Assembly (NCBI GenBank): GCA_030704615.1
Contig: CM060734.1
Span: 61,318,001-61,382,000, forward strand
Length of the DNA stretch: 64,000 nucleotides
Direction: 5' to 3'
Source: Takakia lepidozioides
Lineage: Eukaryota > Plantae > Bryophyta
In this document: piece after piece, positions 1 to 64,000 of the stretch
Layout: each line of letters begins with the position of its first letter
How positions within the stretch are numbered: the first letter of the stretch is position 1
Translations under genes and position numbers: made by a program
The notes under the pieces: model-generated
Database searches by the model: none
Told to the model about the DNA's origin: nothing
What the model saw: the letters and a program-made list of their open reading frames with translations, nothing else

Positions 1-224
1 ATACATTGCAGTAGACCAATCCAGGTGTTTTCATCAGCATGCCTTTGATGTGTAGCTCTGTACCCTTGTGTGGTGCTCCCTTGCCCATGACAGTTGTTGA
101 ACCCCTCACTTTTCAATCAAGTTTGCTGTGGGTTTGCCTGAGTGTTCTGTCAGTTTGCATCTGCGTTTCTCTGATAGTCTGAACTGACTTATCCTATGTG
201 ATTTGGTTTTTCTGGGAATCGCAG

Positions 225-2438
225 ATAGGCTCAGAGCAAATAGAGGCCCTCTATCAGTATGCCAAGTTCCAGTTTGAGTGTGGCAACTATTCAGGTGCAT
301 CTGACTATCTTTACCAGTATCGCACTCTGTGCACCAATAGCGAGCGCAGCTTCAGTGCGTTGTGGGGCAAGCTGGCAGCTGAAGTCTTGATGCAGAACTG
401 GGATGTCGCAATTGAGGAGTTGAATCGATTGGAAGAGATTATTGATTCAAAGGTAAGGGAAGGAATTATTATTCTGTCAGATCTACTTACAGTATCAATT
501 TGGCATTGATATATGCAAGGCCTACCTCTGGGCCCCACTAGTTTTCCTTCCAGATTCGCAGTCACATCAGTTTATAGAACCTAATCTTCTTTAAAAGTAA
601 AGACTATGTGCGCTGCCTGGGTCTCTACCCTTTGTTCACTTACAAAGAAGTATACACTAAAACAATACTGTGATGTGGGCAGAACTTTTCATCCCCACTG
701 AATCATTTGCAACAGCGAACATGGTTGATGCACTGGAGTCTCTTCATCTTTTTCAATCATGAGAATGGAAGGAACAGCATCATCGACTTGTTCTTTTCAG
801 AAAGGTAAGTAGATTTTGAGGCCAAGTACTTCCGCTTTATACAGAACAGCAAGTATTTCTTGTTGTGTGTTTAAATATTTTGTTCTGAAAGGGTAAGACA
901 TCTCCTGCCTTGGCTATCCAGGTATCTGAACGCAATTCAGACAAATGCCCACCATCTGTTGCGGTACTTGGCCACCGCAGTTATAGTGAACAAGAGGCGC
1001 AGGAGTATGCTCAAAGAGCTCATTAAAGTTATCCAGCAGGAACACTATATGTACAGTGATCCCATTACAGAGTTCTTGGAGTGTTTATATGTCAACTACG
1101 ATTTTGAAGGTGCTCAGCAGAAATTGCGGGAGTGTGAGGAGGTAAGGGAGACCTACCGTAGTGGGCTTGCTTGTACTTTTGAATATGATGTTGTCATCAC
1201 CCTCACTTGAGGCCTGTCAATATGTTCCCATGTTGTGCTTGGTTGTTTCCTCAGCAGTAGAGGAAGTTATTCCCAAAGTTTGAGCTGCTTGTTTTCCTCC
1301 TTCCACTATGGCATCCTTAATCCAGTCCTCACTCCCTTATGCACAGACTGTGAAATCATAGGCACAAGGTAGGTATCCTCTCAAATGGATTTCCAACTTT
1401 TAATCTCTTCACAGCTTCATTTGTGTGTCTAGCTTTGGAGGGCCTTTGGTCCCTTTTCCAGCTACCTTTGGCTTTTCTTAGGGAAAGGGAAAGGGAATTT
1501 CTTCCTTCCGGTTTTGAGGCATGTACATGTTGTTGCATATCCACAAGAAAGGATAATACTTCCTGGAATTCTCAGTGAGAGCCCTGAATATGCAGACTTC
1601 ATGCAAAGGAACAGCTGATTGCATTTCAGAAATGTCTGATATCCTCTACTGGGTTTCTAGAAATCTGGAGTTGTTGCAGATGTTGCATAGATGTGAGAGG
1701 GACTTATTTCGATGGCCATGGGGTGTACGCAGTTGATTGTGAATGACTTCTTCTTGGGGAAGCAAGCCCAGGAAAATGGCTTTGTCACTGTTCCATTGCG
1801 TGATGAGTTCCTGGAGAATGCCCGTCTTTTCATCTTTGAGACATACTGCCGCATCCACCAGTGCATTGACATTGGGTAAGGATTTTTGTAGCATGAATCC
1901 AAAGTGTTCCTTCTCTTTGCATCTGTTCCTTTCATGTGATTGCTGGGGTTCATTCGTTCTATGGCAGTTGGTTCTCTTGGGACTGCCGTGGATGTCTTGG
2001 TGACTAAGTTTACTTGGTGGGATGAATGACCAGTATGCTGTCACAAAAACTGAACATGAATTATGATGATGCGGAGCGATGGATTGTGAACCTCATCCGG
2101 AATGCCCGTTTGGATGCCAAGATTGACTCTAAGATGGGCACAGTTGTTATGGGGACCCAGCATCCGAATGTGTAAGCATGTCTCCCTTCCCCTTCGCTCA
2201 CCAAAATTGTGTTTAAAACAATCACTCTTTTATTTAAGCTTCAGACTCTCCTTGCTGGATGTTGTAGCAGACGTCATATTAGGCCAGTTGCTGATCATTT
2301 TGGCTTTGTATGTTTGGGTGTATCTGTAGGTATGAACAAATCATAGACAAGACCAAGCAATTAGCAGTCCGCAGCTACATGCTAGCCAACAACGTCGCTG
2401 CTACAGCTGCTGCTACACAAGCATCATATGTTCGGTAA
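225..2438 (+). CDS. eIF3e: Eukaryotic translation initiation factor 3 subunit E, 3' part (5' exons lie outside the window). Exons 225-452, 683-804, 922-1141, 1733-1875, 2034-2171, 2330-2438
   Basis: Spliced translation gives [26 protein letters not shown]...[91 protein letters not shown]; all introns GT-AG with matching phases; TAA at 2436-2438. Confidence 0.95.
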
Positions 2439-3864
2439 TGTATACAGACCAGGAGAGGCAATAAGGGGGTGCAGGTTCCAGAACTGCATAGTCCCTTGCA
2501 ATTTGATTCGTTCCCATTGCTTGAGTTTGTGTATTCCTATGTTATGCTCTGCATCACTTGCGATGGAAGCAGATATAGTGAGAAAGCTCCAGAGCAGAAA
2601 AGTGGGGTCTGTCATTTGCTTGCAGAGCACCCTGGTGCACTCCATTGCTGAGTCATGATGTGCTTTGCTCTCCATCTATTTGCTATTTTGCAACATTTTG
2701 ATGTGATCAAAGGTTAATTTAAAGAATGTGTCACATCTGCCAATGTCTCCCCCCTCCCCCCCAATGACTGGAACATTGAACTAGAACAATTTTTGCCTTG
2801 CTGGCTCTTTGTTTCCTGTTTGGGTACTGGGTCATCTTTGCCTGGGTTTTTCCTGCATAATATCGCCTGTGGCCCTGTGAGATCTGTCAGAGCTGGCCTC
2901 CATGCTTGTCAGTACCCCATGCATACCTCTTTACGGTGTGCAAATAATCACTAGGTGTTGATGAGAATATAGACTAATATCCTAGTAATAATCTTAGATG
3001 CAGTGATGACATGGGAAAGGAGAATCAAATGTTGATTATTTTGTGTCCAGGCATGAAAATGCCTCATCTCCTCTAAAGCTGAGGTGGTAAAGAACATTGC
3101 AGTCAGATTGGCCTTTGCACTATGAACTTGACAATACCCTATACATTAGTATGGACACACCCATTTTTTTCATCTGTTAGGCCATACTTTGGACCAATCT
3201 GAGTTACATTAAATAATTCCCATTCTAGTTCCAGGAGTTGTTTACTGAATGTGTGGGATTTTGCGAATGGTTGGGACTGCCATGCCACTTGCAAATGGAT
3301 ATGAGAGAAACTTAGATAGCAAGATGTGGTCAACCAAGCGAATATTAAATGTATGTCTACATGTATCTGGTTGTAGGAATATGATCCCAGGTGTAAACAT
3401 GGATATCAATATTTAAAATTCTCTCAAATGATCATGAATGACAAATATGGTGCGAGTTGAAGAGCTTTTCGCAAATTTTTCACCCATTTCTTAGCTCCTA
3501 CGTTTCAACCCATCTCCAAAACACGAATATCTTTTCCGATAAAAAATCCAGACCAGTCATTGTATATCAAACAAGCATAGGAGAGGATCAATCAGACGAC
3601 TACATGTCTTTAAATCGTGAGCTTGTAATGTCAAGAAGTGGGGAGTCATCGAAGTACTACATGGTATACTACACGATATGTTCAAGATTTTGTATCAAGA
3701 TTTGCATTTTGATACAAGTTGGGCAGTCCTAGAACGAAGCAGCGAGAAGAAGGTTCGAAGTTAATAATAAGGGCTGAGATGTGAGAGGCTTTCTTCAGAA
3801 TTTTAGTAGCACGCACTCTCGGGTGCGAATATTATTGCAATCGCATGGCTCATTGACTCATGAA

Positions 3865-4562
3865 TGTCTCCAAATGGTTGAACACATCGTTTTGGGGCAC
3901 TTTGTCGTGATCAAAATGAAAGCTGAGGGATACAACCTCATTATGAAACTGCCTTACTGCACACTACTAATTTTTGGCTCGGCGATTGAGCCTGCACTTA
4001 TTTCAGATCCTCTTCAGCCCGATGCACATCACGCGTTTGACTTTGAAAGTCGACAATCGACAACAGTTTGAACACGTCCGATACTTACAGAGTATCCCAA
4101 GTTGGTGTCTCAAGAGTTGACTCGTAGATTTTGAATCCATTTATCACGATACTAGCACTCGTTCGTCAGGGTCTGTGAGGGGAAAAGGTGATCGACATTA
4201 GACTCGCTGGAGATGAACATGCCCACAGTTTTCCCACGACAATCCGATTAATTCCAGACCAAGGCTTTCTAAATATAGACCACAGACCCTTAAAATGTTG
4301 AATTAAAAGATTTCTGGGCGCCATGCCCTTCAAGTTTTTCTGTCAAAACTCTAAAATAAGCAAAAACAAAAAGATAAAAGTTAGGGTCAGTTTTAGCCGG
4401 GTGAAACTTTTAGCCTCGGGCTAACTTATATAAACCCCGCCAACCCAGCTCGCTTTGCGTACCTCTCTCCTGTCTGTCTGATCTTCACTGCCCACTTTCG
4501 GACTCTCTCTTTGAGCTCTTTGAGTCTTTGAGCATTCTGCGGACGTTATAAAGTTCTGTCTC
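3865..4562 (+). promoter_or_regulatory. SAUR upstream region with a TATA box and three TGTCTC auxin-response-element motifs
   Basis: TATATAAA at 4427-4434; TGTCTC at 3865-3870, 4106-4111 and 4557-4562 upstream of the SAUR ATG. Hexamers occur by chance, so function is inferred. Confidence 0.45.
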
Positions 4563-4655
4563 ATTTCATTTCTCTCTGATCTTCAGTGCCTCAGTTTCGT
4601 ACTCTCTAGAGCTGATCTTGATTGGTCCACAACAGCAACACTCTCTTTTCCTTGT

Positions 4656-5318
4656 ATGGACACAGTACAATTTTCGAGCTCCGATTGCTCCCCCTTGATG
4701 TCGACATCCAAGAGTCAGAAGCTGGTGTCCAAGACGAAGATAGCAAACAAAGTGGCCAGCTATATGAAGCACCATTTACAGGTCATAGGCTTTGGAAAGC
4801 CTCAAAGTTTGGCCTCCTTCCAGTCCGAAGCATCTATCAACACACAATCCGATCGCTCAAGTTTGCTGATTTCAACGAGTCTCCATAGGTCGTCTAAGAC
4901 CAAGAACCGTTTACTGGGCATGGAACTTGGAAAGACTAACGGTTTGGCCACCCACCAGTCCCATAGATTGCCTTTGGCTTCTGGTACCGACCATCTCAAA
5001 TCTGTGACAAAATTTGTTTCACACCCACCGAGGGTGCCAAGGGGCTGCGTGGCGGTCTACGTGGGCAGAGAGAGGCGTCGATTTGTGATCCCCATTATGC
5101 TCCTAAGGCATAAACTGTTTGGTGAGTTGCTTGCAAAGACCGAGGAGGAATATGGATACGAGAATGAGGGGGGTGTGCGCATCTCTTGCGACCCTGATCT
5201 CTTTGAGCAATTCTTGCACGGAAAATTGAGAAAGACTTCTCTACAAATTGGAGGTCATTCCCCTGATGCGGGCGCTGTTTGTGGCATGGAAGGAGGGTTC
5301 AAAGCACTGGTATTATAA
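4656..5318 (+). CDS. SAUR (small auxin-up RNA) family protein with a long Ser-rich N-terminal extension, intronless
   Basis: SAUR core VPRGCVAVYVGRERRRFVIPIMLLRHKLFGELLAKTEEEYGYENEGGVRISCDPDLFEQFL in a 220-aa ORF. Confidence 0.92.
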   Translation: MDTVQFSSSDCSPLMSTSKSQKLVSKTKIANKVASYMKHHLQVIGFGKPQSLASFQSEASINTQSDRSSLLISTSLHRSSKTKNRLLGMELGKTNGLATHQSHRLPLASGTDHLKSVTKFVSHPPRVPRGCVAVYVGRERRRFVIPIMLLRHKLFGELLAKTEEEYGYENEGGVRISCDPDLFEQFLHGKLRKTSLQIGGHSPDAGAVCGMEGGFKALVL

Positions 5319-5431
5319 GCGGCCATGATGTGCTAGTGTTCACCTTCAGGATTGCAAGTATGACCTGTACATTTAGGCCACCATGGGCCTCTAATCAAGG
5401 ATGCCCCCGGGAGGGCCACTTTAAAGATGTG

Positions 5432-5800
5432 GTGGCAACCTTCTGCCTGCTGGCAACCGTTAAGCTTTCATTCTTACCATTTAGAAAGCTCGAAGCACTG
5501 AGTTGGAGATTGATTTTTGACATGTATGCATATTTATTCACGTTCTAGTGGCAACCTTCTGCCTGCTGGCAGTTAAGCTTCATTCTGAAGCTGATAGGTT
5601 TACCATCTAGAAAGCTTGAAGCACTGAGTTGGAGATTGATTTTTGACATGTATGCATATTTATTCACGTTCTAGTGGCAACCTTCTGCCTGCTGGCAACC
5701 GTTAAGCTTCATTCTGAAGCTGATAGGTTTACCATCTAGAAAGCTTGAAGCACTGAGTTGGAGATTAATTTTTGACATGTATGCATATTTATTCACGTTC
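5432..5800 (+). repeat. Three-copy tandem repeat (units about 116-127 bp) just downstream of the SAUR stop
   Basis: Units begin GTGGCAACCTTCTGCCTGCTGGCA at 5432, 5548 and 5674 and each ends CATGTATGCATATTTATTCACGTTC. Confidence 0.95.
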
Positions 5801-7139
5801 CCATGTACACTGGTGATATAATTTGTAAGAAAGTCATGAGCCGATTTAAATTAGGCCATCAATTGGAAAAGCTTACCTTCTGACCCCTAGCTAGGCATGG
5901 ATTGTATGTTCGTATGTTCCCCATGGATCTCATATATTCTCATATATGTAATAGGAAAGACAGTGAAACAAGAGATGTTCCTCATTTGTTACAATTAGTT
6001 CCCTTCTGTTATCCCCAGCCCAAGCGGCCACAACGGGCCACAGGCGGTAGTCACAGTGCAGGTTGTCCACTCTGCAGCTCCTACAAGTCTCTATCCGCAC
6101 ACTGTGGGAGCTCACCGTGAACCTTCTCAACGGTTCTTAGAATAGAGGGAGGTGGAGAGGGAGGTGGAGCTTCGCGAAGATAATTGGGCTGTAAGATTCT
6201 ATTATCACGGAGGCCCAAAAACGTCTCCCAATGGAAAGAAAGAAAGCGTGAATTTATCTATAATATATCTGCAAAGAGCTTCAGGGACAAAGAAAGCAGG
6301 ATGTACATGTTCTAAGCAGCCCAAAACCAACTATTCATGAATCAAGGGATTCACTTGACGCCTCTTGCAGATATGCTATCAAGCATTTCTGATCCGCATA
6401 GTGGAATACCTCAGGAAGGGATTGGCTGTCCCAGAATAGGCAATGGGGAGAAAGAAAATAGAAGCTCTAGAATGTACTCATAAGACATTGTTTGCCGTAG
6501 CCTCGCGCCGTAGAAAGAAACCAAAAGAGAGAACGTTCATTTCATCCGATGGGACAAACTACATAAGCAAAAGTGACAGGAGAGAGGACAAAATGAACTC
6601 ATGCTGTTCCCTGCGAACGTCGTTGGCTGCCATCGGGTTACGGCCATTGACCCCACGAGAAACTCTCCCGCAGCCTTTTGGTGGGGTTGCACCCCCACCA
6701 GGGTTTAGCTTATATCCTATAACCTTGTTTTCCCACAACTTTCATTAAGGCATTCACATAGGCACTTGTCCGCATGTAAACTCAACAGGGTTCCTGATTT
6801 TAGTTCTAAAGCTCTGCGTTTACCACAGAAATAACATGCCTGGGGAGTACCGTGCAGGGCAAGGAGAGAGGGGGAGAGAGACTGACAGAGGCTGATATTG
6901 AATTCACACTAGACAGTCTAATCTTGGTTCCAGCACAGCTAAAGATGGCCTCGACCTGACCGAATTATCGAACAGCAGATCTCTACCCAACAAAAATGTA
7001 CCTACGATGGCACTTCCAATCAGAAAAAATTCCTTCGCGAGCAGAGCTCCGGCAAACGTGACAAGAAGCTTTTTCGAGCACCAGGTAATGGCACACTCTC
7101 GAAAAAGCTTATATTCGGTTAATTGGTGGTTGCTGATGC

Positions 7140-8045
7140 CTGCTAGTTGATAGGATCTGTGTGCTTATCACTTGTCCACTTGCACCAATTAGATTAGGTG
7201 GCTCTCTCCTTAATTAAATTGACTTGCCCTCTCTGTAATACTTCACTTGAGTAAACCCATCGAATATGACCAGTATCGGAGCCTCGTCGAGCTGCAAGGG
7301 CAGTCTCCTCTCCACAGGACTCAAGAACAACTCTTGAACATACGGTTGATTCGTAGGAGAGTGTCTTGTATCCTTATCGTAGAGACAAGGGACTCAGATT
7401 TGGTCTTCCTATTTTGTGTTTACTCAGATCCGTCTTCTTTTTTCTTTTGCAAGCTTCTATTATTTTATACTAATCTTCTCACTAACATTCTCTCAATCTT
7501 GCTGCATGGCTAACTAGCTGACATGCTTTGAACTTTCTTTGTTATTAAATTTCTATCAGGTCTCAAGTCATGACTAACTTTGAGAGCTCCACCATGTCAA
7601 AGTCCAACACTCGAAGCGTGGACAACTATGGTGTTTGGAAGTTCCGTTTCCAAAGCTTGCATCATGGAAAAAGATAATTTGTGGCATCTATTTGATGACT
7701 ATCCTGTGAGAATGGTTCAGACTCAAACCATCACATAAGAATGAACCATCACTATCGAAATACCTGTCTTTGATAAGGAAACTATCAAACGACAGAAGAG
7801 GAAAGCCTTCTCCATCCTGAAACTTTCTGTCAAAGATAATATAATTCCTCGTATCTTGTCTTGTACAGAACCCAAGCTGGAATGTTGGGACCGGCTGAAG
7901 GTGATGTTCTCTGTGAAAAACAATGCACGCAAGCTGGCTGCCACGAATCGTTTTTCAGCTCTCAAGATGGAAGAGAACACCCAAGTAGCAGACTCCTATG
8001 CGTGAAGTCAGGGACATCATGAACGAACTTGCAGAATTCAACTAG
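7140..8045 (+). mobile_element. Degenerate Ty1/copia 5' remnant (probable LTR end, PBS-like site, frameshifted gag N-terminus)
   Basis: PBS-like CAGTATCGGAGCC near 7271 (cf. TGGTATCAGAGC); from 7594 a broken frame reads DNYGVWKFRFQ...DNLWHLF...KAFSILKLSVKDNIIPRILSCTEPKLECWDRLKVMF, typical of copia gag; boundaries approximate. Confidence 0.65.
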
Positions 8046-8299
8046 CCATGTTGAAGTTATCAGCCCCAATTAAATTGCAGTCCATACAACCAAGTCATAT
8101 GAACATGAATCTACATGAATCTGATAAGATGCCGCAATTTGACGGTGACAGGCGGATTTGGTATCATGGTGCGGATCTTCGATGATCTTATGGCATAGAT
8201 GACTGGGAACAGTAGTGTGGAGCATGGGTGAGAAGCAGTGGAGCCAAACATACTCAAAAAAAAAAAAAAAACATGAGATTTGGGACTCACTGCAAAGCT

Positions 8300-9201
8300 T
8301 GTTCGGGCTGTTGGTCTCTGTATAACGTCCCTAGAAATTCGAACCTATGACAGGCTTGGCAGGGCGTTGAAGGGTTCAGCTCTATTCGACGGCTGTCTGG
8401 GGAGGAGACGGAACTGTCACTTGAAGCAGCAGGTGGTGGCAAGCTCCAAGTGATCAAGGCCATTCAAAGATAGAAAAGTGTATATAGAGGAAATTAGGGA
8501 TTTTCTCTCTTCCAGATGGCTTCTTCTCTAGACAGGAGGCACTCGTAGACGTCGGTTGTGTAGAGAGACTGGCAGACTGGACGGCCATCGAGAAAGTGTC
8601 TACGAGCAGGGAAGATGAACGACACAGAATGGTGTGGCGGTTGGGAGGACTGGATGTATTCCAGCACAATGTGTATGTGCAGCTGCTAGAAGTGTGTGAT
8701 AGTTTAGTTGATGCTTGTAGTCTCTGGAATTTGAGAGAGTTGTTTATACGAAGCACTGGGTTGCAGCCAGTTGCGTTGGAATAAGAGCACGAACAAAAAG
8801 CCCAAGAGTCCAATTCCTTGCAAAAGGACGTCTTTACATGTCATGATGGAACTGATGGCAGGAAAGTGAAGTAAGAATTTCAGTTCGACTGGACAAGAAA
8901 GGCGGATCGTGAGAAAGAGCAATTAGAAAAGAGGAATGTAACACTGCCATGCAGAGACTGCATCTAAACACATTGGTGCGTAACGGACGATTTTTCAACC
9001 CTAGGAAACATACAGCGGACCCCCAATAGATAGACACTACGTCCAAAAAAGCGCAATTGGGTGGACACTTTTTTTTTGTTAAAAGTGATGGCGGCTCATT
9101 AGAAACATTTAAAATCTTAAAGTTGATGTTTAACATGGCGGCTCATCTATGTGAAGACTGAGCGGGGGTGGCCAGTCTATAAAGTCTTGGACGGTAGCTT
9201 C

Positions 9202-9246
<45 letters not shown>

Positions 9247-9720
9247 TGGCTGCAGCTCCGGAGAGCTTGAATGTAAGAGAGACAATGTAAACAGCAAGTA
9301 AGACAGTGAACTAGAGAGTGTACAGTTCAAAGTAGATCGATCGTGACTACAGGAGGTAGAGGATCTGAAGGAAGGCAGACGGTGTGCTTATATCCACGGC
9401 AGGGACGATCGTGGCACTGATGTGATCTTTGAAAGCAATGGAAAAGCCTGTGAATCTGTGAATGCTTGGGCTGGGATAGTGGTCTGGTCGATGCTCCATC
9501 TGGGTTGGTTAGGGTCTGAACAATTTCAAGTCATGCAGTCTGAATCAGGAATTTCCAGAGGAGGGAGTGCTAACAGAAGAACTATCGTGGTCCTCAAAAT
9601 GTTATTTAGGCACATAAGTGGGCGTTATTCAAGTACGAATTGGGATTTACGTGGTGCCGAACAGCTGTCGGACCGTTCAGTGAGCACTAAAGTGATAGAC
9701 GGACGCAAAGAACAAGGCAA
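8300..9720 (-). mobile_element. Possible highly decayed non-LTR (LINE) remnant
   Basis: Minus-strand *RPLMCLNNILR near 9595-9630 resembles the LINE RT YRPIxLLN motif; little else recognisable. Confidence 0.25.
9206..9243 (+). repeat. (GA)n microsatellite
   Basis: Uninterrupted AG/GA dinucleotide run. Confidence 0.97.
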
Positions 9721-9763
9721 GGAAGGGAGAGGTATATAGGGGAGGTTGGTACGCTCTAATACA

Positions 9764-11182
9764 ATGAAGACCTCCCCGGCACCCCCACTTCATCCACCTG
9801 TGAAAAGAGCTCGGGTCGAGTCCTCGCCGGAGATCCCATCTTCTGCCCCTTATCTGCTCATGAGGAACGTCAAATTGCAGCCACCTTCGACCCTGACATA
9901 CTGGAATGCCTTGTTTGCTATGAACCTCGTGCCTCCCCCATTTTCCAGGTACACAACGACACCTTGCGTCCCGTCTCCTTTCCTCTTAAATCCATTTTCG
10001 ACCTCTGTCTCTTTGTGTATCTTTCCGAAATAACGTTTGATCATCAAGAAATTGCATATTCCTAAACTGTTTACTTTTTGTCCTGTGCATGGCTCCTAGG
10101 AGGATTGTTCCGATTTACATTGCAGGTCCAATTTCCTTACCAAGTGTGAAGGCATTTTTAGTTTTTATGCAGGGTCCCCCCCCCCAAAAGGTCGTCAATG
10201 CACTTGAACCATTTGTTCCTTTCGGTCAAAAGGAGTACTATATAATTGAGAACATCAATTGGATTCACTTCGCTAGTGTGGCCGGAACTTTACCGAGTCA
10301 TTCTTTTGTTGTGTTGGGCTGGTGCAGTGCGAATGGCATACTGCCTGCTCAAGCTGTTGCCATAAAATCAAAAGCGTGTGCTCCTTCTGCTCGAAACCAA
10401 CTGGAAAGATCCGGTGCCTAGCAATTGAAAAGCTGATAGAGTCCCTGCACATGCACTGCAGGTTTGCTGAATACGTTTGCGAGAAAAGGCTGAAGTTTTC
10501 CAACAAGAAGGTGCACGAGACATCATGCCCACATGCTCCATTCGAATGCCCCATTACTGGGTGCCATTTCTCTGGTGCTGGCAATGCTTTTCCTGACCAT
10601 TTTCTTAGTTCACACCAAACACGTACAGTCGCTTTCCAATATGACACCGTCTTCCCAGTTGTCTTGAACTCAAGTGACCACCATGTCGTGCTAAAGGCAG
10701 ATGACATGGTATTCCTTCTCCACTATGAAAAGGAGGCTATTGGAAACATGATCTATGTCATATTCTTTGGGCAGACAGCGAGAGAGGAGTTCTTCTCTTA
10801 TAACTTTACTGTGGCACATGGGAAGACAATGAAAAACATGATCACCATGCCTCGCAGCATCCTACAGGAGGACAAAAGGGGAACCAATTACGTCGTTGTT
10901 CCCAAGTCAGGGAATAGGTCCTACGGGTATCTTCATAACTCTGTCATTCCAGCGAGTGGAAGCAATATCTGGCTTAAAGATCAATCCGTGATGACAGGTT
11001 TGTTTGTTCCATCTGCTGCACTAGTTTTTCCATTTCTTGAAAGAAAGTGGCCCCTACTTTTTGACATCAGAAAGCTCCCTCTCTTTTCCCCCTTGTCTGT
11101 GTCAGTATGGGATAATATAGCTTCAACCAATACGGTGACTAGAACCAGCTGGCAGCTAGTTAGCGCCAGGAGCAATCTCTGA
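9764..11182 (+). pseudogene. SINA-like RING E3 ubiquitin ligase gene, frameshifted in exon 1 (exon 1 about 9764-9948, exon 2 from 10328)
   Basis: FDPDILECLVCYEPRASPIFQ|gt then ag|CEWHTACSSCCHKIKSVCSFCSKPTGKIRCLAIEKLIESLHMHCRFAEYVC...HETSCPHAPFECPITGCHF...DHFLSSH (RING plus SIAH zinc finger). The ATG at 9764 is out of frame with the RING start, whose own frame has a TAA at 9757 and no ATG after it. Confidence 0.75.
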
Positions 11183-11444
11183 ACTTCTACTCCTCCATCT
11201 CTGAGCTGTTTGTGCTCTGTAAATCCCACACTAGGCAGCCCATTGGTTGGGTATTTGCGCCATGCCTATGTATGACCAGGATTCAATGAGGTGCCTCAAC
11301 CATCCATTGCCCTCGATGGGCTGTATGTTGACCAGTATATATACATCACAACAACATAGCCTGTTCAGTTCGACTACTCTATCGACAATTTCATGTCAAA
11401 AGAACATGCCATAAGGTTGTTCAGCCTGAATGTTGCACTGAACT

Positions 11445-13279
11445 CAATTTTAACTAATTTTGGATTTTTGGCTTAAATTTAATATAATTTTATATTTAAA
11501 TAAAATAAAATAAGTACAATATTATGAAGCAATGAATCAAGATTTAGTTTTCAAGTGAATGTGCATGACTCCAAATTTTTTAAACGTCGACGTCAAAGTC
11601 GAATGACATACGTTAGACAATGCAAATAATATATATTAATAACACAATTTGCATGACTCCAAATTCATTAAACGACGACATCAAAATCAAACGATATACA
11701 AATTTAGCCAATGCAAAGGATATATACTAATTAGCACAAGTATCCATGAGACATCGTTACCCAGTACATGTTGTCAATTAGTCTGTTATCCCCAATACAA
11801 AGGCACTATATATAGTCCACAAACATCCTAGCCCTGAAACTAGAACATCTACACATAAGGCTGACATTGAGAATACTGGGTGTGCGTCGCACGAAGATAT
11901 GTTTTTGCAAATGCCTCCGCGTAGATAGGTAGCTTGTAAAAATGAAGACTCGAACTTAGACAAAATACTTTGTTTTGTTAAAAAAAAATGTCGGTCTCGA
12001 ATCCAAATTGACTCCTGCAAAAGAGTAACCACGGATATAAATTTATGGATACTACCACATGAATATAAGGCCCGAAGGCGAACTAAAAGGTATTCAAAAT
12101 CAAAACGGTACACCGAAATAAAAAAGTCTTACTCACATGAGAAATCCGAATCAACATTAATAAAATGTGAAAAAATGTATGGAACCTATAGAACTACTAG
12201 ACATTTTTAATCGAAATAATTTCTCCAAACCAATGTATCAATGTACTCCAAAGTTGAAAGCTATGTACATTTATTTTTTCAATGACTCGCTTCGGAATAT
12301 GAGGTTTCGAGGTATTGTAGGGTTTAGGATAAGAAAAAAGTATGAAGAGGGGGGAAAAATAAAACAAACCTATAAGAACTTTCAATCAAATATCAACCTT
12401 GAATACATTGTACCCCAAAATAAGAATGTGTTTTTTTAACGAGCTTCCAACATAGATATATAAGGTTTTAGGAGCATAAAGTTTTAGAAAAATTATAAGT
12501 ATGAATCACACAAATATGCAAGAAAGTTTATGACCTATAAAAACGTTCAATCAAGTAATATTTTAACCATAATTGTATTATACCCAAAGCTGGAAAAATG
12601 ATTTGAATGAACTTCAAATATTTGAATGAGGTTTAGGGTATAGGGGTTTGGAGAAGTAAAAGTACTATCAAGTACAAAATAAAATTGGACGAGTGTGTAG
12701 AACATATAAGAATTTTCAAGTAAATATCCCGATGACTCTATCATACATATAAGCTAGAATAAAATGAATCAATGAGCTTCAAATGTAGAAACTACGTTTT
12801 AGGGTATGCTAGGGTTTAGAACAAGCAAAAGTGTGAATGATACAAATAATGGGATATTGTTTAGGACCAATACAAAATTTCATTAAATATTCCAACAACT
12901 CTTAGTAGTATGCAACCCCAAAGTTAGAAAAGAAATTTTTGAGTGAGCCTCAAACATTACAAAGATATTTTTGGGGTACTGGGCTTAGGCTATTAAACTA
13001 AAGTATAGTTAAGAACAAATATGAAAGAATGGAACTTAGGATCTACAAAAATATCAATTAAAAATCCAGACCACTTTATCTTATTAAATGGGGGAGAAAG
13101 AATAATGAGCTTCAAACAATCAAAAAAGATTTTTAGGGTGACATACTAGGATTTAGGGTAAGCAAATTTAGTACTATTCAATGACAAACAAATTTACAAG
13201 AGTAATTAAGACATATAAAATCTCTCAATTAAATATCGTAAAATTCTATAGACTAAGTCCCCAAAGCTTAGTACTAGCG

Positions 13280-13314
<35 letters not shown>

Positions 13315-14500
13315 AATCTATTCAATCTAACAAAGGGTTGAAAAGTGCTTATAAGGAAGTTCCATACAAAATTGTTACCAAGTAGTACTAAGCAATTGTT
13401 TTAATGAGCTAATTCAATCTTATACATGTTGGGATTAAAATTTGTTCTGACCACGTCCCCACTCTATTGTACCCCAAAGCTGAAAAATTGAGAATGGGAG
13501 GAAAAAACAAAAAAAAACAAAAAAAAAACAAAAATGGGACTTGGGCTTCAAACATGGATATGAGGTGGACAAAATTATCAATAAGAAACTAATATGGAAG
13601 AGACAGTTTGTATACAAGCTCCTATAAAAACTTTCAAAAAACAACAAGAGTGTATGGAACCTATAAAAACTTTCAATCAAATATCCCAACCTTGAACGCA
13701 TTGTATTTCAAAGTATGAATTTGCTTTCTTAATAAGCTTCAAACATGGATATAAGGTTTTAGGGGCATAAAGTTTATAAGAAATAAAAGTATGAACCACA
13801 TAAAAATATGCATGAATGTTTAGGACCTATAATTTTTAAAACATTCAACAATCAAGTCAATATAATATTTTAACCATTGTAATTTATACCCAAAGCTCAA
13901 AAATTGATTTGAATGAACTTCAAACATTTGAATGAGGTTTTGCGGTATAGGGTTTCGGATAAACAAAAATACTTCAAGTTAAAAAAACATACGTAAGAGT
14001 AAGAATTTCCAAGTAAATATCTCGATGACTCTATCATATATGTAAGCTGGAAAATGCAATTAATTGAGCTTCAAATGTAACAACTACGTTTTAGGCTATA
14101 GGGTTAAGACTATAAGGTTAAATCTCCGGCAAAAGTATGAATGATAGGGGTGATGGGAGAGTGTTTAGGACCAGATATGTTAAGCTTATTGCCTCCAGCA
14201 GGCCCAACAAATTTCAACCCAACATCCACAATCTACAAAATCCCCTCTGTCCTTTTATTCTTTTAATCAAAAAATGGTAGTTGAAGTGGGGTACATCTTT
14301 ACCTCCTCACACTGATTGGAAAGCCATTTGGAAAGAAAGTGGTCCAAATTTGGCTAGAAGAATGAACAACATTATAATTGAGTAGAACAATTATTTTTTC
14401 TCCATCATTCAAAGTTATTGAGATTTAAAACATTACAAGAAAACAAGAAAATTGGAGAGTTGTTTGCATTCATACCATTTTAGTTTTCATTATCTTGACG
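11445..14500. repeat. Very AT-rich non-coding block with an internal ~450-bp dispersed duplication and poly(A) tract; probable non-autonomous DNA-transposon-derived sequence
   Basis: About 12370-12830 recurs at about 13660-14130 (e.g. TATACCCAAAGCT...GATTTGAATGAACTTCAAA); poly(A) at 13280-13313. Confidence 0.55.
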
Positions 14501-15310
14501 ATTGTTGCTGGGGGCGGCCACATCTGTGTGTCAGGCTCCATTGTTCTCGGCTACCATGATTGCGACGCCGGGGGTAAAACCAACTGAAGTGTTTAGGCTG
14601 GCAGCTACACTCTGTGAGAGTAAGGAGGTTACTTCATCTTCTGCGCAGATAGTGGGAGGTGTAGTGCCGGAGGGATCCTCGGATTTGAGGGTCAAGACTG
14701 CCACGGCGGCGTCATGGCAAGCTGCAGCTGCCAGCTAGGCCAGCCACTAAGCGCGTCATGGTGACACATGGGGTTGTCATGTTAGACAACCATAATGGCA
14801 TTTTCTATTTGAGTAGACCGGCAGGCAAGATGTACCGGCCACTACGGTGTTGGACTTGAGAGCTCAGCCATTGATGTTGGGCAAAGCTGCTATTGCAGGC
14901 TTGGGCCTCAAGGAGGTGGACATGGAGCCTTGTCCTTTCCAGATATAAACATCTCTGGGAGGATTGGAGCAAGCGCGGGGCAAGACACGGCGTGAGTTGG
15001 CTCTCAAACTACAGCCGGATCATCCTACAGATGGCTCAGTGATGCGAGCCAAGGCCATTGTGACAGACGCAGTCTCGTACGATGTCCTTGTTGGTGAGAC
15101 AGTGTTGTACCCCATGGGCTTCACCCTGGATTTTTGGGAGGAGTCAGCTTCTTATAGGCCTGGATGGCAGTCAGGGAGGGCTGGCGTGTGCAGCTCCCTG
15201 TGACATTCATAAGAGGAGTTGCGGTTGCCCAGCGAGGCAAGATGCCGACACTGGCAGTATTTACAGCTATTGTGAGTTGGCTTGGAGAGTTGCTAGAGGG
15301 CCCGGGGAGG

Positions 15311-16069
15311 TCACTTCCAAAAATTTCCAACCGACGTGCAAAAAAATATAGGGTGCAATTTATTCACAAAAGATAAAAATTATAAAATATTTAAAAATAA
15401 TAAATGGTATATTATATTGTGATCAATGATTTCAAATTAATATAGGGTCTAAAATAATGACTGATTTTAATTTTTTCTTAAAACTAATATTGGGTTGAGA
15501 TAAATATCTATGAAAAATTCCAAAAATATATACATGCTCTTAAGGGAAAACTTAATACTTACAAAAAAAATAATGGCTACGTAATATTCAAAAAATGAGA
15601 AGGAAGGCAGGGAGCAGGTCGGGGATATCGCGACATCCTGTTGATCTCCTAAATAGACCAACCACACCAATCATGGTGTTATTAAACTACTTCTCAAAAT
15701 CTAGAGGACAATTTAAATTCAAATATGATCATACCGACAACAAGTGGGTAGATTTAGATTCAATTATTAGTTCAGTCACTATGACTTTCGATAGAGCGCA
15801 AAACGTTTATACTTTGAATGCGGATGATGCGAATGCTTTAAATGAATTTATTTCAACCAAATAATAAATTCATTTGTCTTCTTTTTTTAAATTGTATTAT
15901 TAATATAGGGTGCCTAATATTTGTTTGAAACAAAAAAATATAATTAAAATAACATGCCAAAAAATCACCATATTACAAAATTACGTAATTATAGGGTACT
16001 AAGAAATACCAAAGTAAAAGTAATACCCCTTACAAAATACCCATTTATCTCACGTGCCCTATACAAGTG
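15311..16069 (+). mobile_element. ~760-bp AT-rich insertion carrying the C-terminal ~90 codons of a transposase related to the one at 24378-28580
   Basis: ORF 15595-15864 (QKMRRK...PVDLLNRP...KYDHTDNKWVDLDSII...NVYTLNADD) aligns by eye with QRMRKK...SVDLLERP...TYDLTDNMMVDLDSII...NTYVLDAND; removing the block restores the gypsy frame (EGPGR|IASDSP); ends read TCACTT...AAGTGA; no TSD found. Confidence 0.75.
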
Positions 16070-16365
16070 ATAGCGAGTGACTCCCCCGGACTAGAGAGCA
16101 ACACTCATTCAGAGGATGTGTCACCTCCAGCAGAGCAGGATGACATGTATGGTATGGCGGAATTGTCTGTCATGGTTGCTCAGACTCCATTGTGAGGCAC
16201 GAGCAAGGATTTGCAGCGGGTTGCTAATCGGCGGATGCAACAAGCCTAGGTAGAGGCTTTTGTACCGTCAAGAGAGGAGGAGAGTGCGGAGATTGCACCA
16301 GGACCACCTCAGTTGTCACCATTGGACACCACACCTGTTGTGTGGCAGTGTCCGGATGAAGACAT

Positions 16366-17300
16366 TTGCCTTCTGGACTTGTTTGGCGGGATCAGCACCT
16401 TGTTCTACAGGCAAGTATACGGGTTCAGAGATATCTGTATGTGGAGATGGATGAGACTGCATGACGCGTCTCACTTCGTCATGTTGCTTAGTTGGTGCAG
16501 CAGTACCCTGACTTGTTGCCGGTGTCTACGGTTCATGGATATTAGCAGGTCTTGCCAGCAGACATCTCTTTGCTGGGGGCGCAGGATTTGGAGCGGGTTG
16601 GCTCCATTCATTTAGTAGTGGCGGCCCTGCCAAGGGCATTCATCAGCCGGTCATGGCAATGGATTACGAGACTCGAGGTCGGGTCTGTATTGGGAGATGG
16701 TGCAGATTTTGCGTCACTTACAACTTCATCAAGCTGTATCTCTAGCATACATCTTGGAGAATGTGCCACTGTTGGGTGATTCTCAGGCCAGGGTGATGGC
16801 CATTATGCATCAAGTCCGGTTGCACGGCTTGGGTCAACAGTGTTGCTGGATGCAGCTACAGTTGGGTCACGGGCTCATCGTCCACAGTTATGGTAAACTA
16901 ACTTGATGTCACTCGCACTGCTCAAGCGTGCATTTGATGGGGTGCAACGGCCAGCACATCTTATAGTGGATAGCATTTTGGAACGATGAGGCAGTCTCAG
17001 CGTGTGAAACACAATGACCGTTCGCCTTTGGCAATGGTCAACAAGGTGGGTCAACCACGAGCAGCACTACCTACACTACTCAGCTTTCCAAGATCGCATG
17101 CTTTCCGGGATACTGGACCTGGCCTCCTGTGGGATACTTAGTTGTAGCAGTTAGTGGAGCCCAATGCCGACGAGCGAGAACGGGCTATGGGTTTTTCCAC
17201 TGGGACCACGGCAGTACCTTCTCTTTTTGAGGCATCACATCGTCAGGTGTTGGGGCAAGCGATTGATCTCAATTGCTTGACCTGGATTATCAGCTTGGCT
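16366..17300 (+). pseudogene. C5 cytosine DNA methyltransferase domain within the retrotransposon polyprotein (frameshifts and stops)
   Basis: Motifs in canonical order across frames: I LLDLFGGIST; II YLYVEMDETA; III/IV DISLLGAQDLERVGSIHLVVA..PCQGHSSAGHGNGLRDSRSGLYWE (PCQ at 16625-16633); VI YILENV; VIII LDAATVGSRAHRP; IX/X EPNADERERAMGFSTGTT...RQVLGQAIDL. Confidence 0.9.
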
Positions 17301-19701
17301 ATGACTGAGCAACGTAGAGTGCAGAGTGCACTTCCCTTGACGGTCTCTCTGCCTACCGAGACAGTACAGGTAGTGAGTGGGGGCGAGCCGGTGAGGACCA
17401 CGTGGTGCAGACATACATGGCACACGTGGGAGGTGCCCGAGGTTCAGAGAGAGTTGGCAACCAAGGCGGCGGTGATGGATGAGGTTGGGGATTCTTCTCG
17501 GGTTGAGGAGGTCCTCAAGGATGAGATGATGGGGCAGGATGAGGCCTTGTCATTGACAGAGCAGGCAGTGGTCACTGCTCAAGAGATTACAACATAGCAA
17601 CCATGGGACGCGTCTCCTACCTCTAAGTCTGCTGGACTTAAGGTTGCAGTTACGGAGGACAATTGGGAGCCTGATATTGGACCCATTGTCACTGGAGGAG
17701 AGAGACGACGTATACCATGGTTCCTTGAGGGCTTACAGGAATTGGTTTGCTTTCAGTTTGAAGGATTTGGGAGCACTGAAGGATCAGGAGATTTGTATTG
17801 AGTTGGCCACGGACACGCCAATCTTTCGGAGACCCTATAGATACAGTGACATGGAGAGGTCTTTGATGAGGACTCAAGACCTTTGGGAGGCTGGTTTGGT
17901 GGAGCTCTCTGGTAGAGAGTATGCTTCAGCCACAGTGATGCCAGCCAAGAAGGATATTTATGGCAATTGGACGGAGAGACGTATGTGCGGTGATTACCGG
18001 CCTGTACACCATCAGACCAAGTCCGATTAGTATGTCATGCCCACATCGGAGGAGATCTTTCATGCCATTGGGCATGCCAAGGTCTTTAGCACATTGGACT
18101 TGCGGTCCAGATATCACCAGTTGTCGATCAAGGAGGCGGACAAGCAGAAGACGACATTCTGGGGGATCAATGAGCACGGGAAGGATTGCGTCTATCAGTG
18201 GCGGTTCTTACCATTCGGGCTTAAGAACGTTCTTGCAGAATTTCAGAGAGTCATGGACAGGATTCTAGCAGGGGTGGACTTTACTCGGTGCTACATAGAT
18301 GACATCATCATCTTTAGTGCTACGGTGGAGAAGCATGAGAGACACTTTCAAGTGGTGTTTAAGCGCTTGAGGGCGCACGGATTGAAGTTGCATCCGGGAA
18401 AGTGCAAGTTTTTCCACAACCAGATTGAGTATCTGGGTCAAATGGTATATCCTGGAGGATTGGGGGTACAACAGACTAAGGTAGAGGCCATTGCACAGAT
18501 TCCACGCCCCACGGATGTGAGCCGAGCTCGAGCTTTCATGGGGTTGGCAAATTATTATAGACGGTTTGTCAAGGGATTTAGTGCTATTGCAAAGGTTCTA
18601 ACTAAGCTGACCAAGATAGACCAGGAGTGACAGTGGGAAGATGAGCAAGAACGAGCTTTTCAAGAGCTCAAAGCGAGGTTGACCTCGGCGCCTATCCCGA
18701 GACGACCTATCAGGGGGTGTCCCTTTCAGCTACATACGGATTAGAGCATGCTGGGGCTAGCTTGGAGCGGTGCTCACATAGGTGGATGATGAGGGAAGAG
18801 AGTTCATAGTGGCTTATGCTAGCCGCTTGAACAACGTTGCAGAGTCTAAGTATAGCTCATATAAGGGGGAGTGCTTAGCTGCAATGTGGGCCGTGGCACA
18901 CTTCATGTGCTATCTATACGGCAATCTCTTCACCCTTGTCACGGATCACCAGCCACTCAAGTGGTTGATGGAGTCAGACAAGCTTACGGAGAAGCTTGCA
19001 CGGTGGGCACTTATACTCCAGGAGTATGACTTTCAGGTTGTGCATCGACCGGGTTTGGTCAATAGGGATGCGGATGGATTGAGTCGCAATCCATGCACGA
19101 GTCAGCAGGATGACACTGGAGCTCGGTGGCATGGTGAGATGGACGAGTAGATGGTGTCGGGATGGCATGCATCTGCCTTTTTATGTATCTTGGCATCGGG
19201 AGGTCAGGTTGGACCTACAACAGGGATGACTGTAGATGGAGTGTCTGAGGACCCTGAGGCTAGTGATGAGCCAGGTGGTGCCAGAGATATATATGAGGAT
19301 TCGGCTGTGTTGGACTACCTCCGTACTGGAGACACGGCAGCCACTGTGACTGCCAAGGAGAGGGATCGGATCTTGCAACGAGCCAAGAGGTTCAAGTGGG
19401 AGGGGATACACTGTGCTCCAAGTGTGGGAGGATGGTCGGGTGAGGATCGTGCCTTACCCAACCCTGGGGATGCACTCTTTATAAAATGTCCGTATCACAT
19501 GCGTTCGCCGCCTACTACAAAAACCCCATGTATACGGGTCCTTGGATCATTTATACCCCCTCTGTACATACATTTTGAAGATTATAAAATCCCCTCCTGT
19601 AAATATATAGAAATTTGTAATTTTTAAAAAGTACCCCTAGTCCAACCTGACTCGCAGCTGACAGAGTTCAATTCATTCAATTATGTGACAAGCATTTCAT
19701 T

Positions 19702-22060
19702 TCACCAATACTCCCCACAAGAACAAACACCATTTTGGAAGTGGTGAAAGCGGTTTGCATCCTGTACAACAATCTCTTGCTTAGCTATCTTTGAGATGAA
19801 TTTGGTGGCTGTGTGGCAATCACCACACATCCGAAGATTCCTGATGATCCCCAAAGACATCCCAGAGGGTGTGCTAATAAGCCCAAAAACAATGGTCAGC
19901 TTCTCATTGTGGTGGCAAAGAGACGATTCTTTAAGCTCTTCCTCAACATCATGCAATGCAAAGTGCGGGCTTCACCCCTTCGCACATTATTTGCTCATAG
20001 GTCTCCAAAGCCTCCATCCCGCGCCCTTGTTGTGCATATCCTGCAATCATCGCACTCCACGACAACACATCTCATTCAGCCATACCGTCGAACACTCCCT
20101 TCATACATGTCCACGAGGGTATTGTTCAAAATGATATTTGATACAATTGCAAATCTGACAATGTCGCCATGGACCTCTTTGCCCTTTTCCAGAGCTGACA
20201 GGCTTGCACACGCATTGCAAATGTACACAAACGTGATGTGGTCGGGCTTCACCCCTTCCCCCATCATTTGATCATAGGTCTCCAAGCCTCCATACCAAGT
20301 CCCTGTTGTGCATACCTTGTAGGCATCGCACTCCACGACACCACATCTCGTTCAGCCATGGAAACTCCCTTCGCATCCTTAATGCACCCACATTTGGCAT
20401 ACATGTCCACCAGGGGAGTGTTCAGAATGACATCTGGTACAATTCCAGCTTTGACAATGTCACCATGGACCTCTTTCCCCTTTTCCAGAGCTCGCAGGCT
20501 TGGACACGCATTGCATCTAGCCAACATTATATTCCACGTGATCAAAGATCGTTGAGGCATTCTGATGAACACTTGGTGAGCATCAATGATGCTCCCGCAC
20601 ATAACATACATGTTGACAAGGGTGTTGAGTAGAAAAACATTTGACGTGAATCCACTTTGGATGATGTGAGTATGCACCTATTTTCCAGCTTCCAGACCTT
20701 CCATCTTGATGCACTTAAGCAAGAGACAGACATACATATCTGAATCTGGTGAAATGCCTTGTGATGTGGTTAGGCTTCACCCCTTCCCCATCATTTGCTC
20801 ATAGGTCTCCAAAGCCTCCATCCTGTGCCCCTGCTGTGCATACCCTACAAGCATCACATTCCACGACACCACATCTCGTTCAGCCAGAGTGTTGAAAACT
20901 CCCCTCACATCCTTAACGCACCCACATTTGGCAAACATGTCCACAAAGGCAGTGTTCAAGATGACATCTGGTACAATTCCAACTTGCTCCCAGGCTTTCA
21001 CACGCATTGCAAACACAAACAAATGTGATGTGGTTGGGCTTCACCGCTTCGCACATCATTTGCTCATATGTCTCCAAAACATTCCTACCACACCTATGCT
21101 TGGTAAATCCTTTCAACATAATATTCCACATGATCAAAGATCATTGAGGCATTCTGTTGAACACTTGGTAAGCATCCCTGATGTTCCGGCACTTAACATA
21201 CAGGTTGACAAGGGTGTTGAGTAGAAAAACCGCGTGAATCCACTTTGGATAATGTGAGTGTGCATGTGCTTTCCAGCTTCGAGACCTTCCATCTTGATGC
21301 ACTTAAGCAAGAGACAGACATACATATCTGAATCTGTTGAACTGCCTCCTTGGTTTAGAGTCTGTAGAGCCTCTGTCAGGCTGTCACACAAAGTATCTTC
21401 ACATGCCCAGAAGTGCTAGAAGAGGCATTGTGGACTCCCTCTCTTGATCCTCTTTCAGAAGCTGTGGTCATGATTGAGGTGCCTGATTTATCAACTGTGC
21501 CGCTGCAGCTGATGCCTTTAGTTGACCATCTACCCATGCAGGTTTCTTGTAGCTACTGACCCCCACATGGAATCAAGGTAATCTGGAGCTTGAAGTCCAG
21601 CCCTCTTGGATGAATCTGGACCCACACTCTATCCATGCTCATTCAAGAAAAAACACAGAAAAACTCTGATAACAGGGAAAAACATGCTGAAATGTGTTGA
21701 AGAAGGTACCTTCATTAGCAGCGCCTTGTTCTACCAAATGCACTGCTGCCGCTGCTGTTTCCAGTTGACCATCTACCCACACAACTTTCTTGTAGCTATT
21801 GATCCGTAGGGAATCAGAAGTAATCTTGTGTTTAAAATCGACCTCTTGGATGAATCGTGTTCCTCGACACCACCTCGTTCAGCCATAGTGTTGAACACTC
21901 CCTCCGCATCCTCAATGTTCCCACAATGGCATACATGTCCACAAGGGTATTGTTCATAATCACATCCGGTACAATTCCAGCTTTGGTGATGCAACCATGC
22001 ACCTCTTTGCTTTTTTCCATGGCTGCAGGCTTGCACACGCATTGCAAACGCACACAAATG
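19702..22060 (-). pseudogene. Rearranged PLS-class PPR-DYW gene fragments (cargo of element A), ending in an intact DYW C-terminal segment
   Basis: Repeated ALEKGKEVHGDIVKAGIVPDVILNTxLVDMYAKCG and AERDVVSW motifs in broken frames; duplicated N-terminal block (about 20530-20760 vs 21115-21350); DYW part HHNEKL...NLRMCGDCHTATKFISKI...DANRFHHFQNGVCSCGEYW* at 19702-19956. Confidence 0.9.
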
Positions 22061-22239
22061 AATTCAAAGGTCAGATGGTGGGGTCAGCTGCAACATACGT
22101 CCAACACCAGATATCCTAAGTTAATCGACTCTATATCTTGGAAACATCGACTCTATATCTTTAAAACTACATGCTCTAGCTTAGGCTTGGATTTCATGGC
22201 TAATGGTTCCATCTCGAGACTTGATAACAGGGGTACTTG

Positions 22240-24003
22240 CAATGACCAAAAGTGCTTCTAATAGAGTCCCACATCAATTCAATCTCAAAGAAGTTCGTCC
22301 CTTGACTGGCTGGAAAGCGGTCTTAGACATTGGTGATTCAATGGGGCGCTCTTGGAAGACAACCAAGGGCAAGGACTTCAACTTGAGAGTTTCTAATCGG
22401 TTTGATGCTCTGGATGAGGTTGAATCCATGGGGTAACTGTCCCCCCTTTGCAGAACGGTTGGCCATCCAGGAGCAATCACAAGCTACCTAGACGACAAAC
22501 AATTCACATGCAATGGGTTGGCTTGCGGCTGGCCACTTTCAACTTCTCAGGGTTGACCAATCAAAGGAAACAACTCGAAGTGGGACAAGTTCTTCGGACT
22601 AATGATATTCATATTTGTGTTGGGCAAGAAACATGGGAAATGTCGGATAAACTGGTTAGAGATGTCAATGGTTATAAATGGGCAGGTAAGATGTGTACTC
22701 TCAAGGCAGCCTCTACCAAACGCGGTCAAAAAGGGGTTGGATTCTTTGTCCGTGATTTCTTGTTTGACAATTGTGAAATTATCAACAAGGGTTTGAGGTA
22801 CAAGCATAGTATCTGGCAAAAACTGAATCTGAAGGGCGGCATGAGTACAAAGGACCTCTTTGTGGGTTGTGTTTACATGCCCACAGAGGGGACCCTTAGT
22901 GCTGACGCATACAAAGCCTTCGAAGATGTAAAATTGGACTGTGCTTCGTTCCTTGCCAAAGGTTAGGTGGTGCTATTGGGTGACTTCAATGCCCGGGTGG
23001 GCAAAGGGCTCCATCAGGACGATATCATTGGGCCTTTTGGTGAGGACGAGCTGAATTCTAATGGCAGACGGTTAATTAACTGTCTGGAAGAGCTTCAGCT
23101 TTTGACCTTGAATAACAGGACAAGAGGTGACCAAGTGCAGTGGACTCGTGAGAAATCCCAAACTGGGGAACGTTCCATTGTGGACTATATCATAATGGAC
23201 AAAAATTTGTTCCCCCAGTGTGCCAATGTGTTGATCGACAGAACTGATATTGGTACCTCTGACCACTTCCTGGTTTGGACTGAGATCAAAAGGTGTTTTC
23301 CCAACACCAGAGTAGAAGAGATTCTCAAGGACCTGGACCTGGATCCGCAAGTCTCGACCCTGCTGGATAAATCCGACTTAGAGGCTGTAGTGTCCAAAGC
23401 CATGTCTGTTGCCATGAGATTGTCTGATGAAAATGAAGTTAGGCAGAAAACTTCCCTGAACTTGTTTCCAGTCAGTGACATGGGGGAGGACATCTTGGAT
23501 GACCTCAAGGGTCCACCCACTCTCGGCACTAGACTGAAATTTAAACTCAGGGCAGGAAGCCTACCTTTGAACAGCAAACAGAAGCAGAGAGGAAAAGGAG
23601 AGTGCACTTCCCATTGTGTGGGCAATCTGAAGACAATATTCATTTTCTGATACACTGTCCGGGGTTCTCTCATTGATAACATGAAGGTTGCAATGACCAA
23701 AAGTGCTTCTAATAGAGTCCCACATCAATTCAATCTCAAAGAAGTTCGTCCCTTGACTGGCTGGAGAGCGGTCTTACACATCGGTGATTCAATGGGGCGC
23801 TCTAGGAAGACAACCAAGGGCAAGGACTTCAACTGCAGGTGACCAAGTGCAGTGGACTCGTGAGAAATCCCAAACCCTAAACGTTCCATTGTGGACTATA
23901 TCATAATGGACAAAAATTTGTTCCCCCAGTGTGCCAATGTGTTGATCGACAGAACTGATATTGGTACCTCTGACCACTTCCTGGTTTGGACTGAGATCAA
24001 AAG
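22240..24003 (+). mobile_element. Internally deleted LINE: AP-endonuclease domain fused to a C-terminal remnant, RT missing, with partial tandem re-duplication
   Basis: LATFNFSGL, VGQETW, GVGFFV, CVYMP, LLGDFNARVG, NSNGRRL, SIVDYII, SDHFLVW motifs (22520-23290); 23690-24003 repeats about 22239-22383 joined to about 23124-23292. Confidence 0.85.
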
Positions 24004-24314
24004 AGGACCTCTTGTGTGTGCCTACTTGTGTCTGTAGTCAGGTAACGACGGATTGGTTAGTGAGAACCACCACAGTGCAGCTGAGCACGACCTGCTTAGA
24101 CCAAGCTGACTCTCCCAAGAACCTGTTAACCGCTGGTTTATTACTTAGACAAAACAGGCTATCATCACTGCTGCCCATTTCCTAAGACATGCAACAGAGG
24201 TTGTCCGAAGGTATGCTGTACTTCATAATCGTTTAAGGATAGCTAAACCATGAACATCGTATGAATTTATCTCCTTGGAGGCTGCTTAATCCTATTGATT
24301 AAGCTCAACTTACA

Positions 24315-27300
24315 TCAGGAAAATTTCATTTCCTTTCCATAGGGGGTAGTGTCCTTTCAGCCAAGCAGGAAGAGAGGATGGTTCTGAAAGGGGATACTGT
24401 ACACATTAAGATTTCAGACCAAAATGATGGGGACCAAGGATTGAAAAGACCTCTATTTTCCAGTGGTTCTACGATCTTGCATGAGGATAGACCAGGCGAG
24501 GACCCGGCACCAGTGTCTAAAAAGATGAGGATGGACCCTGATACACCCTTTGCTGGCGATGGTGGAAATGAAGACCATGCACATGAGCATGCACTTCAGC
24601 AGAGATCTGGTAGATTGTGCAGCACGTTGGCTACATCCAGCGATATTCAAAAATGGCAGAAAGAGATTAGAGCCGTTGAAAGGAAAATCTCTGCAGAAGG
24701 ACGATGTGACAAGTTTGAGCTCATGACAAAGAATCAACAAAGACAAGCAATGTTCCACATATGGTGTATTGAGTGTGAGGATGTTTATGCACGGTCTGGG
24801 AAAACAAACCATATGATGCATGTGCAAACTTTATGAGATCTCATTTGAGGAGTGAGGGGCATCGCATAGCCTATGAGAGGCATCATGGGAAGGGTTCATC
24901 ACAATGTGTCATCAGCCCTATAAATGCAGATGAAGCATTAGATACAAAGAAGAACAGGGTGAAGGAGGCATTAGAGGAAGTCGCTCGGTTTTGTGAGGAC
25001 AATCCTGGAAACAGATTTGAGATTGTGGAAACCACAATTGGAGACTATTCGCAGTTGGGTTCCATAAAGATTAAGTGCGCACTTGATTCGGAGTGGCTAC
25101 TCTTGTTTCCAAGGACAGGTTCTTTCACAGAGCATGTGAAAGGAAAAACTCGTGTTGATGCAGAGATTTGCCAGAAGGTTGGAAGTAGTGAAGGACTGTG
25201 CAAAAAAAGAGGAAGGTCTCCAAAGCCTATGATTGCCAAAGATGTAAAGCAACGGGATCTAAGCTCTTTCTTGGTCAGTCAACCTGTGTTGCCGTCCCCA
25301 CCACTTGACAATCCAATTGTGGCATCAACAATGGGAGCATCCTCGTCACAAACTCCATACACTTGTGTTGACGCTGCCCAACGGGCAGATCTGATTGAGG
25401 ATTGACAATTACAACGAAGGTCCCAATGCAACAAAGGAAGAGACAGTTTGTGTTGGGGCCTATGGGATGAATGGTGGGAGTACAACCACAAGAGAATAAG
25501 TCTGAGACCATTCCTTCAAGATAGCAAGGGAGGAAAGAAGTGGTATGTCGAGCCGTTGACACATGCAACCATCACTCTAAACAATCAAGAGCATAAGGTT
25601 GTTGGTACGTTTCGGCACGCGGATTGATTTAGAGTATCATTGGATGGGGAGCCATTTCCAAACTTGAGGTGTTCAGCATGTTCTTCCATTCCCTTGGAAA
25701 ATGACTTCAGAATGAGGGTATATAGAGAGAGAGGTGCCATGGAATATAGAGGGGAGAGAGATACTGACAAGGGAAGAAGGTTGTCATATCTTGGAAATGT
25801 CGAGATTGTCAAACAAGTTTACAAAAACAGACAGGAGTTGAGGCAGTTGAGGTTCAAATTGTGGGAGGCCAGGACCAAAGTGGCATCCTTGTCTGTGCGA
25901 TGTAGGTCCTTGAAGGAGTCTGGGATTGAGGCAATTGAAAGAGGAGATGTTCTCAAATTTTGTCATGATATTGTTGATGCACATAGGAGGGGGGATTTTG
26001 AAGGAAAAGAAAGTTTGTGGGATTTTCTTGTTGATATGGGCAAGAATATTGACAGGTCTCCACAAGGGAAGAGGTATGGTACTAGCACAAAAACAATGTT
26101 TGAGACTGTGCAGCTTTGGGGGGGGTCCGAGATTGCATCATTTTTTGGCTTCAAATGTGGGGGGTCCTTCTATTGATACTACAAGACGGTCTTTGAGGAA
26201 AGGTTTGAAGTATAGAGCGGGAGAAAGGGATGATATATTTCAGCATGTGGCTGGAATTTACAGAGATGTGATGGAAGATGCAAATATTCCAATGGGAAGC
26301 ATCCCAGTGATGGTGGCCGAAGATGAAACTGTTGTGAAGCGATTGGTACGTTGGATTGCTATGGATGACACCCTTCTCGGGTTCTGTGGGCTTCAAGACA
26401 ACCATGTATGTATTTCAAATTTTGTGGTGCAAATGGGAGAAGGGGAATCAGGGTACGAACATATTGTGGAGGCATTCAAAAACAATGTGGTTGCCCATTA
26501 CACCAGAGTGTTGATAGCAAATCCTCTACATGTACGGTTACCTCGATTGGTATTGGTAATCCAGCTCACTTGCAATAGATTTGACAACAAAATTGTGAGA
26601 TCACAATGGGAAGTGGTGAGACAGTTGTGGGACAAATATGTGAGGGATGTGGTTGGGCCTATAATTGGGCATGCTTCAGACGGAGATAGTAGGAGGAGAA
26701 AAGTGATGTTAGAAGATTATGCCAATGGGGCTGGAAGTAGATTTTGCATCCCTTGGGAAGGATAGTTGTTTACTAGTCGAGTGTGCAACGGGGGAGATAT
26801 ATACGGACTCCATGATCAGGACTTCATCCACAATGGGAAAATTTTGGTAAATCCCTTGGACAGTGCATCACGGACTTTGGTGTTGGGTGATGAGGTTGCT
26901 ACATTGAATCATGTGTTATTGGTCTACCATTCATTTTCAGTGGACAAGCATGGACTTCGGGAATGTGATATCAAAAGAGAAGATCGACAGAATTGGGCAA
27001 CAGCTCAACGACTGGCATCTCGGAAGGTGCAAGCTTGTTTGAGGGAGTTACAATCAACTGTGAATCATCGAAGGGAGAGGACCAAAGGTACTGAAATTTA
27101 CCTATACATCATTTCATGCTACATCGACATTTTTTTGTCTCCTCACATGTCATTGTGTGAGAGGGTACAATCTGCTGCGAAGGTATCGTTTTTTTTCAAA
27201 TTGTGGAAGTTATGGTTATTCCACCACGAGGTGTATAATCTGAAATCCTTCTTCATTAGCAGGGAAACATACTTGGATTTACAAATTTTATGCCACTACG

Positions 27301-28884
27301 TGGTTCTACTTATCAAATTGTTCAAGGATAAGTTTAATCATGTGCAAGTTCCTTTGAGCCTTGTTGATTCAGATGTGTGTGAAATATTCTTCAGCAAAGT
27401 GGGAGGTATGTTACAGAATGAGAGGACATATGACGGGTGTGATTTGATTGAGAGTGCGGGAGCATTAACACGCATATCCGAGTTCGAGGTGAATCCAAAA
27501 GGACCCAAGTTCTCAAGAGCTCACAAGAAACAAGAACACATTTGGTTTTCTTTGGAGAAGAAGCCAGATATCCCCCTTGCTGATTTGTCCGACTTTTCTA
27601 CTGTCCAATCGGATGATTGCATTGTGGAGGCTTTGAAAACTGGATTTCTAGAAGCGCAACTTTTATGCCATAAACTTGGGATGAAACCAAACAAAGCGAC
27701 AAACTTGGATTGGTGGAATGAGCCATGGACAATTGAGAGACAAATGGAGGCCGAGCTATTCAAAAGCATGGAAGAGGAGGGTGATGATGTCGATGCCATA
27801 GATTCTATTTGTCCTCTTAATGCAGACACACATATTCAAAATGAGGTCGTGGAAGATGAATTGGTGTGCGGGCCTTCGAATTCAATGGAGGATATTTTGA
27901 GCCAACCTTTGGATGATCATGCGGAAGAGGTACTTGTTCAAAGTGAATTGAGACATACTCTGGATGCTGTCATTGATGAGTTTGAACAAGAGAAAGATGG
28001 ATTGAAGGCGGTGGTTCCATTTGTCAAAGTAGACGGGAAGACCATATTCAAAAGCACTTTGGTTAGCCAACTCAATGGCAACCCTATTCTATCCAAGGAT
28101 AGATTGACACGAGTAAGAAGTGCATCGATGTTGTTTTGCCGAGAAAACAAACCAACTACCAGCAACAAAGCCACGAGCTTGGGATTGGGTTCGGATTGTG
28201 CTGTATTTTTTGTTGATGAAGAGACTGTGATCCAAACTACAAACAAGAAAGGCAGACCAGGGAAAACCTGCAGAGGAGCAACCAAAGGCACTTGGTATTT
28301 GGGCAGGGTTCAAAGAATGCGGAAGAAAATCAATAAGCGGTTTGTAGAATGTATGGATTCTGTTGATTTATTGGAGCGTCCTTCTCATATGGAGATTGGA
28401 TTAGCATGGTACCAAAAAATTCGAGGAGGGGTCTATACGTACGATTTGACGGATAACATGATGGTTGATTTGGATTCCATTATCGCGTTAGCATGTTTAA
28501 AGTACAATGTCAAGTCAAACACATATGTACTTGATGCAAATGACCGAAAAGTCTTTGACAACTTTATCAAAGACAAATAATTTTTTTAATTAATTTGTTA
28601 GATTTTATTATGTTTTAAATGAATAAATTTGATATAATATAAAAACATACATATACATATTGGAGGGTTATTTTTAACGATGGAAAATGAGAATATGCAT
28701 ACAGAAGGGGGTACTTTTTAAAAATTGTAAATTTTTGTATATTTACATGAGGGGGTTTTATAATCTTCAAAAAGTATGTACAGAGGGGGTATAAATTATC
28801 CAAGGACCCGTATACAGGGGGTTTTTTTATTAGGCGACGAACGCACGTGATACGCACAGTTTATAAAGAGTGCACCACCCAGGG
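24315..28884 (+). mobile_element. P-element-like DNA transposon (element B) with transposase and intact 3' terminus; 5' terminus missing
   Basis: 3' end TTATAAAGAGTGCACCACCCAGG(G) at 28861-28884 matches the element A TIR; no matching TIR upstream, where sequence abuts the truncated 3' LTR of gypsy 2. Confidence 0.8.
24378..28580 (+). pseudogene. P-element/THAP9-like DDE transposase with N-terminal Cys/His zinc-finger-like regions; several frameshifts and in-frame stops
   Basis: VMVAEDET, IIGHASDGDSRRRK, DQDFIHNGKILVN (cf. DxxHLxKxxRN), DRQNWATAQRL (cf. DKMNVxxAxQL), DSDVCEIFFSKVG (cf. NQDxLExFFSxxR) in P-like order; frameshift in the G-run near 26120, TAG at 26763-26765. Confidence 0.7.
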
Positions 28885-31800
28885 CTTGGGTGCAGTACTT
28901 GTAGCTTGGTTTAATGGTTTTGCCCTTATCATCCGCCGTCTTTTGGCAATCCGTTGGATTGCACCATCATTCTGCCTCTGTGTTATGATCGAAGGGTAGT
29001 GGTGTCCCACGAAGTCTAGCCCCCAGCGCTGAAATGGTTCTGTTGGTAGTATTGGGTGCAGAGTCCCCTTCCCCGTTCGTTCTACTGGTCCCATCCTCTG
29101 GCAGACATCACACTGTTGACAGTGTTCATAAGTGTCTCCAAATACAGTAGCGCCACCAGTAGCCTGCTAGTAATATTTTCTTTGTTGTCAGGTCCGAACT
29201 GAAGTGTCCTCCTGCAATTCCTTCGTGTAGTTCTTGCATTACTGTTTTGGCTTGTTTTTTGTTTACACATCTTCTCAATATGGAGTCAATTCCTCTTTTG
29301 TACAGAATCCCCTTGATTACTGTGTATGGCTTGCTTTTCATTGAAAGCTTTCTCCTGTCATCTTTGGTGTAATCTTTAGGAAATTTCCCTGTGTTCAGAT
29401 AGTATTTGATTGACCGTTGCCAATCATCTTGATCTTGATCCTGAATGTCTTCTGATTCTTCTTTGGTGACTGTATAAGCTCCAATACTGATATTGGCCAA
29501 TTCTTGATTATTTGTTTCTTCGTTTTCCTTGTCATCTTCATCTTCTGGATCTGGCTCTTCCTCAATAATAAGTCCTTCATCAAGAGGTTCATCTTCATCT
29601 GATGAATCCTCTTCTTCATCAGTGTCATCCATGAGTTTCAGAGCATCTGGAAGGTCATAGTCTCCTTGAAACATGAGCATTTATAGTATCTGTCTCTTCA
29701 TCTGGTGCTTCTGGTTGAACAACAAACAAAAATGCATCGGGAAGTTGATCCTCTACCCCCATGGCTGGTTCTCCTGTAGTAATCCTTGACAGATGATCTG
29801 CTATAACATGTAATCTCCCTGGTTTATGAACAACTTCAAAGTCATACTCATGAAGAAGTAATAACCATCGAGCAACCCTGCCACTAGCTAGTGGTCAATT
29901 TGCTAAATGAACTAGAGCCTGATGATCAACAATAAACTTAAAGCGATTGCCAAGTAAATAATGCCGAAATTTTTGAACAGCATAAATCATTGCCAATGCT
30001 TCCCTTTCTGTGGTGCTATAGTTCTTTTCGGCTGCTGTCAACAATCTGCTTGCATAATAGATTGGTGAATCTATTGTGCATGTCACATTCTGAGCTAAAA
30101 CTGCTCCCAAAGCAATGTCTGATGCATCACTGTGTACATGAAATGGAAAATCCCATCTTGGATTTATCAGAATTGGTGTTGCTGTGAGTGCCCTTTTTAG
30201 TGAATCAAATGATTCCTGGCAAGCTGGAGACCATCGGTATTCGGCATCTTGCTTCAGCAGTCTATAGACTGGTGCCGCTGTGAGCATATTTGTCCATGTA
30301 CCTTCTGTAATAGCTCGTCTGTCCCATAAATCTCTTGAGTTTCTTGGGATTTTTTGGTGGTGGTATTTTCTGGATAACCTCCACTTTCTGTGGATCTACC
30401 AGAATTCCCTGTTGGCACACAATGTGTCCCAATAATAATCCTGAATTCACACAAAATGTACATTTTTCCGGGTTGAGACTTACTCCATTGTTTCTACAGG
30501 CTTGTAGGCAAAGTTTTAACTGTGCCAAATGTTTGGATTTATGTCCGAAGACACTGAAATCATCCAAAAATACCTGCATAAAATCGTTAAGATAGTTCTT
30601 GAATATCTCAAATTCGTTGAAATGTAGCTGGTGCATTGCAAAGTCCAAATGGCATGACTTTGTAAGCATAGGCTCTCCATTCAGTGATGAATGCGGTCTT
30701 TTCTCGGTCTTCTTCTGCCATCTGCACCTGGTTGTACCCACTAAACCCATCCATGAATGAGTACATCTCATGTCCAGCCACTGTGTCCAACATTATTTCA
30801 ATAAAAGGTAGTGGAAATGGGTCTTTCTTGGTTTACCACGGTCGGTGGGGTGATCTGGAGCGTACATCTTGGAGTTTAACACCAGCAGTGATTCGTTGGC
30901 CGTTTCGTATTCGTTCACGGTTCTGTAAGGCATCTGTGTTGGCCACGGTTCACCATACGGTATACGGGGTGGTAATGTTGTCCTCCAGATGAATTGGGGT
31001 CTAGCTGTCGTGGTGCCCTGAATTTGTGTTGCCACATGTCTTAGTACATGCTGATTCACCGTGTCGTTATGAATGTAGTATGCACTTGCAGTTTCACGCT
31101 CCTCATCTTCAGTTTGATCTTCCTCGTTGGCGTATAAGTCATGTATAAGGGCTTTGTCATGTATTCCTTGGTAGTCTTTTAACTTGTTAATATTAATTCG
31201 TCCCACGAATTCTTGTTCCAAGGTCTGCAAATCAATAGTTCCATTGTCATGTACCTTTTTTATTTGAAATGGTCCCATCCATGGAATTTTCAATTTTCCG
31301 CCCAGTTTGATCTTCTTGATTTTTGGTAACCATAAAACAATGTCCCCATCCTGGAAAGATTTCTCTTTCCCTTCGGATATTCTTTTTCTTCGTTGTTCGT
31401 GAATCCGTGCCATGTTATCTGTGGCGTCTGCTCGAACTTCTTCCAAATGGAATAACTCATATTCCCTGACTCGTAGGGATTCTTCTAAACCCCGTAGTTC
31501 ATGAGTTCCGGTTCGTAGTGTGGGTATCATACATTCAATGGGTAATAGTGCCTTTGCTCCATACACCAGTTGAAATGGTGTATGTTTCGTGGTCACATTG
31601 TAGGATGTCCTGAATGCCCATAGTGTTGTGTTCAATTTGGTGTCCCAATCTGTACGATTGGCATTTACTATCTTGGTTAAGATAGTGCATAATATTTTGT
31701 TGATAGATTCGGCCTGACCGTTTCCTTGAGGATAATAAGCAGTACTCTTGTGATGTACGATCATGAACTCCTCCGTCAAGCATTTTATGGCATCATTTAT

Positions 31801-34800
31801 GAAATGTGATCCCTGATCATTGACGAATTCCAGTGGGGCAACCAAATCGTGTGATGATGTTTTCATATAAGAATTTGGCTGTCGATCTGGCAGTGGTTTA
31901 ACTTGCGGTAGTCCACACACACTCGCAGTTTTCCATTTTTCTTGGGTACTATCACAATGGGCGATAACCATTGTGGTGTCTCTACTGGGTAAATGAATCC
32001 TGCATCCAGTAACTTCTTGATTTCTTCCCAAACTTTAGCTGCATAGTTGGGGTTCATTCTGTAACAGTTCTGACGAATTGGTTTTGTGTCAACTTCCAAT
32101 TCAAATCGGTGCTGACAGATATTAGAAGGTATACCCTTCAAATCTTTGTAGTTCCAGGCAAATACATCCTTGTATTCAGTGAATAATGCAGTAGCTTCTT
32201 GTAAAAATGATTCTTCAAGACCTGCACTTACGCGTATTATCTGTGGTTCTCCCACTGTTCCCAGATTCACTTGAATCAATTGAGTTTCTTCCGTTACTGT
32301 CCATCCTACAATCTCTTGTCCGATGGTTGCAATTGTGGCAGGTACTTCACTGATTTGAATGTCTTCTTCCCTTTCTTGATAGAAACGGGCCGGGTGTTGA
32401 GGTGTGTCCATCGCTTCTTCCTTTGGATCTTCCGTTCTTGAAGTATTTGGTTCTCCTTGGGTGTTCACCATGTGACATCCTACTGTTGTGGTATGCTTGA
32501 CCACCAGTTGTCCAATAGATTCCAACTGTGGATGTGCTGCTTATACTGTGGCTTCTTCTTCATCCGACAGTCCACTGGACCAATCATACTCTTACACTAT
32601 GCAAGGTCGTTTCTCTCGTGGAATGGTACCTCGTTGCTTCGTAGTGATGGTGACTTGTTCTGCTCCCTTTTTTATTGTGAGAGTCTGACTTCCCCAATCG
32701 TGGTGTGATTGGGCTTGTGTTAACCATGGTCGGCCAAGTAGTAGCGAATATCCTTCTGCCACATCCTCCATTCTGAGAATGGTTATTGATACTTCGTATA
32801 TCAGTCCTGCTACTTCCATTGCAAGTCGTCTGATGATCCCCAATGGCTGCACTTTTCGTTGATCAGCCATTCGTACTGTGAATGGAGCGGGTTCCATGTG
32901 CCCCAATCCTAGTGACTTCTTCATCTTTTCTGTCATGATATTCACTCCGGATCCTCCATCGATGAGTACATCCGTTACCATCTTCCGTCCAATACGTATT
33001 TGTATTACGGGTATTGCTTCGTCGTAATCTGGAGTTTGTCATATAGTTGTGGGTTTAATCGTGTAAACCTCTGGTGTTGGTTTTTGTTTTGGTGTAGGGG
33101 TCAATGCCTCGATTGCCCGAAATAAAGTTTTCTTGCAGTGTGGAGCAATTTTTAATAATTGTCCAATGGTAATTTGAGTCTTGGTCTGGCAGATTACTTC
33201 GGCCAATTCTGTTTCCGTGGTTGTATTCGTGGTCTTCACCGTTGGTCTGATTTGCTTATCTGGAGTTGGCTCTCCAGAAGGTATATGGGTTCCCTCTTGC
33301 ATTTGAGCTATGGCTTTACTTACCTCCTGGTGTAAGCTCTTTTCCTCCTGCCATGCTACACTTTCTGGATATTGTTTATGTTCTTCTTCAATCTCCTTAT
33401 CTAGAGGTTTCTCTTTCTTGGCCTGAGTTCGGGTTACCGCAAGGGTATCCACTACAGGGGTTACCACACTTACGGCTACACTTGGTCCGGCTTCCATATT
33501 TCCTACTTCTGCCTCATGCTTGATTCGCAACTGGCATTCATGTTTCCAGTGCCCCTCTTTCTTGCAATAGTGGCATCTCGTGCTTTCTTTGTTTTTGGGT
33601 TGATGCTCCCTATCCCATGGTGGATATTCATCTCGTGGCCTTTGATAATGATTACCTATATTGTATCGTATTGGTCCGTCTGATCCTCCCCGTCGGATTT
33701 GGACTTGGTGTACCCCCACCTCTCGTGTGTACCCACTCTTCTTGGCCCGTTGGTTGTAAATACAATGGTTGGCATTATGATTGTTCATATGACAAATATC
33801 ATAGTATTTGTCCTTCATATGGCATTCCGTTGCCAGGTGTCCTGCAGTCCCGCATTTGTGACACCATGTTGCCTTTCGTGACCCTTCATCTTTAAAATTC
33901 TCGATAGCCTCTGCTATCTTCTGATCCAAAGTGGTTTTGTCAATCACTTCTTTCTTCTTTTGCTTGGGTTTTTCTTCATCATCAGAATCTTCTTTTTCCA
34001 AAGGATCCTTGGAATCTTTGCTTCTGCTCTGATGGAATCCCAATTCCAACTTCTTTGCAGTCCCTACTGCTTCAGCCAAAGTGTTGTTAGGCATGACTGT
34101 AACCATGGTTACGTATTCAGGACAAAGTCCATTGATGAACCATGATTTTTGCAAATCATCCCCTGGTGCTTGAGGTAGCTTCCTTATCAGAGTCTTCATT
34201 CTCTCCAGGTAGTCGACTACCAATTCTTTCTTTTTCTGTCTCAAGTTCTGTAATCATGTGAAGATTTTAGACGTGGATTTGTTGGATCTATATCTTTCTT
34301 GAAACGCGGCTCTCATATCCGCCCAATTAGCAAAGTGATTGGCTGGGAAGGTTGCCAACCATTCAATGTTTTTCCGGGCCATTGAACAAGGAAATAATCG
34401 GATATTTTCCTGGTCTGTTGCTTCATTGTAAATGGTGCACATGTTCTCAAATTGATTAAGATGGATATCTGGATCAGATTTCCCATCATATAAAGGAAAT
34501 GGTGGTCTGGTTTTGCTTGCTGCTAAAGCCATTGGTGCAACTGTTTGCCCAAACTGGGATGGTCCCATTGCTGCTGGCTGTGGTGGTGTTGGTGTTTGTC
34601 TTCCAAACAGTGATTCAAAGCTAGGAGGCCCTTGTCCCAATGATAGCCGTCTTCCAGCTGCTGTCCCTACTAAGCTTAATGAATCTTTAAAAGCTTTGAG
34701 TGCGGTTCTGGCTATCATTTCTAGAGAAGTGGTTTCACTTCTTTCACCTTCTTCACTCAGAATGGTATCAAATCTTTCTTCTAATATTTCAGCAAAGCCT

Positions 34801-37356
34801 CGATTTGGACTTGTTACTGTAGAAGGTTCTTCAGATCTTTCTTGTGGTAACCATTCACCAAGTGCATTACTGGCAACTTCTTCTGGTATAGTGTTCCCAC
34901 TTCCCACCGATCCGATTTCCTGATCTTCTGGTTTATCATTGTCAATTTGTCTTGATGTCTCACCTTGAATAATATTCAAGTTCTATAATTCTGGGAACTC
35001 TTCTCTTAACCGAGCCTCCCTTTCTGCAGCATATTTCTCTATTCGTTCAGCTCTGTCTTGTTTAGCTTTTTCTTTAATTTCCTCATTCATTCCCACATCA
35101 TATGCAGAATTCATTTTCGGCACCCTTTAAACAGTCTTGGTATGTCAGTAAAGAAATTTTATAGTGGTCTCTACCCTTTCTTCAAGATTTACCCTATCTT
35201 GCCAGAATCCGTATTACAACTTAATTTTTCTTTTTACTGATTGATCACCAAACTTTTAATGGGCACAATAATACCATCTGTCTTTTTCAGTGTATCTAAC
35301 TTGCAATAAGTCTTTGGGTATCCAGTACTCCACTGCTTCTATGATCATGTGACAATATTCATAATTTGAACATCCTTCTCTGAAAATATAACTAGTGTAA
35401 CAAACTTCTCTGATTGGCTAGACGAGACAACCATTCTTCACTTCTGATTCTACATTCCCAAGGTGCTCGTGTAATACTGATCACTCCTCCCTTCAATCCC
35501 CATTTGTGATCTTCTTTCGCCACTGAAAGAAAGATCTTCTGTTGTATTGTTATTGGTAAGCCATGAAAATTTTTCAGGGATATTTTCCATTCATTTGCTT
35601 CCGTTGACTCGTTCTGTCGTGATTTCAAGAAATCACTGAGTAACCATCCTTCTTTGAGTACTCTTGAACTCAACATACCGATAGTCCCCAGTATGGTCGC
35701 CAAATGTTAACTGCTGGTTTATGACTTAGACGAAACAGGCTATCATCACTACTGCCCATTTCCTAAGACATGCAACAGAGGTTGTCCGACGATATGCTGT
35801 CAGAAACGATTATGAAGTAATCGTTTTAAGGATAGCTAAACCATGAACATCGTATGAATTTATCTCCTTGGAGGGTGCTTAATCCTATTGATTAAGCTCA
35901 ACTTACAGTCTCTTTGACATGAGAGATTGTAGTCGTAAAGACTGAAGTCATTCCATTCATACAACAATTGATAGTCAAGGCAAAACAAGAACTATCCTGA
36001 GATGATACACATTCTCACCATCTCACGTTCCCTCATAATGCACATTTTCTCCATCTCACATTCACTCTACAAAGAGATACTTCAAATAGAATGGCTTTAC
36101 TTCAGAGTTCGTCACATCGTCACAGAAGTACCCACTTAATACGTACTGATCACTCATACTCATACTCATATTGCTCTCTCTCTAAGTGGCGTGCAGCCTT
36201 TTTATACTATGCTCGAAAGAGCCGTTACAATCTGCGGTCGTTAATGACCGTTGCCTAACTGCCTACGCAACCTAAAAGGTTGCTAAAAAGTGGCTCGTTG
36301 CAGTGGTCATGAGCCATAGTGGTAAACGGTCCACTACTCCCTCTATTGGTTAAAGCCAATGCTAACGTGGCCGTGTGATATCGTGGTTCATGACCCACGG
36401 TTACTTCACTACCCACTACTGCTATCGTGGTAATGTACCCTTGTCCCGCCATTGGCTAAGTACCGCGTACTTAGCCGTCTCTGCCTGTGGCCAGGTAGTG
36501 TACGTCCATCACTACCCGGTATGTCCCGTTGTGACCCTCGTTGTCTGTCCCTCGTAGCATAGCCGTTATTAGAACCTTGTAAACATCTGGAAGAATACCA
36601 AATCAGGTATTAATAGGAGGCAAGAGCCCGCAATAGCAAGATGGAAAAATTCTTCACATCGTACCTTAAGAAAATGCCACACCTTGCGATTGCAGTTGTC
36701 CCACCATTGTCAATCTTTTAAAAACTCATGTCAGGTCTGCTTAGTGCTGCAAATTCAGGGCCGACTCGGATGAGAGGGCAAGACAGACTGAAATAGGTCG
36801 AAGAAGAAGGTGCCCTCACCACATTGTCCTTGACCTTGTGTCATGACCCATGGAGGATTTGCCTTCCCATCAACCCAAAAAGATCGCTTCCCTAAACTCT
36901 CCCCTAAACCTTGTAAACATCAGGAAGTATATCATGCCCTGTGGAGAGGAGAGGAGAGGAGAGGAGGGAAAAGAGAAAGCCCGCGGAAGGGAAGGTGAAC
37001 GCAGGAGAGGAGATGAAAGGAGATGAGAGGAGGAGAGGGAAAAGAGAAAGCCGCGGGAGGGAAGGGGAGAAAGATCGCGGAGAGAAAAAAAAACAAAAAA
37101 ACAAACAAAAAAACAAACAAAAGGATGATCCCGCGATTTGATCCCGCGATTTGATCCCGCGGTGCATCGCAACCCTAAACGTCGCTCTTACCACTACACT
37201 ACCCCTTAAAACTCAATAACCCCCTCCTGTAAAATTATATTTAAGGTGTTTTAAACCCCCCTCTGTATGTATAATGTTATACATGGGGGGGTTTAAAATA
37301 CCCCCTCCTGTGCACGCACGTGGCTGGTACATTTAATGAGGAGTGCACCCCCCAGG

Positions 37357-38636
37357 TACCCAACACAGCGTGCATGGTTAGTGTGGCATGCCCATGAGGA
37401 GTTGGGGCATTTTGGAGTGCGACGCACTCATAGTCTACTATAGGGGCAGTATTGGTGGCGTGGTATGCACACAGAGGTGCAACAATTCGTGGCTAGGTGC
37501 ATGGTGTGTGACAGGGTGTGTGCTTCATTCAACGCCCCTACACCACAGTTGCATCATTTACCCATCATGGGATTGGGTTATAGGTGGAATCTTGACTTCG
37601 CAGGGTCGTTGTCACTGACGATACGCCACCACAGATATGTGTTAGTGATGGTGGAGCACTTTTCCAAGTGGATTGAGTTGGTTTTATTGCCTGACAATGT
37701 TAGTGATGGGCTGTGTATGCATTCTTGGATCGTGTACTTAGTCGATTCGGTGTTCCAGCTGAGGTACTCACGGACCAAAGGAAAGAGTTCTTGGGGGAGT
37801 TTCAGGCTTTGTGTGATAGAACCTTGATAGACCACCGTACCACTTCTCGGAATCATCCTGAGGCCGATGGCTTGGCAGAGAGAGTGGTGCAGACAGTGAA
37901 GAGGGGTTTGCGCAAATATGGCTTGCAAAATGGACACCTAAGAGATTGGGATCTTTAGGTACCTTGGTTAGCCATGGACTACAGGTTTAGCAAACAAACA
38001 TCACTTGTCTCCTTCTCATCATATTTCCTTCTCTTTGGCCGAGAGCTGGATTTGTCTGCATCTATTCGCAGGGAGGCTGCACTAGTCCTCAACCTTAATG
38101 ATCCGGATGTGTGGACACAAGCATGTGCCCAGCGGGCAAAGTTGTTCAAGAGAGTCATGCCTATGGCTTTTGAAAACCTTGCTATTTCCCAACACCGAGA
38201 CACATTGAGGTATGTCACTATACGTGGAGGGGGATAATATCGGCCAGGTGTTCGGCGTTTTCACCCTGGGGACTATGTGTATCTGCAGCAGACAGCGCCT
38301 ACGACCTTGGATGTCACAGCAGGACGTGTAATTCTAAGGGTAAAGGAGGTGTTGCCTTCAAGAGTGTTGATTCTGGATGATCGAGATGGCATGGTATGGA
38401 AGGACCATGTGCGCAATTGTGCGTCATGTCACCTTCCACATGTGAATGAGAGGATAGATCCCAAACTTGCAATGGTACCTACAGGGTTGCGTTGCATGCT
38501 ATGTGGGCATGCTCGTGGTGCCGCCACTATGCTAGTGTGTGATCGATGCTCAAGAGGTTGGCACATGGGATGCTTGACACCAACTCTTGAGAGGGTTCCT
38601 GATGGAGATTGGTTATGTCCACACTGCTTGGGATAA
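37357..38636 (+). pseudogene. Integrase and C-terminal PHD finger of the methyltransferase-bearing gypsy element
   Basis: HAHEELGHFGVRRT, CMVCDR, RWNLDFAG, VEHFSKWIE, VLTDQRKEF, HPEADGLAERVVQTVK; PHD CMLC...LVCDRCSRGWHMGCLTPTLERVPDGDWLCPHC* (about 38490-38636). Confidence 0.92.
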
Positions 38637-38895
38637 TGGCAGTGGATATGACTAGTAGCAGCTAATAAGACATGGGAGGCCAAACTCATATGAGTCAATA
38701 CCCGAGATCTCAGGCTCAAGTTCACAGGTTGCAAGACGGCGACTACCAATGGGACAACTTTTGTACCCAGCCTCTTGATCTATCGAGTTTGAGTGTAGTA
38801 GGGACAGTGGTGGAGGACTTAATGAAGCTATGTCACTATCACATCTTGTGGCTACCTGGACTTAGAGGGACCTAAGCGCTAGCTAGGGGGGCGAT

Positions 38896-39127
38896 TGTGA
38901 TGGATTAGTAGCTGCACTAGTGGTTGGACTAGTGGCTGCACTAGTGGTGGCTAGTGGCTGCCTAATGGTTGGACTAGTGGCTGCACTAGTGGTGACTAGT
39001 GGTTGCCTAGTGGCAGCCTAGTGGTACACTAGTGGTGGACAAGTGATAGACTAGTGTTTGGTGTGCACATATGTTGTGTGGTTTTGGACAGCGATGTAGT
39101 TGTGTAGTAATATGTATGCGCACGACA
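38896..39127 (+). repeat. Truncated 3' LTR of the methyltransferase-bearing gypsy element, with CTAGTGG tandem motifs
   Basis: Follows a polypurine tract; begins TG; repeated CTAGTGG; homologous in reverse complement to about 60245-60401. Confidence 0.8.
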
Positions 39128-41160
39128 AATGCACCTGGGCCTAATAAACGACCAAAAATCCCTCTAATAGTCGTATCAAAAGAAAACAGAAGCTCCACAA
39201 ACTGGGGAGTGGGGGGGGGGGAGACAACGCAAAAGATAAGAAGGTCGCTGTAAAAAGCATTTAGTGAGAATGCCATGGGCTACCTGCATATCCCCTAGTT
39301 TGGGAATAAGCTCTATATGGCTTGTATCTTGTAGCAAAGTGTCTTGGAGGAAAGATGTTGTGTAAGGGGTAGTACCAAAAGGAACACCTAATACTCGAAT
39401 ACCCTCAGATGGTGCGAGAAAGTCAGTAGGGGGCACGAAATCTGAAGGCAGACCAGAGGGTGACCAAACTGTGGATTTGCGAGGTTGAACAGTGAGCCCA
39501 AGAAAGTGAAGTTGGGTAGCAAGATGATGGAATTTCCAAGATGATATCAGTGGGAGGGCCAGTGATATGGGTATCATCAGCAATAGAAGGAAATATACAT
39601 GATTGGAAAGCTCGCGCAGATGAGTGAATGGCTCAGAAGTGGGCAAAAGAAAAAAGAGGTCCCCCTAATGGATCGCCCTGACGGGTTCCTACTTCGGACT
39701 GGATTATAGTAAGATCTCCGGTACAGGTGTGATGACTGTAAAACAAAAGGGTGGAGGAAGCATAAAACAATCTCACAAACGGAATGTGTTGATGGCAAGC
39801 GCCGCCAGCGTATCGCAGTTCCTGAAATATTGCTGATCTGGACACCGTGTTGAAGGCGTTGGTCACATCCATCTGAAGGACAACCCAGTCTGGATGAAGG
39901 TCAAGGGAAGCCCGAATCCCATACACCACTGCTTCACAACCTCCCGGAGTAGCGACCCCAAACTGATGTGGAGAAAAGTGAGAAGACCTCCCGAAACTGG
40001 ATGCAGATAGAACGGCTCACTAAGCGTTACAGAACCTCCCCAACTGCAATAGGACGAATCCCACCTGTGTTCTTGGACATAGCCAAGACCCGTGTTGCTC
40101 CAAGCAAACGTGCTACTGGGGTAGGTATATGTCCCATCGCAATGAACGAGCAAACTTGGAACAGCTGGGAAAAGCCACTAGCAGAGTCCTGTGGATTGAG
40201 ACAGTCACGGAGGTGTTCATACACCAACCCGAACGGACCGGCTGCTGCAAGATGAGGGCTACGAGTGAATGCTTGTATGAAAGTATCGCGATCCAATTGA
40301 AGGTCCTCATCAGGTTCAAAGTCCTCCACAAAAGAAAGAAGGATATCGTTCGCACTGGGGTGGAGATTCTCCAAAGCTGTGATAGTATCAGCCGAAGGTG
40401 GTCTGGGGTAAGAGGAGCAAGAGCTCGAGCTGCGCGAGAATACTCTCCTGCCGGCCTAGCATAAGTTTCCGACGAAGACGCATGTGGATGGATGGAGTGG
40501 CCTGGTGTGGGCTATCGTGAGCTATTCGCGCCGCAAGTGCTTGTGCACGTAGATAATGTTCGTCTTGAAGGGTTTCCCAGTCCCCAGAGAGAAATCTACG
40601 AAGACGGGCACGTGTCTCTCGATGTCCGGATTCACCACCACGTGGAGGCAAAACTAGACACCATAGAGGAAAAAGGAGAAAAAGGTGCCAAGCAGCAATG
40701 TCATAAGGGTCCCGAGCAAGGCGGTCCAAGGGTAAGCGAAAAGCATGTTGTACCTCTCTGCGAAGTGCCATTGGGATGCGTGTATAGAACCAGGGACGGG
40801 GCAAACCCAAATGAAATGCTCCCAAAACATCAAGGGTCGCAATCCAAAGCCATGCATGGGCAAAAGCAGCCACTAACGGGGTAGGTAAGTGATTGTCCGG
40901 AGAAGACTGATGGAGTGTAGAACACGTGTGCCGATGACGCGCAAGCCCCCTAACACGGGCAAACATCCGACCACAACCTGGACAAGGCACTCGGTCTGGT
41001 GGAGAAGTTGGTGGTGTTGGTGGTGGGAGATAAGATGGAGCAAAAGAACGGGCGGTCTGATCAGGTGAACCTGTCCGCTATCTAGAGGGAGGTGGCGAGC
41101 CCGGTGGAGAGGTAAGCTCTGTGGGAGGAAGGCGAATTGGGGAAGGGCCACCGGTTCCTA
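39128..41160 (-). mobile_element. CRE-like (restriction-endonuclease class) non-LTR retrotransposon, 3'-truncated and degenerate
   Basis: N-terminal C2H2-like CPGCGRMFARVRGLARHRHTC; RT motifs AAGPFG, KNTGGIRPIAVGEVL, HQFGVATPGGCE, LQMDVTNAFNTVSR, GTRQGDPLGGPLF, GLTVQPRKS, GIRVLGVPFG. Confidence 0.8.
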
Positions 41161-41726
41161 GTTTTCACCTTCCACACTCATCCTCCTTAAGTTACAGTTG
41201 AGTGCAAGTTGGAGTCATCATCAAGAAGAGCAAGTGAATTCCTCATAGACTCAAGGAGCAGCCTTCTGGGGGCTTTTAGGGCTTTGGTTTATTCAGCAGA
41301 TTTATGGTTCAAGCCAGCAAGACCATGCCTTGGATTACCTTCTCAGAGCCTAGTGTTGATGGAGCCCAACTCCAATCCAACGCAGTCTATACTCCCATCT
41401 ACTAGAACTGTGAAGTTGAAAATACAGGGTGAACCTCGCATACGATGCATGGGAAAAGTGAGGATTTGTGAAAGCTTGATGCAGCTAGTGCACTCGATAC
41501 AAAGCCCCCAGTGTGCAGTTCTAATATCATCCCAATTCAATCCACCTTGAATTGTGAACTAACTTCCAACTCCCATAGACTGCAACTTTACCAGTGAGAA
41601 GACCTGCCAGAGGGGGCTTCACTTGATTTGTAACAGTATAAACGACGGCCATATTTCCCTCAAATGCTTAACTCTACTACTTAAAGGAACAAACTATGAA
41701 CAACCAAAGAGGAACAGATGATAATG

Positions 41727-43915
41727 TCACTTTTTGGTGCTGTACATTTCAGGCTCGAAGTTACTTGGCTTGTCTGGTTTTGCCATCTCTATACCAATGA
41801 AGGCAAAGATAAAGAGAACTGTGTAGATAAATAAGAAATCTTGCTGTACCCACCCGCCACCAGCACCAAAAGCACGTTAGAACCATCTCCTTAACCCTGT
41901 GGCAAACACTCCTGCACTCACAATGGCTACCTTCTTGGCCCTCCTGAAAAGTGGTTCACCTAACATGAGAGCACATATGTACTCTTTGGTTGACAATGGC
42001 AGCATTTTTCAGACTCCAAATTACAGCCATCGCAAAACTGCTACTGTCACCAGCTGAATTCCTCACAACTCACAAATGCTAGTGGAGAAAAAGGGAACAA
42101 CAGAACTACCTCTCCTTGACCTGATAAAAGCTCAAGCGGTTAAACAATGTACAAGGGTGTGTTGGTGTATTGTGAGGCATGGATGGACCCTGAAGAGCTC
42201 TGGACAAGTAATTTGCTATCATTCTTTGTGCACACTCAGGGCAGCATTGGTTGGCACTGGTGGGTCTGGAGTGCTAACAAAATGAGGCCAGGATATATTC
42301 AAAGCAATATCCCTCCATAATCTACAGTACAGTGCCCACAATGCTCTCCCAGTCAGACAGATGACATAGATACCTGAATGTTAAGGGCCATCCCTGTGAA
42401 TAGGCCTGGGAGGAAAAGCCATGAGATCCAAGCTGCACAGCAGCCCCACAAGGAAGTTTTTTTCCACTTTTAAAGAGCTCTACACACAGAAAATAGCTCT
42501 TAAGTGATCATTTGAAGGGGAATCTTGTGTTTCCAATTTAGGATGCATCTGTAAGGGGACCTTTTGGGCAGGAGCTTCTATGTTCCAACAATATACCCTT
42601 CAACTTGGGGGTTAGATCAGCTGACACCCATTTTTATGATTAGATTCTTTTGGCATAATTGTAGCCATAAAAGTTATGCAGTTGACAGTCACATAGTGTC
42701 TTGCCTGCTTGGATGACATAGCTAGACTCAGCACTCCACCCCAATTGGATGCTTCCTGTCCCCTTTAACTGTAGCTCAAGGTGATAGAGAGAGGAGCATA
42801 CCCTGGCCACCAGTAGGTCCTCCAGCTGATTCAAACACCTCCTTAATGCCTTCCATAAAAGTGCCTGTAATTCAAGGCACTAACATCCATCAGTGTTGAT
42901 CGACTCCAGCTTAGTTTTCATGCTATACCAACGCAAAGCCTGACCGCGTCACTTTTGTCAAGTCAAGACTACCTCTTCAAACAAACTAGCTTGTCCACAG
43001 CTAGTCCATCCCATCAGTTAATGCCATGTTTGTCTGTAATGAGGAGCCCACCAGCTACAAACCAACTCACAGAGTTCTATGACACTAGTGCCACTCAAAT
43101 TGACCCTTGCAGCTGGGTGTTGTGTTTCCATATCATCTTCTGGCAGAAATTACATATGTATAGCCAAACCTGGACAACAGAGCTCAAAAAAATTTCTGCC
43201 TGGCTAGAAAAATTTATTATAACCTTAACGTATCTTTAGAAATCTCTCTTTCCTTGGAGGACCTTCCCCCGCTTCCATGAGGAAGACACGAAAGATTCCG
43301 TTGTATCTTTTAGCACGTTGCCACACAAAAGCGTTTCTACACCTTGTCTGCGCCATGGAAATCGAAACAAGTGGGAGAGAAAACCAGAGCAGAGTATTAC
43401 AGTGATAGAAAGGAAGGATTGTACTCCTAAGAATTGAAAGAAAAGATACAGTCAAATTGTTTCAGATCTTGTGTAAGCCATATTGAGTCCAAACATGTCA
43501 GCAGTTGACACACCGTCATCACCCTCGTGCCATGAATGAGATCCATCAGCCTTTCCCCAGGGAAACTGATCTTCCTGCATCACGCCTCAATTCCAAAAAG
43601 CTAGCTTCAGAAGATGAAATTGACATAAGCTCCAAATTTCAACGTGGTGCACTTCAACGCCAGTAATTTGAGTGGAAAGCTAACAGAATGTCACAAGTGA
43701 AAGTGACCCACCTCGCCCTCCCCAGCTGTTGCGTACATATCACGCTCTTCCTCCAGCAGGTCAGGTTCTACCCCACTTCTCTTGGCAGCTCTCAACGCCA
43801 CCCCTCCTGCGCCCCACCGCTGCACTCCCCTGCATTGCCCTCCCACTGCCTTCATCTGCACACATGACATACTCACACATGTGCTAGCAACTGCAAGGCT
43901 GGCCATGGCGGCCAT
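41727..43915 (-). CDS. PnsB5: Photosynthetic NDH subcomplex B subunit 5 (NDH18), plastid-targeted. Exons 43915-43712, 43574-43514, 42864-42802, 42432-42374, 41843-41727
   Basis: Transit-peptide-like start, then GVEPDLLEE...EDQFPWGKADGSHSWHEGDDGTFMEGIKEVFESAGGPTGGQAWISWLFLPGLFTGMALNIQQDFLFIYTVLFIFAFIGIEMAKPDKPSNFEPEMY, colinear with PnsB5 as recalled (IEPD, YDGAHTYYEG, GTFW, MFLP, IEMDKPDQPHNFEP); all introns GT-AG and in phase. Confidence 0.85.
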
Positions 43916-45144
43916 GCTTTGTATGTGCGCTCTTCTCTACTGGATAGAAGCCAAATGGCGCCTTTCCGGCCCGCAAGTGTTTAGCGAAGCGAAAATTTAA
44001 GCAAGTTATGCTTTCATGGGACTATTACGGTAACTAGGTACTCCATCAAATGAAAGTGCCAAGTGTGACGGAAGAGTTCTTTTCTCAAATTGAATTGATG
44101 GCAACCCAGTAAATTCATACTCGGAGCAGTCCAGAGATCATACGGAAAGCAAAAGTTTCCGTTTGATGCCTCGTTGCTTCTTCACACGTCTTGGAATTGT
44201 TCTCACATGCACAGGGATATGGCACCGTCATGTTCCTACCGTACTGCCGGGCTCGACACCCTTGTAAGTGATGACGCCTCCCCAGCCTGCCGGATACCAA
44301 AGAAAGGTAAATAAATAGGCGTAACTCTTGGGTTTCAGAAATGGGAGCGATATAGGATCCATGTTCTGCTGGGCTGTAGAGGCACGTGAATGCGATCACC
44401 TGATACACCTGTGACACGTTTGGACTGCACGATTCGTTTCACTGGGCTTGTGTGAGAGAAAGAAGTCGTGGAAAGCCTGCATCAGGAATAAGACCAGGTT
44501 AATTACTAGATCTATGTTGTTGTAGTAGTACCTCTCAATATATATTGAGGAAATCGGACGCTGACAAAGTTGACATGTTCTTGTTGTTCTTGTAGGCATG
44601 TCAAGTAATGAGCAAAGAAGAGCTCTGGCAGGAGTTCTTCTCAGCTCCTGCAGAGTGGTGGGGTAACACTTTCGATGAGGTGAGAGTCCCTTTGATGACA
44701 CATTTCCTCTCCTTAAAACCACCAAAGATTGTTCACACTGTTGCTACCAGTAAACTGTTCCCACATATTGCCCGTGTAATGTGAAAGATGCTTGGAGCTT
44801 TGGTGGTCTATTGAAGATTGTGGTGGAAAGATATGGACTTCAGCTGCCCACAGGTGGGTTTTGCATAATAGTCTAAGAGCATCAGAGGTCAAGCATAATC
44901 ACACAAATGAGGTCCTTTGGATTGAGGGTGCTGAAACCGCCCGGGGTGAAAGCAGAGCTATCTTCATATTGCCTTGATGATGATTTAAGGGTTCCAACTC
45001 AAATGGGTGGAATCAGTACAATAGATGACTGCAGTAGTTCTGTAAAGCTTATTTGTCCTCTCGGATCACAAGTCTTGGAAGTATCTAGGAACTTATGTGA
45101 GTTCACGTGTAAATGTTTGAATCTGAGGTTCTGAGTCATACAGA

Positions 45145-47904
45145 ATGGCAGGGTTCAATCAAGCACAGTTGGTTGTTGGAAATCACATCGGCAGCCGGGG
45201 TAGCACTTCCACCATCATTACTTCTTTTGAAGGAGGACCAACAGACAGAGTCAAAAAAAACTTTTCTGGCTCTTGCATGGACGTGAGGAAATTATGTACG
45301 TCAGGACGACTGAAAGAGGCACTTCACATTTTGCACCAACAAGACATTCAGGCAGACTCCAATACTTATGTGTGTGTCTTGCAGGAGTGCATTAAAATGA
45401 AAGGCCTAGCAGAGGGAAAGTATGTTCATTCCCACATTCTCCAGAGTGGTTCCAAGCCAAACATGTTTCTACTCAACACCCTTGTAAACATGTATGCCAA
45501 GTGTGGGAGTATGGTAGATGCACGCCAAATCTTCAGCAAAATGCCTGAACGAGATAAGTTTACATGGACGATAATGATAGCAGGATATGCCAAGCATGGG
45601 CATGGTAGGGAGGCAATTGAGATCTATGAACAAATGCAATGTGAGGGGGTGATACCTGACAAGGTCCTTTTCATTTGCGTTCTCAATGCGTGTGGCAGCC
45701 TAAGAGCCCTTGAAAAGGGCAGAGAGGTCCATGCCGATATCATCAAAGCTGGAATTGTGGCGGATAACATTCTGGAGACTGCCCTTGCTGGAATGTATGC
45801 CAAATGTGGGAGAATATTGGATGCACGTCAAGTGTTTGACAGTATGGCTAATCGAACTGTGGTCTCATGGAGCACAATGATCTCAGCATATACTAACCAA
45901 GGCTCTGGTAGGGAAGCTTTGGAGATCTATGAGCAAATGATATGGGAAGGGGTGGCGCCTGACAGGGTCACGTTTGTTTGTGTTCTCAATGCATGTGGAA
46001 GCCTTGGAGCCCTGGAAAAGGGGAAAGAGGTCCATACTGACATCATCAAAGCGCAATTTGCGCCAGATATCATTCTGGAGACTACCCTCACCAGCATGTA
46101 TGTCAAATGTGGGAGCATGAAAGATGCACACCAAGTATTCAACAGTATGACGCAACGAAATGTGTTTTCATGGAATGCCATAATTGCAGGATATTCACAG
46201 CATGGGCATCAGAGGGAGGCTTTTGAGATCTATGAGCAAATGCAACGGGAGGGGATAAAGCCTGACAAGGTCACATTCACTTGCATTCTCAATACGTCTG
46301 CCAGCGTAGGAGCCCTGGAAAAGGGCAAAGAGATCCATAGTGACATCGTAAAAAATGGAATTGTGCCAGATATCATCCTGGAGACTGCCCTTGCAAACAT
46401 GTATGCCAAATGTGGGAGCATGAAGGATGCACGTCAAGTGTTTGACAATATGTCTGAAAGGGATGTGGTCGTGTGGAGTGCGATGATCAGGGGATATGCT
46501 CAGCTTGGGTGTGGGAGGGAGGCTCTTGACATCTATGAGAAAATGATACAGGAAGGGGTGATGCCCGACAAGGTCACCTTCACTTGCGTTCTCAATGCTT
46601 GTACCAGCTTGACAGCCTTGGAAAGGGGCAAAGAGGTACATGCTGACATTAACAGAAGTGGAACTAGACGAGATATTAATTTGGAGAATACCCTTGTTGA
46701 CATGTATGCCAAATGTGGGAGCATAACGGATGCCCGTCAAGTGTTCAACAATATGGGTGAGCGAGATGTGGTCTCATGGAATGTGATGATCGCAGGTACT
46801 GCTCACCATGGATGTGGTAGAGAGGCTTTGGAGATGTATGAGCAAATGATGAAGGAAGGGGTGATTCCTGACAAAGTCACATTTATTTGCATCGTCAATG
46901 TGTGTGCCAGTCTAGGAGACCTGGATAAGGGCAAAGAGATCCATGCTGACATCATGAAAGCTGGAATTGTTTCACATATAAATTTGGACAACACCCTTGT
47001 CCACATGTATGCCAAATGTAAGAGCATAAAGGATGCGCGCCAAGTGCTCAACAATATGGCAGAACGTGATGTGGTCTCATGGAATGCAATGATTGCAGGC
47101 TATGTGGAGCATGGGTGTGGTAAGGAAGCTTTGGAGATGTATGAGCAAATGATATGGGACTCAGTGACGCCCAACAGGGTGACATTCATTTGCGTTCTCG
47201 ATGCGTGTGCTAGCCTGGCAGCCCTTGACAAGGGCAAAGAGGTCCACGCTGACATTGTCAAAGCTGGAACCGCATCGTATCTTAATTTGGAGAATACCCT
47301 TCTCAACATGTATGCCAAATGTGGGAGCATAAAAGATGCATGCGCAGTGTTCGATAATATGACTAACCGAGATGTGGTCTCATGGAATGCTATGATTGCA
47401 GGATATGGTCTGCATGGATATGGGAGGGAGGCCCTGGAACTGTTTGAAAGCCTGCAACATGAAGGCTTGAGGCCGAATGACATCACCTTTATAGGTCTGC
47501 TGTCTGCATGTAGTCATGTGGGCCTACTGGATGAAGGCCATTACTATTTCGATTCCATGGTTCGATATCATGGCCTCACTCCTACAGTGGAGCACTTTGG
47601 CTGCATGGTGGACCTTCTTGGTCGTGCAGGCCTTTTGGATGAGGCAGAGGCCTTCATTCACAAAATAGCAATCAAACCAGATGCTTCAATGTGGGGATCC
47701 TTGCTTGGTGCTTGCAGAATTCATGGTGGTGTGGAGGTTGCAGAACACGCAGCCAAATATCTTCTGGAGTTGGATCCGCAGGATGCTGCAACTTATGTGC
47801 TCCTATCAAACATCTATGCTGCGGCTGGCAGGTGGGATGAATCGGCAAAGGTTAGAAAAATAATGGAGATGCGTCAGAAGGGAGCCAGGGCCCAGCTGCA
47901 TTAG
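45145..47904 (+). CDS. PLS-class pentatricopeptide repeat protein (919 aa) with E domain; organellar RNA-editing specificity factor type
   Basis: Intronless ORF with ~101-aa P-L-S triplets (MYAKCGS, RDVVSWNAMI, PDKVTF), terminal HFGCMVDLLGRAG, WGSLLGACRIH, TYVLLSNIYAAAGRW. Confidence 0.95.
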   Translation: MAGFNQAQLVVGNHIGSRGSTSTIITSFEGGPTDRVKKNFSGSCMDVRKLCTSGRLKEALHILHQQDIQADSNTYVCVLQECIKMKGLAEGKYVHSHILQSGSKPNMFLLNTLVNMYAKCGSMVDARQIFSKMPERDKFTWTIMIAGYAKHGHGREAIEIYEQMQCEGVIPDKVLFICVLNACGSLRALEKGREVHADIIKAGIVADNILETALAGMYAKCGRILDARQVFDSMANRTVVSWSTMISAYTNQGSGREALEIYEQMIWEGVAPDRVTFVCVLNACGSLGALEKGKEVHTDIIKAQFAPDIILETTLTSMYVKCGSMKDAHQVFNSMTQRNVFSWNAIIAGYSQHGHQREAFEIYEQMQREGIKPDKVTFTCILNTSASVGALEKGKEIHSDIVKNGIVPDIILETALANMYAKCGSMKDARQVFDNMSERDVVVWSAMIRGYAQLGCGREALDIYEKMIQEGVMPDKVTFTCVLNACTSLTALERGKEVHADINRSGTRRDINLENTLVDMYAKCGSITDARQVFNNMGERDVVSWNVMIAGTAHHGCGREALEMYEQMMKEGVIPDKVTFICIVNVCASLGDLDKGKEIHADIMKAGIVSHINLDNTLVHMYAKCKSIKDARQVLNNMAERDVVSWNAMIAGYVEHGCGKEALEMYEQMIWDSVTPNRVTFICVLDACASLAALDKGKEVHADIVKAGTASYLNLENTLLNMYAKCGSIKDACAVFDNMTNRDVVSWNAMIAGYGLHGYGREALELFESLQHEGLRPNDITFIGLLSACSHVGLLDEGHYYFDSMVRYHGLTPTVEHFGCMVDLLGRAGLLDEAEAFIHKIAIKPDASMWGSLLGACRIHGGVEVAEHAAKYLLELDPQDAATYVLLSNIYAAAGRWDESAKVRKIMEMRQKGARAQLH

Positions 47905-48261
47905 TTTCATACTTACCTTGTAGAAGCTAAATTGTGTGCACAAATTGGGGAACTCCATGGTGAACTGGAGATTTTCTGGGCAAATGAAGGAGGTCAGGTA
48001 CATGCCTGACACGCCCTTTGTATTGGCATGATGTGGAGGAGCAAAAGGCCCGCACGGTGAGAAGGTGGCCATTACTTCTGGTCTCATCACCACTTCCCCT
48101 TGGATGCTTACTGCGTCATCATGAACAACTTCTGGGTATGCAGTGACTCATAAACCACCACCAAGTTCATCTCAAGGATTGTTTGGTGAGTATTTGTGGT
48201 ACAGGATGCCAACTGCTTTTACAACCAAGAGGGGATTGGATCCTCTGTGAATAACTGGTGA
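47875..48261 (+). pseudogene. Decayed E+/DYW domain remnant downstream of the PPR ORF
   Basis: Broken frames give EPGPSCI, GQMKEVRYMPDTPFVL, HDVEEQK, HGEKVAITSGLITT, TTTKFISRIV, VVQDANCF, SCENNW*. Confidence 0.85.
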
Positions 48262-49102
48262 ACAAGCAACATGCAGGGGCTTTGCTTCAAACATGAGCAC
48301 TGCACCAGCCGCCACCATTCTTCTCTGCAAACATACAAGTTTGAAAAATTAATTATCACTGCGCACCTGTGGGTGATGCATGCAGGGTGATGACCAATAT
48401 TCCAGGGTGATCAAACAAAGAAAAGCCATGTGAGACCTTGTAGAGTTGTTGGCAGTTGCACCAATGCAATCTTGATGTCAATCTTCGGTGCCAGAGGATG
48501 AAATTTTTGGACCAAAAAGATTTAAGATTTAGTATGGAGTTCGCTGAAAGATTGAGGAATACTGGACACTGAATCACAAAGGTGTAAAGACTCTTAATCC
48601 AGCATATTAGTAAGATGCATGGACTAGTCGTGAGACTGACCAATAGCAAGATAAAAGCTTTGCAGCGAGGAAACACTTCACACAAGAGATGGGCCCCAAT
48701 CTTCAATTACGATTTGCATGCATCGCTTTGAAACCACATCATGATCCACAGCCATGGAGGATGATAGCACAGGCTAATGTGAGGAAATTGAACAGCAGCG
48801 AGCATGCATTACGGAATGGAGTTTGGTGGTGTTGTGTTCCGCCAGGCTCCCGGCTCTGTCTCTACTCTAGTCTGGGGAATAGAAATGGGCAGAGAAAACC
48901 ATTGAGGTTGCAAAGGATGGACAGAAAAAGTGGTGGATTGGCACATACTGTTGCAGAGTTGGCACATAACGAGTTGTTACAGAGCTTTTTTGGTAGAGAC
49001 TTTCAGCCCAACACCGTCGTACCCCATCTATCGTACGTAGACTGTACAGTTGGGACATGATGAACACAAAGCCTGTCATGGATTGGCAAATCCTTCCTGA
49101 CA

Positions 49103-51988
49103 TTAACACATTCTTGGAAATAGATCAGAGTTCAATGGCTCCCCAGCCTGGAGATGTGGATCTAGACCCGCATTCAGCCAGACATAATGCATTGTCCCTG
49201 CAACCAGCAATTGAGGCAAAATCGTTTAGTCCGCAGTGTGTGCTTTCTACTTTTGCAACGTAAAACTTTTTCCGTAAGAAACACTAAAATCTTTGTATCC
49301 AGTACATGGTCAGAAGGGGGTGAAGAATAAAAAAAATTAATACGAGGAATTGCAGATAGATGTACTAGTCCTGTGACTAAATTGTGTCTGCTGCCGATAG
49401 TGAGAGAAAAATGTTGGAGTCAGCTGTGTTATTGACTGGTCAAAACAGCTCAATGGACACTAAAAAGTTATGTGACTGTCCTCTATATTCCATCTCCAAG
49501 AAATCAAAATTCCATTTTAGTTAGCTCTATGACTGGGTGACCTACCTGGCCGAGGATCAAATCGAACCTCCTCCCCAACCCAGCGGGTTGCATACCCTCT
49601 ACGACGCCCACTGTTTGATGAAATACCGGGAGCCCCATGGACAGCAAAACTGTGGTGCACCAAGCAGTCACCAGGCTCCATATCCCAGGCCAACAACTCC
49701 ACCTGTGCCTGTCAAAGGATGCATCAACTGTAAGCTGATAAGATAGAGAAAGATATGTACTCATCAGTACCCTGCAGGGAGTCCCTTGAGAAAACCAACC
49801 CTCCCGGAGCCCATGTGGTTACAAAGGTAGGCAGACAGCAAGAGAGCAAGGGACCTGATACTCTCACTAAAACGCAATTGCTGTCTGCAGGATAAACAGA
49901 CTTGACAGAGACAAAGGGAATGGAGAGAGGTCGTGAACTTCCAGAGATCACCTCATTATGCAGGCGATCAATGTCTGGCACATCTGGTAGAACTGATGAA
50001 TCCTTATAGCGCTCACTGTTTCCTGAGAAGGAAGATATCCTGTTTAAAATTGCATGCCTGAATAATTCAGTTCTCCATGAGTTTGATCACAGTCAGAGCA
50101 TGCTTATGGTACACACATTCAGTGACGTGTTTCAGAGCGTCTCTCTCTCTTTCACTCCCATGGGCCCATCGACATTTTATTTTTCGTTCATTTCTTTTTG
50201 CGCGTGAATGTGTTCTGCCCTAGGCATACTTGCTGGCAAAGAGAACTCACTTGTGCAGAAGCTTCCATTTGTGCGAGCCCTTCACATATTGGACGCAAGC
50301 AGACTTGGGAACGGGATCCAAAGCAAGCCACACAGAGACGACCTGGTTGCCACTCAACTGCCAGTAACTATGGTCATTGTGCCAGGGTGTTGTCGTTTGG
50401 GTGCCAGGCTCCTTCACCAGCAACTGGTCGTAAAATAGCCGCACCTGCTTCCCCCTATAGCATACTTTCCTCACGTTAAGCAACGGCACAGTGTTGTTCT
50501 TCTGAAATGTTGATCAGTTTTTATAGTAACTCTGAACCTTCATATCTGCTGAGGGAGTTTGTATGTTTCTTCCAAGTTCTATCAAGAAAGCTCTTCACCC
50601 AGGATAAATTTATGAAAATATTTACACAACCAAGGAGGACCAAAGAGGGCCAAAGCGTTTGTTGGCATCTCAAGCTGAGGTGCAGTGAAAGTCTGTTTGA
50701 TGCTTCCCAACAGCACCCGATACAATGCATTAGAAAAACTTTACGTCGTCACCATCACAATGTGGATTCCCAGTCTTCTAAATTCCAGAAAATTCAGAGA
50801 GGAAGAGAGAACCGACCCCATCATACGTTTGGCAATCTCTGCAGCTGGAGAGTTAAAGACAAAGTGATGCATGGCCTCATGCCGCCGCCACAGAAATTGG
50901 TCATCATGAAAGCGCCCTGGCTGCCCCCAAATCCATACTCCATTCTGTCTATCAGAGACAGCTAAAACTTCTCTAAACAAATGACAAGCACTTTGAAATG
51001 TCTTCATACCTTTCATGCTTTGGAGTTGAACAGATGCATAGACCCCACTGGACAATCTTACCTGCATTGGTGACAATCTCAAACTGCCTCAGCTCTCTCA
51101 CATCCTATGTGTGAGATTTAGCTTCACAGTGACTGGTCTCAAGAGAGATCTTTAGCAAGGTGACAATATTACAGGCATATGATACTAAATACCACAACAG
51201 CCCATGGGGAGGTTTTGATCATTGAATTAGCTGACACAACAATATTAGAGCTTATTATTCTTCTTTGGAGCTTCTCAGTACCAAGCTCTATCTATAATGT
51301 GTGAATACATGCCTTGTACTGGATGCATTGTTCCCAGACAATCGAAACTCATGCAATATGCCATGGCACAAAAACTAGAGAAAAAAAATAGTTGTGGATC
51401 ACACTACCTGGCCAGGTTGCACATGCTCATCACACAGTGGCCCTGCAAAAGTGAGAAAGGGAGGGTCTTGTCAACCTCAAGCACAATTTCTATCTGTGAT
51501 TCCTGGGGAAAACAGCAGGAAAGGCTAAACTCTGAACTCACATTTCAGAGGTAGCCAATGAATGATGTCATTTGTGATGAAATGCATCAGAACAACATTT
51601 TCCTCCTCCTTGTCTGTCCCTTTGAAGAGGGAAACCATTACAACTTTCTTGTCAAGCTTCACATGGGCCTTGGTGCTACTTAGGCACACACCCAGATACC
51701 GAGTTCAGGAGGTTTACCCGAGCTTTCCATGTTCTTATCGGCAGCCACACGGAGTTTCTCAAGCCACTCGGGTGCAAACAATTGGCGAACGACTGTTGCC
51801 CCATCATTCTCAAACCTTTTCACTTCTTCCTCAGGAATCTTGGTTCCAACCTCGACATTCCTGACACAGGTGTATGAGTGTGTGTGAAGGGGGAGAGAGA
51901 GAAAGAGAGAGCAAAATGTCCTTAAATTGGCCAGTCTTCTTAGCTTAAACTGACTCACACATTGATGGAGTGGCAATGTGAATGCCAC
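49103..51988 (-). CDS. Phytanoyl-CoA dioxygenase (PhyH) family 2-oxoglutarate/Fe(II) oxygenase, multi-exon; start codon and one small internal exon not resolved
   Basis: Exons encode FENDGATVVRQLF, GRFHDDQFLWRRH, LFYDQLLVKEPGTQTTTPWHNDHSYW...VSVWLALD...YVKGSHKW (HxD), WDMEPGDCLVHHSFAVHGAPG...RRRGYATRW (distal H, R), last exon ...SDLFPRMC* ending 49103. Confidence 0.85.
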
Positions 51989-52754
51989 ATTCTCTCTCCT
52001 CTTTTTACAAGGGGACCACCATATCCGGCCCTCCTATGCAGAACGCCCTCCTTGTTGTCCCACCATTACAAGCTCCAAGCTTCCACGCAGCTTGCATGAA
52101 CTCTCTTCAACAATTTTAGTTCGGAATTCTGCACATTGACCTGCTCTGCTTGCCTAACAATGGTAAGGGAATTCAAGTTCGTGGAATATTTAGATCTTGA
52201 ACATGTGACAATTGTCGGAAGCTGCAGAATAACCAGAACCACAGCCAACAAGAATTTTGAAGTCTAGCAATAAGTGTTGTTGTCATAACAGACACGGGGT
52301 CTTCTACCGAGATGATATGATACTGTAGGAGAAGAAACTCAATTCGACCTCACAAAAAAAAATCTCTGGTGAGATAGAGCGATCTAATGCTCAAATGACG
52401 AAGAGATCACTTCAATCGGAGAGAGGGAGAGAGAGTTTTACAGGGTCGACGTTGACAAGAAACGGCGAAAACCAAAGGCATAAACCCTTGACATGCTCCA
52501 CGCTCCACGTAAAGCCATCTCTTTTCTCAAAAGATAATATCTCTCCACCTCTCTTCTCAATCCCTCACTGTCACTGTCACCTCCACACTAAATGTGTCTT
52601 TGTGGGTCTATCTCTTCCCGAAATTCCTCGGCTGCCTCACTGCACTCCCAACTCTGCGTCTCCTCTCTGGGGTTCTCTCAATTCCCCATCACGTAAAGCC
52701 CTCACCTAATTTTCCCTTTGTGTTTGTAGGGCACCCTCCCCAGGCACAAAACCC

Positions 52755-52932
52755 ATCTAAGCCCAAGTGCAATTTCCTATGTATCCAAGTGCGTCTCTTA
52801 TGTGAAAGGCCATCTAAGCCTAAGTGCAATCTTCTATTCATGTATCCAAGTGCATCTCCCATGTAGAGGCCCAAGTGTCCAGTGTCATGTAACTTGCCCA
52901 AGTGCAATCTCCTATGTATCCAAGTATGTCTC
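52755..52932 (+). repeat. Short imperfect tandem repeat of a CCAAGTGCAATCTCCTATGTAT-like unit
   Basis: Several CCAAGTG/CTAAGTG-anchored copies in under 200 bp. Confidence 0.75.
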
Positions 52933-53927
52933 CCAGGTGTCAAGGCCCAACTTACTTTTTTCCAATTTGTTGAGTAGTAATCATTATTGGTATATATCCC
53001 CTCGAGGCTCCAATCATTGACGGTCCGAGGAAAGCCCACTTTGTTATTTTTCACGAATTTCTCACAACCCAAAGTACTTGAAATTTGACATCTCCCAAAC
53101 CGTAGGTCCAAAAATCATGAGACCAAGCCGGTGCACCCTTCCTCATCAAGGGCTTTCCAACAACACCAAGGCCGGGGCCCACGGTTTGGGAGATCTAAAC
53201 GACGCTACAAAACAAAACAAACAAAGTGACTTCTTTGCCTGTGAATTTTCGGTAGCCACGTCGTAATGACGCCGGCTCCCCGGTCCCAGCAGCGCACCTC
53301 CCAAGGCTTCACACACGCCTGGCCACATATGTGGGCCCGCCCCCTCCATGCAGCGTTTCTTTTAAAGTATTTACATTGTAGCCCAACTGGCATCCATTAG
53401 AACCTTAGAGGAGCATGTCTGGAGCTTGTACAAAATGCGTAGTGGAAATGGCTGGCGATAATATGAAATTTTGAATGGGTATTGGGCGAATGAACCTAAA
53501 ACCTAGTAGACTTGTTGAGGCGAATAACCCAGAATTGACATAGCAAATTGGAGGGTTTAGGCATCATTGGAGACTAGGCGAAATTATGCCAAACACCACC
53601 AAAACAATTTAAACCACCATTCATAAGTAGAAAACCTTAAATTGGCGTATACTGCATTTCAGTCAATCTACACTAAGTGGCATATTTGAACCCTGGCCCA
53701 AAAAGACCCTACCTAATGCTACATGGCACATAAATAAGAAGTATCAATGTTTGCATGGCTCTTGGAAATACAAATAAAATTACCAAGTAACTTGGCTCAC
53801 AAAGCTTGTAAACAGTAATGAAGATTATATGTCACGACACATTATAGACGATGAGACTAGCACCAGCCAAGAGACCAGCACCAAGAGACCTGCCAAGGAA
53901 GCAACCCCAAGAGACCAGCCAAGAGAC

Positions 53928-55925
53928 CTAAGCATCAGTAGATCTACGGGTCTTCACCTCCATCCAATCACTGATAGCCTCTTGATAAGAGAAGATATCT
54001 CTGTTGTAAAAATCATGTGCATACATACGGACAGTTGTATTCAAGTGACCAACCAAACGATTACGTAGCTTGTTCTTGATGAATGCCAAAGTACTGAACG
54101 TGCGTTCATCCTCAACACTGCCAAGGACCTGCACCACTGCAATTTCAGCAAGCTTCGTGAATTCACCAAGGCGTTGAACAATGAGGCCATTGGAAGAGAG
54201 TTTCTGCCAAAGTTTTGTCACGGGGTTGATGTCGAAAGGCTCCTCCATGGCCTTCTTTGCCTGTGTTTTCATTGTCAATTTAAAGAAAGAAGTTTGCATT
54301 TCCAGCAAATTGCATTGAGGGGCTCAGAAATCCAAGTACCTTCAGGTGTTACCTGCTTGGAAACACAATAAGCTCATTTGATGACCGCCATGTGTAGAGG
54401 AAATATAGCCTCACACTCGGGCTGCAGCCAGTATTGGGGGTACACCACACCAAGAGCATTCATGATCTCAGAATCTGGAAACCTTTTTTCAAGGTCACTG
54501 ATAAGAAGGTTTGCTGCCATCGTACACTGTTCCTTGATGCTTGCAACATGCTAAACAAAGCCTTCCCTATCCACTGCACGAGGCTGCCCAGTCAACAGTG
54601 ACATAGAATGACTCATGTAAGATTGTCCCATGATGGAAAATGCCAATGTGTCATTGTCGGTGTTCAGATCAGTAACCCAATGTTGAGTGATTCTATAAGA
54701 AGAATTCGAGACCACATCATTGAAGTCTGGGAAGTCCTCAGGCTGAAAAGCAGTTGCTGGATCTGAATACATCCTATAGACATCGGCTTGACATATCTTG
54801 ACAGCGGCCACAAAATCACAAATAAACACATCCCTTGATTGAGCAAATTTGATGAGGGAATTGACAACCTCCAACAAATTAAAGGCAAAACACATGGCAA
54901 ACCCAATATGGTTTGAATGTCACACAAATGATCCAGATTTGCCCTCGCTGCTGCAACTGATCCACTATCAAGTGACATTTTGACAATCAAGGTTTTATAC
55001 TCTCCCAATACCTTTTTCAAGGGCTCTAGCATGCTAATCCACCTTGTCTTCACATTCCTCAATATCTTAAGTCCTTCTGTTTCCACGATCTCAGCGAGCT
55101 TAGTAAATTCAAGATGACGCTTGGGAGAGGTGAAGAAATACCCATACAATGATTGGAGGAGATCCTCCAACTTTGAGACCATTGGTAGAGTAGACAATGC
55201 TTGCACAGCCAAGTTTGTGCGATGAGCCATACAATGGACGCCAATCATGTAGGGTGCATGCTGATCCCTAACTTGCACAGTCACTCCCGTGCGGATACCT
55301 TGGAAAACTGAAACCTCATCTGCTCCCATGCACACAAGCCGCTCAGCAATTTGTTGGTCAGACAAGCCACCAAATGTCATTAGGGCACCCACCATCATCC
55401 ATTTGAGGTTGTCGGCATTGCTCCCTTCAAGAACACGTTCAAGTGTAAGCAGAATTGGAATCCGTCTCCAGTTGTGAACCACATATGCATGAACAAATAA
55501 CCAACTTTGATTATCAATGGTCGTAACCTCATCAGCACTTATGGAGATGAATTTAGAAGCCCCCACAGCTTTTGTAGTGGCCCTCAAAACACTCCGGTGC
55601 ATGCAATCAGCCATTTCCCACCCTAAACAGTCAGACCAATGCTTAGCAGGATTGTGAGGTACCTTCAGGAATGAAACAGGCCCTGCATGGCCTCATAATC
55701 TGTCATAGGACGACCTTGAGCAAGGAGGTGGAAAACAAGGGCAAACTGGACAAGTTTTTTCTTCCTATTCATAGTCATACCCTGCTGTACCTGCTGCACC
55801 ACTGAATAACGACCTGCAGCAGCAAAGAGTCTTTCATTTTGCAGATGCACATTTGTTTTCAGAAAATAATGTTGTCCCACTGCCACACCAAGCATGGCCA
55901 CATGAGCCTTGCGTCGACCTGCATG
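53928..55925 (-). mobile_element. hAT-superfamily (ZNF862-like) transposase pseudogene
   Basis: FISISADEVTTIDNQSW, MGADEVSVFQG, GVHCMAHRTNLA, FTSPKRH, NVKTRWISM, C-terminal dimerisation VLGSVEDERTFSTLAFIKNKLRNRL; several frameshifts. Confidence 0.9.
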
Positions 55926-56058
55926 CTACCGTGAGGACACGGCTTTTTGAGAGGGGAATGGGTAATGTTAGAGGACTGTCTGGGACTTAGACACTTATAC
56001 GGGATCTGTGGGGTACCCTTAATTTTTGCACAGACTGAGACCAACAGGAGCCTTAGGG

Positions 56059-57239
56059 GTCACAGCAGCGCACTTTAGGGGGGGGGGGGGTTACACAGCC
56101 CGTCACAGCCAACACAGCCGACACAGCCAGACACAGTCAACATAGCTCGTCACAGCCCGACACAACCCATCACAGCCAACACAGCCCGTTACAGCCGACA
56201 CAGCCACACAGACAGTCACAGCCCGACACAGCCAAACACAGTCGCACAGCCAGTCACAGCCCGACACAGCCGGTCACAGCCGGTCACAGTTTCACACAAC
56301 CAGTCACGACCATAGGGAACGGATAGCAGGACAGGGAACGACTGTGGGGAACAACACCTGCGAATGGAACATGTTAGTTCACGGACGACGGTTAGTGAGG
56401 GAAACGGTTAGAACAACGGGTAGGAAGATAAAGCTAGGAGCAAGGACTGAAAGAGGAGGATTATTGGGGCACTTCTTGGGGAAGACTTCGGACATCACTG
56501 GGGGGAAAGGAGGAGAGAGCGTATCTCTGAGCAGAAAGATGGAGAGCACGGAGTAGGAGGAGGATCTGTTGATGCTTAATGAATGCAGACAGTAGAATTG
56601 TAATGTAGATCAGATTAGAGACTCCATGGCTTCAGCCTGATACTTGATAGATATTAATCTGATATACACTTCATACTCACACTGTGTAGAGAGATCTGAG
56701 TGAAGCTATAGAATGAATGGATGAGTTGATGGAATCCGATAAATTGATGAAGCAAACTGATACTTAATTACCAGCAGTAAGGTAACTAGCTAACATGAAT
56801 GCGGGAAGGAAAACAAATAGGAAACACCCCCATGATACACTAGCTGTAGGTCATGACTGATTGTTCTGAGCGGGCTGAGTACTTAGAGATTTCCAACTCT
56901 TCTATCTTGGAGTTTCCGCCTCGGATAGCGAAGGGATGGGTGAGTAAAAGCCGCGCGACAAAGTCACATCCTCCTGCGGCGTTTTGCCGCTTGGAATTAT
57001 TGCTCCTGACAATGTCTACATTCGGCGGATTAAGGCGTGGAATATTTCCTCTCTCACTCATTTACGCCCGCCGCATTCTCGGCCGAGTGTCATAATTGCA
57101 CGATTTCATGAAACGCTTATCAACGGCGTCAGGCCTTGATCCACTTGGACAACATTGAATGCGAAATACGTACTGCTTTATAAGCACGAGTACGAAACCA
57201 TTGAACCACCGTTATCGTTCTGGCATCATAATTGTGACA
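56059..57239. mobile_element. Solo LTR (~1.18 kb) with an internal CACAGCC tandem array
   Basis: 5-bp TSD TAGGG at 56054-56058 and 57240-57244; ends GTCACA...TGTGACA; CACAGCC/GACACAGCC repeats 56093-56305. Confidence 0.8.
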
Positions 57240-58118
57240 TAGGGTTCTACCAGTAAAGGCCACTCATTTCCGAAATCGCTCAAGGAGTGCACTCCTGCAC
57301 CATCCAGAACCGTTCGATTGTGGCCATATCGGATATCAACGGCGCCGAAAATCGATCCGCGAGATAATGTATCGCACTATCCCATTGCAGGGGTTCCAGC
57401 GGGCAACCTGGTTTCCACCTCTATATAAGGTTTGAGTGCAAATTGTTCAAACTTCTATCTCCATACCTCTCACTTGCAGATTGTGTTTCCCGCACCTCTC
57501 TGGTCATCTCCCACTGCCCATTGTGCACCTCTCTGAGCATCATGGTACCTCTGTGGCCATCGCATGTGTTCCTCTCTGAATTTCCATAATCTCTCATGTG
57601 AACTTCATTTTCTCTTCTAGGAAATGACATTACATCTGTATGTATTCGATAGTCTATAGGAAAATCTACTTATTTCTCATCTGCACGTTTAGAAATTACA
57701 GTCCAATACTCTCTTTTCGCTGTATTTGTCCAATTTCCGTATTCCATCATCCATCAAGTCGTGGACCTCCACCGGACAGTCGCGTCAATGCTCAGATTCA
57801 TCCGTCATTACAATTATTCATCCACGTAACCATATTCTTATATATATGTATGTATGACGCCTCCCGAAGGGAGCGTAACTTATGGTGTCACTTGACCCCG
57901 AAGGGCTACTACCTTCCAGCATGGAGGTTATATAATTAGACTCAATCTTCACATGACATGTTCCAGACCAAACAGTAATTCCATTTCTATTCTACTTCTC
58001 TGAAACGTTCATACGCGAGGGTATTTTTTTTTTTTGTATTGATTCATCTTTGAATAGAGTTTTAACTCATACTGCTTATTACTATGAGTAAGGTTGTTAC
58101 GGAGGGGTTTTCAGTTTC

Positions 58119-59235
58119 TTGAACCTCGCGTGTGCAGTAGAGGTTCCGGTGATCATGAGCTTAAAGACTGGTCAAAGAGTATTTCTTACTTTTCCCGGAT
58201 CTTCATCTCCAGTAGCAACTGGGGACTGCCTTAATGTCTCCGGGGTTGGGACCTGTTATGGACACCAATTATCTTCCTCAACCATTTCAGTGGTTCTGAT
58301 CATCTCCTGTGATGAAGCAAACTCATTATGTCCTCTTCCTTATGGACATATGGATGCTAACACCTTGAAGGAGGCCATTGGGACCCCGATGGTGTGGAAT
58401 GTGGAGTTCATGCGGAGAATAACGAGTATCAAGGAGGGCATGACATGAATCCTGATTTTATGCCGGAGAGAAAATATACTGCCAATTTTTTTGACGTCAA
58501 CGAGGATGAATCAAACCACATACCATCGAAGAGTTCCGAGAATCCGAGCGGAGGACTTGGAAGAAACAACTGGAGAAACTTGCAATACGTACTGTTGGGT
58601 GATGATGGGGGTGCACTGTTCGAGGAGAGGATTCAAACCTGTATTCCAGACGAGGTGATCCTCAACAAACTGAGAGAGGAGATGTTGGAGTTCTTGTCAC
58701 CATAATACTTTCTGGAGGATCTGGATGTTTGATGTCTCTTGTAAAATGGCCTTTAACAAAAACACGACTTTTGGAAAGTGGGAGACTACTCTCAAATGAT
58801 CTGGAGAATTTTATTAGATCTTCTGACAGTATCTTGTACGAAGATCACGAGGCAGGTGCGAAGAAAGCGGCGTATCGGCATTTTACGAGGAAGAAGAGGG
58901 ATCGAGATTTGGAACACTCCAAAAAAAGAATGAAGAATCTTACTCTGGAGGAAGTCCGGTCCGTGAGCAGCAAACCTTGATGCAGACTTCACTGTTGTCA
59001 ATATTTCGATTGGCGAAAAACCTTGGCTATCCGTACTTTGTTTTGGGGATCCACTTTTGATGAGAGGAGAGAACATGGACTAAATGTTTCAAAACGACTT
59101 CACATGCTGGAAGGGACTTCTCGCAGGGCATACGTTACGATTGAGGGTGTAGATGTTTGTGAGACTGCTTGGTGGACAATTCATGGAATTGGCAGGTCCA
59201 CATACATGGAGTACAAAAAGTTGAGTAAACAGGGT
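58119..59235 (+). pseudogene. Degenerate coding region, probably the N-terminal part of a DNA-transposon protein (superfamily uncertain; Sola-like pattern)
   Basis: Consecutive broken ORFs ending CRLHCCQYF...YVTIEGVDVCETAWWTIHGIGRSTY; no catalytic core visible. Confidence 0.4.
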
Positions 59236-60244
59236 TGGTTATCAAGTCTCCTTCGGATATTTCCTAACGTGGAGGTTCGTAAAACTGGTCTCATGTTTTC
59301 TTCAGATCCATTTTCTCCCATGAGATCCATGCACTTCCCAAAGTCATTATATAACGCCATTTTCTTTCCAAATCTCATAGGGTGTTTTTTTTTTTGGCAA
59401 TTTAGGATTTTGGATTGACATACCTTTTTATATAGTACCTTGTTTTTTATGTTAGCATTACCCCTAACCCTTACCATTTTCTGCAAATGGCCCATGAACT
59501 ATTGATACCATAACCATAGCCATAACCATAACCATTATGGTTATTGAAATGTCTTCTTCCTTCATATTTGCGCTAGCATTTTTCCTTTGTTTTGGATTGA
59601 CATGCATTAGGCATGTTACAGTTTGCTTTCTATGTTACATCTTAATACCAAGTTCCAAGGACGAGTCTTTCATTTAAATACTTGTCCATAATATTAGGTT
59701 CTTCGGCTAACAGCCGACTGTGAGACTCCTTCTAACCCGAAAAGTCTGTTCGTTTGTTACAATAAGGAAGGGTCAGGAAAGGAACGTCCACTGGACAGTG
59801 GAGGTTCATGAAACTAGAACCGCAGTCGAAAGAGACAAAATCGAAGGGAGGGTCATCCACATTGAATCAGAAAAAACTTCCAAGAATGAAATTGAAGAAT
59901 GGAGATTTCATACCTCGTTGGACTCGTCTCGTACTCGCTTCTAGTTCATTTCAGGTGGTAAGACTCTCAAAGTATCCCTCCTGCCCTCCCCAATGCATCT
60001 TGTCTTATGGGGCATGAGGTCAGTATTTCCATTGATAATGGACGTAATATTACCCTCTGCCTGAAGCGTCCGTGGGCGTGGCCTCTTCACTCCACGGTTC
60101 CCATGACTAAGTTCTAGCGACTGGAGTCTTCCATAAATGTTTGTCTATTTTGTAACTTAAACCCTAGTTACACTCCAAACCTTATTGTATTATCATGTTA
60201 CATCTTCTCAATGTTTCATGCTCTTTTAATATTTTCTTTTGTTG

Positions 60245-60401
60245 GATATGTCGTGCGCATACATATCGCTACACAACTACATCGCTGTCCAAAACCACAC
60301 AACACATGTGCACACCACACACTAGTATACCACTAGTCTACCACTAGTCCAGCCACTAGTCCAACCACTAGGCTACAACTAGTCAGTCACTAGGTGACAC
60401 A
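60245..60401 (-). repeat. Second copy (inverted) of the LTR of the methyltransferase-bearing gypsy family; probably extends further left
   Basis: GTCGTGCGCATACATAT...CTACACAACTACATCGCTGTCCAAAACCACACAACA...CCACTAG repeats is the reverse complement of 38896-39127. Confidence 0.8.
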
Positions 60402-61587
60402 TTTTGAAACAAGTATGATATCACCTGTAATTTCACAAAGTTCAATCACACATTACACCATGATATTATTAATATTTCAATTAATTCTAATGCAAATATA
60501 TATTAAGTTTAGTCCGGATTTAAGCCAAAAGTCCAAAATTAATTAAAATAGTGTTTTTGTTATTATGTTGGTTTAGTTTAGGATCTATGGAGCATGCACT
60601 GGCCTCTATGATCTGTGGTGGAACCCACTTGAGAGTATGGAGGAGTCTTCGGACATGAGCAAGCTATCTTACACAGATGTGTGATGTGTGGTGGAACCCA
60701 CATTTTGTGTGAAATAGCTAGAGGGACGGTGGGGCAAGTCCGAGATTGCAGGCCCATCTTGACTTGTAATTTAGGGTGTCTGGAGCATGGATGTCAGGGA
60801 TGCCTCGGCGTGAGCCTGGTCACGTGAGCGCAACTGCGCTCACGCCACGTCACCTTGCGCAAATGCCACGTCACGGGGCTCACTCCACGTCATCACACAT
60901 GAAGGCCGCGTCACCACGCGCCCAGAAAGAAGTGGAGTGTATTCCCGCGGATTGGCACCCTTTACCGCGGAAACAAGCTGGACGACATAATAAAAGGCAT
61001 TGAATAAAGGATGGATGAATGTACAGTTGGATGATAAACAGATGGTCATGAATGGAGCACGCATGAATACAGTGTAGATGAATGCACAATGGATATGAGA
61101 AGAGTCAGGGAGGTTTGTGAGATGGATTCATACATATTGCAATTTAAATGAAAGTTGATTCTGTGATTATTATTTGTTCTAAAGGAACAACTACGGTGGA
61201 TGAAGGGGATTCAACGTTTTCCAGATAATATGAAAATGAATATTAAAAGAATACAGTTCAGTCTGACTCAGAGTCAGTACAATGTATCCCCGCTTCCTCT
61301 GCATCTAAGTCTAAGTATTTTAGAACACCGGATCCACGCTGGATACACCTACGGCTGGCCACTAAAAAGTCAGGGGATAGGGACTCGGCCGCGTGAAGTG
61401 CCATTGCTTCGGCATAAACAAGAAGCAGAAAATTGGAAAGGGGGCTGTCGAAAACAGACTCGCCAGAAATGACTGTATCTCCTGAAGATCCACCGCTGCC
61501 TTTCCTGAAAGACAGCCTGAAAAAGTTATTACTGTAACTTTGATGTTATCGAGAAATTGAGTATGACTCCCAAAGAGGGTTTAGCAC

Positions 61588-63449
61588 TTACTCACATGAA
61601 AAGTCGTTGTCGACCTGCTTATCTTCGGGATCGTCATCATTTCGAATTTGAATCCGATCAGTCTGTGTGCCTGAAGTGGAGCCAGACAAAAGGGGGAGGA
61701 GCACTGTGTTGTAGAGGTCAGAATCACCCTCCATGCCAAAAAGGCTTCTTCCGCCTGCCTTGCATGCATGGTAAGTTGCTCCTGCACCAGACATGAGAAC
61801 ATGAACAGTTTGGAGGGGGGGATTTAAGCAGATGAAACTGTTGAAATGAAACCAATTCGGAAGGGAAAAAACGAACCTGTGGACACAGAAAGATCGACCA
61901 TCCGTGCAGAGCGGTGGCTGCATGACTCCAGCAGTATTTGCATGAACGCTGGGACTTTTCCTTTGCACCTCTCCAGGGAGTGCCATCTGGTCTCTTCAGA
62001 GTCTGACTGGACTGCATGAAGTTGTACAAAATGTCATCGACATGGGGCTCATAGGGGGGGTTGACGAAACAACCCTGGTCAGAAATCTCAAAGCTGCGGA
62101 TGGAGGATGGTGTCTTTGAGGTGCGAATCCTCCGCAGGCAGATCGCCTCGAACATCCTCGTCTGCCAAAGATAGCAGGTTAGTGTGGTAAACACAATCTA
62201 TAGTGGAAGTGTGTACATCGGCTATTCAGAACTCAGACACAAAAAAATCATGAATCGGTGATGATCGGTGTCGATCATAACACATTCTACTAGAGTGGAG
62301 CTGCAGAGAAAATTGAAACTCATGATCAAAGCACAAGCAGAAGGGAGACGGCATACCAGCTGACCAGGGAAACCCCCTTTCACAAGGTAGAGGCTGTTCA
62401 CACAATTCCATGTGCGCAAAACTTCAAACCCTGAAGACTTGAGGTATGATGCCAATGCCCGACGACTATCATTGTCACATGACTGAAAAAGCAGAAGTGT
62501 CCCTGCATCAGAGAGGAAGTTGTTACAGAACCCGAACACCCAACTCCAGTAGTTGTCCTCGAATTTGTTCCAGCCTGGCGTCTTGCCCTTTGGAAGAACT
62601 TCTGGCACAGCCTGGCCATCCGGGATGTCGAGAATGACAATGTCGGCCGCATAAGTTTTCTGCACACCGCACACGAAGGTGGGACCTGTGCTCACCTACA
62701 ACAGACATGTTTTTTATAAGAACGATGGCAAGATTGTTTTCAAAGAACGAGACTGAAATACTGCCAACGAAACTTTCAGAGAAAAAGGAAAGAAACTGGA
62801 ATTCTCACCAGATTGAGGAATGAGATTATATTGTCCCAGGTAGGGGATGGCACCCCAGTGTATCCTCTCTTTCGACTCTGCATCATCGAAAGCCAACCCT
62901 CATTAACAATTTTCATCTCTCCTGCTGAATCAGAACGGGAAGGGTGTGGCTTGGCATCAAACACGCACTGAAGAGTGCGGGTATATCTTCCAGCAGTAAA
63001 GTCCTGCCCACTCTCCATCTTCTTTTCATTCTCCTTCCCCTTGTCCTTTTCCTTCTCTTTGGACTTGTCTTTGTCCTTTGGCTTTGCTGGTGAGATGGCT
63101 ATGACATCAACAGCCTTGTCTTTTGGTTTGCGGCCCGCCTTCTTTCCCTTCTGCGGCGTTCCCTGAGCATCAGGCTCCTTGGCAGCCAATGTTGCTATGT
63201 TTCGTTGATACTCTTCGTCAGTCAAAGGCGCCAGCATCTCAGCGTTATTGTTCAAGTATTTCATATGCTGTCGTGTGCTCAGGTGGGCAGTCAAGGTACC
63301 ACCCACAGTCTCTGAAGTGAGAAGGACTCCAGTCCTTCAATATCCCTGCAGTATACATGGTTGGATCATTTGCAGGGTCCGACCACATGTCAAGATAGTC
63401 GGAAATTCCGCTCAGGTGATTTCTTTCCATAAGCACATATTTCGTGTAC
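61588..63449 (-). pseudogene. Intron-containing gene for a beta-class N4-cytosine/N6-adenine DNA methyltransferase-like protein with a Lys-rich N-terminal region; at least two frameshifts; 5' exons not resolved
   Basis: Exons about 63449-62807, 62695-62357, 62161-61877, 61781-61588 with GT-AG ends; ADIVILDIPDG (motif IV position), NFLSDAGTLLLF (motif VI-like), EKS..FMQILLESCS...MVDLSVSTGATYHACKAGGRSLFGMEGD (motifs X-I-II). Confidence 0.7.
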
Positions 63450-63589
63450 CTGAAAAAAGGAGATAAATCCCAACCCACAAAAGCGCTCAGTGAGTAAGAT
63501 GCAAGTAGAACAGAATGAAAAAAACATAGATTGAAATGGCTCTGAGAACTGCTCCAAGGACCTTTCAGGACCACACTACTGCTCCAGAT

Positions 63590-63987
63590 ATGAATGTCGT
63601 CAACGCCATTCAAAACATTCCATTCAATGATACTGTAAATACACCCTAATCCAGGTGAATGCAAATTATCGTTTAGGAATGACACAGACATAGAAGTGAA
63701 TGTCGTCAACGACATTCACTAATGAAGCCTAATTATTACTTAAATGAAGCAAAATCACAGGATGGAAATCAAAAAATCGAGTAAGGAGCCCTCCAGGAAA
63801 ACTCAATGCACATTCATAACGAACATATCACTGAGGACCTCACAACATCACTGTATGTGAATGGCGTCAACGCCATTCACAAAAATACCAAAAAGAAACC
63901 AATTACTTAGCTCCCAATCCATGTAAATTCAATTTGTCGCTGTTGAATAATACAGACACAGCAGTGAATGTCGTCAACGACATTCAC
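63590..63987. repeat. Four 24-bp palindromes (GTGAATGKCGT-CA-ACGMCATTCAC) inside a ~267-bp tandem duplication
   Basis: Copies at about 63590, 63696, 63857 and 63964; spacing 106/161/107 bp. Confidence 0.9.
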
Positions 63988-64000
63988 TTTGGATTTCTCA

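Follow-up and report, generated by a model that had tools for sequence, protein, structure and literature searches.

KnitGypsy-Dnmt3 of Klebsormidium nitens is a Gypsy retrotransposon with a DNMT3-type domain (de Mendoza et al. 2018, PMC5890265), which agrees with an earlier reading of the present DNA from its letters alone (the sequence-only reading), where retrotransposons with a C5 methyltransferase were named for dinoflagellates and Klebsormidium. In the only published assay, done in yeast, no methylation by the Klebsormidium enzyme was seen; human DNMT3B was likewise negative there, and the authors call the assay inconclusive (PMC5890265). Why retrotransposons carry an enzyme that normally silences them has been a question since 2018, and the sole Gypsy case assayed showed no activity.

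REM1 is a PHD-bearing Gypsy element of Chlamydomonas. Gypsy-7a_cRei, from the same alga, is described with a PHD finger in its polyprotein, proposed as an insertion guide, and with an LTR made of sub-parts (PMC9940879). The EpiLTR / DAM-LTR elements are set apart from the streptophyte Gypsy-DNMT3 elements in their own paper (bioRxiv 10.64898/2026.05.21.726589). Passages on the plant Gypsy lineages of REXdb mention no methyltransferase domain (PMC6317226), and no land-plant Gypsy-DNMT3 element, or stop codon of such an element, was found in the literature searched, a scope that left subscription journals, Repbase and theses outside.

Comparison with the described elements

We analysed a window of 64,000 nucleotides of Takakia lepidozioides, which contains a dead copy of a Ty3/Gypsy family with both a methyltransferase and a PHD finger. 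The family has in common with KnitGypsy-Dnmt3 the Gypsy domain set, an intronless DNMT3-type domain in the coding region, purifying selection and a DIRS-like repeat layout (PMC5890265). Kinship was compared by the clade of the reverse transcriptase (RT) only, and a Klebsormidium RT, P0082, falls in the RT clade of the window family. In KnitGypsy-Dnmt3, however, the DNMT lies in the RT/RNase H ORF (PMC5890265), whereas in the window family it lies in the same frame with a conserved stop between. The term PHD has 0 occurrences in the text of the KnitGypsy-Dnmt3 paper (PMC5890265), while the window family has such a finger, and it also differs in its land-plant host and far higher apparent copy number. 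Because the stop separates DNMT and RT, we regard the window family as a variant of streptophyte Gypsy-DNMT3 and not as a plain member.

Compared by description, Gypsy-7a_cRei is like the window family in its polyprotein PHD, proposed insertion guide and sub-divided terminal repeat, but no methyltransferase is named in that description and the PHD is listed before the integrase (PMC9940879). The EpiLTR / DAM-LTR elements also combine a methyltransferase with a chromatin reader in a retrotransposon; they differ in having an adenine methyltransferase, a DNMT4-related DNMT and a chromodomain (bioRxiv 10.64898/2026.05.21.726589).

Structure of the copy in the window

Once two nested DNA transposons are removed, the copy reads protease, C5 methyltransferase, RT, RNase H, integrase and PHD finger, which is the Ty3/Gypsy order PR-RT-RH-INT with a Gypsy-type RT and a DDE integrase. 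The features are as follows, with their basis in brackets.

14500-15300, + strand: 5'-truncated beginning of the element, comprising the last part of the Gag-protease linker and a decayed aspartic protease (tblastn to P0031 and L002 ORF1)
15301-16090, no strand: 790-bp nested element, non-coding and bounded by terminal inverted repeats, foreign to the family (8-bp target duplication)
16358-17315, + strand: C5 cytosine methyltransferase, DNMT3-type, with several stops and frame changes (PF00145; L019; DNMT3A profile)
17595-17603, + strand: conserved in-frame amber stop in type I readthrough context, TAG CAA CCA (sequence; family conservation; motif of PMC3542737)
17725-18760, + strand: RT and connection (RVT_1; 62-72% identity to relatives)
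18761-19150, + strand: RNase H (RT_RNaseH match 18782-19147, E 1.8e-25)
19151-19462, + strand: linker and first part of the integrase zinc-binding region, severed by the large insertion
19463-37356, no strand: nested 17.9-kb DNA transposon with inverted ends (8-bp duplication)
37365-38234, + strand: broken integrase with H2C2 zinc finger and DDE core (Pfam; alignment to relatives)
38484-38633, + strand: PHD finger at the integrase C-terminus, lacking the H3K4me3 aromatic cage (PF00628)
38862-38895, + strand: conserved stretch with a polypurine tract at its end, just before the terminal repeat (comparison with L010)
38896-39127, + strand: terminal B repeat bounded by TG...CA, without the A and the further B that complete relatives have
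60249-60399, - strand: partial second B repeat (87% over 145 nt)

Contig depth rises about 60-fold from bin 14316-14519 to bin 14520-14723, at the start of the element; Gag and a 5' repeat were not found within the window. The segment 14520-15176 can be aligned with the protease part of Marchantia P0031 (44% over 225 aa) and its protease motif is DLR, although a Pfam scan of the 24 stop-free pieces of the copy gave no match for the protease pieces.

The sequence-only reading had staked its case on a PF00145 domain at 16366-17300, and such a match lies at 16619-16903 (E 3.1e-8, 33.9 bits against a cut-off of 22). The methyltransferase is 65% identical to that of L019 over 307 columns. Its motifs had been described as standing in canonical order; motif I (LDLFGG at 16373), PCQ (Cys codon 16628-30) and ENV (16757-65) are indeed present, but motif VIII reads AHRPQ and has lost its second Arg in this copy. 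Pfam also matched RVT_1 at 18031-18627 (E 7.6e-27) and PF00628 in the piece 38238-38633 (E 1.8e-10), while the pieces for Integrase_H2C2 and rve (37330-37955) all stayed under the cut-off because the domain is broken. The reading as a Gypsy element with a C5 methyltransferase between protease and RT and a PHD at the integrase end is borne out.

Relatives and selection

The related loci were drawn from few metagenome projects and are mostly dead copies; L081, a distant ordinary Gypsy element from viral contigs, was excluded from the counts. A word-based search with a 95-aa piece of the methyltransferase gave no matches, and a HMMER search gave 81. Of the 51 loci in which 2 kb or more lies upstream of RT, 46 have the methyltransferase in the same slot, so the one-off insertion that had been named as fatal to the sequence-only reading did not materialise. 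Among proteins with at least 450 aa ahead of RT, 12 of 14 have the domain. The five loci without it upstream are L009, L031, L041, L049 and L060. A PHD is present in 32 of 40 testable loci and missing in 8, and both domains occur together in 23 of 29; relatives P0068, P0148 and P0207 have no PHD. Named relatives come from Marchantia, Calypogeia, Coleochaete and Closterium. The description of the window element as a dead copy of a multi-copy family in a land-plant host stands. A search for the host lineage with a SAUR-like ORF gave no match.

The RT tree and the methyltransferase tree give the same nearest neighbours. The distant relatives P0032, P0051 and P0054 pair the methyltransferase and PHD inside one ORF and the RT clade takes in charophyte algae, which indicates that the pairing is old and inherited; the idea that the land-plant element itself had paired writer and reader is not upheld. 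In the one near-intact pair, L002 and L004, dN/dS was 0.12 for the methyltransferase, 0.06 for the PHD and 0.03 for RT. As judged from these coding sequences, purifying selection acts on both extra domains. With L002 and L004 the family supplies near-intact natural copies, and it occurs in the model liverwort Marchantia.

Terminal repeats

In four complete relatives the ends are arranged as A1...B1-A2-B2, which are DIRS-like split repeats and not ordinary LTRs. The B-A-B layout of the 3' end was found in 15 of 25 testable loci. LTRs of identical layout at both ends were not found, and the window keeps one B only. The complete relatives have TG...CA termini, and three of the four (L010, L039 and L052) have an exact 4-bp target duplication, inside the 4-6 bp of Ty3/Gypsy elements; in L036 two of the four bases agree. 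The stretch at 38862-38895 has 92% identity over 39 nt with the equivalent place in L010. Past 39127 the depth drops and other host copies run on into different sequence.

The sequence-only reading took an LTR and its second copy at about 60.3 kb as a sign of a multi-copy family. The family is multi-copy, but the supposed LTR is the B sub-repeat and the 60.3-kb copy, matched at 60249-60393 on the opposite strand, is only partial, with no target duplication found around it. LTR finders will miss A...B-A-B ends, and the domains of such elements are easily confused with those of host DNMT3 genes.

Conserved stop after the methyltransferase

A single in-frame stop parts Gag-protease-methyltransferase from RT-RNase H-integrase-PHD, and in the window it is the TAG at 17595-97. 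The element had been read as one colinear polyprotein; this has to be revised, as the stop divides it after the methyltransferase and is a feature of the family, not of decay. In L002 one TAG separates two uninterrupted ORFs, of 1369 and 1047 aa, and L004 has the identical stop at the identical place. L009 retains the stop even with no methyltransferase upstream.

UAG-CAR-YYA is the type I readthrough motif of plant viruses, of the tobacco mosaic virus type (PMC3542737), and the family has the in-frame UAG followed by this conserved context. Of 59 non-redundant groups, 39 have TAR-CAR-YY, compared with 0-4 of 59 for nine control windows, and among 1093 decay stops it occurs at only 15. It is retained in 7 of 10 subfamilies; five of these seven, including that of the window, have the full CARYYA and two have CAR-YYC. 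The context is maintained although subfamilies share only 20-38% identity in the linker ahead of it. No consistent RNA structure was found 3' of the stop (z +1.1 to -3.0). Seven relatives (P0032, P0034, P0041, P0051, P0054, P0148 and P0207) have methyltransferase and RT in a single unbroken ORF, so the stop is dispensable across the clade.

Tobacco mosaic virus (type I), SIRE1 (pol-env), and Tca2 and VdLTRE5 (gag-pol) share with the family one in-frame stop, the UAG-CAR-YYA context and a polymerase downstream (PMC3542737, PMC2829016, PMC3441728, PMC2194720), but the stop of the family follows the protease and a captured enzyme and not gag or pol. A stop in this position was not found described in the literature searched on readthrough and stop suppression. 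The similar junction of Tca2 failed to direct readthrough in yeast (PMC2194720). Gene callers will either truncate such elements of the family at the stop or introduce a splice to avoid it.

Class of the methyltransferase and PHD finger

The family methyltransferase profile matches DNMT3A (E 1e-25), DRM (3e-12) and HaeIII (4e-10). The predicted structure of an intact relative (pLDDT 94) matches DNMT3A/3B, and the top Foldseek rows are all DNMT3. It means that the family has a non-permuted domain of the DNMT3 class.

PHD fingers that read H3K4me3 (ING/BPTF type) have an aromatic cage Trp two residues ahead of a zinc-binding His. In 39 family PHDs this position is Gly (38) or Ala (1), which is not the ING/BPTF type, and the nearest solved PHDs are those of CHD4, ATXR5, KDM5A/B, PHF12 and WSTF; the class is assigned from this one residue and the nearest structures.

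Proposed working and alternatives

We consider it rather probable that this is an old plant Gypsy family in which the methyltransferase closes ORF1 and the PHD closes ORF2, with a readthrough stop between them, methylation of the cDNA and integration steered by the PHD. Because the stop comes after the methyltransferase, this enzyme is likely made in bulk and the copying and inserting enzymes likely by readthrough only. All ribosomes would very probably yield Gag-protease-methyltransferase, and a few per cent would go on to RT-RNase H-integrase-PHD; the stop is thus predicted to be a built-in dosage switch for the methyltransferase. Its position suggests that the element needs its methyltransferase in the amounts of a structural protein, and so points to a role inside the particle. 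The protease may release the enzyme there in excess of RT, so that cDNA cytosines would be methylated and the new copy would arrive with host-like marks, a step for which we see the chances as balanced. The target would probably be CG, by analogy with DNMT3A and SymbioDIRS-Dnmt3. We hold it to be about as likely as not that the integrase-bound PHD binds the unmodified H3 tail and would bias insertion away from H3K4me3 promoters.

A wider view, which we hold to be possible but short of probable, is that of a very abundant lineage of Gypsy elements in non-seed land plants, with a plant-virus-type readthrough stop after a captured DNMT3. The methyltransferase would be a Gag-level cargo that pre-methylates every cDNA, low-copy integrase-PHD recognising unmodified H3 would place the copy, and split-repeat replication would go together with a DDE integrase. 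If this is true, the coupling of writer and reader would resemble that of animal DNMT3-ADD, and non-seed land-plant genomes would have in this family a second source of de novo methylation, one that is mobile.

The methyltransferase could instead act after integration on host chromatin, on its own genomic copies (self-silencing or shaping of insertion sites), or on RNA, options listed by the authors on KnitGypsy-Dnmt3 (PMC5890265). Bulk expression would give free enzyme too, and the window copy has a C-to-T/G-to-A excess as of methylated DNA (213 of 394 among the differences listed, run X1); however, host enzymes alone can explain this decay, and fusion to Gag and protease would favour packaging. 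We think such action in place of cDNA methylation unlikely.

It is quite unlikely that the architecture is correct but that ORF2 comes about by a route other than readthrough, be it reinitiation from an ATG close by, an internal promoter or Ogre-like splicing over the stop. In the largest subfamily and in L077 the sequence is TAG CAA CCC ATG, off the consensus at the sixth base, and this ATG two codons past the stop makes reinitiation possible. The Tca2 junction contains a minor promoter (PMC2194720), and in Ogre an intron parts GAG-PROT from RT-RH-INT (PMC6317226). Against this, near-intact copies keep the frame on both sides of a single stop, and CAR-YY is kept where the flanks diverge. An early ATG is absent in the window, in L001 (47 codons from the stop to the first ATG) and in L002, where the first in-frame ATG lies 116 codons on, within RT. 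One contig, from a run guessed to be RNA, is colinear over 17223-19394, which speaks weakly against this explanation.

Retention of the domain as a DNA binder or decoy with methylation lost would fit the inactivity of the Klebsormidium domain in yeast, but human DNMT3B failed as well (PMC5890265). In the aligned family rows the catalytic Cys (38/42), Glu (33/43) and motif I Phe (30/30) are the majority state and the structural model is confidently DNMT3-like, and we regard this explanation as very improbable; the per-site calls of the window row, whose alignment was out of frame, were set aside.

That the methyltransferase was a one-off insertion and the TAG a deaminated CAG codon of dead copies, as the heavy decay of the window copy and ordinary CAG-to-TAG changes at two RT codons (7/20 and 4/20) could suggest, is refuted by the family-wide slot, by contig depth that is similar over methyltransferase, RT, integrase and PHD, by the stop in near-intact L002 and L004, and by the stop site itself, which in 49 alignable of 55 loci has 33 TAG, 15 TAA, 1 deletion and 0 sense codons, CAG included.

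Nested insertions

The small insertion is flanked by an 8-bp duplication (15293-15300 and 16091-16098) with 7 of 8 bases alike, which corrects the earlier bounds of 15311-16069 to 15301-16090. Other copies jump 798 nt at this place, and depth there is 3,400-5,500 against about 500,000 on both sides. The large insertion has a perfect 8-bp duplication (19455-62 and 37357-64) and other copies join across it, so the cut at 19463-37364 proposed before agrees with 19463-37356 plus the duplication. The P0005 alignment breaks here too, ending with residue 657 at 19460 and resuming with residue 655 at 37351. The 17.9-kb transposon carries PPR fragments, a LINE fragment, a transposase-like ORF and an ordinary Gypsy element.

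Structure of the element copy

The domains were called by six-frame reading and by Pfam on 24 stop-free pieces. RVT_1, RNase H and integrase pieces were found on the plus strand, together with the following features.

14500-15300, plus strand, protease-like pieces, by alignment to the Marchantia protein P0031
15301-16090, first insertion (inverted ends, duplication of 8 bp)
16619-16903, plus strand, methyltransferase (PF00145), by Pfam, above cut-off
19463-37356, second insertion (inverted ends, duplication of 8 bp)
38484-38633, plus strand, PHD finger, by Pfam

The sequence-only reading had described one colinear polyprotein. Its domain order is upheld by Pfam and alignment, with the PF00145 match inside the interval proposed for the methyltransferase (16366-17300), but the single reading frame is not, since the related metagenome locus L002 has two ORFs split by a TAG. 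Both insertions proposed there (15311-16069 and 19463-37364) stand, the first with corrected limits and the second in agreement with the proposed cut. In a run of the same organism, contigs leave out the first and connect the two flanks of the second, and the alignment to the related protein P0005 ends at residue 657 before the second insertion and restarts at residue 655 after it. The copy is dead as supposed, with numerous stops and frame changes, and gag and the 5' repeat are absent from the window copy. Its surroundings (SAUR, PPR with E motif) are those of a land-plant genome.

Methyltransferase and PHD finger

A profile of 34 family rows matched DNMT3A (E 1e-25) and DNMT3B (2e-22), followed by DRM (3e-12) and bacterial enzymes (4e-10 or weaker). 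The intact methyltransferase domain of L002 gave a model with pLDDT 94, and all 31 structural matches listed for it were DNMT3A, 3B or 3C, with TM about 0.7. The motif I Phe, the catalytic Cys and the Glu are the majority state among family rows, and the motif VIII arginines, whose codons contain CG, are frequently decayed in dead copies. Between the near-intact loci L002 and L004, dN/dS was 0.12 (methyltransferase), 0.06 (PHD) and 0.03 (RT); among young dead copies it drifts towards 1, matching expectation. The window's neighbours were identical in the RT tree and in the methyltransferase tree, which was built without host DNMT3; therefore both domains were inherited together. The methyltransferase of the Klebsormidium retrotransposon showed no activity in a yeast assay in which human DNMT3B failed as well.

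The PHD finger forms the end of the integrase ORF. The nearest solved fingers are those of CHD4, ATXR5, KDM5A/B PHD1, PHF12, WSTF, PHF21A and BAZ2, which bind unmodified H3 tails. PHDs reading H3K4me3 carry a cage tryptophan; the family has Gly at this position in 38 of the 39 PHDs compared. PHDs in Gypsy elements have been termed widespread (PMC6673714), and Gypsy elements of Chlamydomonas with PHD are described in PMC9940879.

Distribution of the family

Search with the RT piece returned 106 longer relatives. The best named ones were from Calypogeia fissa (72-73%), Marchantia polymorpha (71-78%) and Coleochaete scutata (69%), followed by Closterium and Klebsormidium (42-49%); the nearest named relatives are liverworts. 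The sequence-only reading would have taken the methyltransferase as a one-off insertion if relatives lacked it before the RT. It was found in 12 of the 14 relatives having at least 450 residues there, using a profile built on nine proteins, of which eight belong to these 14; ten carry an independent PF00145 mark. In the RT tree (midpoint root) the two exceptions sit in the outgroup, and every methyltransferase-bearing row falls within one clade of 67 of the 74 rows (support 100/98). Among the best 80 of 471 confirmed loci on metagenome contigs, partly redundant and mostly decayed, the methyltransferase was present in 46 of 51 with sufficient upstream DNA, the PHD in 32 of 40, and both in 23 of 29.

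The family is multi-copy as suggested. Summed contig depth in the window's organism was 270,000-1,340,000 and alike over methyltransferase, RT, integrase and PHD, against 47-85 for individual listed contigs. Summed depth is not a copy number, but as a rough guide it points to thousands of copies.

Two proteins differ in arrangement. In the related element P0087 this methyltransferase sits between RNase H and integrase rather than before RT, a second slot, and P0087 lies on a long branch in both trees. P0183 joins, in this order, RT, a C5 methyltransferase of the same type and a Dam adenine methyltransferase in a DIRS-like element.

A conserved stop after the methyltransferase

In L002 a single TAG separates two intact ORFs that share a frame: Gag-protease-methyltransferase, of 1369 aa, and RT-RNase H-integrase-PHD, of 1047 aa. 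The position is identical in L004 and in the window (TAG CAA CCA, 17595). The motif was counted in 70 sequences with enough DNA, namely the window and 69 loci from the best 80 of 471. TAR-CAR-YY stood 290-375 nt upstream of the RT anchor in 39 of the 59 non-redundant groups, and in 7 of 10 subfamilies (<80% RT identity), against only 0-4 of the 59 groups in nine control windows. The site was also aligned directly in 55 loci of the same 80, leaving out duplicates and three singletons. The 49 alignable loci, seven being the alignment references themselves, showed 33 TAG, 15 TAA, one deletion and no sense codon.

An origin of the stop by decay is ruled out, because ordinary CAG codons mostly remain Gln and the readthrough context accompanies just 15 of 1093 decay stops. 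Tobamoviruses have UAG-CAR-YYA as their type I readthrough motif (PMC3542737), and on sequence grounds the stop is quite probably read through by ribosomes. Three observations count against readthrough: the largest subfamily reads CAA CCC ATG after the stop, seven distant relatives have no stop there, and the sequences compared share no RNA structure after it.

The stop accounts for the many database relatives whose sequences start about 140 residues upstream of the RT piece. The annotated Marchantia genes P0004 and P0031 (Mp_2g26090, MARPO_0091s0058) are copies of this family whose models omit the linker that carries the stop in relatives; perhaps the gene predictor spliced it out. One locus of the Klebsormidium-like branch, L027 (210-218), instead has a single TGA CGG directly after the methyltransferase, at another place; PMC3542737 gives this as the type II readthrough context.

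Terminal repeats and relation to known elements

In the window a conserved purine tract is followed by a 232-nt TG...CA repeat. Complete relatives show the layout A1...B1-A2-B2, and the window's repeat is B; other host copies run on past B into sequence starting like the A repeat of locus L010. Among loci from the best 80 of 471, B-A-B was found in 15 of 25 with sufficient 3' DNA, with A1 too in four, three of which have an exact 4-bp target duplication. The B1/A2 junction, CA-2 nt-TG, resembles joined integrase ends. A non-LTR retrotransposon (39128-41077, minus strand; RVT_1 and C2H2 finger) adjoins the B repeat exactly.

This kind of element is already known from KnitGypsy-Dnmt3 of Klebsormidium nitens (de Mendoza et al. 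2018, PMC5890265). The Fig. 4c legend there gives DIRS-type repeats with Gypsy domains, so the split-repeat layout is in print and ties the window family to that element. Two later papers of the same group still refer to streptophyte elements, citing the 2018 work. The literature searched showed no land-plant Gypsy-DNMT3 and no such stop; the supplement and figures of PMC5890265 may show a PHD or the ORF layout. New here are the split-repeat ends with target duplications, the near-intact copies, the very high abundance and, judged from sequence, a conserved stop of apparent readthrough type after the methyltransferase.

Proposed mechanism

A leaky junction in retroelements fixes the ratio of structural protein to enzyme (PMC3542737). 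The junction here follows the methyltransferase, which would put this domain among the abundant products. For a de novo DNMT made in many Gag-fused copies, the simplest role would be methylating cDNA inside the particle, as section 11 of PMC5890265 puts forward for DIRS elements; we give this prediction an even chance. The integrase-PHD, as the scarce product, would select H3K4-unmethylated chromatin, and such targeting of integration is a prediction that may equally hold or fail.

Other elements in the window

The 17.9-kb insertion (19463-37356), with its inverted ends and 8-bp duplication, contains a long ORF without Pfam match (ORFs 25628-28580). Its Atlas look-alikes are fungal proteins (0.94-0.97) and P-element-like transposases (0.87), and the insertion may be a P-like DNA transposon hosted by a land plant. 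Decayed hAT-like transposase pieces were seen by eye at 53928-55692 (minus strand; no Pfam match at 0.01). Nested in the 17.9-kb insertion is an ordinary Gypsy element (28861-35400, minus strand) with gag, zinc knuckle, protease, RT, RNase H and integrase, its pieces apparently shuffled. The stretch 19456-19637 matches 28708-28891, inverted, at 90%. PPR gene fragments in the insertion (19.7-22 kb) share about 70% identity with the PPR gene located at 45.1-47.9 kb.
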